Assembly: GCA_047495785.1 (NCBI GenBank)
Contig: JBLDXI010000033.1
Location: 1,798,001 to 1,862,000, forward strand
DNA length: 64,000 nt
Source: Lepidodermella squamata
Lineage: Eukaryota; Animalia; Gastrotricha
Direction of reading: 5' to 3'
Under the pieces are notes generated by a model. That model was given only the letters and a program-made list of their open reading frames with translations, was not told where the DNA came from and made no database searches. Made by a program: the position numbers and the translations under genes. This document shows positions 1 to 64,000 of this stretch, piece after piece (positions within the stretch are counted from its first letter, which is position 1; each line of letters starts with the position of its first letter).

Positions 1-382
1 GACAACGAGCCTAGAAGAAGTGCAAGTGCGTTTTAAACTAAGTTGAAATAACATGAAACTCACTTTGGCCAGGCTCGAAGGAAAATTCCAACACAGGAAT
101 ATCGATTCGGGCCGTTGGCGATCGAATAACTTCTCTATCTAGATCGGTTTTAGACTCGACTTTGAGCTCGTATCGAACACCGCGTTCCGCTATTTCAGTC
201 GCAGGCATGATATCTCGATTGGTAAAGCCGCACTCATCACAATTAAACGATGAGACCACAATTTGCTTGAAATGGGGAATCTTCGTGGGTAGCAGCTTTG
301 TCACGCCATTTTTCAAGCAACGCATACAGAGACTTTCGATCTCTGTTATTTCTTCAACATTTGCTGAGAGTGAGGGAAACAT
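1..382 (-). CDS. ZPR1: Zinc finger protein ZPR1, 5' part; continues beyond the left edge of the window
   Basis: EITEIESLCMRCLKNGVTKLLPTKIPHFKQIVVSSFNCDECGFTNRDI...GVRYELKV...DLDREVIRS matches the first ZPR1 C4 zinc finger and A domain. ATG at 382; short intron at about 11-64. Confidence 0.92.
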
Positions 383-870
383 TTCAAAGCTTAGCGACAA
401 AACCCTATAGATCAGAGAGCAGAGATGTAACAATTTAAACTGATGTTATCAAACGATATTCATAAGATTCACAAGACCATTTTTCGAAGATATCAATTCA
501 CATTTTCTTCTAGCTTTGGCTGCTACATGGCTAGAGACGTGAAAGTAAATGGCGACCTCATTGTTAGCGAAACAACTGACAACTGACAAAATATTCCGTA
601 AATGGTCCGAAATTTCATCAGTAGATGTAATTTCGAAACTGTTCTCAGACAACATTCGGAGATGCGATTTCTTGACCTAATGTACTCATTTATCTAATGT
701 ACTAGCCATTCCTGAATTTCATTGTAAGATTTCAAGCGAATTCACTAAAACTAAGAGCAGACGAACCAAATGATGACCTAACCAAAATATCCCTGTAGGA
801 GGTCATTCTGGAAGGATCGAGAAGGTTTTAATCTTCCCCGATTCACGATTTCTTTTTCTTTCAAAAAGGT

Positions 871-910
871 GCGCGCCAAAAAGCGGCAAAAGCGCACACG
901 TGGTCACGTG
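871..910. promoter_or_regulatory. Divergent ZPR1/TMEM8 promoter motifs: E2F-like GCGCGCCAAA and two tandem CACGTG E-boxes
   Basis: gcgcgccaaa at 871-880 and cacgtg-gt-cacgtg at 897-910, between head-to-head genes. Confidence 0.4.
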
Positions 911-1734
911 GTTTTTTGTAAGTAATGCACTGAATCAATTGATTAAAGTTTAACAGATTTTTCAGAATAAATTTGAATTACTATCAATAGCAAAAAGTTG
1001 CCGATATTAAGTGCATCTCTTTCGAGTTTTGAGGGACGTCGGACTTCGGCGGACCTGCGCGGGGTTGCGCTGGCTGTGATCGAGACTCAACTCTCAACTG
1101 CAAGTGTGACGTGTGAGCTGTTGAATTTTGAATTGCATGATATTTTCGGTTCGCTGATTCCGAATATCAGGCTTCTAAAGTCGAGCCACGTGAAGAATTA
1201 TGTGTTTGTTGTTCACCTGCAAATGAGGCCACAACTCAGCTCTCCGTTAACTATGAGCCAAACTGGAACCCTGAGTGAATCCCTTGATACGGTTCTCACC
1301 TTATAGCTTTCGGCAGAGTGAATTAATCTGTTCGTGCGGTGTCGCAAGGGCGTCTTTGGCGTGCAAAGAGCAAAGAAGCAATAAACCTTTAAATATCTTA
1401 AGTTTTGAGCTCCTTGGTTTTCTCCGGATGTTTCCGGTTTTCTCAACAAGGGGTGTGAAGTTTGTCTCTAATTTTGACGTTCTCCGGGCCCATTTTTTCA
1501 TAAATTGAATGTGTTTAGGTAGTATGTTGTATCCTCTGTCCCGGCTTTACGTTTTATTACATCTCACCAATTCGTAACTCGCTATGACCTAAAAATCCAG
1601 CTAACATGTCTTTTTATTCTTGTTTTATTGTGTCTAGGCCCTACAGATGGCTTGTTTTTATGTGATATAACGCCATGAGACCGTGGTGTAAATTAATGTC
1701 GAAGACAATAGTATAGCAGATAATTGACATCTTG

Positions 1735-4700
1735 ATGGCTTTGGAACCTGCTAAATGCTGTGCCTGGCTGCTGATTGTTAACACGATCCTGTTGATATCT
1801 TGCGGTAAGAACTGCCATTTTTGTACGGGCTTTCAATTAAACTTCTATTTACTCCTAGCTGATGGCGTATCTGTTTACTCGTATTTTACGGCCGTCAAGT
1901 TGAGTTACTTCAAGAGTTATGGCAACGTACAGCTTATCAGTTTCGACGTGCCATGTGACACTTGGTATCTCACTGTGTTTTTACAACCGGGCAAAACAGC
2001 TGTTGACTGTCCGGATAAAACGGTTTACAGCATGTTATCGCCGTATGGTTACCCGTTGATCGATTTCACCGAATTTCCCAAAGGCTTTTTAACTGGGCCA
2101 CAAATGATGACGCAAATATCTTTCAATATGTCAACGGCTGTTTTCGAGCTGAGGAGTGAAATTTTGAAGCCAAGATGTGGACCCTGGCATTTGGGCCTAG
2201 TCTTGCGGGATAGCGTGGATGAGTCAGTTATTACAAACAAAGATCTCAAGAAGAACTGCTATTACTTCGCCGGAGGTGGCTTCACTTCAGAGCTAATCCC
2301 TGAAGTTAGGGCACTCGACGTATTCTCATCCAATGAGATCAACATCGATCCAAAAGCACAATCACCCTATCCTTCTATTGATGATCTTAAGCTTGTCGGA
2401 TTCTATAAATTTCGACCGCCAACTCGTGTCCTTGCTCAGTTTTCACTGCGAATAGTCAGCTGCGAAGTCAACGTAACAGGAAATTGGACTTCTTTAGACT
2501 CGAAATGTCCGATTGACATTGCATCTCGGGTTTCGGCGCCGCCTAGTCTGCATTCATTCAGCGACAACGTTTTTACGTCTTGTCGATATGCCAATTTATC
2601 GGACTGCGTTCTCCCGCTGTGGCCTATTTGGCCCACTGATTCTTACTCGTGGTATTACCTCGGAATTTGGGCTAACGAGTCTGAATCTAAAATTCGACTT
2701 CAGGTCGAATTTGATTACATGATGTGTGACTACATGGAATCTGCCATTCCTAAACACCCATTGGCTAATTTTATCTTGGGCCAAGAGAACGCAAATTCCC
2801 AAATCGCGAATGGACATCTAGTCGACGGTGCTTTACCGGATGATGAAATGGAGCGGAGTTTTGATAACGAAACCGAGTCATTTAATTCGACTCGCGCCTC
2901 TTTCAATGTGACTTCAACACCAACGTCCGTGGCTGTTGAGAAGACAGTCATCCCTTCACAATGCCTGGCTTCGCCTGAAATGACGCGACTTATGATCGTT
3001 ACGTCTAACCTTTACACGCCAATTTATTTCATGTCTGACTCGACGGGTTTATCAGGAAATCGAATGTCTCTCTACAGTGATCAGCTCATTATTGTACCAC
3101 TCAAGGTGGATTCGAAATTCGATAACGGCGGAACTATGCGACTACGCGTTTTTCTTGACAACAACAAAAGTAGTCAAGATTTGGAGCTGAAATTCTGTTT
3201 CCAATGGCGACATGTTCCGTTATTTAAAGACACGCGGCCTCAGATTAAATCACCGTGTCCTTTCGGTTATTTGCAAACCCTTGCTACCCGAAATACCTCT
3301 CAATCTAGTGATACAGTCGCCGTGCCTTATCCTAAATCCGGCACGTGGTTTTTAGCTCTTTACGCCCGATGTCTCGCCGGCATGAATTGCACGGCTAGGC
3401 AAATCTACGTCAGTTTTGAACTGTATTCAGCGCGATGCGACAATTCACCGCCGAATCAGTGTGGCGAATTTGGCGATTGCACTGAGTATGCGACGCTTTC
3501 CGGCCGTGTTTCTGCCTGTTCCTGCAATGGCGGCTATCGGGGCTATGCGTGTACAGATGCGAGAAATGCGATTCCGGATGCTTATCAACGGACCATGTTT
3601 GTCACATGGTCTAATTTAGCTTTCCTACCGGCTATTTTCTGCGCATTGAATTGGGGCCATTTCGTACCGGCTGCCGTCTATTTCTACAACATGTTTTTTT
3701 CATCGGTAGGTTTTTTTTCACAAGTGTTAAGGTGGACGTTGAATAATCCTATTTTTTCACAGTTTTATCATCTCTGCGATGCTGATCTCTACAGTTGGTG
3801 CATGACAAAGTCTGATGCACTTCAATTCGCCGATTTTCTTGCTTCAGTCGCTTCTTTCTGGACAACGCTGGTTACAATGGCAACGATCGGCCACCACGCC
3901 CGTTTATTTGCTCATGTTGTCGGCTTGCTTTTGATTTCATTCGCTACTAGTCTCGATCGATTCAGCTTATTCACCTTTATCGTGCCTTTCCTCGTCTCCG
4001 TCATTATAATGGCAACGTCTTGGGTACGAAATTTCGAAAAAATCTATTTGTTTGTTTAAAATTATTTTTTGTTTTTCAGATTTTTCGATCTTGTCGTTAT
4101 AGGCGTGTTTACCCACCGAGGGTAGACCTAATTCGGCTTATTCCTGGCGTGATTTTAGTCCTAGTGGCTTTGATAGTCTACACTTTCCTGGAGACTGAAA
4201 GTAACTACGAATACACACATGGCTCCTGGCATATTTTGATAATGCTCGCTACGTGTTTCCTGTTACCTCGACCGATAAGTGCCAACTCATGTTTCCCATC
4301 TAAACAATGCATCCTCTTCTCTAATCGACACAAAAATTGCCTGGGTGACGATCCTAATCCGGTTTTATTCCCGCTTATTGACCGCCGGTTTTGGAGAATG
4401 GCGAGGAAGAAGGCGTTTTGGATGTCCCACATCAATTCTTGTTGCGATATGCCGCCTGCTGAAAGTGATTCTGAAATTGCATGTAATAGTAACAAAAATA
4501 GTAATAACGACGGGGAGGAAAAAGACGATTTCGCTCATGGTGGTCAGCTCGGCCACGAATTGCGGGTCTCGCCGAGTTCTAGCCCTGTTCAAGATGCAGC
4601 TAACCCTAATAACTCAGTAGTTTTACCGTACGCGAGTGGCGTTGCTGAGGGTTTCAACTCTTCGACATCTTCGATGAGCGGTCTGCTGTCTGCGTCGAAG

Positions 4701-4853
4701 CGCGGCGCCGGCGTCGCGATTTTAAGCAGCCCTGGTGAGGTACTGGCTAGGACTAGCGGCGGCAGCGATTCGCCGGTCAGCAATGACTTCAACACGATTG
4801 ATGAAACGGCGCCTGCTGCAGGACACGACTCAACACCATACGCTAGATTATGA
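1735..4853 (+). CDS. TMEM8: TMEM8/PGAP6-family protein (signal peptide, EGF-like domain, multi-pass membrane domain)
   Basis: PYPKSGTWFL, the EGF-like CGEFGDC...CSCNGGYRGYAC, TWSNLAFLPA, FYHLCD, LQFADF and NYEYTHGSWH. Introns at about 1805-1858, 3706-3762 and 4024-4079 join ORFs 1732-4059 and 4020-4853. Confidence 0.88.
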
Positions 4854-6111
4854 GTAACCATAGCATGGAAAATTGCTGTCAAAAAACTGGAAATTATTTT
4901 CACATTGAATGAGCAAGTTTCCGGCAAAACTTTTGATTCGAGTGTTTACTTCGGCGAAAAAAACAAGTTTTCCATGCGATTGCTTTTATTGAATTCTATA
5001 CCTATATGAAAACGCAAGCAATGTGTTGTGCTTTGTTGTTGTTTTTCTACCCTCATCCTTCAAATGCACCTTTTTTCCGTATATTTTTCTTCGAAAATAA
5101 TTTATTAAAACTGCAACTTCGATTTTTGATAGCCGCGGAATTTCTTTTGTTGTGTATCTAAATAAAACGGTTTCTTTGTTTATATATACAAAAAACTCAG
5201 TAGAGAAGTAACCTTATTGCTATTATTTTTCGCACCAGTGGTTTTTAATAATCGATGGAGTATTTTGTGCCTGAATTGTTGCATACACGCTTGAAACTGA
5301 GCTGTAGTCATTCTCCGATTCCTATATTATAGCGATGAAAATAATTGTAGCGTAAATCGGAACTCTTTCATTCATTCATGAAAATGGACTAGACTGGAAC
5401 GAGTGTATAGTTTTAGCTATTCCGAGCCGGCTGGTCTATAGCGCACTCCTGACTGCGATTCTGGCGCTTTTCTACATACCAGAAATTTTCGTATAATATA
5501 ACCTATTATTCTTTTTTTGATTAAACTATACAGAGTTATTTTATCATTATTTGAGGTAATAAATATGTGTAAATATTTCAGAATATCGAGCGATAATATT
5601 TCTTAATAAAAAGCTATTTGATCAATTATTTGTCGTGGATTTTTTTCAATAATTATATTGCACGCAAGATCGGCGCATCTGCGGGCGGTGTTTTAGCTAC
5701 AACATCATGATTTAATGGCGAAAAAGCGAGCCAGCAATAATGGATGGATATGTACGTATGCAGATGGAGCGATGATAAACACGATTTTCCTGTCTGCGGG
5801 GATCGCTGCGCGTTATCGTTTTGTATTGCTCCGCCCTCACGTTCGTGCAAAACGATGCGGGTAACGTTTCATCGAGCACCCGAAAATTACCAGAATTTTA
5901 CCCGGTTGCAAGAAAACAAAATTGACCGGAAACACAAGTGAAAAGTGGGGTTCGGCGAAATTTTGGACATCGTGAGATTTTTATGCCACTTTCAAGACCA
6001 ATTAACGAGGAGTCAAACGATACTATCAATAAGAGGTTGATATTCATCAGGGTTGCAGAGAAAATAGGCTTCTAAGTTTACGAGCGAAAAATGCTAATTT
6101 TAAAAGATGCG

Positions 6112-6373
6112 CCTGAGGTGCGTTTTTTATTAAAACCGTGGTGCTATTGTTCAGCGCTGTGATCAATTTTTCGGTGAGATTCGCAACAGAGAAATCACAA
6201 TCGGCACGTCTATCATGAACTGAACGGCTCGAATTGCGGTCAAGGCCGGTCAGAAAAGACAAATCCCCGCGCGGATTAAGAACATTTGGCCGCCTCTGTT
6301 GCGAATCTCACCGAAACATTGATCACAGCGCTGAACAATAGCACCACGGTTTTAATAAAAAACGCACCTCAGG
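6112..6373. mobile_element. MITE-like inverted-repeat element (80-bp arms)
   Basis: 6112-6191 is the reverse complement of 6294-6373 with one mismatch; about 100-nt spacer; no clear TSD. Confidence 0.7.
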
Positions 6374-7140
6374 GAATAAATTCTGACATCTAGGATCTAC
6401 TACAGAGTCGATATTTTTTAGTGTAATCTGTGGTGAGGAATTTCGCTTGATAATTTGAAGGTTCAAGCTGGACCAGCAGCAAGCAACAAGCACTTCAAGC
6501 AAAAAACCTATTGCTAATGATAGGGTATTTTTTGCTTGAAGTGCTTGTTCTTCCGCGCCACGAACGTGGTGTCTCTTATGACAACCGGAATCAATAACAC
6601 TTTTCAAGACTGCTCTGGGGTTGTCCGTGTTTTGAAGGAGGATGCGAGCGTCCTAGAAATCTGAAATTTGAAATTTTGAAATCATCAAGAAAAACTGAGT
6701 AATGACATCTAGGAATCCAAGAATCGTCCTAATTCGAGTAAACACTTTTTGCGATTTGCCGGAAAATACAGAAAATTCGCAAACCCCATATTTCACTTGT
6801 TACCGGTCAATTGTTATTCATCGAATAAAGGCACCGTATCGAAAACTGGGTTATGCCCGGCATTCAAACTCAATTTTGAGGATAATGCCTTCCAGCATAA
6901 AAAAATCAATTTGATTATAACATAAGCGATGTTAATTTGCGGAAGTGCCGCTAAATTTTATCGGTAAAAATTAAATCAAGAAAACTTATAATAATAGTCC
7001 ATGGATTAAAAGCAGCTTTATCAACTAGGCGCTGACATATGGCAAAAGTTGATTGACGATGATAAGAATTCACGTGGGAAACATCAATGGAGCTGCATTT
7101 GTTTTTATGTGAAAATACTTTTTACTATTTTTTTTAAGAA

Positions 7141-10100
7141 ATGGCAACCCGGCGTGTCTCTTTTGCTAGTGGAGTCAGTTACTCGCAACCACCGTCATGC
7201 GCCACTAGTTTTTCAGTCACCGGAACCAGCCACCCTGTCACCTCATCGACAACCACCTTAATTCACAATTTAGGCGGCATGTGCCTCCGCGACTACCAAT
7301 TAGCCCTTCAACAGTCGATCAACGAGTTGAAATCGCGAGAGCAACAGGTGAATCAGCTGTACAGCTGTTTACTCGACCGTGAAGAGACGATAACTAGGTT
7401 AAATCGCGAAATCGATTCGTGGAAGCTACAGCTAGCTGAGCTGAAACACAAATTGGATACAAATTGGCCAGAATCAGCAGCCGCTCATCATACGCGAAAA
7501 AAATCGACCCTGATTTTGATGCACAAAATCGCAGGCGAGTTGCATCAAATGGTACCGGCGAAGAACCAAAAGGCCCCGGCCGTTCGCACGGATTCGAATC
7601 TGTTGCTAACGAGAACACGCCGAGACCGCCTACGCGCAGCTCTGGCGAAAAACGACCTTTTAGGCCGATTGGACCCGGAACAATCGGATGGCTTGATTGA
7701 AAAAATGACGGAACTATGCGTGTTGCCAGGTCACGTAATTATTCACGAGGGCGAGCCGGGTAGTCAGATTTTCGTGATGGAGGATGGCGAGGTTGATATT
7801 CATCGCGATGGCCAGTTTTTGTGCCGACTTCTGGCGCCGATGGTGTTCGGAGAATTAGCTGTGATTTACAATGCGCCGCGGTCGGCCACAGTTACGGCGT
7901 CTACCCACTGCCGGCTGTGGACGATTGAAAATCGAACTTTCCATAAATGCATGATGCGCATACGCCATCGGACAACGAATAAAATAGCGATGGAACTGCG
8001 CCATATCAGCATCTTTTCTTCGCTATCAAAATCGACACTAACAGCTCTGGTCGACTCGGGGGAAGAGGTATTTCAAATTTCAAATTTATTTAAAAAACGA
8101 TACGAGTGTAAATAAGAGACTAAATAGTAGATGAAGACCTGAGACTGGGATAAGAAAAAATGATCGCTGCCAGTAGGATTTGAACCTACGCGCGGAGACC
8201 GCATCTGATTTCAAGTCAGACCCCTTAACCACTCGGGCATAGCAGCTTTCATATTTTGTGATGACAATAGATGCAATATGTAATAAATCCCTCACAGTTC
8301 CTGTCTTAGCTAATGAATTCAACGACCATCCTCCTAACAAGCTTTTTCAACCGATTAATCAACTTAGGAGGGATTTGTTTTTTATTTCAAGCCCCATTGA
8401 TGGGTTAAGCCGACTGCCAGAAGTACTGCAATACTGGGCTGACTCGTGGGCAGAGACCAACAAGCTGGAGACGCCTGCCCTTGCAACCAAAATTCAGGCT
8501 AATTTCGAAGCCCCCACATAGAGGGCGTTGCAGATATTAAACTACAAAGAACAGATACTACACTTTGACACGCTCCGAATTTTTATCGACCGTACTTATT
8601 TTTATTGACCGAACTTTGATCTTAGCCAGCAAGGCCGAGAAGCGATAACCAAAAACTGATTTAAGGCGTTCATATTGATGTTTTCATCTGAATATTTCAG
8701 CAAATTCAAGAAATGAAAAATTATTAGAAAAATGCAAAAACATGTGCGTCAGCCGGGAGTCGAACCCGGATCGGCTGCTTGGAAGGCAACCATGCTGACC
8801 GTTACACCACTGACGCTGACTCACAGTCCTTGGGGTCGTATTCAACAATGAGGTCTCCACTTAAACGCAGCTCATCGTGCTATTCTTAGTGGTTTTAACT
8901 TCGCGTTCAACCAACTACAACAACAGTACAGTTGGAAATTTAAGCGTTAATTTATTCAGACTTTCGCCAATATATTATCAAGGAGAATTAGATAAACAGG
9001 AATCCGTAGAAAATGATGTTTTTAGTATCGAATCTTTACTCAGCAGCAGCGCCGGTTTCAACGGCAACCGAGTAGGAGAAGTTGTTGGAGGCCGAGTAGC
9101 TGCCGCTCTTGTGGCCCTTGCGACCCTTGCCGTGCTTGCCGCCCTTCTTGCCACCAAACTTCTTGCCGCCGAACTTCTTGCCACCGAATTTCTTGCCACC
9201 CTTCTTGTTGTAGCCGCCGAAAGAGCCCGACTGCGAGTACGAGCCGGACATGGATCCGCGCTTGTGCACGCGCATGAACTTCTTGGTGGAGACCTTACGG
9301 GTGTGCTTGTTCGTGCGGGCCGACACCGAAGCGGACACGGACTTGGAGAACGAGGCACGGCGGTGCTTGCGCCCAGCGGCGAACGCCTTCTTAGACGGGC
9401 GCTTCTTCATCGCGTGCTTCTTCGGCTGACGGTTGTACGACACGCTGATGGAGACGCTCTTTGAGACGCTCTTCGAAACACTTTTGCCCTTGTTTCCGCG
9501 GCCAGCCTCGGCTTCGGAGAAAGCTAAAATTAAGAATCCGAGTTTAGATTATTGGACCAAACAATGCTTTTAAAGATTTACCGAGGGCCAAGAGAACGAC
9601 AGCAGCGAAAGCAAAAACAGCGCGCATCTTTTTGGTTTGAATTGAGAAAAAGAGAGAAATAGATAGTTCGAAGAGAACTTGGTTGTTGCGTTTTCTCCAA
9701 ATTCCATCGAGATTATATACTGAGAGAAGCATTTTTGAAGCGCAGCATGTTTACAAACCAGCTCGTAGTTGATAGTTAACTGCTAATTGTCATCCCCATT
9801 ACAAAGTCGCGTGATTTCTATACCAAATCTGATTTTAATTATGGTCATCTTGATATAATCTGAATTTATGGCGTTTCTATTTTTTAGCTGCACTTCAGCC
9901 AGGGTTCACATGTCTCAATCGCACCTGGGACGTTGTACCTGCTAACTGAAGGCGAGTTAACATCAACATCGTCACTTTGTTCATGCGGCGACCAAGACGG
10001 TCATCTGTCCGTGCCGAAACAGCGGAATTGCCACCGAAAAGCTATAAACATAAAAGCAACAGCTTGTTTCTTCACAAATTTGTCAGATATTCTCATCACA

Positions 10101-12592
10101 GCTCTGACAAGCGGGTCAGACGATGATGAGCTTGATTTTTCAGACATTTATTATCTATCAGCTCCGGAGGCTTCCGCTCTAACAGCTTCAAAGGACAGTC
10201 CTAAACGCATTACCTGCTATCGTCTGGATACAAATACGTGAGTTATCGAGTGAAATCTGAAAAATGATTTGAAATTGTTTTCGGCAGATTAACGCGAGCC
10301 TTCAAAAAGACGCACGATCCGAGGCACATTCAAACACCTCTTGCGTTGTCTCCGACTAACAGTGATGTTACATCTCGTGGGGGATCGACGCGAAAAATGG
10401 GAATAAATGACTTCGCAATCGTCGCTCTTCTGCCTTCAACAGATTCGTTTTCGCACATGTTTTACGTAGTTGATCATCACAGCTCCCAGCAGCATTTGAC
10501 CGTCGACCAGCCGCCGGATGATTCGACGAAGAAAAGCTACGTCATGCGATGGGTGTTGCGGCAGCGAGCTGAAGCCGCTGGTATGGCGGATCGGTTGAAA
10601 AGCGAACGAAATCACCTGTTGATAAGCCAATCATGTCACTTCATAGTTAGGTAAAAAATTTAAAAATAGTTTTTAAATCCCACCAATTGGCACTCATGGA
10701 TCATTTTTTTTTATAAATATTTCATTTTTCTTGGGTTCAAATATTTGCACCAGTAAAAATGAGGTTCCAGCTCTAGATTTAAGCGTCGTGGCACTAAACT
10801 TATCCGATTCTTCGCGATTTCGGCGTTTTCGTTTTTTGATCGATACTGATGCCCTCCCTGGACTTGGGAATTTTCATTTTAGCAACATGCTGCCCTAAGC
10901 TACGTAGAAAAATTATCGATGTTGGGTTCCAATACGCCTGATATCTGGAAAATCACTGATTTTTTAAATTGATACTTGGAATCTCAAATCTCAAATTTAG
11001 TGCTGGAACCCTAAATTTAGGATGCGTACTTGGCGCACCTATTTTTCTTGAACCTAAAAAGATCCAAATTAACTCTAGCGCTGGAACCCTAAATTTGATG
11101 TATCTACTTGGCATACTGTGGTGTGGGGCAACTTGGCCATAAAAGTCGCCTTCTGGTCGATTTCACATCGAGAAAAGCTTTTTTCACGAATTTGTTTCAT
11201 AGGAACATTCCTTGCCACCTGAGCTACAACTTCCTTTTTACCGAATTCGAAAATCGTTTTTAAATGACAAGAAAAGTCAGTACCTTAACTTTAAGGCGCT
11301 GAGATTTTGAGCATTTTTAATAGGGAATTCTGGGATCGGAGGATAACACCGTTTTCACAGAAAGATTCATCACGGTGATATCTCTCAAATGACACCTTGA
11401 ACTCGGAACTCATTGAGAAAAAATACATTAACATGTTTTAATTTTTTAATTTATTTATCAATTTATTTTTGTTCCCAATGAAACATGATTTTTTCTTTGA
11501 TTTTCAATTAATTAGGTGCTAAAATTTTCGAAAATTGGCTCCACTCCGTGTTTGTGATCGAATTTGATATTGTTGAATTTTTCTACCAGATTGATAACGA
11601 CGATGCAAGATCGAATTTCCGTGTACTTCGTCTTCGAAAGCTGTTTGGGAGGTACCCTGGAATCGCTTTTAAAAGACCACATAAACACCGAGTGTTTAAA
11701 CACCCACAACTCATCTTTCTCCCTATTGTCGCCGTTTCGCCGAACAAGCCGACCGACCGGCGGTGTCACATCTCCAGCCGGCATCGAAGAAGACCTTGCT
11801 CGCTTCTATCTAGCCTGCGTCATTGAGGCGCTGGATTTTCTCCACCAAAACGCGATTGTCCACAGAAACGTGTGCCCATCCAGCGTTTGGATCGCGGCTG
11901 ATGGTTACGCGAAATTAGGCGACCTCACCTGGTCGAAATCAGTCGGACTTCGATCTCGTACCTTCTCATTATGCGGGCCAGTTGAACGGCTAGCGCCTGA
12001 AGTTATGCTTAACAAAGGCCACGGTTTAGCGGCTGATCGGTGGAGCGTTGGAATTTTACTCTACGAAATGCTTGTCGGAAAACAGCCGTTTTTACGCGAC
12101 GATCCTATGCTGACTTGTTCGGCTATACTTCAGCACGCATCTAGCGATCAAACGTTTGATTTTTTCGATTTCCCACGTCGCGTGGGTAAAAGTGCTCGCG
12201 ACGTAATCCGGCGACTCTGCCGGCCTGTTGCTTCCGATCGACTGAATTTTGATGAATTGCGAATTCACGGGTTTTTCTCCCAGCCTGGGAATAACAACCC
12301 TCCGTTCGATTGGACTGCCCTGCGAGATTTGACAGTGGTCCCGCCCTATGTGCCTCAAGTCGTTCATGCGACTGATTTCAGTCAGGTCTTGGGAGCAAGG
12401 AAGTTGAATGGATCTATGCCAGTTGCGTCGCTGATGAGTACCTGTAATAATGGTGGGATAGCTGGCTTATCGGAGATACTGCCCGCTGATTATGACACGG
12501 ATCCTGAGAAGGTTTCATCGCGGCACCATTACATGTCCATGTCGAAATCTGACACAATGTCAAGCTGTGGAGACTGGGCCAAAGAATTTTAA
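7141..12592 (+). CDS. cGMP-dependent protein kinase (PKG)-like protein with a degenerate kinase active site
   Basis: N-terminal coiled coil, then a cNMP-binding domain (IIHEGEPG...FGELAVIYNAPRSATV), then an AGC kinase fold (ARFYLACVIEALDFLH, RTFSLCG...APEVMLNKGH...DRWSVGILLYEMLVGKQPF, FDW...PPYVP). Exons are approximately 7141-8067, 9889-10217, 10288-10650 and 11516-12592. Confidence 0.8.
8165..8246 (-). tRNA. tRNA-Ser(UGA)
   Basis: Reverse complement GCTGCTATGCCCGAGTGGTTAAGGGG-TCTGA-CT-TGA-AA-TCAGA-TGCGGTCTCCGCGC-GTAGGTTCAAATCCTAC-TGGCAGCG; long variable arm; T-tract downstream. Confidence 0.93.
8391..8646 (-). ncRNA. U2: U2 snRNA gene (copy A) interrupted by a 51-nt insert
   Basis: Reverse complement ATCGCTTCTCGGCCTTGCTGGCTAAGATCAAAG[insert]TGTAGTATCTGTTCTT..., Sm site AATTTTGG, stem-loop IV loop TATTGCAGTAC. 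The 3' end is approximate. Confidence 0.92.
8745..8816 (-). tRNA. tRNA-Gly(UCC)
   Basis: Reverse complement GCGTCAGTGGTGTAACGGTCAGCATGGTTGCCT-TCC-AAGCAGCCGATCCGGGTTCGACTCCCGGCTGACGCA. Confidence 0.95.
9036..9627 (-). CDS. Secreted Lys/Arg/Ser/Gly-rich cationic protein (copy 1, about 177 aa), nested antisense in the PKG-like intron
   Basis: Exons 9582-9627 and 9036-9523 give signal peptide MRAVFAFAAVVLLALAFSEAEA followed by KSVS repeats and GGKKF repeats. TATA-like element near 9715; strong codon bias; paralog at 45799-46365. Confidence 0.85.
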
Positions 12593-13526
12593 CTCCGCTA
12601 TCATATTAGCCGTTTATAGTGTTTATTTCATATTGTTGTATTATTTTCAATAAAATTTTAATGGAGTGAGCACTGCCCTATTAACGAGATCTTGGAGGAA
12701 TAGCTATAAAATATAATAACAGATAATCTCTATTCCTCCAAGGATCGCACGGCTGCGATGCGCGCGGTAGCGGAAACCTGACAAAGTAAAGGAAACTGAA
12801 ATGAAAAAGCGATGGTTTTTGCCTCGAAACAAACGAAGTGACAGCTATCTTGGCAACTGAAGAGATTTTATCGATGTTTTGTTTGCCTTGAGTGACCGAG
12901 TCCCGGGTTTTACAAGGCGCAAGCATATCTACAACTATTAGGTAGGTATAGGTACTTTGCCGAAATGTTACATATGGGCGAACATTATTCGATTTCAAAA
13001 CCCGTTCTAAAAACTCTGCGTAAACTTACACTTCTAAGACTCCGTTTTCAGAGAATCTCGGCGGTTTCGGTTTTCCTATGTGTGTGATTATGTTACAGAA
13101 TTCGCTGCTGCTACTATTGATACGGGAACCAAAATTAGCTCATAAGCTTGAAACCTGCGATTTCTCATCAACCAAAAATTAGCATTTCGCCACCATGAAA
13201 ACAGCTGAGAAAAATTCGGAGATTTTATTTATGTATCAATATAGAGAAACAAATATATAATCGACTAAAAATTGACAGCAGATCAGGGCTTGTTCTCATG
13301 TTCGATGCTCACGATGAACAACCACCAGTTTTTCACAGCTTCTAGCATTGGTCACTCTCTCGCTCTCTCTCCTTCACTCCCGAATGTTTCTCGATGAAAT
13401 TGTAAATGATATAAAAACGTCAACAATTATTTTCCGCGGCTGAAAAAATGCCAAGAATGTGACGGCGGCAACTTTCGAGAAGGCACAACAACAGACTAGG
13501 ATATATAGCAATTGTCATGTTTCATG

Positions 13527-14605
13527 TCAGTTCGAGGACGACGACGACGAAGCCGCGTGCTGCTCACCCGACCGGCTGCGCTCGAGCAGCGCCGGCACGA
13601 GCACGTCGCGAATCTGCTCGCACACCTGCGGCCACGGTCGCGACGCGTCCAGCACCAGCACGGGACACTTGGGCAGCAGTGGCCTGTCCGTGTCGTAGAT
13701 CAGCGCCCGACTGCTACTGCCGTTGCTGAGAATATTCTTGCTCTGACTCGCGCTCAGATTGGGCAGCAGCCAGTGTTCGTGCCGCTCGTGCAGCTGCTCG
13801 AGGTAGTCCGGGCTCACGACGCGCTCCTCCGGCCGCGCCCGCTCCAGAATGCGCTTGTACACGGTTTCGGGCTGCGTTCGCAGGTACACGATCAGGTTCA
13901 GCGGGCAGCGGTTCGCCTCCGTCAGAAATTTGAACCAGCCGTCCACAACCTGCGGCAAAAAAGTAGTTTTAACTTGATTGAAACGTAATTGAAATCAATA
14001 GAGAAAATGATCGCGAAATCCCCGAAACATTCAAAAATTTTCAAAACGTTATTACTCTCAAAGACGCGGCTACAATATTTCCGCATAGAAGGGATAAAAT
14101 TGACTGACCTCGATTTCGACATCTGACATGAGTTTGTTCTTCTTGAAATTTTCGACGAAACAGTATCGAGCCGAGTAGATGGACCTTTCGAGCACGTGAA
14201 ACGAATGGGCATCTTTGTTATCGAGCACGTTCTGGTGCACGACGAACATGGTCAGCTGAACGTAGCTTTGAAACAAGAAGCCCCACCGCTTCGTATCTTG
14301 ATACATCAGATCCTGAAATTGTGTATAACAATTTATAGCTCAACTCTTTTTATTACGAGAATGGTGGTGCTCACGAGAATATTTTGTCCGCCGAGATTGC
14401 GCCATTTTTCGACCGGTTCTTCATGAACTATGCATTGTGGTAATACTTTTTTCAGTTCGGCTAAAACGCTAGTTTTCCCACTAGCAATATTTCCCTCGAG
14501 TGAAATCTATTACAAAAAATTTACTTGAAATTTCATAAAGTCTGTTGAAATCCTTACCACTGTGCCAAAAAACCGCCTGGTAGCAGTGAAAATTTGCCGA
14601 TTCAT
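13527..14605 (-). CDS. TK2: Deoxynucleoside kinase / thymidine kinase 2-like
   Basis: P-loop EGNIASGKTS, EEPVEKWRN, FLFQSYVQLTM, ERSIYSARYCF, VYLRTQPETVYKRILERARPEE; 4 exons. Confidence 0.9.
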
Positions 14606-14805
14606 TAATGTAAAAAATAAATCTAGAAAATTATTAGTATCTTCATTAGGAAAGTTTTAGCGTGACAGCAAGCCATCAAATTTGTCTCTCTCTCAATTAT
14701 ATCACAATGATCAGCAGTGTTTTAAATAAGTACGTTAATCTGTATAATATTGCAAATCGGCCGAAAAATTTCATGAAAGCAGATACAAGAAGTAATGACA
14801 AGAAG

Positions 14806-16087
14806 CTACATTTTTGATCCAGGCCACGGAAAACGAGCGTACAAATCGTGAGCTTGTTGTAAAATTGCCGAAGACTGTACAGCAAATAGCAAATGTAAAG
14901 CATAAAATACTATTTCAAAATTCTCACTTGGCATGGAGGATAATTTTGCAGCAGGCGCAAATTAGTTGTAAAATCGCCGCCGAGAAGTGCATCTCGTTGC
15001 ACTACCAACATCGCACAGCATACGTAAAGCAGAAATCTAAACCTGTTCGGATCGCTGAACATCACGTCCCAAATGTGAAGCAGTTCGGGCAACGGTAGTT
15101 CTTGCGATAGTAACAAGCTGAAAAATCAGTGTATGCGAACAAATTCGAACAAATATTCAGGCTTCATTCGTACCTCAGCCAACGAAACGCGTAATATTGC
15201 GGCTGAATGCGCTGCTGTTCAAGGATGGTCGACACGTGAATGTCAACGGATCGCACGAGTTCGGAAAACGTCGCCAGCTGTCCGCGAACGCCTGTTTCTG
15301 ATTCATCCAGAGATCGGATGAAACAATCTCTAATTTCGCCCATCAGATTCGTAAAACAGAAAAAAGCATCTGCCTCGGCGTGTTTCCGCCACTCTGGATC
15401 TGGGTCGTTCGCAAAAACGTAGTACAACGGGCCCAAGACTTCGTTCATGCCCTGAACATAGCCCTGGCCAGGATTTAGCTTGTAGAAAACAAATAGAATT
15501 CGTTCGATTACTTCCCAGTGGACTTCTTCTGTGTCTGTAAACGACGACCTCGCCGATGCAGAGCCTTTTTGTTCGACTGTACTAAGGCCCATGCGGTCAC
15601 GCACAACTGTTTCCGAGTTCAACTGGGCATTGTGAACACGTAATCGCAGCAACTTCGCCCAGCTTTCATTAATGCCACTGGTAGTCATTTGGAAAAATGC
15701 GAGGTCTGGGGCGATACGACGGCAATCTCGGTCGATCTGCATCAGTACTTCATTGTCAACAAAATAAGACCGCCATTGGCTGTTTTGGCCCGGATTCAAT
15801 GGGTGGTCACACGTTTCTGGCCCGCTATCTCCATTTGGGAGAGCTTCGGATAGAAAACTGTTCAAAAATTGCATGTATAGGCCCCGCTTCTCAGCAAGAA
15901 ACGAGTCAAATTCGCTACGCTTAGGAACGAGGTAATCTAACAGGAGTTTCCAGCACAGTGATCGCATTCCTTTTTCGTCAGGGATGCCGCCGTGGAAACA
16001 TAGCTGACGAAGCTTTTCAATAGGAATAACTTCAGCGTTTAAGCACTCATGGAACGCGTCGATTCGATTTCTGTAGGTATTAGACAT
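14806..16087 (-). CDS. TBC1D13: TBC1 domain Rab-GAP, TBC1D13
   Basis: GIPDEKGMRSLCWKLLL, DHPLNP, QIDRDCRR, HWEVIERILF, GYVQGMNE, EADAFFCF, YAFRWL|LLLSQE; 3 exons. Confidence 0.92.
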
Positions 16088-16246
16088 ACTAGAAAGATTT
16101 AATGGTACCTAAACAAACAAAATTAGGAGTTATGATGTCTTGATAAACAAGAACAAGCACATGCGACACCTCGACAATATCCGAGAAATTGAATTTAACC
16201 AGAACAAAAAATGGCACAATCAGGTGGCACTGGCCGTTTTCAAATT

Positions 16247-16877
16247 CGTGGGTAGAAATGCCCACTCAGAGGGATCCCTCTCAGAGGGCGTCCCTCTCAG
16301 AGGGGCAGCCATTTTAGGGCCTACCTCTTAGAGGGTCCCCTCTCAGAGGGTTCCCTCTAAGAGGGCTCCCTCTTAGAGGGCTCCCTCTCAGAGGGCCCTC
16401 TCAGTGGGCTATTCATTTCCTGTCGCTTCCGGTCATTTCCGCGCCATTTTAAGATCATAATCATTTTTAAACCTTATGCTCTGTAACGCGTTATTTTACC
16501 CGTTTTTGTCACGCGTTATGCATTTTTTTGCATGGGAAAAATGGACAACAAACTGGTGTCACAAAACGTAACGCGTTAAATTGCTCTCAGTGAAGTGATT
16601 TAAGTGATTTTAAACGCCTTGACTCTATTTTGCCATAATAATACTTTCATTTTAAGGCGCTGATTATGATCTTAAAATGGCGCGGAAATGACCGGAAGCG
16701 ACAGGAAATGAATAGCCCACTGAGAGGGCCCTCTGAGAGGGAGCCCTCTAAGAGGGAGCCCTCTTAGAGGGAACCCTCTGAGAGGGGACCCTCTAAGAGG
16801 TAGGCCCTAAAATGGCTGCCCCTCTGAGAGGGACGCCCTCTGAGAGGGATCCCTCTGAGTGGGCATTTCTACCCACG
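16247..16877. mobile_element. Foldback/MITE with 217-bp terminal inverted repeats and a 5-bp AAATT TSD
   Basis: 16247-16463 is the reverse complement of 16661-16877. AAATT flanks both ends (16242-16246 and 16878-16882). The arms are built from palindromic CCCTCTNAGAGGG subrepeats. Confidence 0.9.
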
Positions 16878-17269
16878 AAATTGGACAAGGCTGGCACTGC
16901 ATAGAGCCTCAAGATGACCTTTGAGATCCGGTCACTAGTCCCAGACTTTTTTTGAAAGAGCTGAGAGGGAGTGATTCCACGTCGGAGTTGCTACAAAAGC
17001 GGCCTTGCATGCAATGGGCGCAGAAGGCGCGCCAAGGAAAGGTACCTCTGACTTACCTGATGACGGATCGCGCTTATTTGGGCGTTTTGGTCTCGCGCGC
17101 GCATCATAGAAAATATTAAGCGCCAATTTTCGACCGCGTTAAATGCAAACTATTGCTTTTCAAGTGATCTTAATATTTAAAATGTATGTTGATGCATTAA
17201 ATAAAATTACTATTAGCAACGCGTCGCGCTTCATTCTTTCAACATGGGAACTAACAGAACCTTAGCTTA

Positions 17270-18340
17270 ATGTTGCGCTGGGGCGCAATGCGTTTCCTGT
17301 CTGTTAATTGGAACTTTTTCGTGGCGGGCAGCCTCTTTGGTAGCCTTTGGGCTCTGTGCTGGGTCAAGCTTCTATCCAATGGGGGCTTTTCACGCCTCTT
17401 GAATACAGTTATTTACCAATATCCGATTCTATCATCGCCTCGTATTGCTGAAGGAACGGGTCCGAACCGCGATGGGCCAACTTCTTGGCCGCAAAACATG
17501 AGCATAGCAGAGTTAAAGCCTTCCGCAGGCGTCATTGTCAACTCCACGCTAGCTGAAGACATGACGAGCTCTATTCGAGTGTTTTGCCTTGTAATAACAA
17601 CTGCACAATTCCATAGTGGAAGAGCTCAGGCTGTCAGAAATACATGGGGAAAGCGGTGTAACAGGCTACTGTTTCTGAGCGATGCAAACAATACTGAAAT
17701 TGGTGCTATACCGCTAACAAATACTTCTGGTTATTCATCCATTTGGGGTAAAGTCAGGCGTGGAATGGAGGAAGCTCATTTACATCGCCATGCCTACGAT
17801 TGGTTCTTGAAGGCAGACGACGATACCTTTTTTGTACTGGAAAACTTTCGCTATCTTGTCTCAAAGTACTCTCCTGGTACTCCGTTGTTTATTGGACGCC
17901 TGCAACGCTCTGGCACTCCATCTGGATTTCAGAACGGTGGATCGGGTTATGCGCTGTCAAAGAGAGCGTTGGAACTTCTCCACGATTTATTCATCGTGGA
18001 AGGTATACCGAAACAAATTTGCAATACTTTCGATGACAGCGGGGTCGAGGAAGTTGAAATTGCAAAATGCTTACACGCTGCGGGCGTGAAATTCGTTGAT
18101 TCACGAAGCTCAACTGGAAACCAGCGCTTCTTTCCTTTCATGCCATATGCTCACTTGTTGAACGATACAAGATTTATTGGTTGGCTTCCCAATATCGACT
18201 ATTATCCTTCTGATTATTCCAACTGCTGCGATGACTATGCTGTTTCATTTCACTACATTTCTCCAACTGAGATGTATAGTCTCGAGTATTCTATCTACCG
18301 CTTGCAACCCTTTGGAATACAAAGAAAATACGAGCTTTGA
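17270..18340 (+). CDS. C1GALT1: Core-1 beta-1,3-galactosyltransferase (GT31)
   Basis: Type II TM anchor, RVFCLVIT, TWGKRCN, DWFLKADDDT, GGSGYALSKRAL, CCDDYAVSFHYI; intronless. Confidence 0.9.
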   Translation: MLRWGAMRFLSVNWNFFVAGSLFGSLWALCWVKLLSNGGFSRLLNTVIYQYPILSSPRIAEGTGPNRDGPTSWPQNMSIAELKPSAGVIVNSTLAEDMTSSIRVFCLVITTAQFHSGRAQAVRNTWGKRCNRLLFLSDANNTEIGAIPLTNTSGYSSIWGKVRRGMEEAHLHRHAYDWFLKADDDTFFVLENFRYLVSKYSPGTPLFIGRLQRSGTPSGFQNGGSGYALSKRALELLHDLFIVEGIPKQICNTFDDSGVEEVEIAKCLHAAGVKFVDSRSSTGNQRFFPFMPYAHLLNDTRFIGWLPNIDYYPSDYSNCCDDYAVSFHYISPTEMYSLEYSIYRLQPFGIQRKYEL

Positions 18341-18390
18341 CAACATTTCTCTTTTTTTGAATAGAGCTTTATTCAAATTTTTCGATAGTG

Positions 18391-21300
18391 ATGGCTTCGG
18401 TCATGGAGGCCTCGGGCACAATTCAGGTCAGTCATTGGTTTTTATGTTTAAGATTTGAGTCTTATGCATTATTGACACTCAGGAGATCGATGATGAGGGA
18501 CCCGATGTTGTCGAGCCGGTCCGAGGAGCTGAAACTGCCGGCGGCGAGATAGAAGGTTTCAACGAAGATTTTTCGCAAATGCTGCGGTCTCATTTCAGAG
18601 AAAAGCTAAAAATGAAAAAAGCAACTGCAACGAATGGCCACGTTGTTACTTTTTCATTTGTGGTATCAGTCTCGACGCCGCTAAGTAATTCTTGCAAATT
18701 TTCAAATGAATTTTACTAGCAGACTGATTTAAGGCGCTGATCGTTTGGTTGAATTGGAAGCTAAAGCAGCAAAAAAGAAGGGCCAGGGCGGCATTCAAGG
18801 CCCGGTTGATCCGTCCGTAGCGATCGCTCACATGCATATGGAATACGCTATTCTTCCGGGTGAAAATCCACTGAAAACTGACATCATTTTCTACGCTACC
18901 GCTGCTCGCGTATTCCCTGATCGACACGAACCAAAAACTGTTCGAACTTGGTGGGCTGATGGCCAGCTGTGGTGCTCGTGGACCCATTCGCATTCCGTGT
19001 TAGTTACAGACGTTTTGCTGCGCCGAGTCGCAAATCACACAATCGAGCTGAAAATTTGGGACAGCCGAGACAAGTTGTCTCAGCGAGCAAGAATGGACAG
19101 GCCGCGCGGTTTTCGAGCCTCGGAATTGGAAGGAGCACCTCCCAGTGGCATGGGTCATAGTATGACCTCAATGTTAGGCATGGCTGGTGGTATCGTGGTC
19201 ACGCAGGCGAAACTTTACAGCAAAGAACAGTCTCGTCAAGTTTTGTTCATGCGACCATTCCCACAAACAATTCGCAAGCACGCAATTTCATCTCTTCAGA
19301 AGTCAGAAGGAACAGCTTCTCATGGCACTGGCAAAGTTAGCAGCCCGACCCCGACTGAATCAAAGAATTCTGACATTCAAGGAGCAAAAGTAGTCCCAGA
19401 ACCCGGTAATCAACTGCGTGATTACTCGCAACTGGCTAGGACTGCGAACGCTTCGGCTGATTTTGAAGAGATGGCTCGCAGAAAGCGGTTAAATGCCGCC
19501 TTCCGATACGGTCAAGCAGCACATAACGCATTTTTGCAGCAAGGAATGGGAGATAAGAGCGAGAACGCCGGCAGTGCCGTTGGCAGCAAACCGACTACAA
19601 ACAACGCAGCTAAACGCATCAGGCCATCGCCCAACTTGACCAATGGCGAAGCTGCTTCAAGAGCTGACGTGATCAACAATAACGACCCTAACGCTAAAGG
19701 AAACCCTGGAGAAATTCGCTCGTCTATGGCTTCAGTGACAACAATGACTGGAAATCTCAACTTGCCAACTTCGTCCTCTGTCATGCAATGTGTTAGACTT
19801 CGAGTTGCTGCTCTATATGATGGGCGGAAGTCGACAACTTGGCGAATCTTGCAACCTTCTGGGCTGGTCGCTGATTGCTTAGTTAGCCTTATTGTAGACC
19901 CATCTCTCCTATCTGAAAGTCAGACCATGAGACTGAGACCCGTGATGATTCGTATCGCTTCAGCTGGTCCTCTGCCGCCCAGTTCGATGCCGATAAACAA
20001 CGTCTATTGTAAATGCCTTATGCCGGATTTAACTCCAACTCCCATGGACGCAAATCAAGATGACGGAAAAACTACTCGAGCAATTGACGAGTTGCTTCAC
20101 AAGGACAAGATTGCACAGCAGCAACAGCAAGAAGCTGACTTGACGAGCGTGACTGAATGCATGCAATTAACTGCGAATAATTCGGTTTACTGGAATCACG
20201 CTATTGTTTTGCTGACAGGAGACATACCGGATGACGCTCTTCGGCAAAACTTGTTACAAAGATCTTTAGCCATTGAGTTACATGATCGGGAGCCATTTTC
20301 ACAGGCTCAATCGCAACAAAATTTAGCGGCAAGCTCTACTACGCTGAACAGCACCGCATCTGCGGCTAATGCTATGAAGCCAGCGATATTCGGCACTTTG
20401 CCTAATGACAATCAAATTGCTAGCACCGCTGTGTTACCGCCTCCTCCACCAGAACCTCCGAAGCCGCCATATGGCCTGGCGAAATTCTCTCTCTATGACT
20501 TGTTAGTTGCCCCGACTGGTAAAGGTGTCACCTTTGCTCAAGGCACAGGTATTGTTAGACCAATGCGACCTGCTTTGCCGAATAATTCGATGGAAAGTAA
20601 CGTCAAGAAGATTCCCTTACCTCGTTATCTCGAATACGGTACTGTAATCAAAGTTACAGCCAAAGTTCCCATACCGCTGTTCACTGAATATGTGCTGAAA
20701 GCTGTCGAAGAGCCGCTTATTACTCCGAAAGCTTCGAAGTCCGCCAATTCACCTTCCAAGGTAGTAACAGCTCCCAGCGCAACCCCAGAGCCTGTTCTGT
20801 TACCCTCGGAATGCGTTGCGACGCTCGTTATCATCATACCTAGTTCGATCGTTTCTATGGAACAAACCGGTGTTCGTATTAATTCAGTTCTAGCTGAGTT
20901 GATTAGATCGACTGCGATAAATGCGAACAGCGAAGCTTTAGCATTGACAGAACTCGTGACTTCAGAAGAAAGAGCCGCCGCTCTTAGCGCATATCAACTC
21001 GCGCCTGCTCAACAAATTGACAAATCGCTGAATTTAGTTACCGGTTTTCACATCACTGACGACGACGGGGTTGTGATTGTTGTCGAGGGATTCCAGGACA
21101 TCATCGCCCATCTGTGGGAGACCAGTTTAGGACATATTAAAGAATTCGAAGCGTCGAATAGGTTGCTGAACGACAGAATCAAGATGTTTTACAATTCATC
21201 CCTGACTTCGCCCGTTCGCCGGTACGGTGGTCTCGACTTATCGTATGCGATGGTAACGCTAGGCCGAGGTTTATCAAAAATTGTTGCAGAGCCTTTGCTC

Positions 21301-22464
21301 TACGTTCGAGACATGGCTCCGGGTCCATGCCGAGCAGCGGCTGTGAAGTTGGCTGAATTGAGAGCAAATATTTCCTCTCTGGCTGAGATATTTCGTCAAG
21401 AATTGCTACCGACAACTGTTGAACTTCGCTCTTTGTACGATGAATTCTCCGTGAAAGCACCTACGTTAACACCCGCACGATACAACACTCTGCCAAATAT
21501 TAACAGCGACGAATCTGCAGATAACCAAGCTGGCGGTGAATACCAGGCTAAAAACGAGGATAATACCCAAAAAGAACCTCGTGATTTCTTACGCGAAAAC
21601 GTTGAAGTTGTGTGGCATGTCAGTGAGAAAAACAGACTGCACCGCGAACAGACTGAAACAATCAGCGTAGCAGTTAACACGGGCCATGTTTACTCTAGCC
21701 ATTCGGTGAATGCTGTCGAAATCGCGAAGGCACATATTCGAGACCACATGCTGTTGAAAGACCGCCGTTACACTTTCTGCCAGTTCTATCATCACAGGAC
21801 AATGATTCCTAGAGCTGCATCGCCAGAAAAACTGATGATCTATCCTCATGCCAAAGGCTGGCAATATCCTGGTCACGTCGATGCTATTCAGGTAAGTCAT
21901 TTTAAGGTCACAATTTAAGGTTCAAGTTTTCTGTTATAGGCTAATATTCATCCTCAAATGCCTGACCCTGCTCGTCGAGATGAAATATCTCAACCATGGC
22001 GGGAGAACTGGTTGCATGAGAAGTATCTCAGGCCTCCGCTTGTCGAACGAGATCCCTTCCCTTGGGATAGACGAAAGACTGACTTAAATTTGTATGAGCT
22101 GCCCGAAAAAGAGCTGAAACCGATCAGCATTTTCAAAGCAGGCGATGCTACTGAGATTCCGCTGGATTGTTTGCCGCCTCGAGTTGAAAATCGTATGCAT
22201 GTTTACCGCAGAGGTATTCAATCGGAATTGGCTACCTTCAATCACAAACTTTCATTGCTTGATCGCGTTGCTGACGTACTCCACGACCCACCGGCAAAAA
22301 TATCACTGAGATTCCGGCCTGTTCAGGAGATACCGAAAATCAGCACGCTGGCGGCGGAAAATCCGGCGGGCAGAAACGAAAAATGCCAACCTTTCGCACC
22401 AGTTGCCTTCAACGATTGGCTGTTGAACAGAAACATAATTCCGTTAAAGTCTTCTGCGTTTTAG
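18391..22464 (+). CDS. CFAP92: CFAP92/KIAA1257-like (DUF4550) ciliary protein
   Basis: EYAILP...DIIFY...RVF...KTVRTW...WCSWTHS...IELKIWDSRDKLSQRARMDRPRGFR motif. Upstream exons at about 18391-18426 and 18483-18684, main ORF to about 21891, last exon from about 21940. Confidence 0.75.
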
Positions 22465-23551
22465 ATTTTCTATTTTATATTAAACGCCTTCTTTCGTTCC
22501 GTTTCCTAATTCATGGAGATTACTTTAATTTCATTCAAATTTAACATTCAATATTTCCCTTTTCAGAAAAGATTTATCATGAGCAAATAAAAGAAAAAAT
22601 GTGCCACTTGGCTAGCCTTTCTTCAACTCTTTTAAATTTTCTAATTATCGAGGACACGTTGCTCAAATCGGCCAATGGCTTACAGTAATGCGGAATGCTG
22701 TTAAGTACAGGACAAATTTCAAGTATCGAAGAGCGTTTTCTTGCTCAATTTTACGGTAACTCTGCCTTGCCCTTGTTCTGCTGTCTGTTGTACAGTAGGA
22801 ATCTCGCCGCATAAAGCACTCTCAGACGTCGCCAAAGCGAGTAGCGTCTCACATGGTAAAACGTGATTCTGTAGTCAGTTCTAGGAAGGACTTTTACCAT
22901 CTGCCATTCCCATCTGCAAGGACTTTCCGTCCGTTTCCATTCAAATGTATGCTATGAGGTGCCGCTAGTCTCAGGATAAGTTGACCGTAAAACCATAAAG
23001 ATTATCACGAATGATGTGGATGACGGTGAACTGGGCTTCTTTAGTTCCGAATTCAAACTGCCAAAGCTATAATCGTGTCTCGATTTACCTCTGCGCATCA
23101 GCTGATTTGCGCTGCTCCACGTTTTTTCAAAATTTAGCGCTTGTTAGCTTTTACATATAATTAATTTTATTCGTATCAAATTGCTTTATTTTGAAGATTT
23201 AATTTTATACATAAATATTGAAAATGAAATTTGAAATCAGCATGTGTGCCGGTCGTCGGGCTAATCTTTCAGAGGCGAATGATCTTGCCTCAGCAAGCTC
23301 GATCCGCCGCTTAGGGTTCGTGTGACATCAGGATCTGACCTGTGCACCCACGCGGCCGTTTTTGGTTTTGATTAGAGGAGAAAGGGAGACGCCTCTAACG
23401 CTGCATTTTAGGTGCTTATGGAAGCACTGAATCGTCGGAACTTGGCATTTGCCTGGGATCACTGAACGGATTTTGAATACTTATCTTTTTCTTTTGAAAA
23501 TGTTTCTCTGACTAATGATTATTGATGCGTCTTGTTTAGGCATCTTAAAGG

Positions 23552-23989
23552 ATGAAGCTTAACAAGCTGGTGTCATCTTGTGCTCGCAAGCAGCGCAAGC
23601 GTCACTACAATGCGCCTTCGCACATTCGTCGGAAGATCATGAGCTCGCCGCTCTCGAAGGACCTGCGCCAGAAATACGGCGTTCGCAGCCTGCCTGTTCG
23701 CAAAGACGACGAAGTGCAGGTTGTCCGCGGTCACCACAAGGGCAACCACGTCGGCAAGGTCGTTCAGGTCTACCGCAAGAAGTACGTTCTGCACATTGAG
23801 CGCATCCAGAAGGAGAAGGCGAACGGCGCGACCGTGTTTGTTGGCATTCACCCTTCAAACGTTGTTATCATGAAGCTCAAGTTGGACAACAGCCGTCGTC
23901 GCATGCTTGATCACCGCGCTCGCTCCAAGGCCGGCAAGGAGGGAGGCTTGAAGGGCAAGCACACCGAAGCCTCTGTTGCCTCGGCGTAG
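23552..23989 (+). CDS. RPL26: 60S ribosomal protein L26 (uL24)
   Basis: [49 protein letters not shown]...GIHPSNVVI. Confidence 0.98.
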
Positions 23990-24120
23990 AAAAACACCTT
24001 ACAATTTTTCTTTAATATGCAGAGAAGGGAAGGAAATGACAGCTCCGACAATAAAGATGGAACTGCTGAAGCTATTTAAACCTGTTGGTCTTTTGTTAAT
24101 TTAGAAAAGCTATTATCATA

Positions 24121-26458
24121 ATGTCAGCGCAAAGTGGTCGAAAGGTGCAGGTGGTGCCTTTCCGGCCTGAAAAACACGGCTTGCCTGCCGACTTCATCCT
24201 GACAGACTTCTCTGATCTGAAAGGATGAGGGTGCAAGGTTAATCAGGAATCGCTTCATCGTATATTATCTACATTTGGACAGCAGAGCGCTATATCTTCT
24301 AACCATCCCACTATAGGTGTGTTAGCTTTCGACGTGGGTTGCTCTTAAATTCATCGCCGATTTTTTATTATAGGAATAGGACTTGATACTTGTGTAATCC
24401 CGTTAAAACATGGTCAACTTAGTTTGATTCAAACGACTGACTTTTTCTACCCTCTTATCGACGATCCTTACATCATGGGTCGCATTGCTTGCTGCAATGT
24501 GCTATCAGATCTATACGCCATGGGCGTTGTCAACACGGATACTCTGCAGTTACTACTCAGTCTAAGCTTGCAAATGGAAGAATCTATGCGGCAGAAGGTT
24601 TCTAAAATGATCACTGCCGGATTTCGAGATTGCGCAGCTGAAGCTGGGGTTGAAGTGACGTCTTGCGAAATCGTCCTCAATCCGTGGGTCGTTCTTGGCG
24701 GAATGGCCTCGTCGGTTTGCGCGAATGATGAATTCTTGATGCCGAACGCCGCTGAACCTGGCGATGTCCTGGTGCTTACTAAGCCGCTAGGAACCCAAGT
24801 TGCCGTTAACGTTTACCAGTGGATGAATTCGAAGCCGGAATCGCGAGGTGCGAAACGCTGGGCTGACTTGTCTGCGTCGGTTATCAGCAGGAAAGACGCG
24901 CGGCGGGCGTACTTCACGGCGATGAGTTCGATGGCGATGCTGAATCGAACTGCGGCGCGGCTGATGCACAAGTACGGCGCTCATGCCGCCACTGACGTCA
25001 CCGGCTTCGGTAAGAAATGACTTCTGTTGATTATTTACAAATTGGGTATCTGTCGGCAATTTATTTCGCAAATTTCTCCAACTATGGGTGTAAAATTCTT
25101 CATTACTCCACCTGCTGACCGAGATTTGTAATCCGTAACGGTTTAAGGAATCTTTGCTAAATTTTTCCTGGGCATATAATAATTGTCCTCAGTTTTAATC
25201 AAGACAAAATCAGGAAATGCTATTTATTCCAGGTCGTCAACTTTGTCTGCAACTCAACTTTGAGATTAAATGAAGGTTGAGAGGACAGGTGACAATTAAC
25301 CTTGCCTTTGACTAGTCCTCCTTGCAATTTGTCACTTATGCAGTGCAATTATGGGTGTCTTTTCGTTCGTAATGGATCCATTTTCTGAAATTAGGTTACG
25401 CGAAGTGACAGATTTTCGAGCATTCAAGGTTTTCTAAGTCGAATCGCCCTTCAGCTCTATTCTGAATCAGAAAAAGTGTTGATTGATTTAAAATGAAAAA
25501 AAAAACTGGGTGAAGGTCGCAAATTCTCGGGGGCTGAATCTATTAAAACATGCCATATCTACACCAGTTTTTGTCTAGATTGAGCTGTTCAATATATTTC
25601 AACAAGCGGAAATTCTTGCTGTTTATTTTTTGACCTGAAAAACGTATCGGTCTGGGCTTGAAAATTGTTATAAGAGCTACACTGCTCAAGAAGGTCAGAT
25701 CTTCCTCCCGTAAATTGCATGTCAATTGCGATAATTTACCATGAAATTTGCACTTATTCTTGAAGTATACTAGATCTGAAAGCAACTGGTAAATTTTGAT
25801 TCAATTTTACCACAACATCTTTGTAAAATGGTCATTTCGATTAGCAGCGGAACCGGACTATTTTGCGCAATGTAAGACATACACTACAGAATTAATTAGG
25901 CAAGATAATGACTACGTGTCTGCCCATTTTCATACTAGAAAACCTGGAAATTGAATTGACCAGTTGTTCTGATTATTATTCCGTACAATTTGAAAAAAGT
26001 AGGCGGGGATGAATTTTCAATAAAATCGGACAAATGGCACGACGTCCACGGTCGCTGTGAAACTACTGATTGCTAATTGATTGTCTTCATTTTTAGGAAT
26101 TCTCGGTCACGCGACTAACCTGGCGCAGGCGCAGCGCTACGACGTGTCGTTCCTGCTGTGCAACCTGCCGATAATCGCGGGCATGGCCGCCGTCGTTCGC
26201 TCGCTGCAGCCGCCCGTCTTCAAGCTGCTCGAGGGCCGGTCGGCGGAGACGAGCGGCGGCCTGCTCATCGCGCTGCCGAGACAGGCCGCGCCGCAGTACT
26301 GCATGGAGCTCGAGAAGCTGACCGGCTGGCCCGCGTGGCTGGTCGGCGTCGTCGAGGCAGCGCAGTCGCCGGACAGCCGCGGCACGGCCCGCATCGAAAA
26401 CGCCCGCGTCATCGACTTCGCCCTCGACATCGAAGAGGTCGTTGAGGGCAGCGCGTAA
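24121..26458 (+). CDS. SEPHS2: Selenophosphate synthetase 2 (selenoprotein, UGA = Sec at codon 36)
   Basis: Exons 24121-24316, 24374-25009 and 26097-26458. [14 protein letters not shown] with in-frame TGA at 24226-24228; [37 protein letters not shown]; SECIS in the 3' UTR. Confidence 0.95.
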
Positions 26459-26578
26459 AATACCTGTGATGATAGTATCAAGTCGCCCTATATCTATTTA
26501 TAAAAGCTCTGCTGTTCAAAACGAATCATACGTGTGTAGATGGTATTACATCGATTTTATATATGCTCAAATGAAGGA

Positions 26579-26673
26579 GCGCAGGGCCGGCTGAATAAAT
26601 GACGGCTCGGGCGGAACCAGGCTTCACCCGGCCTGTCGCCCGGACCCGACGCCCCCGCAGCAGGCTGTTGCGC
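26579..26673 (+). promoter_or_regulatory. SECIS element (form II) in the SEPHS2 3' UTR
   Basis: AUGAC core at 26599; helix II GGCUCGGGCG/CGCCCGGACC closed by CGAC (G.A/A.G quartet); unpaired GAA; mini-stem CAGGC/GCCUG; lower helix GCGCAG...GCUG/CAGC...UUGCGC. Confidence 0.88.
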
Positions 26674-28478
26674 CCTCGCCACGTGTTTTATGTGTGATCA
26701 TCGATTATTTTATTCGCTGACTTGCCGAGTTGTGATCGACGTGATAATAATTGAATAAAAAATGTCGTGCTTTCATATGTGTATGTGTCTGCGTTGTTCC
26801 AGCCAACCAGGGGAGCTAGCGGGTCAGGCAGACTGGGAATGCCCGCATTTAACCATTCATTCATTCCTTAATGGACACCTCGATTTTGAACAATCTCATG
26901 ATGAAAAAAATTGAATTTCACCGAGCGAATTGTACAAAATGTTTCCCGCCGGTGACACTTATGCCCTGATTCGAGCGCTACGTAATAGACTAATGTTCAT
27001 GGGCTGTCGCTCAGTCCGTTATCGAATGGCGGTGCATTCTCGTCTCGTCTGAAAGGCGAGCGGTGACACTTCGGTACCTGCCATCAACCGTAATAGAAGT
27101 TGATGATAGCACAAAAGTTGGCCTGTTTTAATCGGAAACCTAATTGGCAGGTATAATTTTCCTCATTGACTGACGCAATGGTGAAATTACTGAAATCAAT
27201 CGCGAGACAAGGCGGATCCGGTTTTCTATCAACTGATGAGACACAAGCATTGAAATTCCATCAGAATGCTAATCGCATTTTCCAAATCTGCACTCGGCTT
27301 AAAAATATTCCTCGCAGTTCACGAAACTGGCTACTTCGAGCCAACCTAAATTAATTTCTTCTCCCAAAACTCACCTGCTGAAACATTTTTCCAAGTAGCT
27401 TACACGTATCAATAGCAAAGGCTTTCAGATTTTTGGATGAACTTTCTACTGTCGTACCTATAAGGTAAGATATTACGATCAGCAGGGCGATGCGAACAGA
27501 GTTCCTTAGATAATAAAAGAATTTTGAGCACCACCTCACCGTGCTGTTTCTATCTCTTATCTATCACTGGGATGGGTGTGCGCTCTTCCGTGAACTACCG
27601 GTACTCATCCTTTCCAACATCACGTTTGATAAACCGGGATATGATAGCGTCTTAAATACTCAAGTTTAGCTCTTCTGCGCGATGCACGTGTTTTAGACAG
27701 GAAAATGAATGAACGTCTCTACAGTTGGCAACAATATTCTTCCTGCTTTTGGCAGTATAATTAGATTACCCATTGCCAAGTCATTTCGGAAATCACTCGA
27801 AACCTATCATTCCCTTTCCAACGTCAATCATATAATTATTAATTTTATTCGTTCTCTCTTGTCTTAACCTTAATTTAACCCCGTTCTAGTTTGGAACACC
27901 ATAGGATATGTTATTACCGGATAAGAGGTAGTAGCTTATCCTATATTATACAAAACAGGAGACTCGGTTCCCCATCTCAGTATTAGTATTCCGAAATCTA
28001 GCGATGGACTCAGCGGTACAGAGATGACAGGACGGCGCCTTTTTGTCAGCGGGGTGACCACGTTGTCAATGCATCAGTTTCTAACGCGTCACATCGCATA
28101 ATCATATCGGTCGCCTGCGCATCATCTATCACCGCAATTAATCTTTCCGTTCTCTCGGACAGCCTTCTAGTTTTAATCCCATATGAATCATTTCGCTGCT
28201 TAAATATTTAGCACCAGTGCTTTGGCTATCAAATGGGCAATCAGCCCTTGATTGTGGGCAGTTCAATCGTTCTACTTTTCAGATCGCTCGTACGAACTTT
28301 GAACCCACTGGTCAAATTCATTCCTAAAAAAATTGCGATGTTAGTTACGCTCGGCCATTAATTTCTGTAAATTAGCTCTGCATATGCGTGATTAGCTTCC
28401 CAACATTTTTCATTGAATCATGACATAACTGATTAACTGATTGATTTCAAATAACTTTTAGCCAATGGCTTGCTAGAA

Positions 28479-29338
28479 ATGCCAGCCATCTCGAAATCGA
28501 CCTTATTAATTTTACTGCACATGACACTGCAGCTCGCCGCAAAATCGACGGGCCAGATGATGTTACAAGCACTGTCATCGACCGCACATCACGGCTTCCA
28601 TAAAAACGCTAACAAGCACCTGCTACTGCCCAATGCTCGTCGACAGGCGAGACGTGACATCGGCTTCGATTCGCACGATGCCGATGAAGACGCCGATGCG
28701 GAACTGGCGACTGACCCGGAGCCTGTGGACCACGCAACCAACGTCCAACAACGCTCGGGGTCAACGTTACAACGGCGGGCTTCGCACGCGATGAACGGCG
28801 CTCACTTCAGCGATCGAATGAAGCTGCAACTCGAACGAGCGTGTCGAGCCGCCTTCGACAAGGCCATCGCTGAAAGTGAGCTTCATTTATAACTTGGGAA
28901 AACTATTCTGAAGGCATTTACCAGTAACTTGTACCTCCAGTGTGGCTGCGCCATAAGAGGTTCGAATGATTACTACATCCCTACAAGTTGATGGTAAATG
29001 CCTAGTAAGTAGCGCCCTTGGATTGTACTCTTCAAGGATCGTAATTTCCATTACAAACGGGCTTTGCTTGAAACCTTCACGAAAAACTTTGATCCTTTCA
29101 TCAACGCTTTCCTCATTCGAATATCCTTTAGTTCCACAGCTTGAATAGCTGTCTAAGGAATCATATTCTCAATTGTCCTATAACAGCTTTCCGATTGTTT
29201 TTTTCAGATCCAAACGCTGTGATGCATAGGTTGAAAGTTCTAAATGCCAAGTATCTCAGTCAAGTTGCTCAACAACGCTGCCGGAGCATGTTCTCAGGGC
29301 AGACGCGGCACCACATCGGGGCGAGAGCGCAGCGATGA
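28479..29338 (+). CDS. Orphan secreted prepropeptide-like protein (2 exons)
   Basis: Hydrophobic N-terminus, RRQARR and LQRR basic sites, acidic spacer. An intron at about 28876-29208 joins in frame to NPNAVMHRLK...QRCRSMF...AQR*; two Cys. Confidence 0.6.
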
Positions 29339-30459
29339 CACCATCCGTTTTCCGTGAAAAATAAATATCCCGAAATTGAAACCACGGCCAATCACCTCAA
29401 TCGATAATTGGCCAATAATCAGTATTAATTTATATTTTGCCACCGCATTTTACAATAAATTCAAACGATAACAACAAGAATGCGTCATCTTGAACTGGAA
29501 CATTCTTATATCGGGGCTAATAAACTCGAATTAAAATTGTCGTCGCGATTCGTCATCATTTCTTCAAAAACCGTCTCCCGTCAAAAAACGACAACAGAGC
29601 TTAGGAAAACAACGTGCTATTTAATTTAAGGATTTGTCTTACAGTTCATAATTCATTTAGCCAAATACTTGAAAGATCAGACGTCGCATTCACTCAAAAG
29701 ATATACTTCCGAGGTAGCATGTCGCGCCTTGACGAACGAGACGCCTTGTCCAGGGTTTATGCCAAGTTCCAGTTTACTCAAGACGGTTTCTTTCGCTCCT
29801 AACACTGCTTTTAGACAATCACTCAGAAAGTCATTAATATCATTTATTTTGTTTTGATCTCAGTGCCTCATCAATTTCATTATATCGTTTTACCTGAGTG
29901 AATTAGAATAAAACCGCAAGTATAATTTAAGTTATTGTCTGTAGCTATTTTGGAATGCTTGTTATGACATGTTTTTCGCTTCAAAAGCAGGAGAATTTGA
30001 TTGAGTAATCACATTTGATCTCGATTTGAAGAAATTATAGGAGTATTGTTCAAAACAGCCAACGAGCGTCACAGCGAATTCAATTACACATTGGACGCAG
30101 TAATAAACAAAAAAACATCATTACTAATTAGCTTCCAACCCTTGCAAGCATGACCGAGATTTCCGGCTAAAATGTGGGTATTTGATCGTATCATTGTAGT
30201 TCAAATACCACATCAAACCGAAGGGTAAATGCGAGGGACGCCCATCCCGTTCGTTACACGTGTCGATTTCCATCAGCTTTAATTATGGAGCTAAGCAGTC
30301 ATTAAATTACGCGGAATCAACTGGCCCCCGAGTTATAACTAACCTTGAAATTCGATGTGACGCTCGCAGGTGAAACAGCAAACAACGACGTGTAGAAAAA
30401 ACATAAAACAACTACTGAGTATAAGTACAGTATGCTAAAATGAGCTTGAGAAAAGAGTT

Positions 30460-32814
30460 TCAGTCGCTGGCAGGCGCTCCGTTGGCTGCCACCATCCATG
30501 AGTGGTGCTGTCTGCGCTTCGTTCCCGTGCGCAGGCGGTCGCTGCTCTTCCGCAGTGCGTGGCACTTCCACGCGAACGAGAACTGCTCCGCCGGAATTAG
30601 GTTATCTTTTTTGTTGTCCTCTTCGATCTAAAAGATCAAACACAATTAGCACAATTAATCGCTGGAGAATCAGTGCGTTTGGCATAATAAAAGACAAATT
30701 ACATACCGTGAATTCACTAATAGTGGAGATTCTAGAAATCGCGGGAATTAACAGACATATGAACTTATGTTAAAGGTCGCCCTACTTGGATTCCTGATGC
30801 TGATGCCCAGTTATTCAATTTAAATAATTACCGGATAAAAATCGTGTTATAGGTCATGATTATGAGGCTGAATCTGAACCCTGCACAAATCTCGGTAGCG
30901 TTGTCTGAGTCGGAAAAATCGCCTAATGGAAATGTATGTGAACCTGAACCTGTTTAGTTTTTACAATTTTAAACGAAGCGATTCGTTGGATTTTACAGGT
31001 GCTATTCGACAGGTTTTACGACCGCCCGTTTCAACGTGAATAAAGCAAAATCCAGTGTTCTGAGAATTTGTTTCATAATAATGCTATTTTCTCTGCGGTT
31101 TTCTTTTTTTCGTAAGTTCAAAGCCACGAATTCCTGTCAATTTTTATTCATTTCGCTTCAAGTTGGCCGTCTATCAAGGGGCACCGCGAATAATGACCTT
31201 CAAAGTCTTAAACTAAATGCCCACTCAATAGACTGAGGTTAGATAGCCAGGGAGCTTTTGAAATACCAAAATATGAAGTTATCGAATCCCATGTTTGATA
31301 TTCACTGAAACCTTGACTATTCAAACCTTGGCGAGCTCTTCTGGCGAAAGCAGCGGCAGTCGCAGGTAGACAACAGCGTTGCGAGCGACAGCGCCCGCCG
31401 ACTTGCCCTGCGTCACCGAGTTGATGTTCGCCCACTCGCGAACGGCGCTCAGCAGCTCCAGCTCGTCCATGTTGATGCGGTCCGACTGCAGGATGAACGC
31501 AAGTGCGCTCTCCGACAGCTCGTGCACACTTTTGTCCCGGAACACTTCCGCGGCGTGGTCTTCCACGTAGGCGATGGCGCGCTGCTTCAGCTCGTCGCGG
31601 CCATACGTCACGGCGACCCGAAGTGCTTCACACGCGTTTTGCGGCGACATTGAATTCTGCAAAAATTTCACAAAATATCGATTATCGATTTTGCTGATCC
31701 TGATTGATTTTGATCCCAATAATTTATCATTTGTTTTTGTTTTCATGCCCCCCACTGGTGGGGGTGAGCCGAGTCCCGGAGGCACTGCAATACCGGGCCG
31801 ACTCGTGGGCAGGGTCCAGCAAGCTGGCGCCACCTGCCCTGCTAGCCAAAAATCGGGCTAATATCGTAGGCCCCACATGGAGGCCGTTGTAGATATTAAA
31901 CTACAAAGAACAGATACTACACTTTGATCATAGCCAAAAAGGCCGAGAAGCGATAAAGAAGGGAACGCCAAAAATTGGCTCGGCCGGATTCTAGATTGCA
32001 GCGAATATCGATTCGTAACTTCGCGTGCATATCCAAACCAGTTTTATGAGGGAAAAAACAAAAGAAGCAGCTTGTGCCGCCCGGAATCGAACCAAGACAG
32101 TCAGAAATACCAAACAATGTTGAACCCTGAAAGCATTTCTTTTCTATTTTAGATAATCTGGGCTAGAATTAAAGATGTTTCTGATTCAAATTCCTAATGA
32201 TTTTTTATTTTTGTCTGGTAATTTAACCCGTGCATTCTCCGGCTGTTCAACCATTTTCCATTTCCATTACATTTTTGCCCAAATTTCCCGAAATCAATTT
32301 TCGATTATTTTTCATTTTTACAAAAAAGCTAACCTGGAGAAACGAGATGACGGCCTTTTGAAGGTCGTCGAGGCCGTACTCGATGGCGGCTCCGATGGTG
32401 TCGAAGGCCATTTTCGGCGCGATCGACAGCGTGTTTGTGTAGATGTACTCGAGGATGGCGAGAAAGACTTCGGGCGCAATGTCCGATAGCACGAGCGGCG
32501 TTTCTGTGTCCTGTTTGCCCTGCTTCGACTGCTGCTCAGTGAACATGGCCTTGAACACCTGGCAACGAGCCATTATTATGCACCGGTGCGCGCATATTTG
32601 CTTGCGCTGAGGTCCAACGATAAATTTGATGTCGCTGAAAAAAATAATCCATATTATAAAAAATATGTTTCATATTTTATTTAAAATAAAATTTGGGAGC
32701 TATTATTTTAGTTTATTTTTACCTGAATTCCTTGTTATTGACTAGCTTCTTCATTTCGGACGCGAATGTGTTGGCATCGCCACGAATTCGAATCGCACTG
32801 TCCTCTTTTCCCAT
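30460..32814 (-). CDS. BTBD19: BTB/POZ-BACK domain protein, BTBD19-like
   Basis: EMKKLVNNKEFSDIKFIVG...IYAHRCIIMARCQVFKAMF, FLAILEYIYTN, BACK segment LQSDRINMDELELLSAVREW...LRLPLLSPEEL, last exon AWKCHAL. Confidence 0.85.
31760..31954 (-). ncRNA. U2: U2 snRNA gene (copy B, uninterrupted), within a BTBD19 intron
   Basis: Reverse complement ATCGCTTCTCGGCCTTTTTGGCTATGATCAAAGTGTAGTATCTGTTCTT..., Sm site GATTTTTGG, loop IV TATTGCAGTGC. The 3' end is approximate. Confidence 0.95.
32073..32105 (-). pseudogene. tRNA 3'-half remnant with an intact B box
   Basis: Reverse complement ...CTTGGTTCGATTCCGGGCGGCACA followed by T-tracts; no recognisable anticodon or D arm. Confidence 0.55.
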
Positions 32815-33188
32815 TTATTAAGGATTTTTTGATAAATTGACTAAAAATCGAGAACAGCGTGAAAACAAACCAAATCAAAATAACGATCATTTTATTAATA
32901 AAGCAGAATAAAATCATGGTTAGGTAAATATTTGTAACAGATGAAATTTAACAATTGAAGCTACATTTAGGGAAATATTTTATCCGATCGAGCCTAATGC
33001 GCCAGAAAATTTCAAAATTCAAGGAAATTGATAATGGTAACTGAAAAATTGTTCGTCAAATTTCAACTTTTGTTCAAAATTTTGGAAATTTCAAAGATAT
33101 TCGCCAAATTTCAATATTTTCATGCGCATTTTCTCTTCTATATCACAATATTAAAAGCGTTCAGTCGACGGAAATTATATTAAAACTA

Positions 33189-35882
33189 TCACGCAGCTCG
33201 TTGTCCGGGCTTTAAGCTGAACCCGCCACCTGCAAACCGAGGCATATCGGGCCGATTTTGCGGAATGATTGGCGGCAGAGCACCGCCACTCGCACCCACC
33301 ACCGCGCCACCGGCCTGCTCAGCCGACGTTAGGGCTTTGTTCAACAGCCTCTCATCCACCGCCATGCGCTCCTTCTTCTTCTGAACGTAGTACTTCTTCT
33401 TCACCTCGGCCAACTCGCGGCCGAGTCGATCGAGTTCGAAACGAGATTCCGAGATCTGGCCCTCGTACATGTTCAACTCGCCAGCCATCGCTTTCATCTG
33501 CTTCGTTTTTTCCTTCAGAATTTGCTGGTATAGCGACAACTGCTCGGCGACCTCAGGACCCGGCTGCCTGGCGAGGATGTGCTTCAGTTCAAGGTACAAT
33601 TTATCCTTTTCTTGAACCATCAACTCCTTTTCAACGACCTCTTGCGTTTTCGTGATCAGCCGCTTTTGAAGATGCTGCGTTTTCTTGATCATTTCATAAG
33701 TCGATGGGTCTGAGCCTTCTAATTTTCGCCAACGGTGGACGTTCAGAGGGTTTTCGAGTTCCTCCTCCAGCGCCTTGCAACGTGTCCTTTCTTGCAATAG
33801 TTGCTTCTGAAGGTGGTAGACCTCGCGTTTCAACTCGTCAACATTCGCGACAGACCGTTGTAAGATGCCCTTTTCACGGCGCATCTTGCGAATTTCAAGC
33901 TTCAAAATCCTGATATCTTCGATTCGCTGATTGAATTGTTGCTCGCCCTTGTTCAAAACTGATTGTTGGATTTTGATCTTTTCGTACAACAACGCCAATT
34001 CATCGTTTCGCCGTACTAACTGGGTGCCCAGGATGTCACGTTCAGCAACGACTTGTTCGAGTTCCTTCTTCTGACGAAGGCGCTCAGCGTCCGCATCGGC
34101 GATGATTTTCAGCAATTTCCGCTCCTCCTGTTGCTGGCTGTTGATGTAAGCCTTAGTTTGAGCCATTTGCGACTTCAATTGAGTCAATTCAGCACTCAGC
34201 ATTTCCTTCTCATCCGTCACCTTTTGCTTTTCGTGATGCTCCTTTACGAGTTGAGCTTCTTTCGAGTTGATTTCCTCCTTCAGTTGATCGATCTGGTGGT
34301 TGGTGATCTTCAGTTTCCGCCGCATTTCTGTGATTTCATCCTGGCTTTCGATCAAATTCTTCGAGTACAGATTTCGATCACTTCGAACGGCCTCGTAAAG
34401 ATTTTGCTGTTGTTTCAACTTAGTCTCGGCCTCGGCGATTTTCTTCTTCAGATCGAAAATCTCCATTTCGCGGACTTTCACCTCCTCCATGTGCTTCAAC
34501 ACTTTTTGAGTTAGATCCGACGCCTCGTTGATGTAACGATCTCGTTCCTTCTCGAGTTGGTAAATGATTTTACGCTGCTTCTGCGCCTCTTCTCGGTAGT
34601 TGGCGATTTCCTGGTCAAGATTTCGCCGAGCTTGTTCGTGAACCTTAACCAAGTCCATTTGTTTCGAGGTTTGAGCCGCGGCTTTCTGACAATTTTTGTT
34701 CAAAACATCGCGTTCTCGTTGTAGCTCTTCAATCTGCTTCTTGTCCATTTCGTTCTGCTTCTTCGCGAGTTCCATCTCCTTCTCCAGGGTATTGATCTGC
34801 GTTCGGAACATGTCGCGCTGCTCGTCAGCTTCAGACTTAGCCTCCTCAACCTGTCGCAGTTTTCGCTGAATCGCCTCTCGTTGTTTAGTGACCTTTGAAA
34901 TGTCGGATTTCAGGCCATTAATATCTTCTTCCTTTCGACGCAACTCGGCGACTCGTTCCTGATTTTGACGTGCGAGCTCCGCAGCGGCGGCAGCTTGCTC
35001 GTCGTGGTCGTCCTGAAGTTTCGCTAAACGTTGCTGCAAAACTTCCATCTCTTTCGAAGTTCTCTCTGTTGCGATCTTCTGCTCGCGAATAATTTGCTCA
35101 TTTCGAGTCATGTCCAACTTGTAGCGTTCGAGTTGGGACGTAAGTTGACGAATTTCGTCTGATTTCGACTCGCAGTCAGCCTTGACGTGTCTGATTTCAG
35201 CCTCCAGTTTGTCTTTACGTCGAGACTCACGTTGGGCCTCATTTTGTTTCATAGTAATATCCTGAGTTAACTCAGTAATCTTGTTTGATAACTCCTGTTT
35301 CTCAGCCTCAGTGTTCTGGCTTAATTGAACAGCAGAGTTTAATTGAGATCGTAGCTCAGCGATCTGTTGAAGTTGCTCATCTCGTTGTCGAGATAAGTCT
35401 TCTTTCATCTTCAGCAGCTCATTGACTGAATGCTCTTGTCCTACAGCTAGACCAGCGCCTTGCTCCACAAGCTTTGACAAATTTGCAATTTCTGTTTTGA
35501 GTTGTTGAATGGTCTCTTTGGCACGCGTTTCTTTCTCGTGAGAAGCATCAACCATCTTCCAAGCTTTCTCAATCTCTTTCTTCAACGCTGCAATGGTTGA
35601 TTGATCCTCTTGAGATAACTTGAGCGCAGTTGAGACTTTGGCAGAGTTAGCAACGATTTCAGCGTTCAATTCACGACATTTCGACATGAGACGCTTCTCC
35701 GAGTCATGGCTCTTCTTGAGAGCGCGATGTAGCTTCTCGTATTCAACACGAAACTTCTCGAGGCTTTTATCCCCGAGAAGCTCCTGCATAACTTCATGAT
35801 AGTCTTTTTCCAACTGCTCAAACTGGCTGTCATCGATTGACACCTTCTCGGATGTTCCAGTTTTCTTTTCGTCACCCATCAT
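33189..35882 (-). CDS. CFAP58: Cilia- and flagella-associated protein 58 (CCDC147)
   Basis: DKSLEKFRVEYEKLH, LYEAVRSDRNLYSKNLIE, ERDILGTQLVRRNDEL, LENPLNVHRWRKLEGSDP, RFAGGGF; 897-aa coiled coil. Confidence 0.96.
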   Translation of the reverse strand: MMGDEKKTGTSEKVSIDDSQFEQLEKDYHEVMQELLGDKSLEKFRVEYEKLHRALKKSHDSEKRLMSKCRELNAEIVANSAKVSTALKLSQEDQSTIAALKKEIEKAWKMVDASHEKETRAKETIQQLKTEIANLSKLVEQGAGLAVGQEHSVNELLKMKEDLSRQRDEQLQQIAELRSQLNSAVQLSQNTEAEKQELSNKITELTQDITMKQNEAQRESRRKDKLEAEIRHVKADCESKSDEIRQLTSQLERYKLDMTRNEQIIREQKIATERTSKEMEVLQQRLAKLQDDHDEQAAAAAELARQNQERVAELRRKEEDINGLKSDISKVTKQREAIQRKLRQVEEAKSEADEQRDMFRTQINTLEKEMELAKKQNEMDKKQIEELQRERDVLNKNCQKAAAQTSKQMDLVKVHEQARRNLDQEIANYREEAQKQRKIIYQLEKERDRYINEASDLTQKVLKHMEEVKVREMEIFDLKKKIAEAETKLKQQQNLYEAVRSDRNLYSKNLIESQDEITEMRRKLKITNHQIDQLKEEINSKEAQLVKEHHEKQKVTDEKEMLSAELTQLKSQMAQTKAYINSQQQEERKLLKIIADADAERLRQKKELEQVVAERDILGTQLVRRNDELALLYEKIKIQQSVLNKGEQQFNQRIEDIRILKLEIRKMRREKGILQRSVANVDELKREVYHLQKQLLQERTRCKALEEELENPLNVHRWRKLEGSDPSTYEMIKKTQHLQKRLITKTQEVVEKELMVQEKDKLYLELKHILARQPGPEVAEQLSLYQQILKEKTKQMKAMAGELNMYEGQISESRFELDRLGRELAEVKKKYYVQKKKERMAVDERLLNKALTSAEQAGGAVVGASGGALPPIIPQNRPDMPRFAGGGFSLKPGQRAA

Positions 35883-36071
35883 GCAAATACTATTCCTAGA
35901 TAAGCAGAATTAACTCTTATGGAAAAGTAATCATGAACAATGGGGAAATAACTTTTCACAGGCAGAGACACAAAGAGAGAGGGAGAGAGAGCGAGTCAAC
36001 ACAGATTAGAACCCGGGAGTCTTCCGGATCGAGAGAGATTACTCAGTGTTCTTGCTGCCGCAGTCGACGCT

Positions 36072-36187
36072 GTTGCTAAGCAGTAAAGAATATTAATTTT
36101 TTGTATATTATTATAAATAAAATATTTCAAAATTTGGCGTCACCAAAATAAAATTATTTGGAGAACGAACAGACGTTGCCAAGTTAC
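36072..36187. promoter_or_regulatory. Putative RFX X-box motifs in the divergent CFAP58/LRRC34 promoter
   Basis: GTTGCTAAGCAG at 36072 and GTTGCCAAGTTAC at 36175-36187 resemble the RFX consensus, and both flanking genes are ciliary. Confidence 0.55.
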
Positions 36188-36299
36188 AGCGGCGCTCCGC
36201 CAGTTTCACTCCATGTTATTAACTTGAACTGATCCGCTGAGAAGAAGCAGCCTCTTTGGTGAGATTACTTCAAATCCCAAATATCAGTAGCTGGTTGGG

Positions 36300-36727
36300 C
36301 CCCTAATGCCTTAAGAAGTTACCCCAGATTTCCTGGAAGACTCCGCGAGATTAGGGCACTCCCAAATCTACCAGCATCTACCAAAATATCTCCGACCTGA
36401 AGTTTGCGGATTTTTTTGTTATTTCGCAGCGCAAGAAAGGTCCATCTCATCAAATTAAGGCTGCAATATGTAGAATAGACGCTTTCAAATACTCCTTCTT
36501 CAATCGCACTAGAGATGCGTGGAATAGCCTTTCTGATGACGTAGTATGTACCAATCATTCTAGTTTCAAACTATTTGTGAAAAACAATCCTGACGTTTTT
36601 GAAAATTACCTCCCAAGTGTGGTGAAGCGCCGTTCTCGAACAATGTAAGAGTTATGCGTGTGCTTCATTTTAATATGCTGAATTCAATGATGAAATTTGC
36701 AAATAAACGATACAATACATTACAATT
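36300..36727 (+). mobile_element. 3' remnant of a CR1/L2-type LINE
   Basis: Translates to CRIDAFKYSFFNRTRDAWNSLSDDVV...SSFK, the typical C-terminal SFFxRTxxxWNxL motif of these ORF2 proteins. AATAAA and an (ATACA)n-like tail follow near 36700-36725. Confidence 0.7.
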
Positions 36728-37011
36728 GATGTTAATGTTATTGGGTTCGATCCGGTGTCAGAAAGCACTCGTTTCGTTAGAAGAATTGTGACTGTTGGTG
36801 ATTGTTTTTCTCACCAATGGCGATATCGACCTACATCTTTGCTACTACATAGTATCACTTCTTGATTGGATGTTTATAGAGAGATGCCCAACGCTTCTAA
36901 CTGGTCCCGAGGCCTTGATGGATTACAGCAGTAGTCATTTCGCTAGGCCCAATGTTAATTATAAAATTCTTTTCTTTGTCTCTAGAACCGGTTCTACAGA
37001 GTTCTATAGAC

Positions 37012-38362
37012 ATGTCAATGTTAAATGATGTGATCGACATTTACATGAAGACATGCCGCAAGCAAGGCGTTGCAACTCACCCCTTCGTCATGGCTATGTT
37101 TGACTTCCTAGCCATGCGACGCAAACGCTCAAATATTCACCTTCAGTTGGCCGGTGACAACTATCTGGTCACAGTTCAGCGGATTTTCGACGCAGACCTG
37201 TTGCCTCTTTGCACAGTTCTGAACTCAACAACAGCTATCATCAGTCTTGATTTAAGGTACAACAGAATTACCGATCATGGAGCGGTGGTTATTTCTCAAA
37301 TGCTGGAGAAAAATACGTCGCTGAAACATTTATCACTTATGTGCAACGACATCGGACCAGACGGTGGTGCAGCAATAGCTAAATCTCTAATGAAAAATGT
37401 CACCCTCAGAAGTCTACAACTGACAGGAAATAAAATCGGCAAAAAGGGTGGCATGGCGCTCGCAGAAGCTCTGCAAATCAACAGCTCTCTGGAAGCGTTG
37501 GACTGCGGAGACTGCGATCTAGAAATTGACAGTTTGATCGCATTAGCCACAGTTCTACGCGCTAACACGTCGATCAAGTCACTCAATGTGAGCCGGCCTC
37601 TACTGACATCAGTCCAGGAGGAATCACTTGTTCATTACGGTGAAATGCTGCGAGTTAACGTCTCACTTCAAGAGCTGCATCTCGAGAAATTGGACGTTCG
37701 AGATTTCGGCATGGCTCGAATCAGCGATGCCCTTGTTCTAAATTCTCAGCTGAAGGTTCTTAATCTAAGAAAGTAAGCATTTTATTCCTATGTTTGGATT
37801 TTGGATTGACTTATGTTTTCACAGCAATCGTATAACCCGCGATGGTGCGTTGGTTCTCTCGAAAGCGCTCTCCATGAATTTTTCACTGAAAATTCTTGAC
37901 CTCGGAGCAAATCGGCTCGAAGACCCTGGCGCTATTCGCCTCGCCCAGTGCCTAACAAACAGCAACAACTGCCTGAAGTGCCTCATTGTGACATTCAATA
38001 ACATCAAGAGCGAGGGGCTGTGCGCACTCGCAACTATGATGCAGACAAACTTCTCCATCGACGAGATCTACATGTGGGGCAACATTTTCGACGACAAGTC
38101 AGCTCGCATGTTCGTCGAGCTGCTCGACAATGGGCGGATAAGCTACAGCAAAATCGACATCCGGCCCTACGAAGTCGACGGCGTGGTCTACGTCGCCGAG
38201 CTCAACAACCGACCCCGGCGGCACAGGTACTGGATGCCGTACTACGGCGATGACGTGCCGGAGGAGAATCAGGGCTTCGCGGATTTCGCGAAAATCCGCG
38301 GCGCCCCGCACGATGCGGGAGAAAAGCCGTCGAAAGCAGCGGCGGCCATCGCCGCCCAGTAG
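37012..38362 (+). CDS. LRRC34: Leucine-rich repeat protein LRRC34-like (RI-type LRRs)
   Basis: LDLRYNRITDHGA, LSLMCNDIGPDGG, LNVSRPLL..VQEES.VH, IYMWGN, DIRPYEVDG...AE, RHRYW.PYYG; intron at about 37773-37824. The start codon is uncertain. Confidence 0.85.
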
Positions 38363-40432
38363 TACTCTGCTGAAAAAAACAAGAATCATCTTTTCGATTT
38401 TAATTACGGATAATTAGAACTGTCTATTTTTCTGATCCATGATTTGCGAAAAAATAAAGCTTTACGATTGATAGTCTGGCTTTGATGAGTTTTTCTGAAA
38501 TGAGTAAACGATGATAACGGAAAACGCAACATCGCAATATTTTCATAACTCATATGACGCAATTTTCATTTCATCGTTCAGTTCAGTTCATCGTCACTAG
38601 TCGAATTTGGAAAACCCAATATGGCTTTTTGTTTTCCAGGCAGATTAACTTATTCAGAAATCTAGTCGGCAGATTCACGAAAGCAGGCGCGCCGATTCAA
38701 GCAAGGGCCGCACTACTGACTTATAAAACAACATACCCAGCCAACAACATGAAGCAACATAATACAGGGCGTCCATTTTACAGTGGCAATAATCTTACTT
38801 AGCAATTAAATATCGTTCAAACTAAGTACGTTTCTATATGGAGTACTGCGCATATCATCATTTGATATCCAGTTAGTGCTGCTATTTTAATTTTCTGGGT
38901 CAAATAATGGCTTATGCCTTACTATAAGTGTTTGCACTTTTTAAGCAAATTTTATGAATGGTGCAAATATTTTTCGTTTCAAATCCGATGTAACCGTTAC
39001 TGCTAATTAGCATCGATAAGTAACCATTAATTAATGGCAGCAATTTCCAGATAATAAGTGTAGAGCTAAAATGGAACGAAAAATGGAAGAATATTTGTAA
39101 CGATAAATTTTGTTTCAAAACATCAATCTCAGTTTGTGCGCAAAGAAACGCTGTTGGAAAACTTAGTTTTTATTTTCTGAAGGCGATCATAGCTTAAAAA
39201 AGGCTGAACCACTTCACAATACCAGCTTTAATATTGTTCTTCGCACTGTAACCTTGAACGTAAACGGTTCTCCTAATTGAAAATTTAATTAAGTCGCCCC
39301 GTATAGTCGCTATGCTATCTTTCTTGGCTTTGGGTTTCGTCGCAAAGCCGAAAGTGATTAAAATCCAGATCCGGAAAATGTATTCCTTAATATTCACTTG
39401 TTCGAGTGTAGATGATAACTCTACTTAGGCCGAAAATATATCCCCTTATTTGCTGTAGCCGCCCTAATGTTGAACACCGAACGTAGCTGAATTGAATATT
39501 TCGTACGCACGCGTGAAAATGACCTGTTAGGAAAATTCATGAGCTTATTATTTGAAAATCCTGAAATTTATCGAGTTCTTCGTCCTCCTCAATTCCTCCA
39601 ATCTCTTTTTAACAATGAGTGAATCATCTAATGACCAGACAGTGCGACGCATCGCTGTTTAATTGCTATTTCAGATTACCTAGAGAATGCAAAAACTACT
39701 CGCAAAAGTGGGTCAGCTGCAGAAAAGAATGATATGCGCAGTACGCAGTATAATCTCCATTGCCACTGTAAAAAAGACACCCTGTACAACATGGACGTTA
39801 CTCGGCCGCGATACAAGGCCGCAATGCGTGGCATAGCTCGTCTCTGAGTTGCGAGCAACTGGCCATATCCAGAGGAAGATTTATTAGGTTGATGATGATC
39901 CCAAGCATGAGAGCGGAGGGGTTCGTACACCACACATACTGTAATGCGGAATTTCAGTGGTAGGGTGGCTGAACGGGGCGAACACAAATAACCAAGGCTA
40001 GCGGAATCAGAACGTGCCGAATTTGTAGCGTGTACAAGTGGTAAGTCATTACGACAGCTTGGGCCGCGTTCACGTCAACGCCAGCCGGCGGCTGCATAGG
40101 CTGGACATGCGCCGGTCTTGAAAATGGGCGTTCTATATTCAAAATATAGACACACCTAAATCTATATTTCGGATTTAGAACAGAAATATTCCCTTTCTCG
40201 TATCGCGCGCTGTATAACCGAAGACCGAAGTGAACCCTAACATGTCATATTCTTAATGGCTGGATATTTATTTGCAAGCCCTGCAATCAGCCCTAATCAA
40301 ATGAATTGATAGTGATAGCATGCAAATAATACCCCACACCACGCATAGCTCACTGATAACTTGAAATATGTGTTGCAGGTTATCGTCCAACCATCATCTC
40401 TCCTCGTCGTAGCCTCATTCATTACCAGAGGG

Positions 40433-40748
40433 TTAGAAGCTTGTCTTGACGGCGTACAGTCGAGAACTTTCTTTTGCTTGTGATGCTCGCCCTTCGCCTC
40501 CAGTCACAGCCTTGACTGCGCCCTTTACAGCGCTCGACAGACCATTATGGTGCCCGCTATGGCTATTATGGCTATTATGGCTACGGCTATTTCCGCGGGC
40601 CGTTTCCTCGAAGGCTGGCTGAGCATTGTCGTCTGCGTTCGCAGTCCAAGCAGCCAAGAGTGTCTGTAATACAATAAAGAATTTGGAAGCTCTCATGCAT
40701 ATTAAGGATATCAACCACTAGCATGACGGCGACCAACAGGTTGTTCAT
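40433..40748 (-). CDS. Small orphan secreted peptide (87 aa, His/Ser/Asn-rich)
   Basis: Exons 40716-40748 and 40433-40663 splice in frame: MNNLLVAVMLVTLLAAWTANA-DDNAQP...SHNSHNSHSGHH...KTSF*. Confidence 0.65.
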
Positions 40749-41299
40749 AATGATGGTGGTAGAAAAATATAGCAGAACCAGTTGAAATATAAAGAAAATG
40801 TGAAGATATTAACTTTTAGCTGCTACGATCAGCTTATATCGGCTCAACAGTACGTGATATTGCCAACTGAGCTAACGATGTTCCTGTGAAAACAAAGGGA
40901 AACAACGTCACAAGTCACACGGCATTCAGTTAGCGGGTTTAAATTAAATGTTTCGAGCTTTTACTCATCAGGCAGCAACGGAATGCCCAGGCCAGCAGAC
41001 TATTGACGCTTAGCCTTCAATTTATCGCATTGCTGGCAATGCAGCTTCGCCTCTATACGTAATGACAGACTCCATTGTTTGCTCAGGTTCTGAAAAGTTC
41101 TTTTTTGTCAATTTTGCTCGTTTTTATTACGACATGAACATCCTCCTAATTCCTTCTTCAGATACGTCAGATACGGCAGACAACTGATTTCATGATAAAT
41201 AATAAATTGATTAAGTGATTGCTATACTTACCTATGATTGCTATATCATATAACGGTAATCTTATTTCTAATTATTACCATCTTAAACTTACCAAGGAT

Positions 41300-42400
41300 A
41301 TGATTCGAGGGAGCTCCTGGAAATTTCGGCTAAGAATCAGTTACTCCAGATTGATGGACAGCTATACGAACAAGTGGATGGTGTGGTGATGGGATCCCCG
41401 TTAGGTCCACTTCTAGCGACTGTTTTCATGAGTCATCTTGAAGAAATTCTCTCAGAACACGACGAAATACCAAGAAACTATCGGAGATATATGTTGATGA
41501 CACCTTTTGTATCATGCCTTCGAGACAAGCAGCGGAAACATTCAATTCGATACTAAATGATCTTCATCCGGCACTCAAATTCACAATGGAAACTGAATAT
41601 GAACATGGAATAGCGTTCTGTGGAATAGCCATCAAGAAAGGCGAATCGGACAAGCTGGATACTAGCGTCTACAAGAAACCGAGTGATACGGTCTACTTCT
41701 TCATTTCCATTCACACGCCGATCCGAAATATAAACATAGCCTTCAACAACAATGCTTAATAGGGCATATACCGTCTCTCTTCTAATTGGAACTACGTGGA
41801 AGTCTCTCGTCTTAGGAAAAATTTCTCGATCTCAAGTACCCTAAGTATCAATTTGAAAACGCAGTTGCGAAATATTTGGATAAAAAACTAACGCCAACAA
41901 CTATTGAACCAGAAACTAGAAAAGCTCAAGCGATTAAGATAGTTATTCCTTATGTCGACGAAGCGTCATCCCATTCCGTAATAAATAAATAAATAAATAA
42001 ATAAAGTCAATTCCGAAATCCAGCCCATCTTTAAAAGTAGGAAAATTATCGAACGATTTGGAGCGAAAGAACCCAAGCTGCCACTTATCAATACTCAATG
42101 CGTGGTGTACGAATACAAATGTGGCCAGTGCGAAGCTGGCTATGTCGGTATGACGACACGGCATCTGCACCAGCGCGTTGATGAGCATAAGAAAAGCAAG
42201 GTTGGAACCCATCACCAAGCCTATGCACACGATGTGGAACAAATCGATTCCTTTTTTAAAGTAGTTGATAAATTTAACTTCAAGTTCGACTGCCTGGTAC
42301 AAGAAATGCTGGTAATCAAAGAAAAGAAGCCCTCTATCAATACTCGAAAAGATTCGATTCGCGCTAAGCTATTTACTGGTTAAAAAATCTACCCTAATTC
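41300..42400 (+). mobile_element. Degraded, 5'-truncated Penelope-like retroelement (RT plus GIY-YIG endonuclease)
   Basis: YEQVDGVVMGSPLGPLLA, frameshifted RYVDDTF, LHPALKFTMETE, TSVYKKP and VVYEYKCGQCEAGYVGMTTRHLHQRVDEH. Frameshifts and a (TAAA)n expansion at about 41980-42005. Confidence 0.92.
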
Positions 42401-42684
42401 GTAAATGTTATTGACGATTGGGGCAAAAAGTGTTGCATGGCGCGGAGGCGAACTTTGACCCTGCTGATTTGGTAGCCATCATCTTAAACGTCATAACTGA
42501 AACAGAACTCTCGGATGAGTCATAGGAAACCTTGAATACGCAACATCTCTTGTTTTACTGTCTTGAGAAATAACTGGATAAATCAAGCAAGACTATCGCA
42601 ACGAATGGTATCACAATTTTTCTCAAGCAAAGTTCTTTAGCATTGCGCATTAGTGCTCATCTTCTCTTTGGATGTGGCTTTCAT

Positions 42685-44034
42685 TTAGGCGGTCTTGACG
42701 GTGACGGGCTTGACGGCGTTGGCGTGGCAGTTGACGCCGTTGATGCCGCCGAAGGCCTGGACGGCGGCGTTGAAGCCTCCGAAGGCGGGCAGCTTGTTGT
42801 ACAGCTCGGACATGGTCGGGCACTTGGCGATCTCCTCGGTGGTCATCTTCGGCAGCTGGCACTCGACGACGAGGTGGCCCTCCTGGGTCAGGCACGACTT
42901 GAGCTCAACCTTGGTCAGGTCGATCTTGGCAAGGGTCTAGAATGATGGAATTAACATTTAAATAAGTGATGACTGAAGGTTCAATGATTTACTAACCTCG
43001 GGCAGGACGAACTTGCGCGAGTACTTGCGGGCGACGGTGTGCTCCTTGCCGTCCTTGGCCTCGTGGGCAGCCTCGACGACGACGGCGCGCTCGGCCTTGT
43101 TCAGGGTGACGGTGACTTCCTCAGGCTTGAAGCCCTTGAGCTCGAAGGCGAGGTACAGCTGGCGGTTGCCCTCGACGTCGATCATGCGGATCGGGTTGGT
43201 CAGGGTGTAGAGCTCGACCTCGGAGGACGGGCGGAAGGCGATGTTGTACAGCTTGTTGTCAGCCGACAGGGTGTTCGACCAGGTGTTGGCACCGAAAGAG
43301 CCGAAGGTGGTCGGGTAGTTGATGCCACCGAAGCGCTCGAACGAGCCGGTCCAGTTGTTGGCGCGGCGGGCAGCGTTCCAGGTGTTGGGGGCAGCACCGA
43401 AGCGCGACTCGGCGACGCGGGCGGCGATGACGTAGCACTGCTTGGCGCAGACGTCGGCGAAGAGCTCGGCGCCGATGCGGGCGGCGAACTCGGCGGTGTA
43501 GATGGCACCCAGGCGCTGGGCGATGATGGCACCCAGTTCGGCGCCGTGCTCGGCTCCGAAGGTGTAGCACCAGCGAGCGCACTGCTCGACCGGCCAGCCG
43601 TTGACGAGCTTGACGGCGAGCTCGGCACCCAGCTTGGCGCACATCTCGGCTCCCCACTGGGCGCCGATGCGGACGGCCACCTCCTGGCCGACGAAGGTGT
43701 TGAGGCGGGCGGCGACGATGGCGGCCAGCTGGGCACCGCACTCGGCACCGAAGACGCGGCCGGTCTCGGCTCCGCACTCGATCGGCGAGGCAGCAGCGCC
43801 AGCGAACAGGGCGGCGTTGTTGTAGGCGATCGGGGACGAGGCGAAGGCGTTGACGTTGTGGATGCCAGCGGCGGCGAACGGGGTCGGGACGGCGGCGTTG
43901 AGGAGGCTGCGCTCAACAGACGACGGCGAGTAGATGTCGACCTTGTTGCGGAGCAGGCTCTCGACGTTGATCGGGCTGGTGTATCCAGCAGCAGCGGCGA
44001 AGGTCGAGGGGATCGAGGTGTAAGAGCAGGCCAT
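42685..44034 (-). CDS. Large small-heat-shock protein (alpha-crystallin domain) with a duplicated GAExG-rich N-terminal domain
   Basis: Exons 42997-44034 and 42685-42936. ACD: LAFELKGFKPEEVTVTL...VVVEAAHEAK...RKYSRKFVLPE...LKSCLTQEGHLVVECQLP; C-terminal VTV motif; TATAAA at 44145-44150. Confidence 0.88.
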
Positions 44035-44302
44035 TTTGAAGTTAGAGGATGATCAAAACACGAACGAAAATGAAAGCGAGAAGATTGCTATGAGCTTTAA
44101 ATTGCAAAAGCAGGTGATGATTAAATCGAGAAAATAAATCGCAATTTATAGGCCCTGTGCCACGCGATCAAGGTTCACAAACACAGACCCTTATCGGCTC
44201 GTGCTTTTAGATCACACGCGACTCAAATACCTTGTGAGGCACGAGAACATTTGAACGACTTCATCGTTTTTTCATGATTTTTTATGGCGCTCAGTTACTG
44301 CA

Positions 44303-45650
44303 TTTAATTAAGGAATTCTTCCCGGTGTTGAGGGCAGAACCGAGAATTCTGCCCGCTGAAAATGCCCGAGGGCGTAGCGGAGCGCAGCGAAGCGAAGCCC
44401 GAGGGTATTTTCAAGGGCTGAATTCGAGGTTTTGCCCGAGACACAAGGGAAGAGTTCCTGTTCCTTCCCAGTTGGTTATTTTCGTTAATCCGACACTCGG
44501 ACGAGTGAAAATGGGGAATGGTGTATAGTGCGTATGAAAGATGACCGTTGTTAATAACGAAAATAAGAAATCCAGCTTAAAATTTGTAGCAAATTTTTTT
44601 TTTGAATTTTTTTTGTTCGTTGTTCATTTCCTTGTTTTATTATCAATTGAATATTGCGAATTTCCGTCGAATTTTCAATGGAGATCACTTTTGATATTGG
44701 CGACCTGGGCCTCGGTGCTCTCGCTGACGGCTCCGTGGAAGTGAAACAGCGCGAAGAATCCGATCCAATTCGACTTCTCGAACGAGAACTTGATGCTGAT
44801 ATCGAAGAAGAAGAATCCGATGAAGAGGGTGATACGTCGGAGTTCATTCAAGAAGTCGAAAATTTCGTGGCTGGTTTTGAAGCAAACGGCACAGCTCAGA
44901 AAACCAAGCAGCACTGGAGCCGATTTGTCGCATTTGTCGAGCAGCGATTCCACATTTCGGAGCAACTATTAGTTGAACTTACGGTCAAGGATATGGATCT
45001 CTATGTCGCTCTTTTTCTCAAGCAGTTGACGAAGACTGATGGTAGCGCGATGGAGCCGACAACGATTCGAGGCATTTATTCCTCCATCATTCGCCATCTC
45101 CGCGATGTGACGAAGTATCAGCGACAAACTGGCTGTCGGTTTCGGTGATGGACAATCAGCTGCAGTTTCGGGTGTGTCTGCACAAGAGATCAAGCCAACC
45201 GAAGGATTGGTGGTGGCCGAGTCGCATTTCTCGCAAACGCTGCTGCTTCGAAACGTCGAAAATGACCCGCGCGATGAGCCACCCGTAAAGCAAGCTAAAC
45301 CCATGCCGATCTTCAATTTCTCGAATTGCTCCGTCGTTATTAACAATTAGTCCGGCCCAAACACTTGTTTTAAAGTTTAAACATTCTAATAAAGGTTATT
45401 CACTTGTTCACTCGTTTGGTCAGAGTCTGAAGGTTGTAGTAAAGGGACTGGGAACGGAAATTGAAGTTGTGCAACATTATTTCAGGTGAGAGGTTTTCCC
45501 GAATTTTCGAGAGCATTAATTGATTTTCGAAAATAAAAAATCCACCCTAATCGTTTGAGCGGGCAGAAACAGCGGGCAGAAACATCGGGCAGAATCACTT
45601 TTTCCGTCTAGGCAAAAAATAACCAACTGGGCAGGAAATCTATTTTCTTC
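44303..45650 (+). mobile_element. Internally deleted Crypton-type (tyrosine recombinase) DNA transposon
   Basis: CCCGAGGGCGTAG...GAAGCCCGAGGG hairpin motif; subterminal inverted repeats CCCAGTTGGTTATTTT (44467) and AAAATAACCAACTGGG (45616). ORF has MDLYVALFLKQLTKTDGSAMEPTTIRGIYSSIIRHL (CryptonA/ZMYM/KCTD1-like N-domain) and a C-terminal IFNFSNCSVVINN, with no catalytic domain. Confidence 0.78.
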
Positions 45651-45798
45651 TGGGATCAAGAGATCAAAAATTGTGAAAAAATTGTATAAAGACTCGCACT
45701 TTAGTTCAGCGTTACAAATTTACTTTCAACTTTACGACTTTGAAATAAATTATCATTGAAGAATACCAATTTTCGATGCCTTTCAATCAAAAGAGTTT

Positions 45799-46365
45799 TT
45801 ATTTAGAAGGAGCAGCACCGGTCTCGACGGCAACAGAGTAGGAGAAGTTGTTGGAGGCCGAGTAGCTGCCGCTCTTGTGGCCCTTGCGACCCTTGCCGTG
45901 CTTGCCACCCTTCTTTCCACCGAACTTCTTGCCGCCGTGGCGCTTGCCACCCTTCTTGTTGTAGCCGCCGAAGGAGCCCGATCGCGAGTACGAGCCGGAC
46001 ATGGATCCGCGCTTGTGCACGCGCATGAACTTCTTGGTGGAGACCTTGCGGGTGTGCTTGTTCGTGCGGGCCGACACCGACGCGGACACGGACTTGGAGA
46101 ACGAGGCACGGCGGTGCTTGCGTCCAGCGACGAACGCCTTCTTAGCCGGGCGCTTCTTCATAGCGTGCTTTTTCGGCTGTCGGTTGTACGACACGCTGAT
46201 GGAGACGCTCTTCGAAACACTTTTGCCCTTATTACCGCGGCCAGCCTCAGCTTCGGAGAAAGCTAAAAGAATGAAAATGTGTTTGATTATTGGATCAGGC
46301 TATGATTTTTAAGATTAACCGAGGGCCAAAAGAACGAGAGCAGCCAAAGCGAAAACAGCGCGCAT
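45799..46365 (-). CDS. Secreted Lys/Arg/Ser/Gly-rich cationic protein (copy 2, about 169 aa)
   Basis: Exons 46320-46365 and 45799-46262; near-identical to 9036-9627 with the same intron position and repeat-unit indels. Confidence 0.85.
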
Positions 46366-47857
46366 CTTTTTGTTGAATTGAGAATAGAGGAATAGATAAG
46401 AGCTCAAATATAACTGAATAGTTGTTAGATCTCCACAATTTCGCCGAGATTATATACCAAGAAAGCAATTAATTGACGCGTTGCAAAGAAATGAATTCAA
46501 CGCCGCTGGCGAACTGCTAATTGGATATCCCAACTCAAAGTCATATGACTATGACTAATTTGTTTGAATTTCAATCATCTTAATCAAATGTGCTTTGTTC
46601 CTTGTTCTGTATATAGCCAATTTCCTCCTGCTCAGCTTCGATACGGTAGGAGGCCCTTTAATAATTGATTATTGGTGTGTCCTTCCGAGTTCGGGGCGCT
46701 AATGCACCCATCTTCGAACGCGTATTCCAGACAGCCTTTTGCACAAGAGGGTCGAAAAATTCGGCAATATCGCATTTTATTTCATAATGTTAATATATAT
46801 ATATATATGTATATCAATATAATCATATAATTTGAATAACTCGTTGTTGTAACAGGTAATTGATTGCAATTGATCTCGACGCGATTACGCATCCAAGCCG
46901 ATATCAATGGAAAAAACGCACAGTCATGATTTTAACAATAAGAAGACTATGTTGAACGTTTCAGACATTAACAATCTTCGCGTTTGTTTCAAATTTTCGG
47001 TAATACAGGTGCATATCCAGATGATAATAATATGCATGTCATTTTTTGGAGATTTTTCGAGAAATATTATATACGATATGATGAGTAGCGAATGGCAACA
47101 ATACACGTTTCATGATAATAACATCGAGATAATGATAATACCTATATGCGACAACTTTTCATCGTCCAGATTTTGAGATGAGAATAAGCGACAAACCGAG
47201 CGAGGACCAGGTCGTCGCAGAAAGTACATGAAAGTTTCGGTGTGCGTTGTGCGTGTGTCGAAAATGTATACAAGAGTGCGAGCTATTCGTCCATAATTAT
47301 TATTACCGTCCAACCAACCGCAATCATTTCGCTACAATTATCATCGAATAATTTAGCAATAAATATTATAGTAACAACAAAGATCGCTGCGATGTTGACT
47401 TCGTTCTCATTGAATAGAAGACCTTTTATGTTCAAATTAATTAATCATTCTTTTTCGAAATCAAATTCAAATGTAATGAACTGAAATGTTTATCACAACG
47501 CATCGCGCGTTTCTCAAAAAATGCGAAACAATAGGCGCGCGGTTTTTTGCTCACTTCGGTGTTTGTTTTTTTGCAAGAAAAAGAACGAAAAATTGTCAAC
47601 TCAAGCTCTAGTTTAGTTTTGTAATAACTCTTCATCTTCCAATGCTTCCAAAAACATCGCGGGACTAGTTCAATTGTTTTGCCTTCCATCTCTCACCAAA
47701 ATAGTACAGGTAAAATTATGAAGGAGGTTAAATAATTAGTAATTAATAGGAGTAATTAATATATAATGATAATGCACATGCTGGTATATATGATTGATTA
47801 TTGATTGTTATGTTTTTTTGACAAGTCACTTTGTTTTGTACCAGCCCCGTGTTTCTA

Positions 47858-51133
<3,276 letters not shown>

Positions 51134-54100
51134 ATTTTGATGAATTTTCGGTTTGGCTACTTGAGATAGTAGTAGGTCGATGTAGATCGATGATAACAAC
51201 AAAACGACGAACGAACGAGAGATATAACGAGAACGAAGGAAATAAAATTTAAACAAAAAATTCTAGAAAATTCAATTAATTTAATAAAATGCTCAAAATA
51301 TCCCAGGTCCCAACCGAAATTGAACAATCAGGCGCAATAAACGTTTGACAACTGGAATAAAGCACCGGCTTAGATAGAGCTTGCGAGCGGAAAATCGCGA
51401 TAATATTCGATGCGCGCGCTTGAGCGACAACACCTCAGGTTTTAACATGCGCGATCGAAGGTCGCGAGTTAATAATTAATGGCCAACGACGTCGACGAAC
51501 TGAATATGAAGAAATAATAATAATAATAATTTGCGTCGAAAAATGTAAGAATAAAGAGTTGGAAATATTGCGCGCTGCTATACTATATAGGTATCGGGCA
51601 GTGTTATATATTATAGTATTATAAGTAGTAATACGTTGTGTTTAGAAGGTGTATTAATAAGCAGGCATTGGAGTCGTCGTCGGCCGATTTGTTGCATTAT
51701 TGATAAGGCTTACAGCGCTTCCGGGTGGAGCACCAATGCGAGCGAAAAAGGCCCCGTGCGAAAAATCAATCGATTTACCGCGAGCGGGCATTGTCGCGCG
51801 CAAAAGCGCGGCGGAATACTAAAACACTACACTACACATAAAATAGGTCGAGTTTTATACACTTGGAATAGAACTTTACAAGGCAGCGAGCGGGCACAGG
51901 CGCCTCTCGCGACAAATGAAGGAATTGCGTGTGAAGAGGCTATACACTTCATATCGAGGCTTATTACTTATTACTTAGCCTCCTCCCATCTATCACTCCA
52001 TCATCATCATCACAATCATCATCTACCGGCGTGCGAATAATAACAACAATCGCCATAATAATAACAATATATATAGGTAGGGAGTGAGCGTACACCGCCT
52101 GCTGTTGCGTGGCGATGCACCTCCAATTTTAGGAAAATAAAAGTGCCTGACTGCTCAAGGCAGGAAGGGGCTGTATAATAGGCGACAACACCGCATCGCC
52201 CCGGAAGAAACAAAAGGTGAGACCGTGCGCCGTTCGACTACTCGAACGGTGATGAACTGCCGGCGAGTGAGTGAGTGAGTGAGTGAAATTTTGAACGTTA
52301 GGCTTAATTAAAAATAGATGACGGTGGTGAATGGGACATGATGAAGAGTCCAGTGCAGAGCAGTAAGAAAAGACAGTATAGGGGGAAAGCGCACGTTCGC
52401 GCGTGTTTGCGTGCGCGCGCCCGTAGGCTAGCGATGACCCAGTCGCGCTGTGACACGCCGCACCGAGCACGTAGGCACCCCGGCAAACAGGTGGGAAGAG
52501 GCGCACGCGGCCGCGCCATGTTAAAATAACAACAATAAATAAGTAATTTTCTAACCGTCGGTTGGTGGCGCGGGCCGAATTAGATGATAACACAACAAAT
52601 CGCCGATCAAAGCAGCGGAAGGCTGGCCATCATCGACAGAATTGAAAATTGCTTACTCAAAATAAATTGCCGACAAAGAAGTGTACGCCAAACACACGCG
52701 TGTTCATTAAAATTAATTTCAGGTGCGAGTGGCAATAAACGCGGCTCCAAGACGGCGCTTTTAATCGTGAGAAAAACAAAAATACTCGTAAATAGCTAAC
52801 AAGTCGCAAATTGCTAATTGAATAAGTGACGAGGACGCCTATAATTCTCTGAGCCTCTCAGTATTTCTAGCCTTAAACCTTGATGGTAAAGCGAAAGAAA
52901 ATGATGAAGCTATCTTGGCCTGCGATTCCCTAAATCACGATGAAAAATATCGAGCGTACATCTGCAAGAACCCAGTTTACCACCTTACGGGTCCCAGGCC
53001 TAATTGTCGAGAGATAAGGCGAATTTGCTCGTGTGGAGATTGAAAAAAGCATCTGAATTTAGAGAAAGATATAATTTTAAGAAAGAGAAAAATGTTTGTC
53101 TCATTTCTCTGAAATAAAATATTTTTCAAAGGCCATAAATTCAGCTAAAATCTATAGGGACATGAGCCAGGGTGTTGGAATTAATCCCTGAATTAATTAG
53201 ATTTTTCCGAAATTAAGTTTTTGTAAAGCAAATTTCCAGCCTACAATCCGTTGAATAACGAAAAATAAGTCCAATGGCTAGGTTCGGCTCTTTATCTGTA
53301 TAAACTAAAAAAAATGGCGCGAATGAGGCCGAACGAGTGGTGTCTAAACGCATTAGATTGCTGATAACAAAAAATTGTTAAATAATCGGTGCCATAAAAA
53401 GAGACGGACCATCTTCATCGACACTAATCGAATTAGAGCAGGCGTAAAGAGGCTATCTATTGCCTGCATGTACGAAGCGCGTGGAATCAGCATGCGCTAT
53501 CAACACGGCGGTTCCGCTTGAATATTGGGGCGCCGTGGTGGCGGGTTATAAAATAATATAAAATAGATGATCTTATAATCATAATAATAATCATTACTTG
53601 GCATTTCATATCGCTATAACGCAGCAGCTAGCGCGATTTTCTCACCTGTTTACCGGCTGCACGCGTGCATTCTTCAACGAGTTATCATCAGTGTATGCGG
53701 GCGAAAAGAATTAGCGAATATATAAGAAAAGAATGAAAATGAAAGAGTTTTAAGAAGCGCCCGCACGCTCGCCCATCTGCGAGATGCAGATATCGCTGCG
53801 CCGCGATTGTTTAAATAAATCAGCACCCGTGTTCCAGCATCAGTTTGTTTTGACTATGGCCCGGCTTTACGGCCCAGGCAAATCACGACCCGACTAATAT
53901 ACCTCTATAGTTCGCAATAAATAAAAATCTATAACCCTGGCCGTGTTGAACTCGATATTAATAATGCTAATAATTATCAGCTCTATAGATAACGTGTTTG
54001 GTGCGTTAAGTAAGCAACAGCTAAGGCAATATTAGTTTTTTCGGCCAACCCAAAACCGGGTGTTAATTGTCCGAGCCGGTGCAGCGGCCACAGAAAAAAT

Positions 54101-55855
54101 GAGAGAGGCCTCAAATAAAAACGAGACGCCGCGCAGTATTATTAGTAGTGTAGTAGCAACACAACCCCGGGCGGTGGCGAATAATTATACCTCGGCATAG
54201 AAATGAAACGAAACACAACAAAATCAAACGTTTTTTCGCTTCAAAGTGTAAGAAGCACCCTTGTCACTTTGAAGAGCGACTATTAGCGGAATGACGATAG
54301 CTTGTCGAAGCATGCCGGCGTCTTGTCGTAAAACTGTATTAGCTATAATCGATTTCGAGAGATATGAAGATGCGAAATTCCACCATCTTGCCACTTAGCA
54401 AAAATGGCGCCGGCTCCCCCCTCGCCACTCCCCACCACCGAAAGATGATTCGAGTCGGTTTTTATATTTTATTATTATTATTTGTATTGCCATTTTGGAA
54501 GGAGGCGCAAACTATATATATATGATTAGCCTGCTGCTGTATCTCCGGTCCTAATAATAGTAGTACTAATGACAGGCGCGGAAGAAGCTTGGCCCGACAA
54601 ATCATCGCGCCAATACACAAAACACATATCTCTTCTATCTGTGTCTCGCGGGCGACAATTTATTGATAGCTGCGGTTTAAATATGTGTTTATGACGGTTC
54701 CGCCCGGCTAAAATTTGACAAAACGCCTTCTGTTCATGGCGGCGCGCGCGCATCGCGTCGATATACGCCAAATCACTGGTGGTGAAATTTAATACAAGCT
54801 ACGATAATTTAATAGCTATAACGAAAATTGATGGCCATTTTAGGCAAATTGTCATCATTGCACATATCACCTCGGGGCAAGTGAATCGCGATTAAGATAA
54901 TGAAAAAGATAAATAATTTTCGATATGATGATGGGCAAGTATAACACATTTTTGACGCGTTCACGAGACGCGCCGATATAATGATGATGATGAATCATCG
55001 CGCGCATCCAAGTGCGGCGAATACAAGCAGCAGGTTCCGAACAAAGGATCGAAAAGACGGATATTGCAAAAGTGGAGCTTATTCACTATATTGAAGATGC
55101 GTTATGTGTTATTTAGGTGGGCGTGTTGATTATTTATTCGAATAATTAGTAACACCTTCACAGAGCGCCGGCTCCTTCTGGTGGTGGTAGTAGTAGTAGT
55201 AGTAGTATTATTGTGTTCACCTTGCCGTTTCGCGATCTGCTAGCAATTACTCGCGGATGAATAGCGTGATTAGTAGCGTGTATTATATAACAGACACAAT
55301 ATTATAATATTAAGGCGGTTTTACCGCGCCGCCGTAAACCTTTTCCTGATGATGCACCTGTAGGCGAAACCGCGCGGCCTTACTCACCTTGGGCGCGCGG
55401 CTGAACGGCGATAGGAAACATCTTTAACCATTTTGTTATTCTTCGACCTGCGGTTCAGCAACAACTGCGCCTTAAACGTGTACGTCGATTGGCGGGCAAA
55501 TGGCGGCACATTTGTACTTGCGTAATGATATGGCGTTTTCACTGTTCAGAACTTGATAAATGAAAGTTGAAGAAATTTATTCTCCCACATAAAAAGCTGT
55601 TATTGTGATTCGAGTAATAAAATGGAATGTCAAATAAGCCAAACAGGTGTTTTGCGAGTTCTGGAACTGTACTTTTATTATCCATTTTATACCGATTCTA
55701 TTTGGCACTTCGCTACTTCGTCCGAAGTCACTTTCCAGGTTAGCAAATTCGCTGTCGCAGTTAACTGAGTAATTGCAAAACATTGATTATGCGTCAACCG
55801 CTGTTCAAACAACTGCCTGGAGAAGCCTTAGACGCTTCATTTGTTTTTGGATTTT

Positions 55856-56014
55856 CGGGTGTGGCGCGAACGCCGATACCCAAGTGAAATATTTTGCACC
55901 CGACTCCGCCGATGAGGCAAAGCGCAAGGGTCAGCGCGCCGAAGTGCAATGGCACGCCTCGCCTTGGGGCGCCCGGCTTCATGAGCCCGGGTCATCCCAG
56001 TGCCAGGTAAGTTT
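55856..56014 (-). ncRNA. U1: U1 snRNA (variant copy 1)
   Basis: Reverse complement AAACTTACCTGG 5' end; stem-loop I CCCGG-GCTCATGAAG-CCGGG; loop II CATTGCACTTC; helix H GCAC/GTGC; terminal GGCG-TTCG-CGCC hairpin. Confidence 0.9.
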
Positions 56015-56165
56015 AGTGGCAATAGCTTTAGACAACCGGTCCCATTCTAAGATAACGCACATGAGAGTGATTCACAACATTTGCATATTTACAAAAGCTT
56101 ATTGATAATGAATAAGCAGCATTCGTGCGTTTTTTCCTTTTTCCAGGGAAAAAACTTGCGACAGA

Positions 56166-56237
56166 TAGCAGAGCGCAGTTTCGATCTACAGACCTCTGGG
56201 TTATGGGCCCAGCGTGCTTCCACTGCGCCACTCTGCT
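56166..56237 (-). tRNA. Initiator tRNA-Met(CAU)
   Basis: Reverse complement AGCAGAGTGGCGCAGTGGAAGCACGCTGGGCC-CAT-AACCCAGAGGTCTGTAG-ATCGAAA-CTGCGCTCTGCTA; A1:U72 pair, GGG/CCC anticodon stem, AUCG T-loop. Confidence 0.92.
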
Positions 56238-56899
56238 TGTCTAGGCCAGTTGGTAATTCTAGAGAAGTCGATATCGATGATCGATGCCAATGAGTCATAC
56301 GATGTCAAATTATTGCTATGCAATTGTGGATTTTCTCAGAAACAACGCCTCGTTTTCCTCCAACAAGACCATTTCCAATTTCCAAACGAATTTCCAAGGA
56401 AAGCTGCTGTGCGAAGTGTCCACTTATTACTCGCTTCACCGTACTAAAAACCTGAAAAGGGTTGGGTAAGCATAAGGTGTTACCGGGTTATTGTTTTATT
56501 TTTATATCGGGAATTTTTTTGAAAATATGGGCATTTTGTAAAATTAATTTCGAACTATTCGCCCAGGCTACTCGCAATCGTCGCATTTCACCTCTTTCAA
56601 CTGAGAAAGCAAAACTAAATTGGGATCTTTTGTTGTTCATTTTATTTATATTAGGCACAGTGAAAGTTGCTTAAACCGGACCGGTCTAAACCGGACGATT
56701 TCGGGTGGCTCGATCCGAAAGTGCTGGAAAACTTACTGGAAAGCTGAAGAAAATTCTCTCGTATACTGCTAACCATAGCTGAAGATTCGAGAACCAAGTC
56801 CAACAGTCTCAAGAATAAAATTTTCTCAGCCATTAAAACCAACCAGGAAACGAACGCGAATTCCCGAACTTTATAGTTACTAATTTGTTTTTGAATTTT

Positions 56900-57058
56900 C
56901 GGGTGTGGCGCGAACGCCGATACCCAAGTGAAATATTATACACCCGACTCCACCGATGAGGCAGAGCGCAAGGGTCAGCGCGCCGAAGTGCAATGGCACG
57001 CCTCGCCTTGGGGCGCCCGGCTTCATGAGCCCGGGTCATCCCAGTGAAAGGTAAGTTT
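56900..57058 (-). ncRNA. U1: U1 snRNA (variant copy 2)
   Basis: Near-identical duplicate of copy 1, but the 5' end reads AAACTTACCTTTCAC and helix H is weakened. Confidence 0.82.
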
Positions 57059-57189
57059 AGTGGCACTAGCATTACGCAATTGCCCACATTCCAATATAAC
57101 TCTCACTAGAGTCGTCCCCAACATTTGAATATTCACAAAAGCTTACTGATAAGGAACCTTTTTGCGTTTTTTGCTGAGCATGCTACAGA

Positions 57190-57241
57190 TAGCAGAGCGT
57201 GGGCAGTTTTGAAATAGAGACATCTGGCTTATGGACCCAGC
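57190..57241 (-). pseudogene. Degenerate tRNA-iMet copy
   Basis: tagcagagcg..gcagttttga...gacatctggcttatggacccagc aligns with 56166-56213; the 5' part is lost. Confidence 0.7.
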
Positions 57242-57891
57242 TTTTTAATATCGCCTAATGTAACCAGGCTGGTGGCTTATTGGTTAATGTCTTGACTGGT
57301 TATGAAAAATCTTGAGTTCGATTCAACCGAGAATTTCTCAAAGAGAAAGCGGATCATCACGCAGAATAAATAATATTTAACCCCCTAAAATACCGTGGCT
57401 GGTCAGAAGGGTGCCTGATAGATCTCGATCTTATTTAGGGTGTCACTAAAACTCTTTCTTACCGAAGTCATGTTGCATTACAAAACCACCCGTTCATATC
57501 AATTACACTGGATAATATATTTTTTCTCAATTGTCCCTTCAAAACAATTTCGAATAAAAAATGCATGGCAGCTGAGCAGAAAAGTATGTACAGGTAGGTC
57601 AAAGATTTTAGACTTCAAACAATTTTGATTTCATTTCGCAGATTTGATTTTGGCTCCTTGCGATTTGATTTTGATGAAAAAATTTGATTTGCCATTCCCA
57701 AGATTTCGGCCAAAAATCAAAATCAATTAAATCCCTAACACTGGTGCCAATAGCTAGATAGAGCTTATTCTTAAAAACGCCGAACAATTTTCGGACCGTT
57801 CACCTTTCGCATCACGATTTTTCTTTAAATTCTTTTGAAACATTGAACATCTGGTCTTAGGTACATTTTATTTTGGAATGTTTACAAATTT

Positions 57892-58296
57892 TCAAGTTCT
57901 GGCGACGGGTTGACCGAGCAAGTCCGCCAACGCGTTGTTCCGAATAGCTGGATCTTCATTCAACTGCCGATTTGGCGATATCCGCGCATATATCGCCGAT
58001 AGGAGCGCGAAAATCGAAGAGAGTAGTGGCACAAGGTGTCCTACACCCAGCAACGAAACAGTCATCCGAGCCGCAAGCAAAGTGCGAATACGTAATTGCT
58101 CAGTCTGAGCTGTTTGTGGAGGAGCTGATGGTATGCCATCACGTTTCGCCATTCGAACTATTTGCCTCAGCGACCGAGCAAGCGGGAATGAACGTAGCTG
58201 GCAGCGATGGGCACGTTCTATCTGACCCAACATTCTTACTTCCTGCGGCAAAATAACCGTGGGACCACTTCTTAGCCGAATATTTGTGATCGGCAT
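57892..58296 (-). CDS. Hypothetical 134-aa protein with one hydrophobic segment
   Basis: ATG-initiated ORF with coding-like composition and AT-rich flanks, co-oriented downstream of CAAP1; no recognised family. Confidence 0.4.
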   Translation of the reverse strand: MPITNIRLRSGPTVILPQEVRMLGQIERAHRCQLRSFPLARSLRQIVRMAKRDGIPSAPPQTAQTEQLRIRTLLAARMTVSLLGVGHLVPLLSSIFALLSAIYARISPNRQLNEDPAIRNNALADLLGQPVART

Positions 58297-59155
58297 GATT
58301 TACTTTTTCAAAATAACTAATCGAAAAAACGCAACGACATTCAATTAAACGAATTTTATTCAGTTTCGTAATGATATGTACACAATAGCGCACTAACAAT
58401 TAGGCAGGGTTCTGCAACAAATGTGCACACAACTCACTGAAGAAAATCAACGGCTAAAACACAGTAGGTTATTTTCAATCATTCAAAAAGAATTTCAGTT
58501 CCGGGTGGCGCTGGCTCGTCGAAGCCATTTTTGTGACCATTGTTTTCGAAATGCACCTCCTCGTCGACTCCAGGAGGTGGCGGGGTAGTTTCTCGAGTTT
58601 TCGAGGCTACAATTTCACTAGAAAATTTGTTACGGTTAACGAAATTCAAAAACTGACAGGTGAAGCTTACGTTTTCTTGACGGTTGGTTCGACATTTCGA
58701 GAAGTAATCGCCGAACGACTTGTTTCATTTTTCACCACAGGTTTGTGGTTTTTCGATGTTGGAACTTCCCTCAACGGGGACGAGATGACGTCATCATCAT
58801 CAAAATCTTCTTCCTCAGAAACATCGTATTGACTTTTCTATAAATGAATGAAATGAGAGGAATTATTTTCGGCTCAAGAGCTAGTAAAAAAAGATGAGAG
58901 ATGAAGATGTAGTTTCGATAATTTACCACTTATCGAAATGAAAGGAAGAGCGGCTCCGTATTGTTTGAATATCATCAGCGTTTGCAAGGCATCAAAATGC
59001 CAAATCATCAAATTTAAGTAATAATTTCAATTCAATCATTAAAAATATTCTCTGAAACAAATAATCATAATAGGAAATGTCTGTTGATCTAAATATATGG
59101 TGCGATGAGGGTAGAAAGAATGAGAAAGAAGCTTTTATTCCAAGTTCGGCCATTT

Positions 59156-60566
59156 TCAACAGGCCGCTATTTGAGGGTAACTTGCCTTCTTCGATGGGAA
59201 ACCAGTGCTTGAAATCAAAGGTAATCCAGACATGGTCGGTAAGGTAGGTAGAGCAGCCGCGCCAGCTGCGACAAAAGTGGGATCAACAAACGGGACGGTA
59301 GCACCCACAAACGGAGCCTAAAGCAATAGTTCAATGTGAGTATAATCTTGTATGACATGCACTCACCACTGAAGCTGCGATTGGCGCAACCACCGGGGGT
59401 ATCACAGGAATAACCAAGTTAGAATTCGGGTCGAAAATGACTGGCACTGCAGGGGTTGCAGCTATAGACACACTGCCTGATTTGGTTGAGGCAGCTTCAA
59501 CACTAGCCTTATCAACGTCACCAATGCTTTCAGACTCGGAATCGCCCGAGCGACGATGACGTCGGTAGCGGCGTTCACGTGAATGCCTATGCCTCCGACG
59601 ACCGTGACGATGTCTACGATGCCGGCTACCGCGTCTAGATCGATAGTGCCTATCGCGGCGAGACCTTGAGTGCCTACGGCGTGATCCACTTCTAGAGCTA
59701 CCAGATTCCGAGGATGAGCGTGACTTGGAGGATGACCTAGAATTGGACCGTGATGCACCGTTTTGCTCGGGACTTTCAACCTGAGCTGAGTCTTCGTTTT
59801 CGGCCTCAACGCTACGATAAATTAAATAATAATTACGATGTTCAATGCACTTGAATATTCGTACTTGGCATTTTCGTCTTGCAAAGGTTTCCATTTCGAA
59901 GCGACCTCGAGCGCAGGCTCCTCCTCATCGCTAGAAACTTCATTCACGTCCATGCCCTCCATGATTCGGCGAAGCTTTTTGCCGGACATCATTCGCAAAT
60001 GTTCCAAGCATAGTTGCTCCAACTCCAAGCGTGGTAACACCTACAAAATATTTCTATGATGCGCATAGACAGTGGTAGAGCATAACTTACGCTCAATATT
60101 TCTGGTATCAACGCATCGAGTCTGCCTTCAGGTTCAAGCGTTTCCAAAACTTGCTTGAATAGCTCATCGCGATCACTGATGTATGCACTGATAGGTTGGA
60201 CATCTTTATCCAGATCAAGGTCGGAGTCAATATTTTCGACATCATCGGCCTCCCCCTAAAAGAAGAACAAAGGTAAATTAGAAGCTAATAAATGAGCTAC
60301 ATGCAAAATCGATTCCTGAAGAAACATCGATTAATCGTTAACACTCGGCGCTCGGCTCAACGTAAAATTGCCTTAAGTCTAATATAACCTGAAAACGCAG
60401 TTATATACTACATGCTACTACATCGTACATCGTAATGACCAATGACGGTTAAAATCACGAGTCACAAGTAATAATAATGAAAACAATCAAATAACTCCAC
60501 CTGAGCATCATCTTCCATGGCGTATTCATCATCAACATTGGAACGATCATTACTTGAAGACGACAT
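59156..60566 (-). CDS. CAAP1: CAAP1-like protein with an RS/RH-rich region
   Basis: SDLDLDKDVQPISAYISDRDELFKQV...LIPEIL...LEQLCLEHLRMMSGKKLRRIMEG resembles the CAAP1 core. Multi-exon; possible further or alternative 3' exons at about 58476-58838. Confidence 0.7.
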
Positions 60567-61411
60567 TTTAAAAAGCGATTGGTAAAGAGAAAAAGAAAAG
60601 GCTGTTCGTTAAAATAGCATATACAGCGAACACAGAAAGGAAGAATTAGTCTGAAGCCAATAGGCTATGTGTTTGCTCGAACACTTCGACTATTCTTCAC
60701 TAAAACGAGCAGCTGTTTAGCTTCTTGAAATCGCTTGTCGATGAGTCCTTCACCTCTCAAAGCAGCTTGCACGGTAACAACAAATCGGATACAGGAAAGG
60801 TAAATCAGCGCACCTGAGCCAAAAAATCGAACGCCCAAAACGTAACTCTCCTCCCAACAACTTTTTCGTCACGCGACATGCAAAAATAACGAGACAAATT
60901 GTTGTCTTTGACAAGTAAAGTACGTAAATACAAAATATAATAGAAATGTTCGATATATTTAATTTTATAAAAATTTAATTTTAAAATATTTGAATTTCGC
61001 GCGCTAACTTTCCGCTTGAAATGGGTCCCTTTCTCCCAGAAAAGTTGTTTGCGGCCTCCCACACACTAATAAGGACCCTTTGCGTTGCTTTAGTTTTTAA
61101 ATGTTTCCTGCTTGGCGCTATGCGCTAGTTTCAAATCTGCTCCTGAACACGTTTTTAAATTCGCTTTATTCTCCCATTTATTCGCCTCCTCCAATTGGAA
61201 ATGGCATTTATTCAGGTCACTCAATTTCTCGTCTGTTGTTCACGTGTCGTAAGTTGGCAGCATATTGTAACTAATTGCGCTGTTATTTTACGTGGACGTC
61301 CTTCTCTGTTTAGATTATGACATTCTTTTTGAATCGCTAACATTTATGAATTTGTTCTTAGTAGGTTGATGTTTTGGAAAAGGCTTAGCAGTATTAGATT
61401 AATCCGAATTA

Positions 61412-62919
61412 ATGGAGTCCACTCAGCCAACTGTTTATGAAGTTGCATCGACATCTTCCGAGCCACGCCCTCTCTATGTGAGAAGATGGTTTATAGTATT
61501 ATCTATTGCATTGTTGAACATGAGCAATGCAATAACATGGAATTCATTTGCCACAATTGCTGCTTCAACAAAAGATTTCTATCAGATTGATTTCGATCAG
61601 GTCAACCTGCTTTCAATCGCATACATGGTCATATCAATCCCAGTTGGCTTTTTTGCTATTTGGTCCCTCGACTGGTTAGGAATCAGAATAAGTGTTACAG
61701 CTGCAGCCGTGTTGAATGCAATTGGACCAGTTCTGCGGTTGTTAAGTACATTTGATTTTGTCCAGAAAGAAGACCAGTTTGCGGTGCTCATGACCGGCCA
61801 ATGCATTGCAGCTGCAAGTCAGGCTTTCATAATGTTCTGTCCGCCTAAATTAGCACAGGTTTTAAGACTAAATAAACCATTACCATTTCGTGACTTTTAT
61901 TCATTTAGTATTGGTTTCCCGACAATCAAAGAGCAGCAGCGAACACGCTGGGAAGTATGGCGAATCCTCTTGGAATTCTTCTGGCGGCTGTCCTGAGCCC
62001 TGTTATTTTGAAAGCCTCTGACATGCAAACTTTGATGATTGCCTATACTGTGCCAGCTGCTGTTGCATTGTTGGTCACTTTAGTTTCATTGACAAGTTCG
62101 AAACCACCCATCCCACCATCAGAAAGTGCCGAGCAGGAATCCGAACCGTTTGTTCAAGGTTTCAAAGCCGTTGTTCGTAACAAACAGTTTTTACTTCTGA
62201 TGGTTTGTTTCGGGACTGGAATGGCTATTTTCACTGCATTGACAGCATTAATTCTCCAAATTCTGTGCCCTAGTGGATATGACGAGAATTTTGCCGGTAT
62301 TGTGACGGGAGTCATGGTCGGGTCAGGTTTAGTTGGTGCTGCAATCACTGGCGTGCTAGCTGATATTACGAAAAAGTTTGCCGAAGTGGCTAAAATCTCT
62401 CTCAGTCTAGCAGGAATTTTCTTCTGCCTCTTTACTGTTGTTAACGTTTTCCCGCAAGAATACGTATTGGTTGCAATTGTAGTTGGCCTATTCGGATTTT
62501 TCGGTTTCGGCCAATATGCAATTTGTTTGGAAATGGCAGTAGAAACTACGTTTCCCGTCGCCGAAGCTACGGCGACTGGCCTTCTCGTAATATGTGGCCA
62601 AGTTCAGTCAGCTATTGTTGTGCTAGTAATGCAGCCTCTTGGTATTCAGACCGAGGACAGGTTCGGTACCTGCTCGGCAAACGCCCTTCAAGGCTCATCC
62701 GTTCTCAGCTATATTTATGGAAATATGCTACTTGCTATCATGGCCACCGCGGCAGGTGTTTCACTCATTTGCTTCTACGATTGCCCGTACAAGAGATTAG
62801 CTTTTGAAAAGAATAAATCGAAAAAGGCAGAATCCCACGTGAATCCACTCCCTTCTCCAGCTGACGCTGCCTACGATGATGCTTATGCCTACGCCAAAGC
62901 CAATCCAATTGTTGAGTAA
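61412..62919 (+). CDS. SLC49A3: MFS transporter, SLC49A3/MFSD7 (FLVCR family)
   Basis: LYVRRWFIV, NMSNAITW, MTGQCIAA, P.KLAQ|YWFPDNQRAAANTLGSMANPLG, PPIPPSESA, QILCPSGY, EMAVETTFPVAE; intron at about 61858-61908. Confidence 0.88.
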
Positions 62920-63080
62920 TTATCAGCCGGTTCAATGTTAATTTATAACAAATCATTCTTAATTGATTTTTAAACTTGCATTTTAATTGTTTTCTCTAAC
63001 TATTTTACCGCGCTTGCTCATGATTACTTTTGAAAATGAAACAGACTATTTTTAATTAATAATTTGTCTTTATAGAAGTT

Positions 63081-63589
63081 ATGATAACTTGGCTGAGTGT
63101 TATATTTACTGCCTTTGCATGTGTCTATGCGAAGCAAAGCGTTGAGGAATTTCTGTCGAGTGGCGACCACACAAATAATTGGGCGGTAATTGTCGATACC
63201 AGTCGATTTTGGTTTAATTACCGCCACGAGGCGAATGCCCTCTCAATTTACCGCTCAGTAAAACGACTCGGCATTCCCGATAGTCACATTATCCTCATGT
63301 TGGCGGATGACATGGCGTGTGATCCTCGTAACTCTCGACCGGCTGCAATTTTCAACAACGCCCGGCAACAAATCGACGTTTATGGCTTGGATGTCGAGGT
63401 AGATTACCGCGGATATGAAGTTACTGCTGAAAATTTCGTTCGAGTCCTCACCGGCCGGCTTGCTCACGAAACTCCGCGTTCTAAACGCCTGTTATCTGAT
63501 GATTCTAGCAACGTTTTACTTTACATGACTGGCCATGGTGGTAATGGATTCATCAAATTTCAAGATTCTGAGGAAATCAGCTCGGACGA
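63081..63589 (+). CDS. PIGK: GPI transamidase catalytic subunit GPI8, first exon; gene continues past the right edge
   Basis: [73 protein letters not shown]; GT donor at about 63590. Confidence 0.97.
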
Positions 63590-64000
63590 GTAAGTTTCAG
63601 TCGGTATTACTTGATGTTTTTAGTTTTTAATATCATTACATTAATTTGGGCGCCAGGAGATATTCCCAGAACGAATTATTTAAAGCAGGTTAAATTTAGG
63701 TTGCGACTTTCCGGACTGGACCACAAATGATAAAATTGTGGATAAGTGGGTATCAAGTCAAGTTATAACAATTACATTGAGTGGGCGAAGATAAGGCGGA
63801 TGTTCCAGGCGCAGGCATAATATCAGTTTTCTCGTAGACTACTTTTTTCATGATATTAAAATGGGTACAAAGGGCTGAACTCGTCAACTCAAAATGTTAC
63901 AGAAGTTTCAGGGCCTTTGAAGGATAAATTAAAAGATCATTTTTTTGTTCCTGGTGAAGACAGAAAAACTGCTCATATTACGGTATGAGCAAAGCTACGC

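Follow-up and report, generated by a model that had tools for sequence, protein, structure and literature searches.

Recurrent pairing of co-oriented tRNA genes with spliceosomal snRNA genes in the gastrotrich Lepidodermella squamata

Canonical animal snRNA genes carry a SNAPc-bound PSE and a 3' box, to which vertebrates add a distal enhancer. tRNA genes and TFIIIC sites, for their part, serve as chromatin boundaries or insulators in yeast and human, and yeast tRNA genes near Pol II promoters more often repress. In trypanosomatids, the genes for snRNAs, U3 and 7SL require a tRNA gene on their upstream side (Nakaar et al. 1994, cited in PMC2784804), and a tRNA-dependent upstream arrangement has also been described for Leishmania U2 (PMC4950102). 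According to PMC2784804, the trypanosomatid tRNA gene is divergent and lies at a distance of 93-105 bp, the snRNAs are made by Pol III, and mutation of the A or B box abolishes their expression. Animals are known to possess composite repeats of small-RNA genes, such as 5S rDNA with snRNA, tRNA or SL RNA, the U2-U5 arrays of fish and the 5S-tRNA repeats of mussels (PMC3464664). In our search of the literature on tRNA-snRNA gene linkage, the cases found came from trypanosomatids and Euglena, apart from the animal 5S-type linkages, and the arrangement reported here was not found for animals; a systematic link between tRNA and spliceosomal snRNA genes outside the kinetoplastids is apparently undescribed.

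The cassettes of L. squamata resemble the trypanosomatid arrangement in that the snRNA gene is closely preceded, over a narrow range of distances (mostly 106-130 nt, compared to 93-105 bp), by a tRNA or tRNA-like sequence, in that several tRNA species act as partners, and in that tRNA-like leftovers occur in both. They differ from it in the co-orientation of the tRNA, in the PSE-type promoter and 3' box which the snRNA genes possess themselves, in the internal T5 runs of U2 and in the many genes that have no tRNA. With canonical animal snRNA genes they share a rigid proximal promoter, common to U1, U2, U4 and U6, as well as an A-rich 3' box and SNAPC3, but most U1 and U4 genes have a whole Pol III gene where the distal element would lie (-117 to -190). 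As in the animal composite repeats, different small-RNA families are linked and co-amplified as one unit; while those repeats usually comprise one lineage-specific unit with kb-scale spacers, the geometry is tight here and involves at least seven tRNAs and five snRNA families. The likeness to tRNA/TFIIIC boundaries, where a stably bound nucleosome-free region lies beside a Pol II promoter, makes an auxiliary mode of this type plausible, to judge from the sequence.

tRNA-snRNA cassettes in the window

All four snRNA genes of the window, i.e., of the whole stretch of 64,000 nucleotides that was analysed, lie on the minus strand and follow a co-oriented tRNA gene or its leftover, as the initial annotation had noticed and as ARAGORN, Rfam and sequence reading confirm (Table 1). 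The gaps given at that time (98, 118, 151 and 131 nt) agree closely with those measured here (97, about 117, 151 and 131 nt). The number of independent pairings in the window, previously put at three or more, has to be lowered to two or three, because the U1 cassettes are tandem duplicates with a common spacer insertion.

Table 1. Features of the tRNA-snRNA cassettes, with positions in the window
Feature	Position	Strand	Basis and remarks
tRNA-Ser(TGA)	8165..8246	-	ARAGORN and Rfam; about 145 nt past the U2-A 3' end
A-rich 3' box of U2-A (ttgaaataaaaaacaaat)	8373..8390	-	Sequence reading
U2-A (U2 gene)	8391..8646	-	Rfam, 101.4 bits; 5' end = 8646
tRNA-Gly(TCC) gene	8744..8816	-	ARAGORN and Rfam, 62.6 bits
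A-rich 3' box of U2-B (tgaaaacaaaaacaaat)	31729..31745	-	Sequence reading
U2-B, full-scoring U2 gene	31746..31954	-	Rfam 31759-31954, 158.6 bits; terminal stem extends to about 31746
T4 and T6 runs, former Pol III terminator of the U2-B leftover	32050..32066	-	Sequence reading
tRNA 3'-end leftover before U2-B	32072..32096	-	T arm and acceptor-like strand
U1 copy 1	55855..56014	-	Rfam; tRNA-iMet 151 nt upstream
TATGCAAAT element, PSE-type, at -73 of U1 copy 1	56079..56087	-	Sequence comparison
T6 terminator of tRNA-iMet	56149-56154	-	Sequence reading
Initiator tRNA-Met(CAT)	56166..56237	-	ARAGORN and Rfam, 43.5 bits
U1 copy 2	56899..57058	-	Rfam; 131 nt past the leftover
tRNA-iMet leftover, degenerate, 5'-truncated (nt ~24-72)	57190..57241	-	Alignment

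Four further copies in the genome share the sequence of the tRNA-Gly(TCC) gene of the window, which is directly followed on its 3' side by T-runs (catgTTTTTgcaTTTTTc); its 97-nt distance to U2-A was read from the sequence. U2-A itself is probably defective, because its Rfam score is low (101.4 bits vs 158.6 bits for U2-B), it carries a 51-nt insert at 8562-8612, which follows ATCAAAGT and has a direct repeat (TCAAAGT) at its flanks, and its upstream elements are displaced, with the -73 element (see below) out of register. The tRNA-Ser(TGA) gene lies beyond U2-A, and no snRNA gene was detected after it by ARAGORN and Rfam within the window.

The leftover ahead of U2-B (locus L029 of our genome-wide set) has lost its 5' half, and its 3' end lies about 117 nt before the snRNA gene. 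It had been described as a remnant that retains the B box, and this box (GGTTCGATTCC, starting at -138) is indeed present in a T arm with a pairing stem (cttgg-ttcgatt-ccggg). However, only this arm, an acceptor-like strand and the T-runs are left of the tRNA. Rfam produced no tRNA match for this leftover or for that of U1 copy 2, even at E<=10, and both are recognisable only via alignment or motif.

Direct reading identifies the tRNA-Met of the window as an initiator (A1:U72, three G:C pairs in the anticodon stem, T loop ATCGAAA). It deviates at two positions from 26 identical copies elsewhere in the genome, so that the D stem contains a C.A mismatch and the T stem an additional G.U pair. An insertion of about 33 nt, which according to the alignment is common to both U1 cassettes of the window, has widened its distance to U1 copy 1 beyond the usual 115-125 nt. 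U1 copy 2 repeats copy 1 in tandem, at a distance of 1044 nt on its upstream side. It is probably decaying, since GG is changed to TT at positions 11-12 and the -73 element is weakened to TATTCAAAT. The degenerate tRNA-iMet reported ahead of this copy does match iMet nucleotides ~24-72, but its B box has been destroyed (GATCGAAAC to TTTCAAAAC).

Genome-wide recurrence of the pairing

The arrangement extends across the genome and over all five spliceosomal snRNA families, with a typical tRNA-to-snRNA gap of about 117 nt. A tRNA-iMet gene lies 115-125 nt ahead of 34 of the 42 U1 genes, and tRNA-Gln takes the corresponding place 113-123 nt ahead of U4 (9/14). Of the 30 U2 genes, 13 retain a B box in sense orientation near -135, in most cases within a 5'-truncated leftover. 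Anchored pattern searches, by which U5 and U6 loci were assessed exclusively and which do not distinguish intact from broken tRNAs, yielded lower bounds of at least 8 of 32 genes for U6 and at least 7 of 48 for U5. The gap measures 106-130 nt in most U2, U5 and U6 cases, and this range holds about 75 cases over all families, compared to only 4 at 142-186 nt. At least seven tRNA species were identified as partners (iMet with U1; Gln with U4 and U6; Gly and Ser with U2; Glu with U6; Arg and a Leu-like tRNA with U5), and at least six further upstream T arms lack an assigned species.

In this respect the initial annotation is supported, the pairing being systematic and its distribution narrow, co-oriented and spread over many tRNAs. 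The B-box motif GWTCRANNC occurs in flanking DNA at a frequency of 0.0003 per nt, from which about 0.02 occurrences are expected per gene in a 56-nt target. Among 72 non-redundant U1, U2 and U4 loci, 44 have a sense B box in the bin from -150 to -101 and 1 has an antisense motif there. A chance origin of the pairing, with 0.02 expected per locus and 13-27 of 30 observed, was therefore rejected; the pairing is real and recurrent. The cassettes lack the divergent orientation that marks the trypanosomatid state: neighbouring tRNAs and B boxes are all co-oriented, apart from the single antisense motif in this bin.

In several families, one duplicated unit holds both genes: the 1044-nt U1 repeat of the window, tandem arrays, the Leu-iMet-U1 unit that the U1 families on C7 and C16 have in common, and a Gln-U4 family. 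Searches of metagenomes with generic iMet-to-U1 and Gln-to-U4 patterns gave no match, in data where few animal contigs are expected. tRNAs also occur downstream of snRNA genes, less frequently and at 125-420 nt beyond the snRNA end.

The snRNA promoter and the decay of the tRNA

The initial annotation had set tRNA boxes as possible promoter elements against the PSE/SNAPc promoters of other animals. This contrast does not hold, because the snRNA genes carry a rigid PSE-type promoter at -73 and about -35 and the genome encodes SNAPC3, so that the interpretation as a whole is only partly supported. The TATGCAAAT-like element, which may resemble the vertebrate octamer, lies at -72 to -75 in 64 of 73 distinct regions upstream of U1, U2 and U4; of the 44 that belong to U1 and U4, 42 have it at -73 +/- 1. 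Matched strings of U6 loci carry an element of this type as well, at about -74. It is accompanied in register by the proximal element AGAAYGCGG near -35 (~-36 to -27). The PSE lies at a rigid distance from +1, whereas the distance of the B box from +1 shifts by about +/-5 nt, even among members of young families. Of the SNAPc subunits, whose genes the initial annotation had proposed to look for, SNAPC3 was searched and is present as an open frame with a profile match (PF12251) at C17:1930110-1930709 (E=1e-48, 171 bits).

As stated earlier, the snRNAs end in an A-rich 3' box and have no consistent terminal T-run; the shared box of U1, U2 and U4 reads RAAACAAA(T) and lies 8-20 nt past the 3' end. 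With a fixed and shared proximal element, this 3' box and SNAPC3, the genes have the features of a SNAPc/PSE-type system. A Pol III snRNA gene that has no PSE of its own would look different in sequence, given the -73 and -35 elements, the 3' box and the two T5 runs inside U2. The initial view that a dicistronic Pol III transcript is less likely also stands. Production of tRNA and snRNA as one such transcript that is then cut apart, as known from plant tRNA-snoRNA genes and Yarrowia tRNA-5S genes, would fit the co-orientation and the short spacer, but each tRNA ends in a T5-T9 run of its own within ~5-15 nt, which makes this reading unlikely. The full PSE-type promoter within the spacer, the internal T5 runs of U2 and the 3' box without a terminal T-run speak against it too, and we regard it as extremely improbable.

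Many snRNA genes are intact and have neither a tRNA nor a B box. This applies to U2 (L007-L011, L021, L022 and L026, at 159 bits), U4 (L066-L069 and L073) and U1 (L038 and L040). The U1 sequence of the tRNA-less L040 equals that of the tRNA-linked L039, and expression of these two genes is therefore not separable by reads. In the largest U2 cluster, on chromosome 15, where homology starts at the edge of the leftover, A58 of the B box is lost in six of nine copies, while the -73 and -35 elements are conserved. This loss and the lineage counts give no support to the idea that leftovers keep their B box under selection: about 12 lineages with B-box-retaining leftovers compare with about 10 leftover-free lineages, a ratio that fits random 5' breakpoints with target sizes of 51:61 nt.

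The spacing between tRNA and snRNA promoter has a counterpart among the tRNAs themselves, as 63-89 nt separate co-oriented pairs of different tRNAs, with a tail towards longer distances. Seven of nine U1 lineages have 39-43 nt between tRNA and PSE and the others 49 and 75 nt, i.e., a floor with a right tail, and the sequence of these spacers is randomised (identity 0.52 vs 0.45 in shuffled sequence). An obligatory promoter role of the tRNA is unlikely in view of the many intact tRNA-less genes, the decay of the B box in U2 and the equally stereotyped tRNA-tRNA spacing. The natural loss of the B box at intact U2 genes would also argue against a strict dependence of the trypanosomatid type. An auxiliary role of the tRNA, through open chromatin or as a boundary, appears plausible.

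Origin and possible function of the cassettes

The anatomy of the cassettes, their genome-wide statistics, the snRNA promoter, the terminators and the decaying leftovers are direct observations. We assign a probability of roughly 0.5 to the reading that the pairs are composite cassettes, in which two separate transcription units stand head to tail near the minimum workable spacing and the tRNA is no obligatory promoter element. The upstream unit would be a tRNA gene of the usual kind, with A and B boxes inside the gene for Pol III and with termination at its own T-run. About 25 nt past this T-run, a self-sufficient SNAPc-type snRNA gene would start, which in the case of U1, U2, U4 and U5 is presumably read by Pol II. 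Pairs may arise because snRNA genes sit within dense, tightly packed and mostly co-oriented tRNA arrays, and they may then spread through segmental and tandem duplication, with 5' breakpoints inside the tRNA that would leave 3'-half leftovers. At most, the nucleosome-free tRNA bound by TFIIIC/TFIIIB could aid the adjacent promoter by keeping chromatin open or as a barrier to read-through. Such neutral packing does not obviously predict the sharp peak at 106-130 nt with many tRNAs that are always co-oriented, nor does it predict the asymmetry between upstream and downstream tRNAs. Even if the tRNA contributes nothing, the cassettes are a clear case of small-RNA genes that are packed to minimum spacing and then co-amplified.

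The geometry could also reflect a mechanism rather than selection, as a footprint left when snRNA cassettes or tRNA copies inserted at a preferred site, always equally far from a Pol III complex, or when breaks and recombination were focused at tRNA genes. Mobile elements that target tRNA genes insert at preferred sites a fixed distance from Pol III complexes, and the over-representation of 5'-truncated tRNAs before U2 (at least seven truncated lineages vs one intact) as well as the coincidence of homology boundary and leftover edge on chromosome 15 would be in line with such a process. The cassette borders, however, have no element ends in common, no target-site duplications and no tails, spacers are unrelated between lineages, and the truncation points differ (nt ~24, ~40, ~47 and ~61). 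We therefore consider a footprint of this kind improbable.

A further reading, which we hold only tentatively, is that the upstream tRNA, or at least its TFIIIC-bound B box, provides the snRNA promoter with a functional distal element. From its place about 64 nt ahead of the PSE, this element would add materially to snRNA output as an enhancer or insulator or by excluding nucleosomes. At least seven tRNA species converge in co-orientation on one position before five snRNA types, including the Pol III-type U6, and the distances peak so sharply that a single 50-nt bin holds 44 of 72 loci. Spacer length has been kept while spacer sequence was randomised, and the tRNA-linked share reaches 80% for U1, the snRNA needed in the largest amount. 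The distance is, moreover, comparable in magnitude to the 93-105 bp critical in trypanosomatids (PMC2784804). All this has to be set against the many intact snRNA genes without a tRNA, the decay of the B box in U2 leftovers and window U1 copy 2, and the presence of the arrangement in just 15-25% of U5 and U6 genes (lower-bound counts). The B box-to-PSE distance also varies by at least half a helical turn, tRNA-tRNA spacing is equally stereotyped, and the ratio of B-box-retaining to leftover-free lineages is that of random truncation.

tRNA-less genes have an alternative upstream module, which this reading would treat as the functional substitute of the tRNA. Its components are GTGCGC/TGCGCA motifs, a near-perfect octamer and, in U2, a GGGYGGAGCTT box. 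It is distributed in a complementary manner to the tRNA, as a GTGCGC-type module occurs in 1 of 34 tRNA-linked loci, 3 of 12 loci with a leftover and 10 of 24 loci with neither, which hints that something may be needed upstream of the PSE and that a tRNA may fill this role. It is conceivable, if somewhat doubtful, that Pol III tRNA genes with their TFIIIC/TFIIIB complexes were repeatedly recruited as a distal activating or boundary module of Pol II snRNA genes and U6, interchangeably with the GTGCGC module. If the tRNA does contribute, metazoan Pol III complexes would serve Pol II and type-3 promoters from an upstream position. Such recruitment, if true, would mean that Metazoa had arrived convergently at a partnership of tRNA and snRNA genes like that of trypanosomatids, and it would offer a natural system in which to study the cooperation of Pol III and Pol II machineries. 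The geometry has formed repeatedly, with many tRNAs and five snRNA families, in an animal with a normal SNAPc-type promoter, and the genome holds its own natural controls, as identical snRNAs occur in copies with a tRNA, with a leftover alone and with no tRNA.

Small-RNA genes of the window

Seven small-RNA genes were located in the window with ARAGORN and Rfam, all of them on the minus strand. The gaps between tRNA 3' end and snRNA 5' end, read from the sequence, are 97 nt from tRNA-Gly to U2-A, about 117 nt from a tRNA remnant to U2-B, 151 nt from tRNA-iMet to U1 copy 1 and 131 nt from a degenerate iMet to U1 copy 2, in agreement with the coordinates and distances of the initial annotation. 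Its count of at least three independent pairings holds as to pairing, but not as to independence for the two U1 cassettes (a cassette being a tRNA or its remnant plus the downstream co-oriented snRNA gene), which we count as one because they are tandem duplicates 1044 nt apart with a common spacer insertion.

Small-RNA genes of the window and the source of each assignment
Gene	Position	Strand	Source
tRNA-Ser(TGA)	8165-8246	-	ARAGORN, Rfam
U2-A	8400-8583 (Rfam cover); true 5' end 8646	-	Rfam, sequence reading
tRNA-Gly(TCC)	8744-8816	-	ARAGORN, Rfam
U2-B	31759-31954	-	Rfam
U1 copy 1	55855-56014	-	Rfam
tRNA-Met(CAT)	56166-56237	-	ARAGORN, Rfam
U1 copy 2	56899-57058	-	Rfam

Its A1:U72 pair, three G:C pairs in the basal part of the anticodon stem and the T-loop sequence ATCGAAA mark the tRNA-Met as an initiator. 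It differs at two positions from 26 identical copies elsewhere in the genome, one change producing a D-stem C.A mismatch, and scores no more than 43.5 bits in Rfam; taken with the enlarged 151-nt gap, this could mean that the cassette is beginning to decay. U2-A has probably lost its function, with a score of 101 bits against 159 bits, upstream elements out of register and a 51-nt insert (8562-8612; site 8562-8619, minus strand) that is flanked by the 7-nt direct repeat TCAAAGT and lies just before the branch-point-recognition sequence. The insert resembles a short insertion with its duplicated target site, within a dead copy of the gene. The remnant before U2-B consists of a T arm, an acceptor-like strand and T-runs, nothing else, and gave no Rfam tRNA match even at E<=10, and that before U1 copy 2 aligns with iMet nucleotides ~24-72, its B box destroyed.

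Recurrence of the pairing across the genome

The 121-Mb genome holds at least 47 U2, at least 42 U1, at least 15 U4, at least 48 U5 and at least 32 U6 matches, lists that are lower bounds and lack the window's own U2-A and U1 copy 2. ARAGORN was run on the 1.5-kb flanks of 30 U2, 30 U1 and 15 U4 loci (L001-L075, of which L029 is U2-B of the window). A co-oriented tRNA-iMet lies upstream of 25 of the 30 U1 genes at a gap of 115-125 nt (151 nt at the window locus), and coordinates of iMet copies add nine of the 12 remaining U1 genes, giving 34 of 42 in total; truncated iMet remnants occur at two of the five U1 loci without an intact tRNA (L032, L060), and U1 comes next after about 70% of scored iMet genes. 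Nine of 14 U4 genes follow a co-oriented tRNA-Gln(CTG) at 113-123 nt. Before U2, intact tRNAs were found only at L027 (Gly, 112 nt) and U2-A of the window, and a sense B-box motif (GWTCRANNC) occupies -127 to -160, mostly -134 to -138, in 13 of 30 loci, where the flanks predict 0.018 per locus by chance. BLAST against the tRNAs of these loci identified a Ser 3' end (L004) and a Gly 3' half (L028) among the U2 remnants.

U5 and U6 were assessed by anchored exact-pattern searches, whose counts are lower bounds. A tRNA 3' end with T-run precedes at least 5 of 48 U5 genes at 108-129 nt, with two further cases at 142 and 186 nt, and at least 8 of 32 U6 genes at 106-144 nt; comparison with in-genome tRNAs gave Arg(TCG), a Leu(CAA)-like tRNA and Lys(CTT) as U5 partners and Glu(TTC) and Gln(CTG) as U6 partners. 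Among 72 non-redundant U1/U2/U4 loci, the bin -150 to -101 holds the sense B-box motif in 44 and the antisense motif in one, while the remaining 50-nt bins hold 0-4, except for a second peak formed by tRNA-Leu farther upstream of iMet. One and the same upstream position, in all five snRNA families, is taken by at least seven identified tRNA species and several T arms of unassigned tRNAs, and with distance and orientation measured across U1, U2, U4, U5 and U6, the pairing seen in the window proves systematic genome-wide.

Some observations concern individual families. On contigs 7 and 16, Leu(TAG), iMet and U1 recur together as a unit of three genes. U1 (L031-L060) shows 20 distinct sequences among 31 copies; changes in stem-loop I (positions 23-45) come in pairs, one on each side, and look compensatory, suggesting that several U1 variants are functional and not pseudogenes. 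A weak U4-like match of 51 bits (L075, G000:C1:1551066-1551228), starting AGCTTTGCGAAG, has neither the -73 element described below nor an upstream tRNA, and could be U4atac or a pseudogene.

Promoters and transcription units

The promoter common to U1, U2, U4 and U6 genes has two parts, TATGCAAAT at a fixed -73 and AGAAYGCGG around -35. Anchored on the snRNA 5' end, the first element or a similar one lies at -72 to -75 in nearly all U1/U2/U4 genes, tRNA present or not (in the window, 56079-56087), and at about -74 in the U6 strings; the second and its variants lie at about -36 to -27 (L001-L074). These elements may be akin to the octamer and Staf/SPH motifs of vertebrates, where such motifs belong to the distal enhancer, not the proximal promoter. 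An A-rich RAAACAAA(T) box lies downstream of U1, U2 and U4, with no consistent T-run there, as the initial annotation had read from the window. T5-T9 follows each tRNA within a few nucleotides, U2 holds two internal T5 runs, and C17:1930110-1930709 codes for the SNAPc subunit SNAPC3. The contrast that the initial annotation implied with PSE/SNAPc promoters does not hold, and own snRNA promoter, 3' box, post-tRNA T-runs and SNAPC3 together make the cassette two transcription units, not one; a dicistronic Pol III tRNA-snRNA transcript, already rejected from the window, is highly improbable given these T-runs and the snRNA genes' own promoter. A cluster of U4 genes (C17:1943107-1978223) is situated ~13 kb away from SNAPC3, probably by coincidence.

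The tRNA-less U1/U2/U4 genes have a common upstream module of GTGCGC/TGCGCA motifs and a near-perfect octamer, to which five U2 loci add a GGGYGGAGCTT box at -93 to -136. Repeated GTGCGC/TGCGCA around a perfect GTGCATATGCAAAT defines a second promoter class without tRNA (U2: L007-L010, L021, L022, L026; U1: L038, L040; U4: L069), which spans three snRNA families and hardly ever coincides with the tRNA class.

Origin and possible role of the cassettes

We favour, at a probability of about 0.5, a reading in which a Pol III tRNA unit and a SNAPc-type snRNA unit would be independent, packed to near-minimal spacing inside mixed tRNA/snRNA arrays and propagated as cassettes by duplication; the remnants would be truncated copies, and the snRNA gene would not need the tRNA. 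Against an obligatory role stand full-scoring genes with neither tRNA nor B box in U2 (L007-L011, L021, L022, L026), U4 (L066-L069, L073) and U1 (L038, L040), where L040, which has no tRNA, does not differ in sequence from the tRNA-linked L039. Chromosome 15 carries the largest U2 cluster; there, inter-copy homology begins exactly at the T-arm remnant, and six of nine copies have lost the invariant B-box A58, with conservation of the elements at -73 and -35. Lineages retaining the B box (~12) and those retaining nothing (~10) stand in the target-size ratio for random 5' breakpoints (51:61 nt). Within young families, the distance from B box to +1 shifts by about +/-5 nt, whereas that from PSE to +1 is rigid. 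Tight stereotyped spacing is a general property of these arrays, where different co-oriented tRNA pairs also lie 63-89 nt apart with a right-hand tail (L009, L037, L052, L060 and others). The spacer between tRNA and PSE, compared across nine lineages of U1 cassettes, has a randomised sequence (0.52 identity versus 0.45 in shuffles), and its lengths of 39, 40, 40, 41, 42, 42, 43, 49 and 75 nt suit a minimum with a tail above it better than a symmetric optimum.

A TFIIIC/TFIIIB-bound tRNA gene might instead be a genuine auxiliary distal element or boundary, with the GTGCGC module as its alternative; we regard this, the main rival explanation, as somewhat less probable. In its favour, the convergence is recurrent, always co-oriented and involves many tRNA partners, the gap peak is sharp (~75 cases at 106-130 nt versus 4 at 142-186 nt), and the snRNA gene is unequally flanked, downstream tRNAs being rarer and 125-420 nt away; the alternative module occurs in 10 of 24 tRNA-less loci versus only 1 of 34 tRNA-linked loci. 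Mechanistic targeting is an improbable source of the geometry. U2 genes are preceded by at least seven different tRNA 3' halves with truncated 5' sides (L001, L004, L005, L006, L023, L028, L029) versus one intact partner, and breakpoints there seem to cluster within tRNA genes.

The closest functional parallel comes from trypanosomatids, where Pol III transcribes snRNA, U3 and 7SL genes only with the help of the A and B boxes of a tRNA 93-105 bp upstream (PMC2784804; PMC4950102). Narrow distance and varied tRNA partners are common to both, but the tRNA is divergent in trypanosomatids and co-oriented here, the snRNA genes here have a promoter of their own, which those of trypanosomatids do not, and their sequence does not point to Pol III. 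Literature searches yielded no description of tRNA-to-snRNA cassettes in Metazoa. Linked small-RNA genes as such are also known from composite repeats of animals, e.g. 5S-snRNA-tRNA linkages and U2-U5 arrays (PMC3464664); unlike in these, the identical tight geometry recurs here with many partners.
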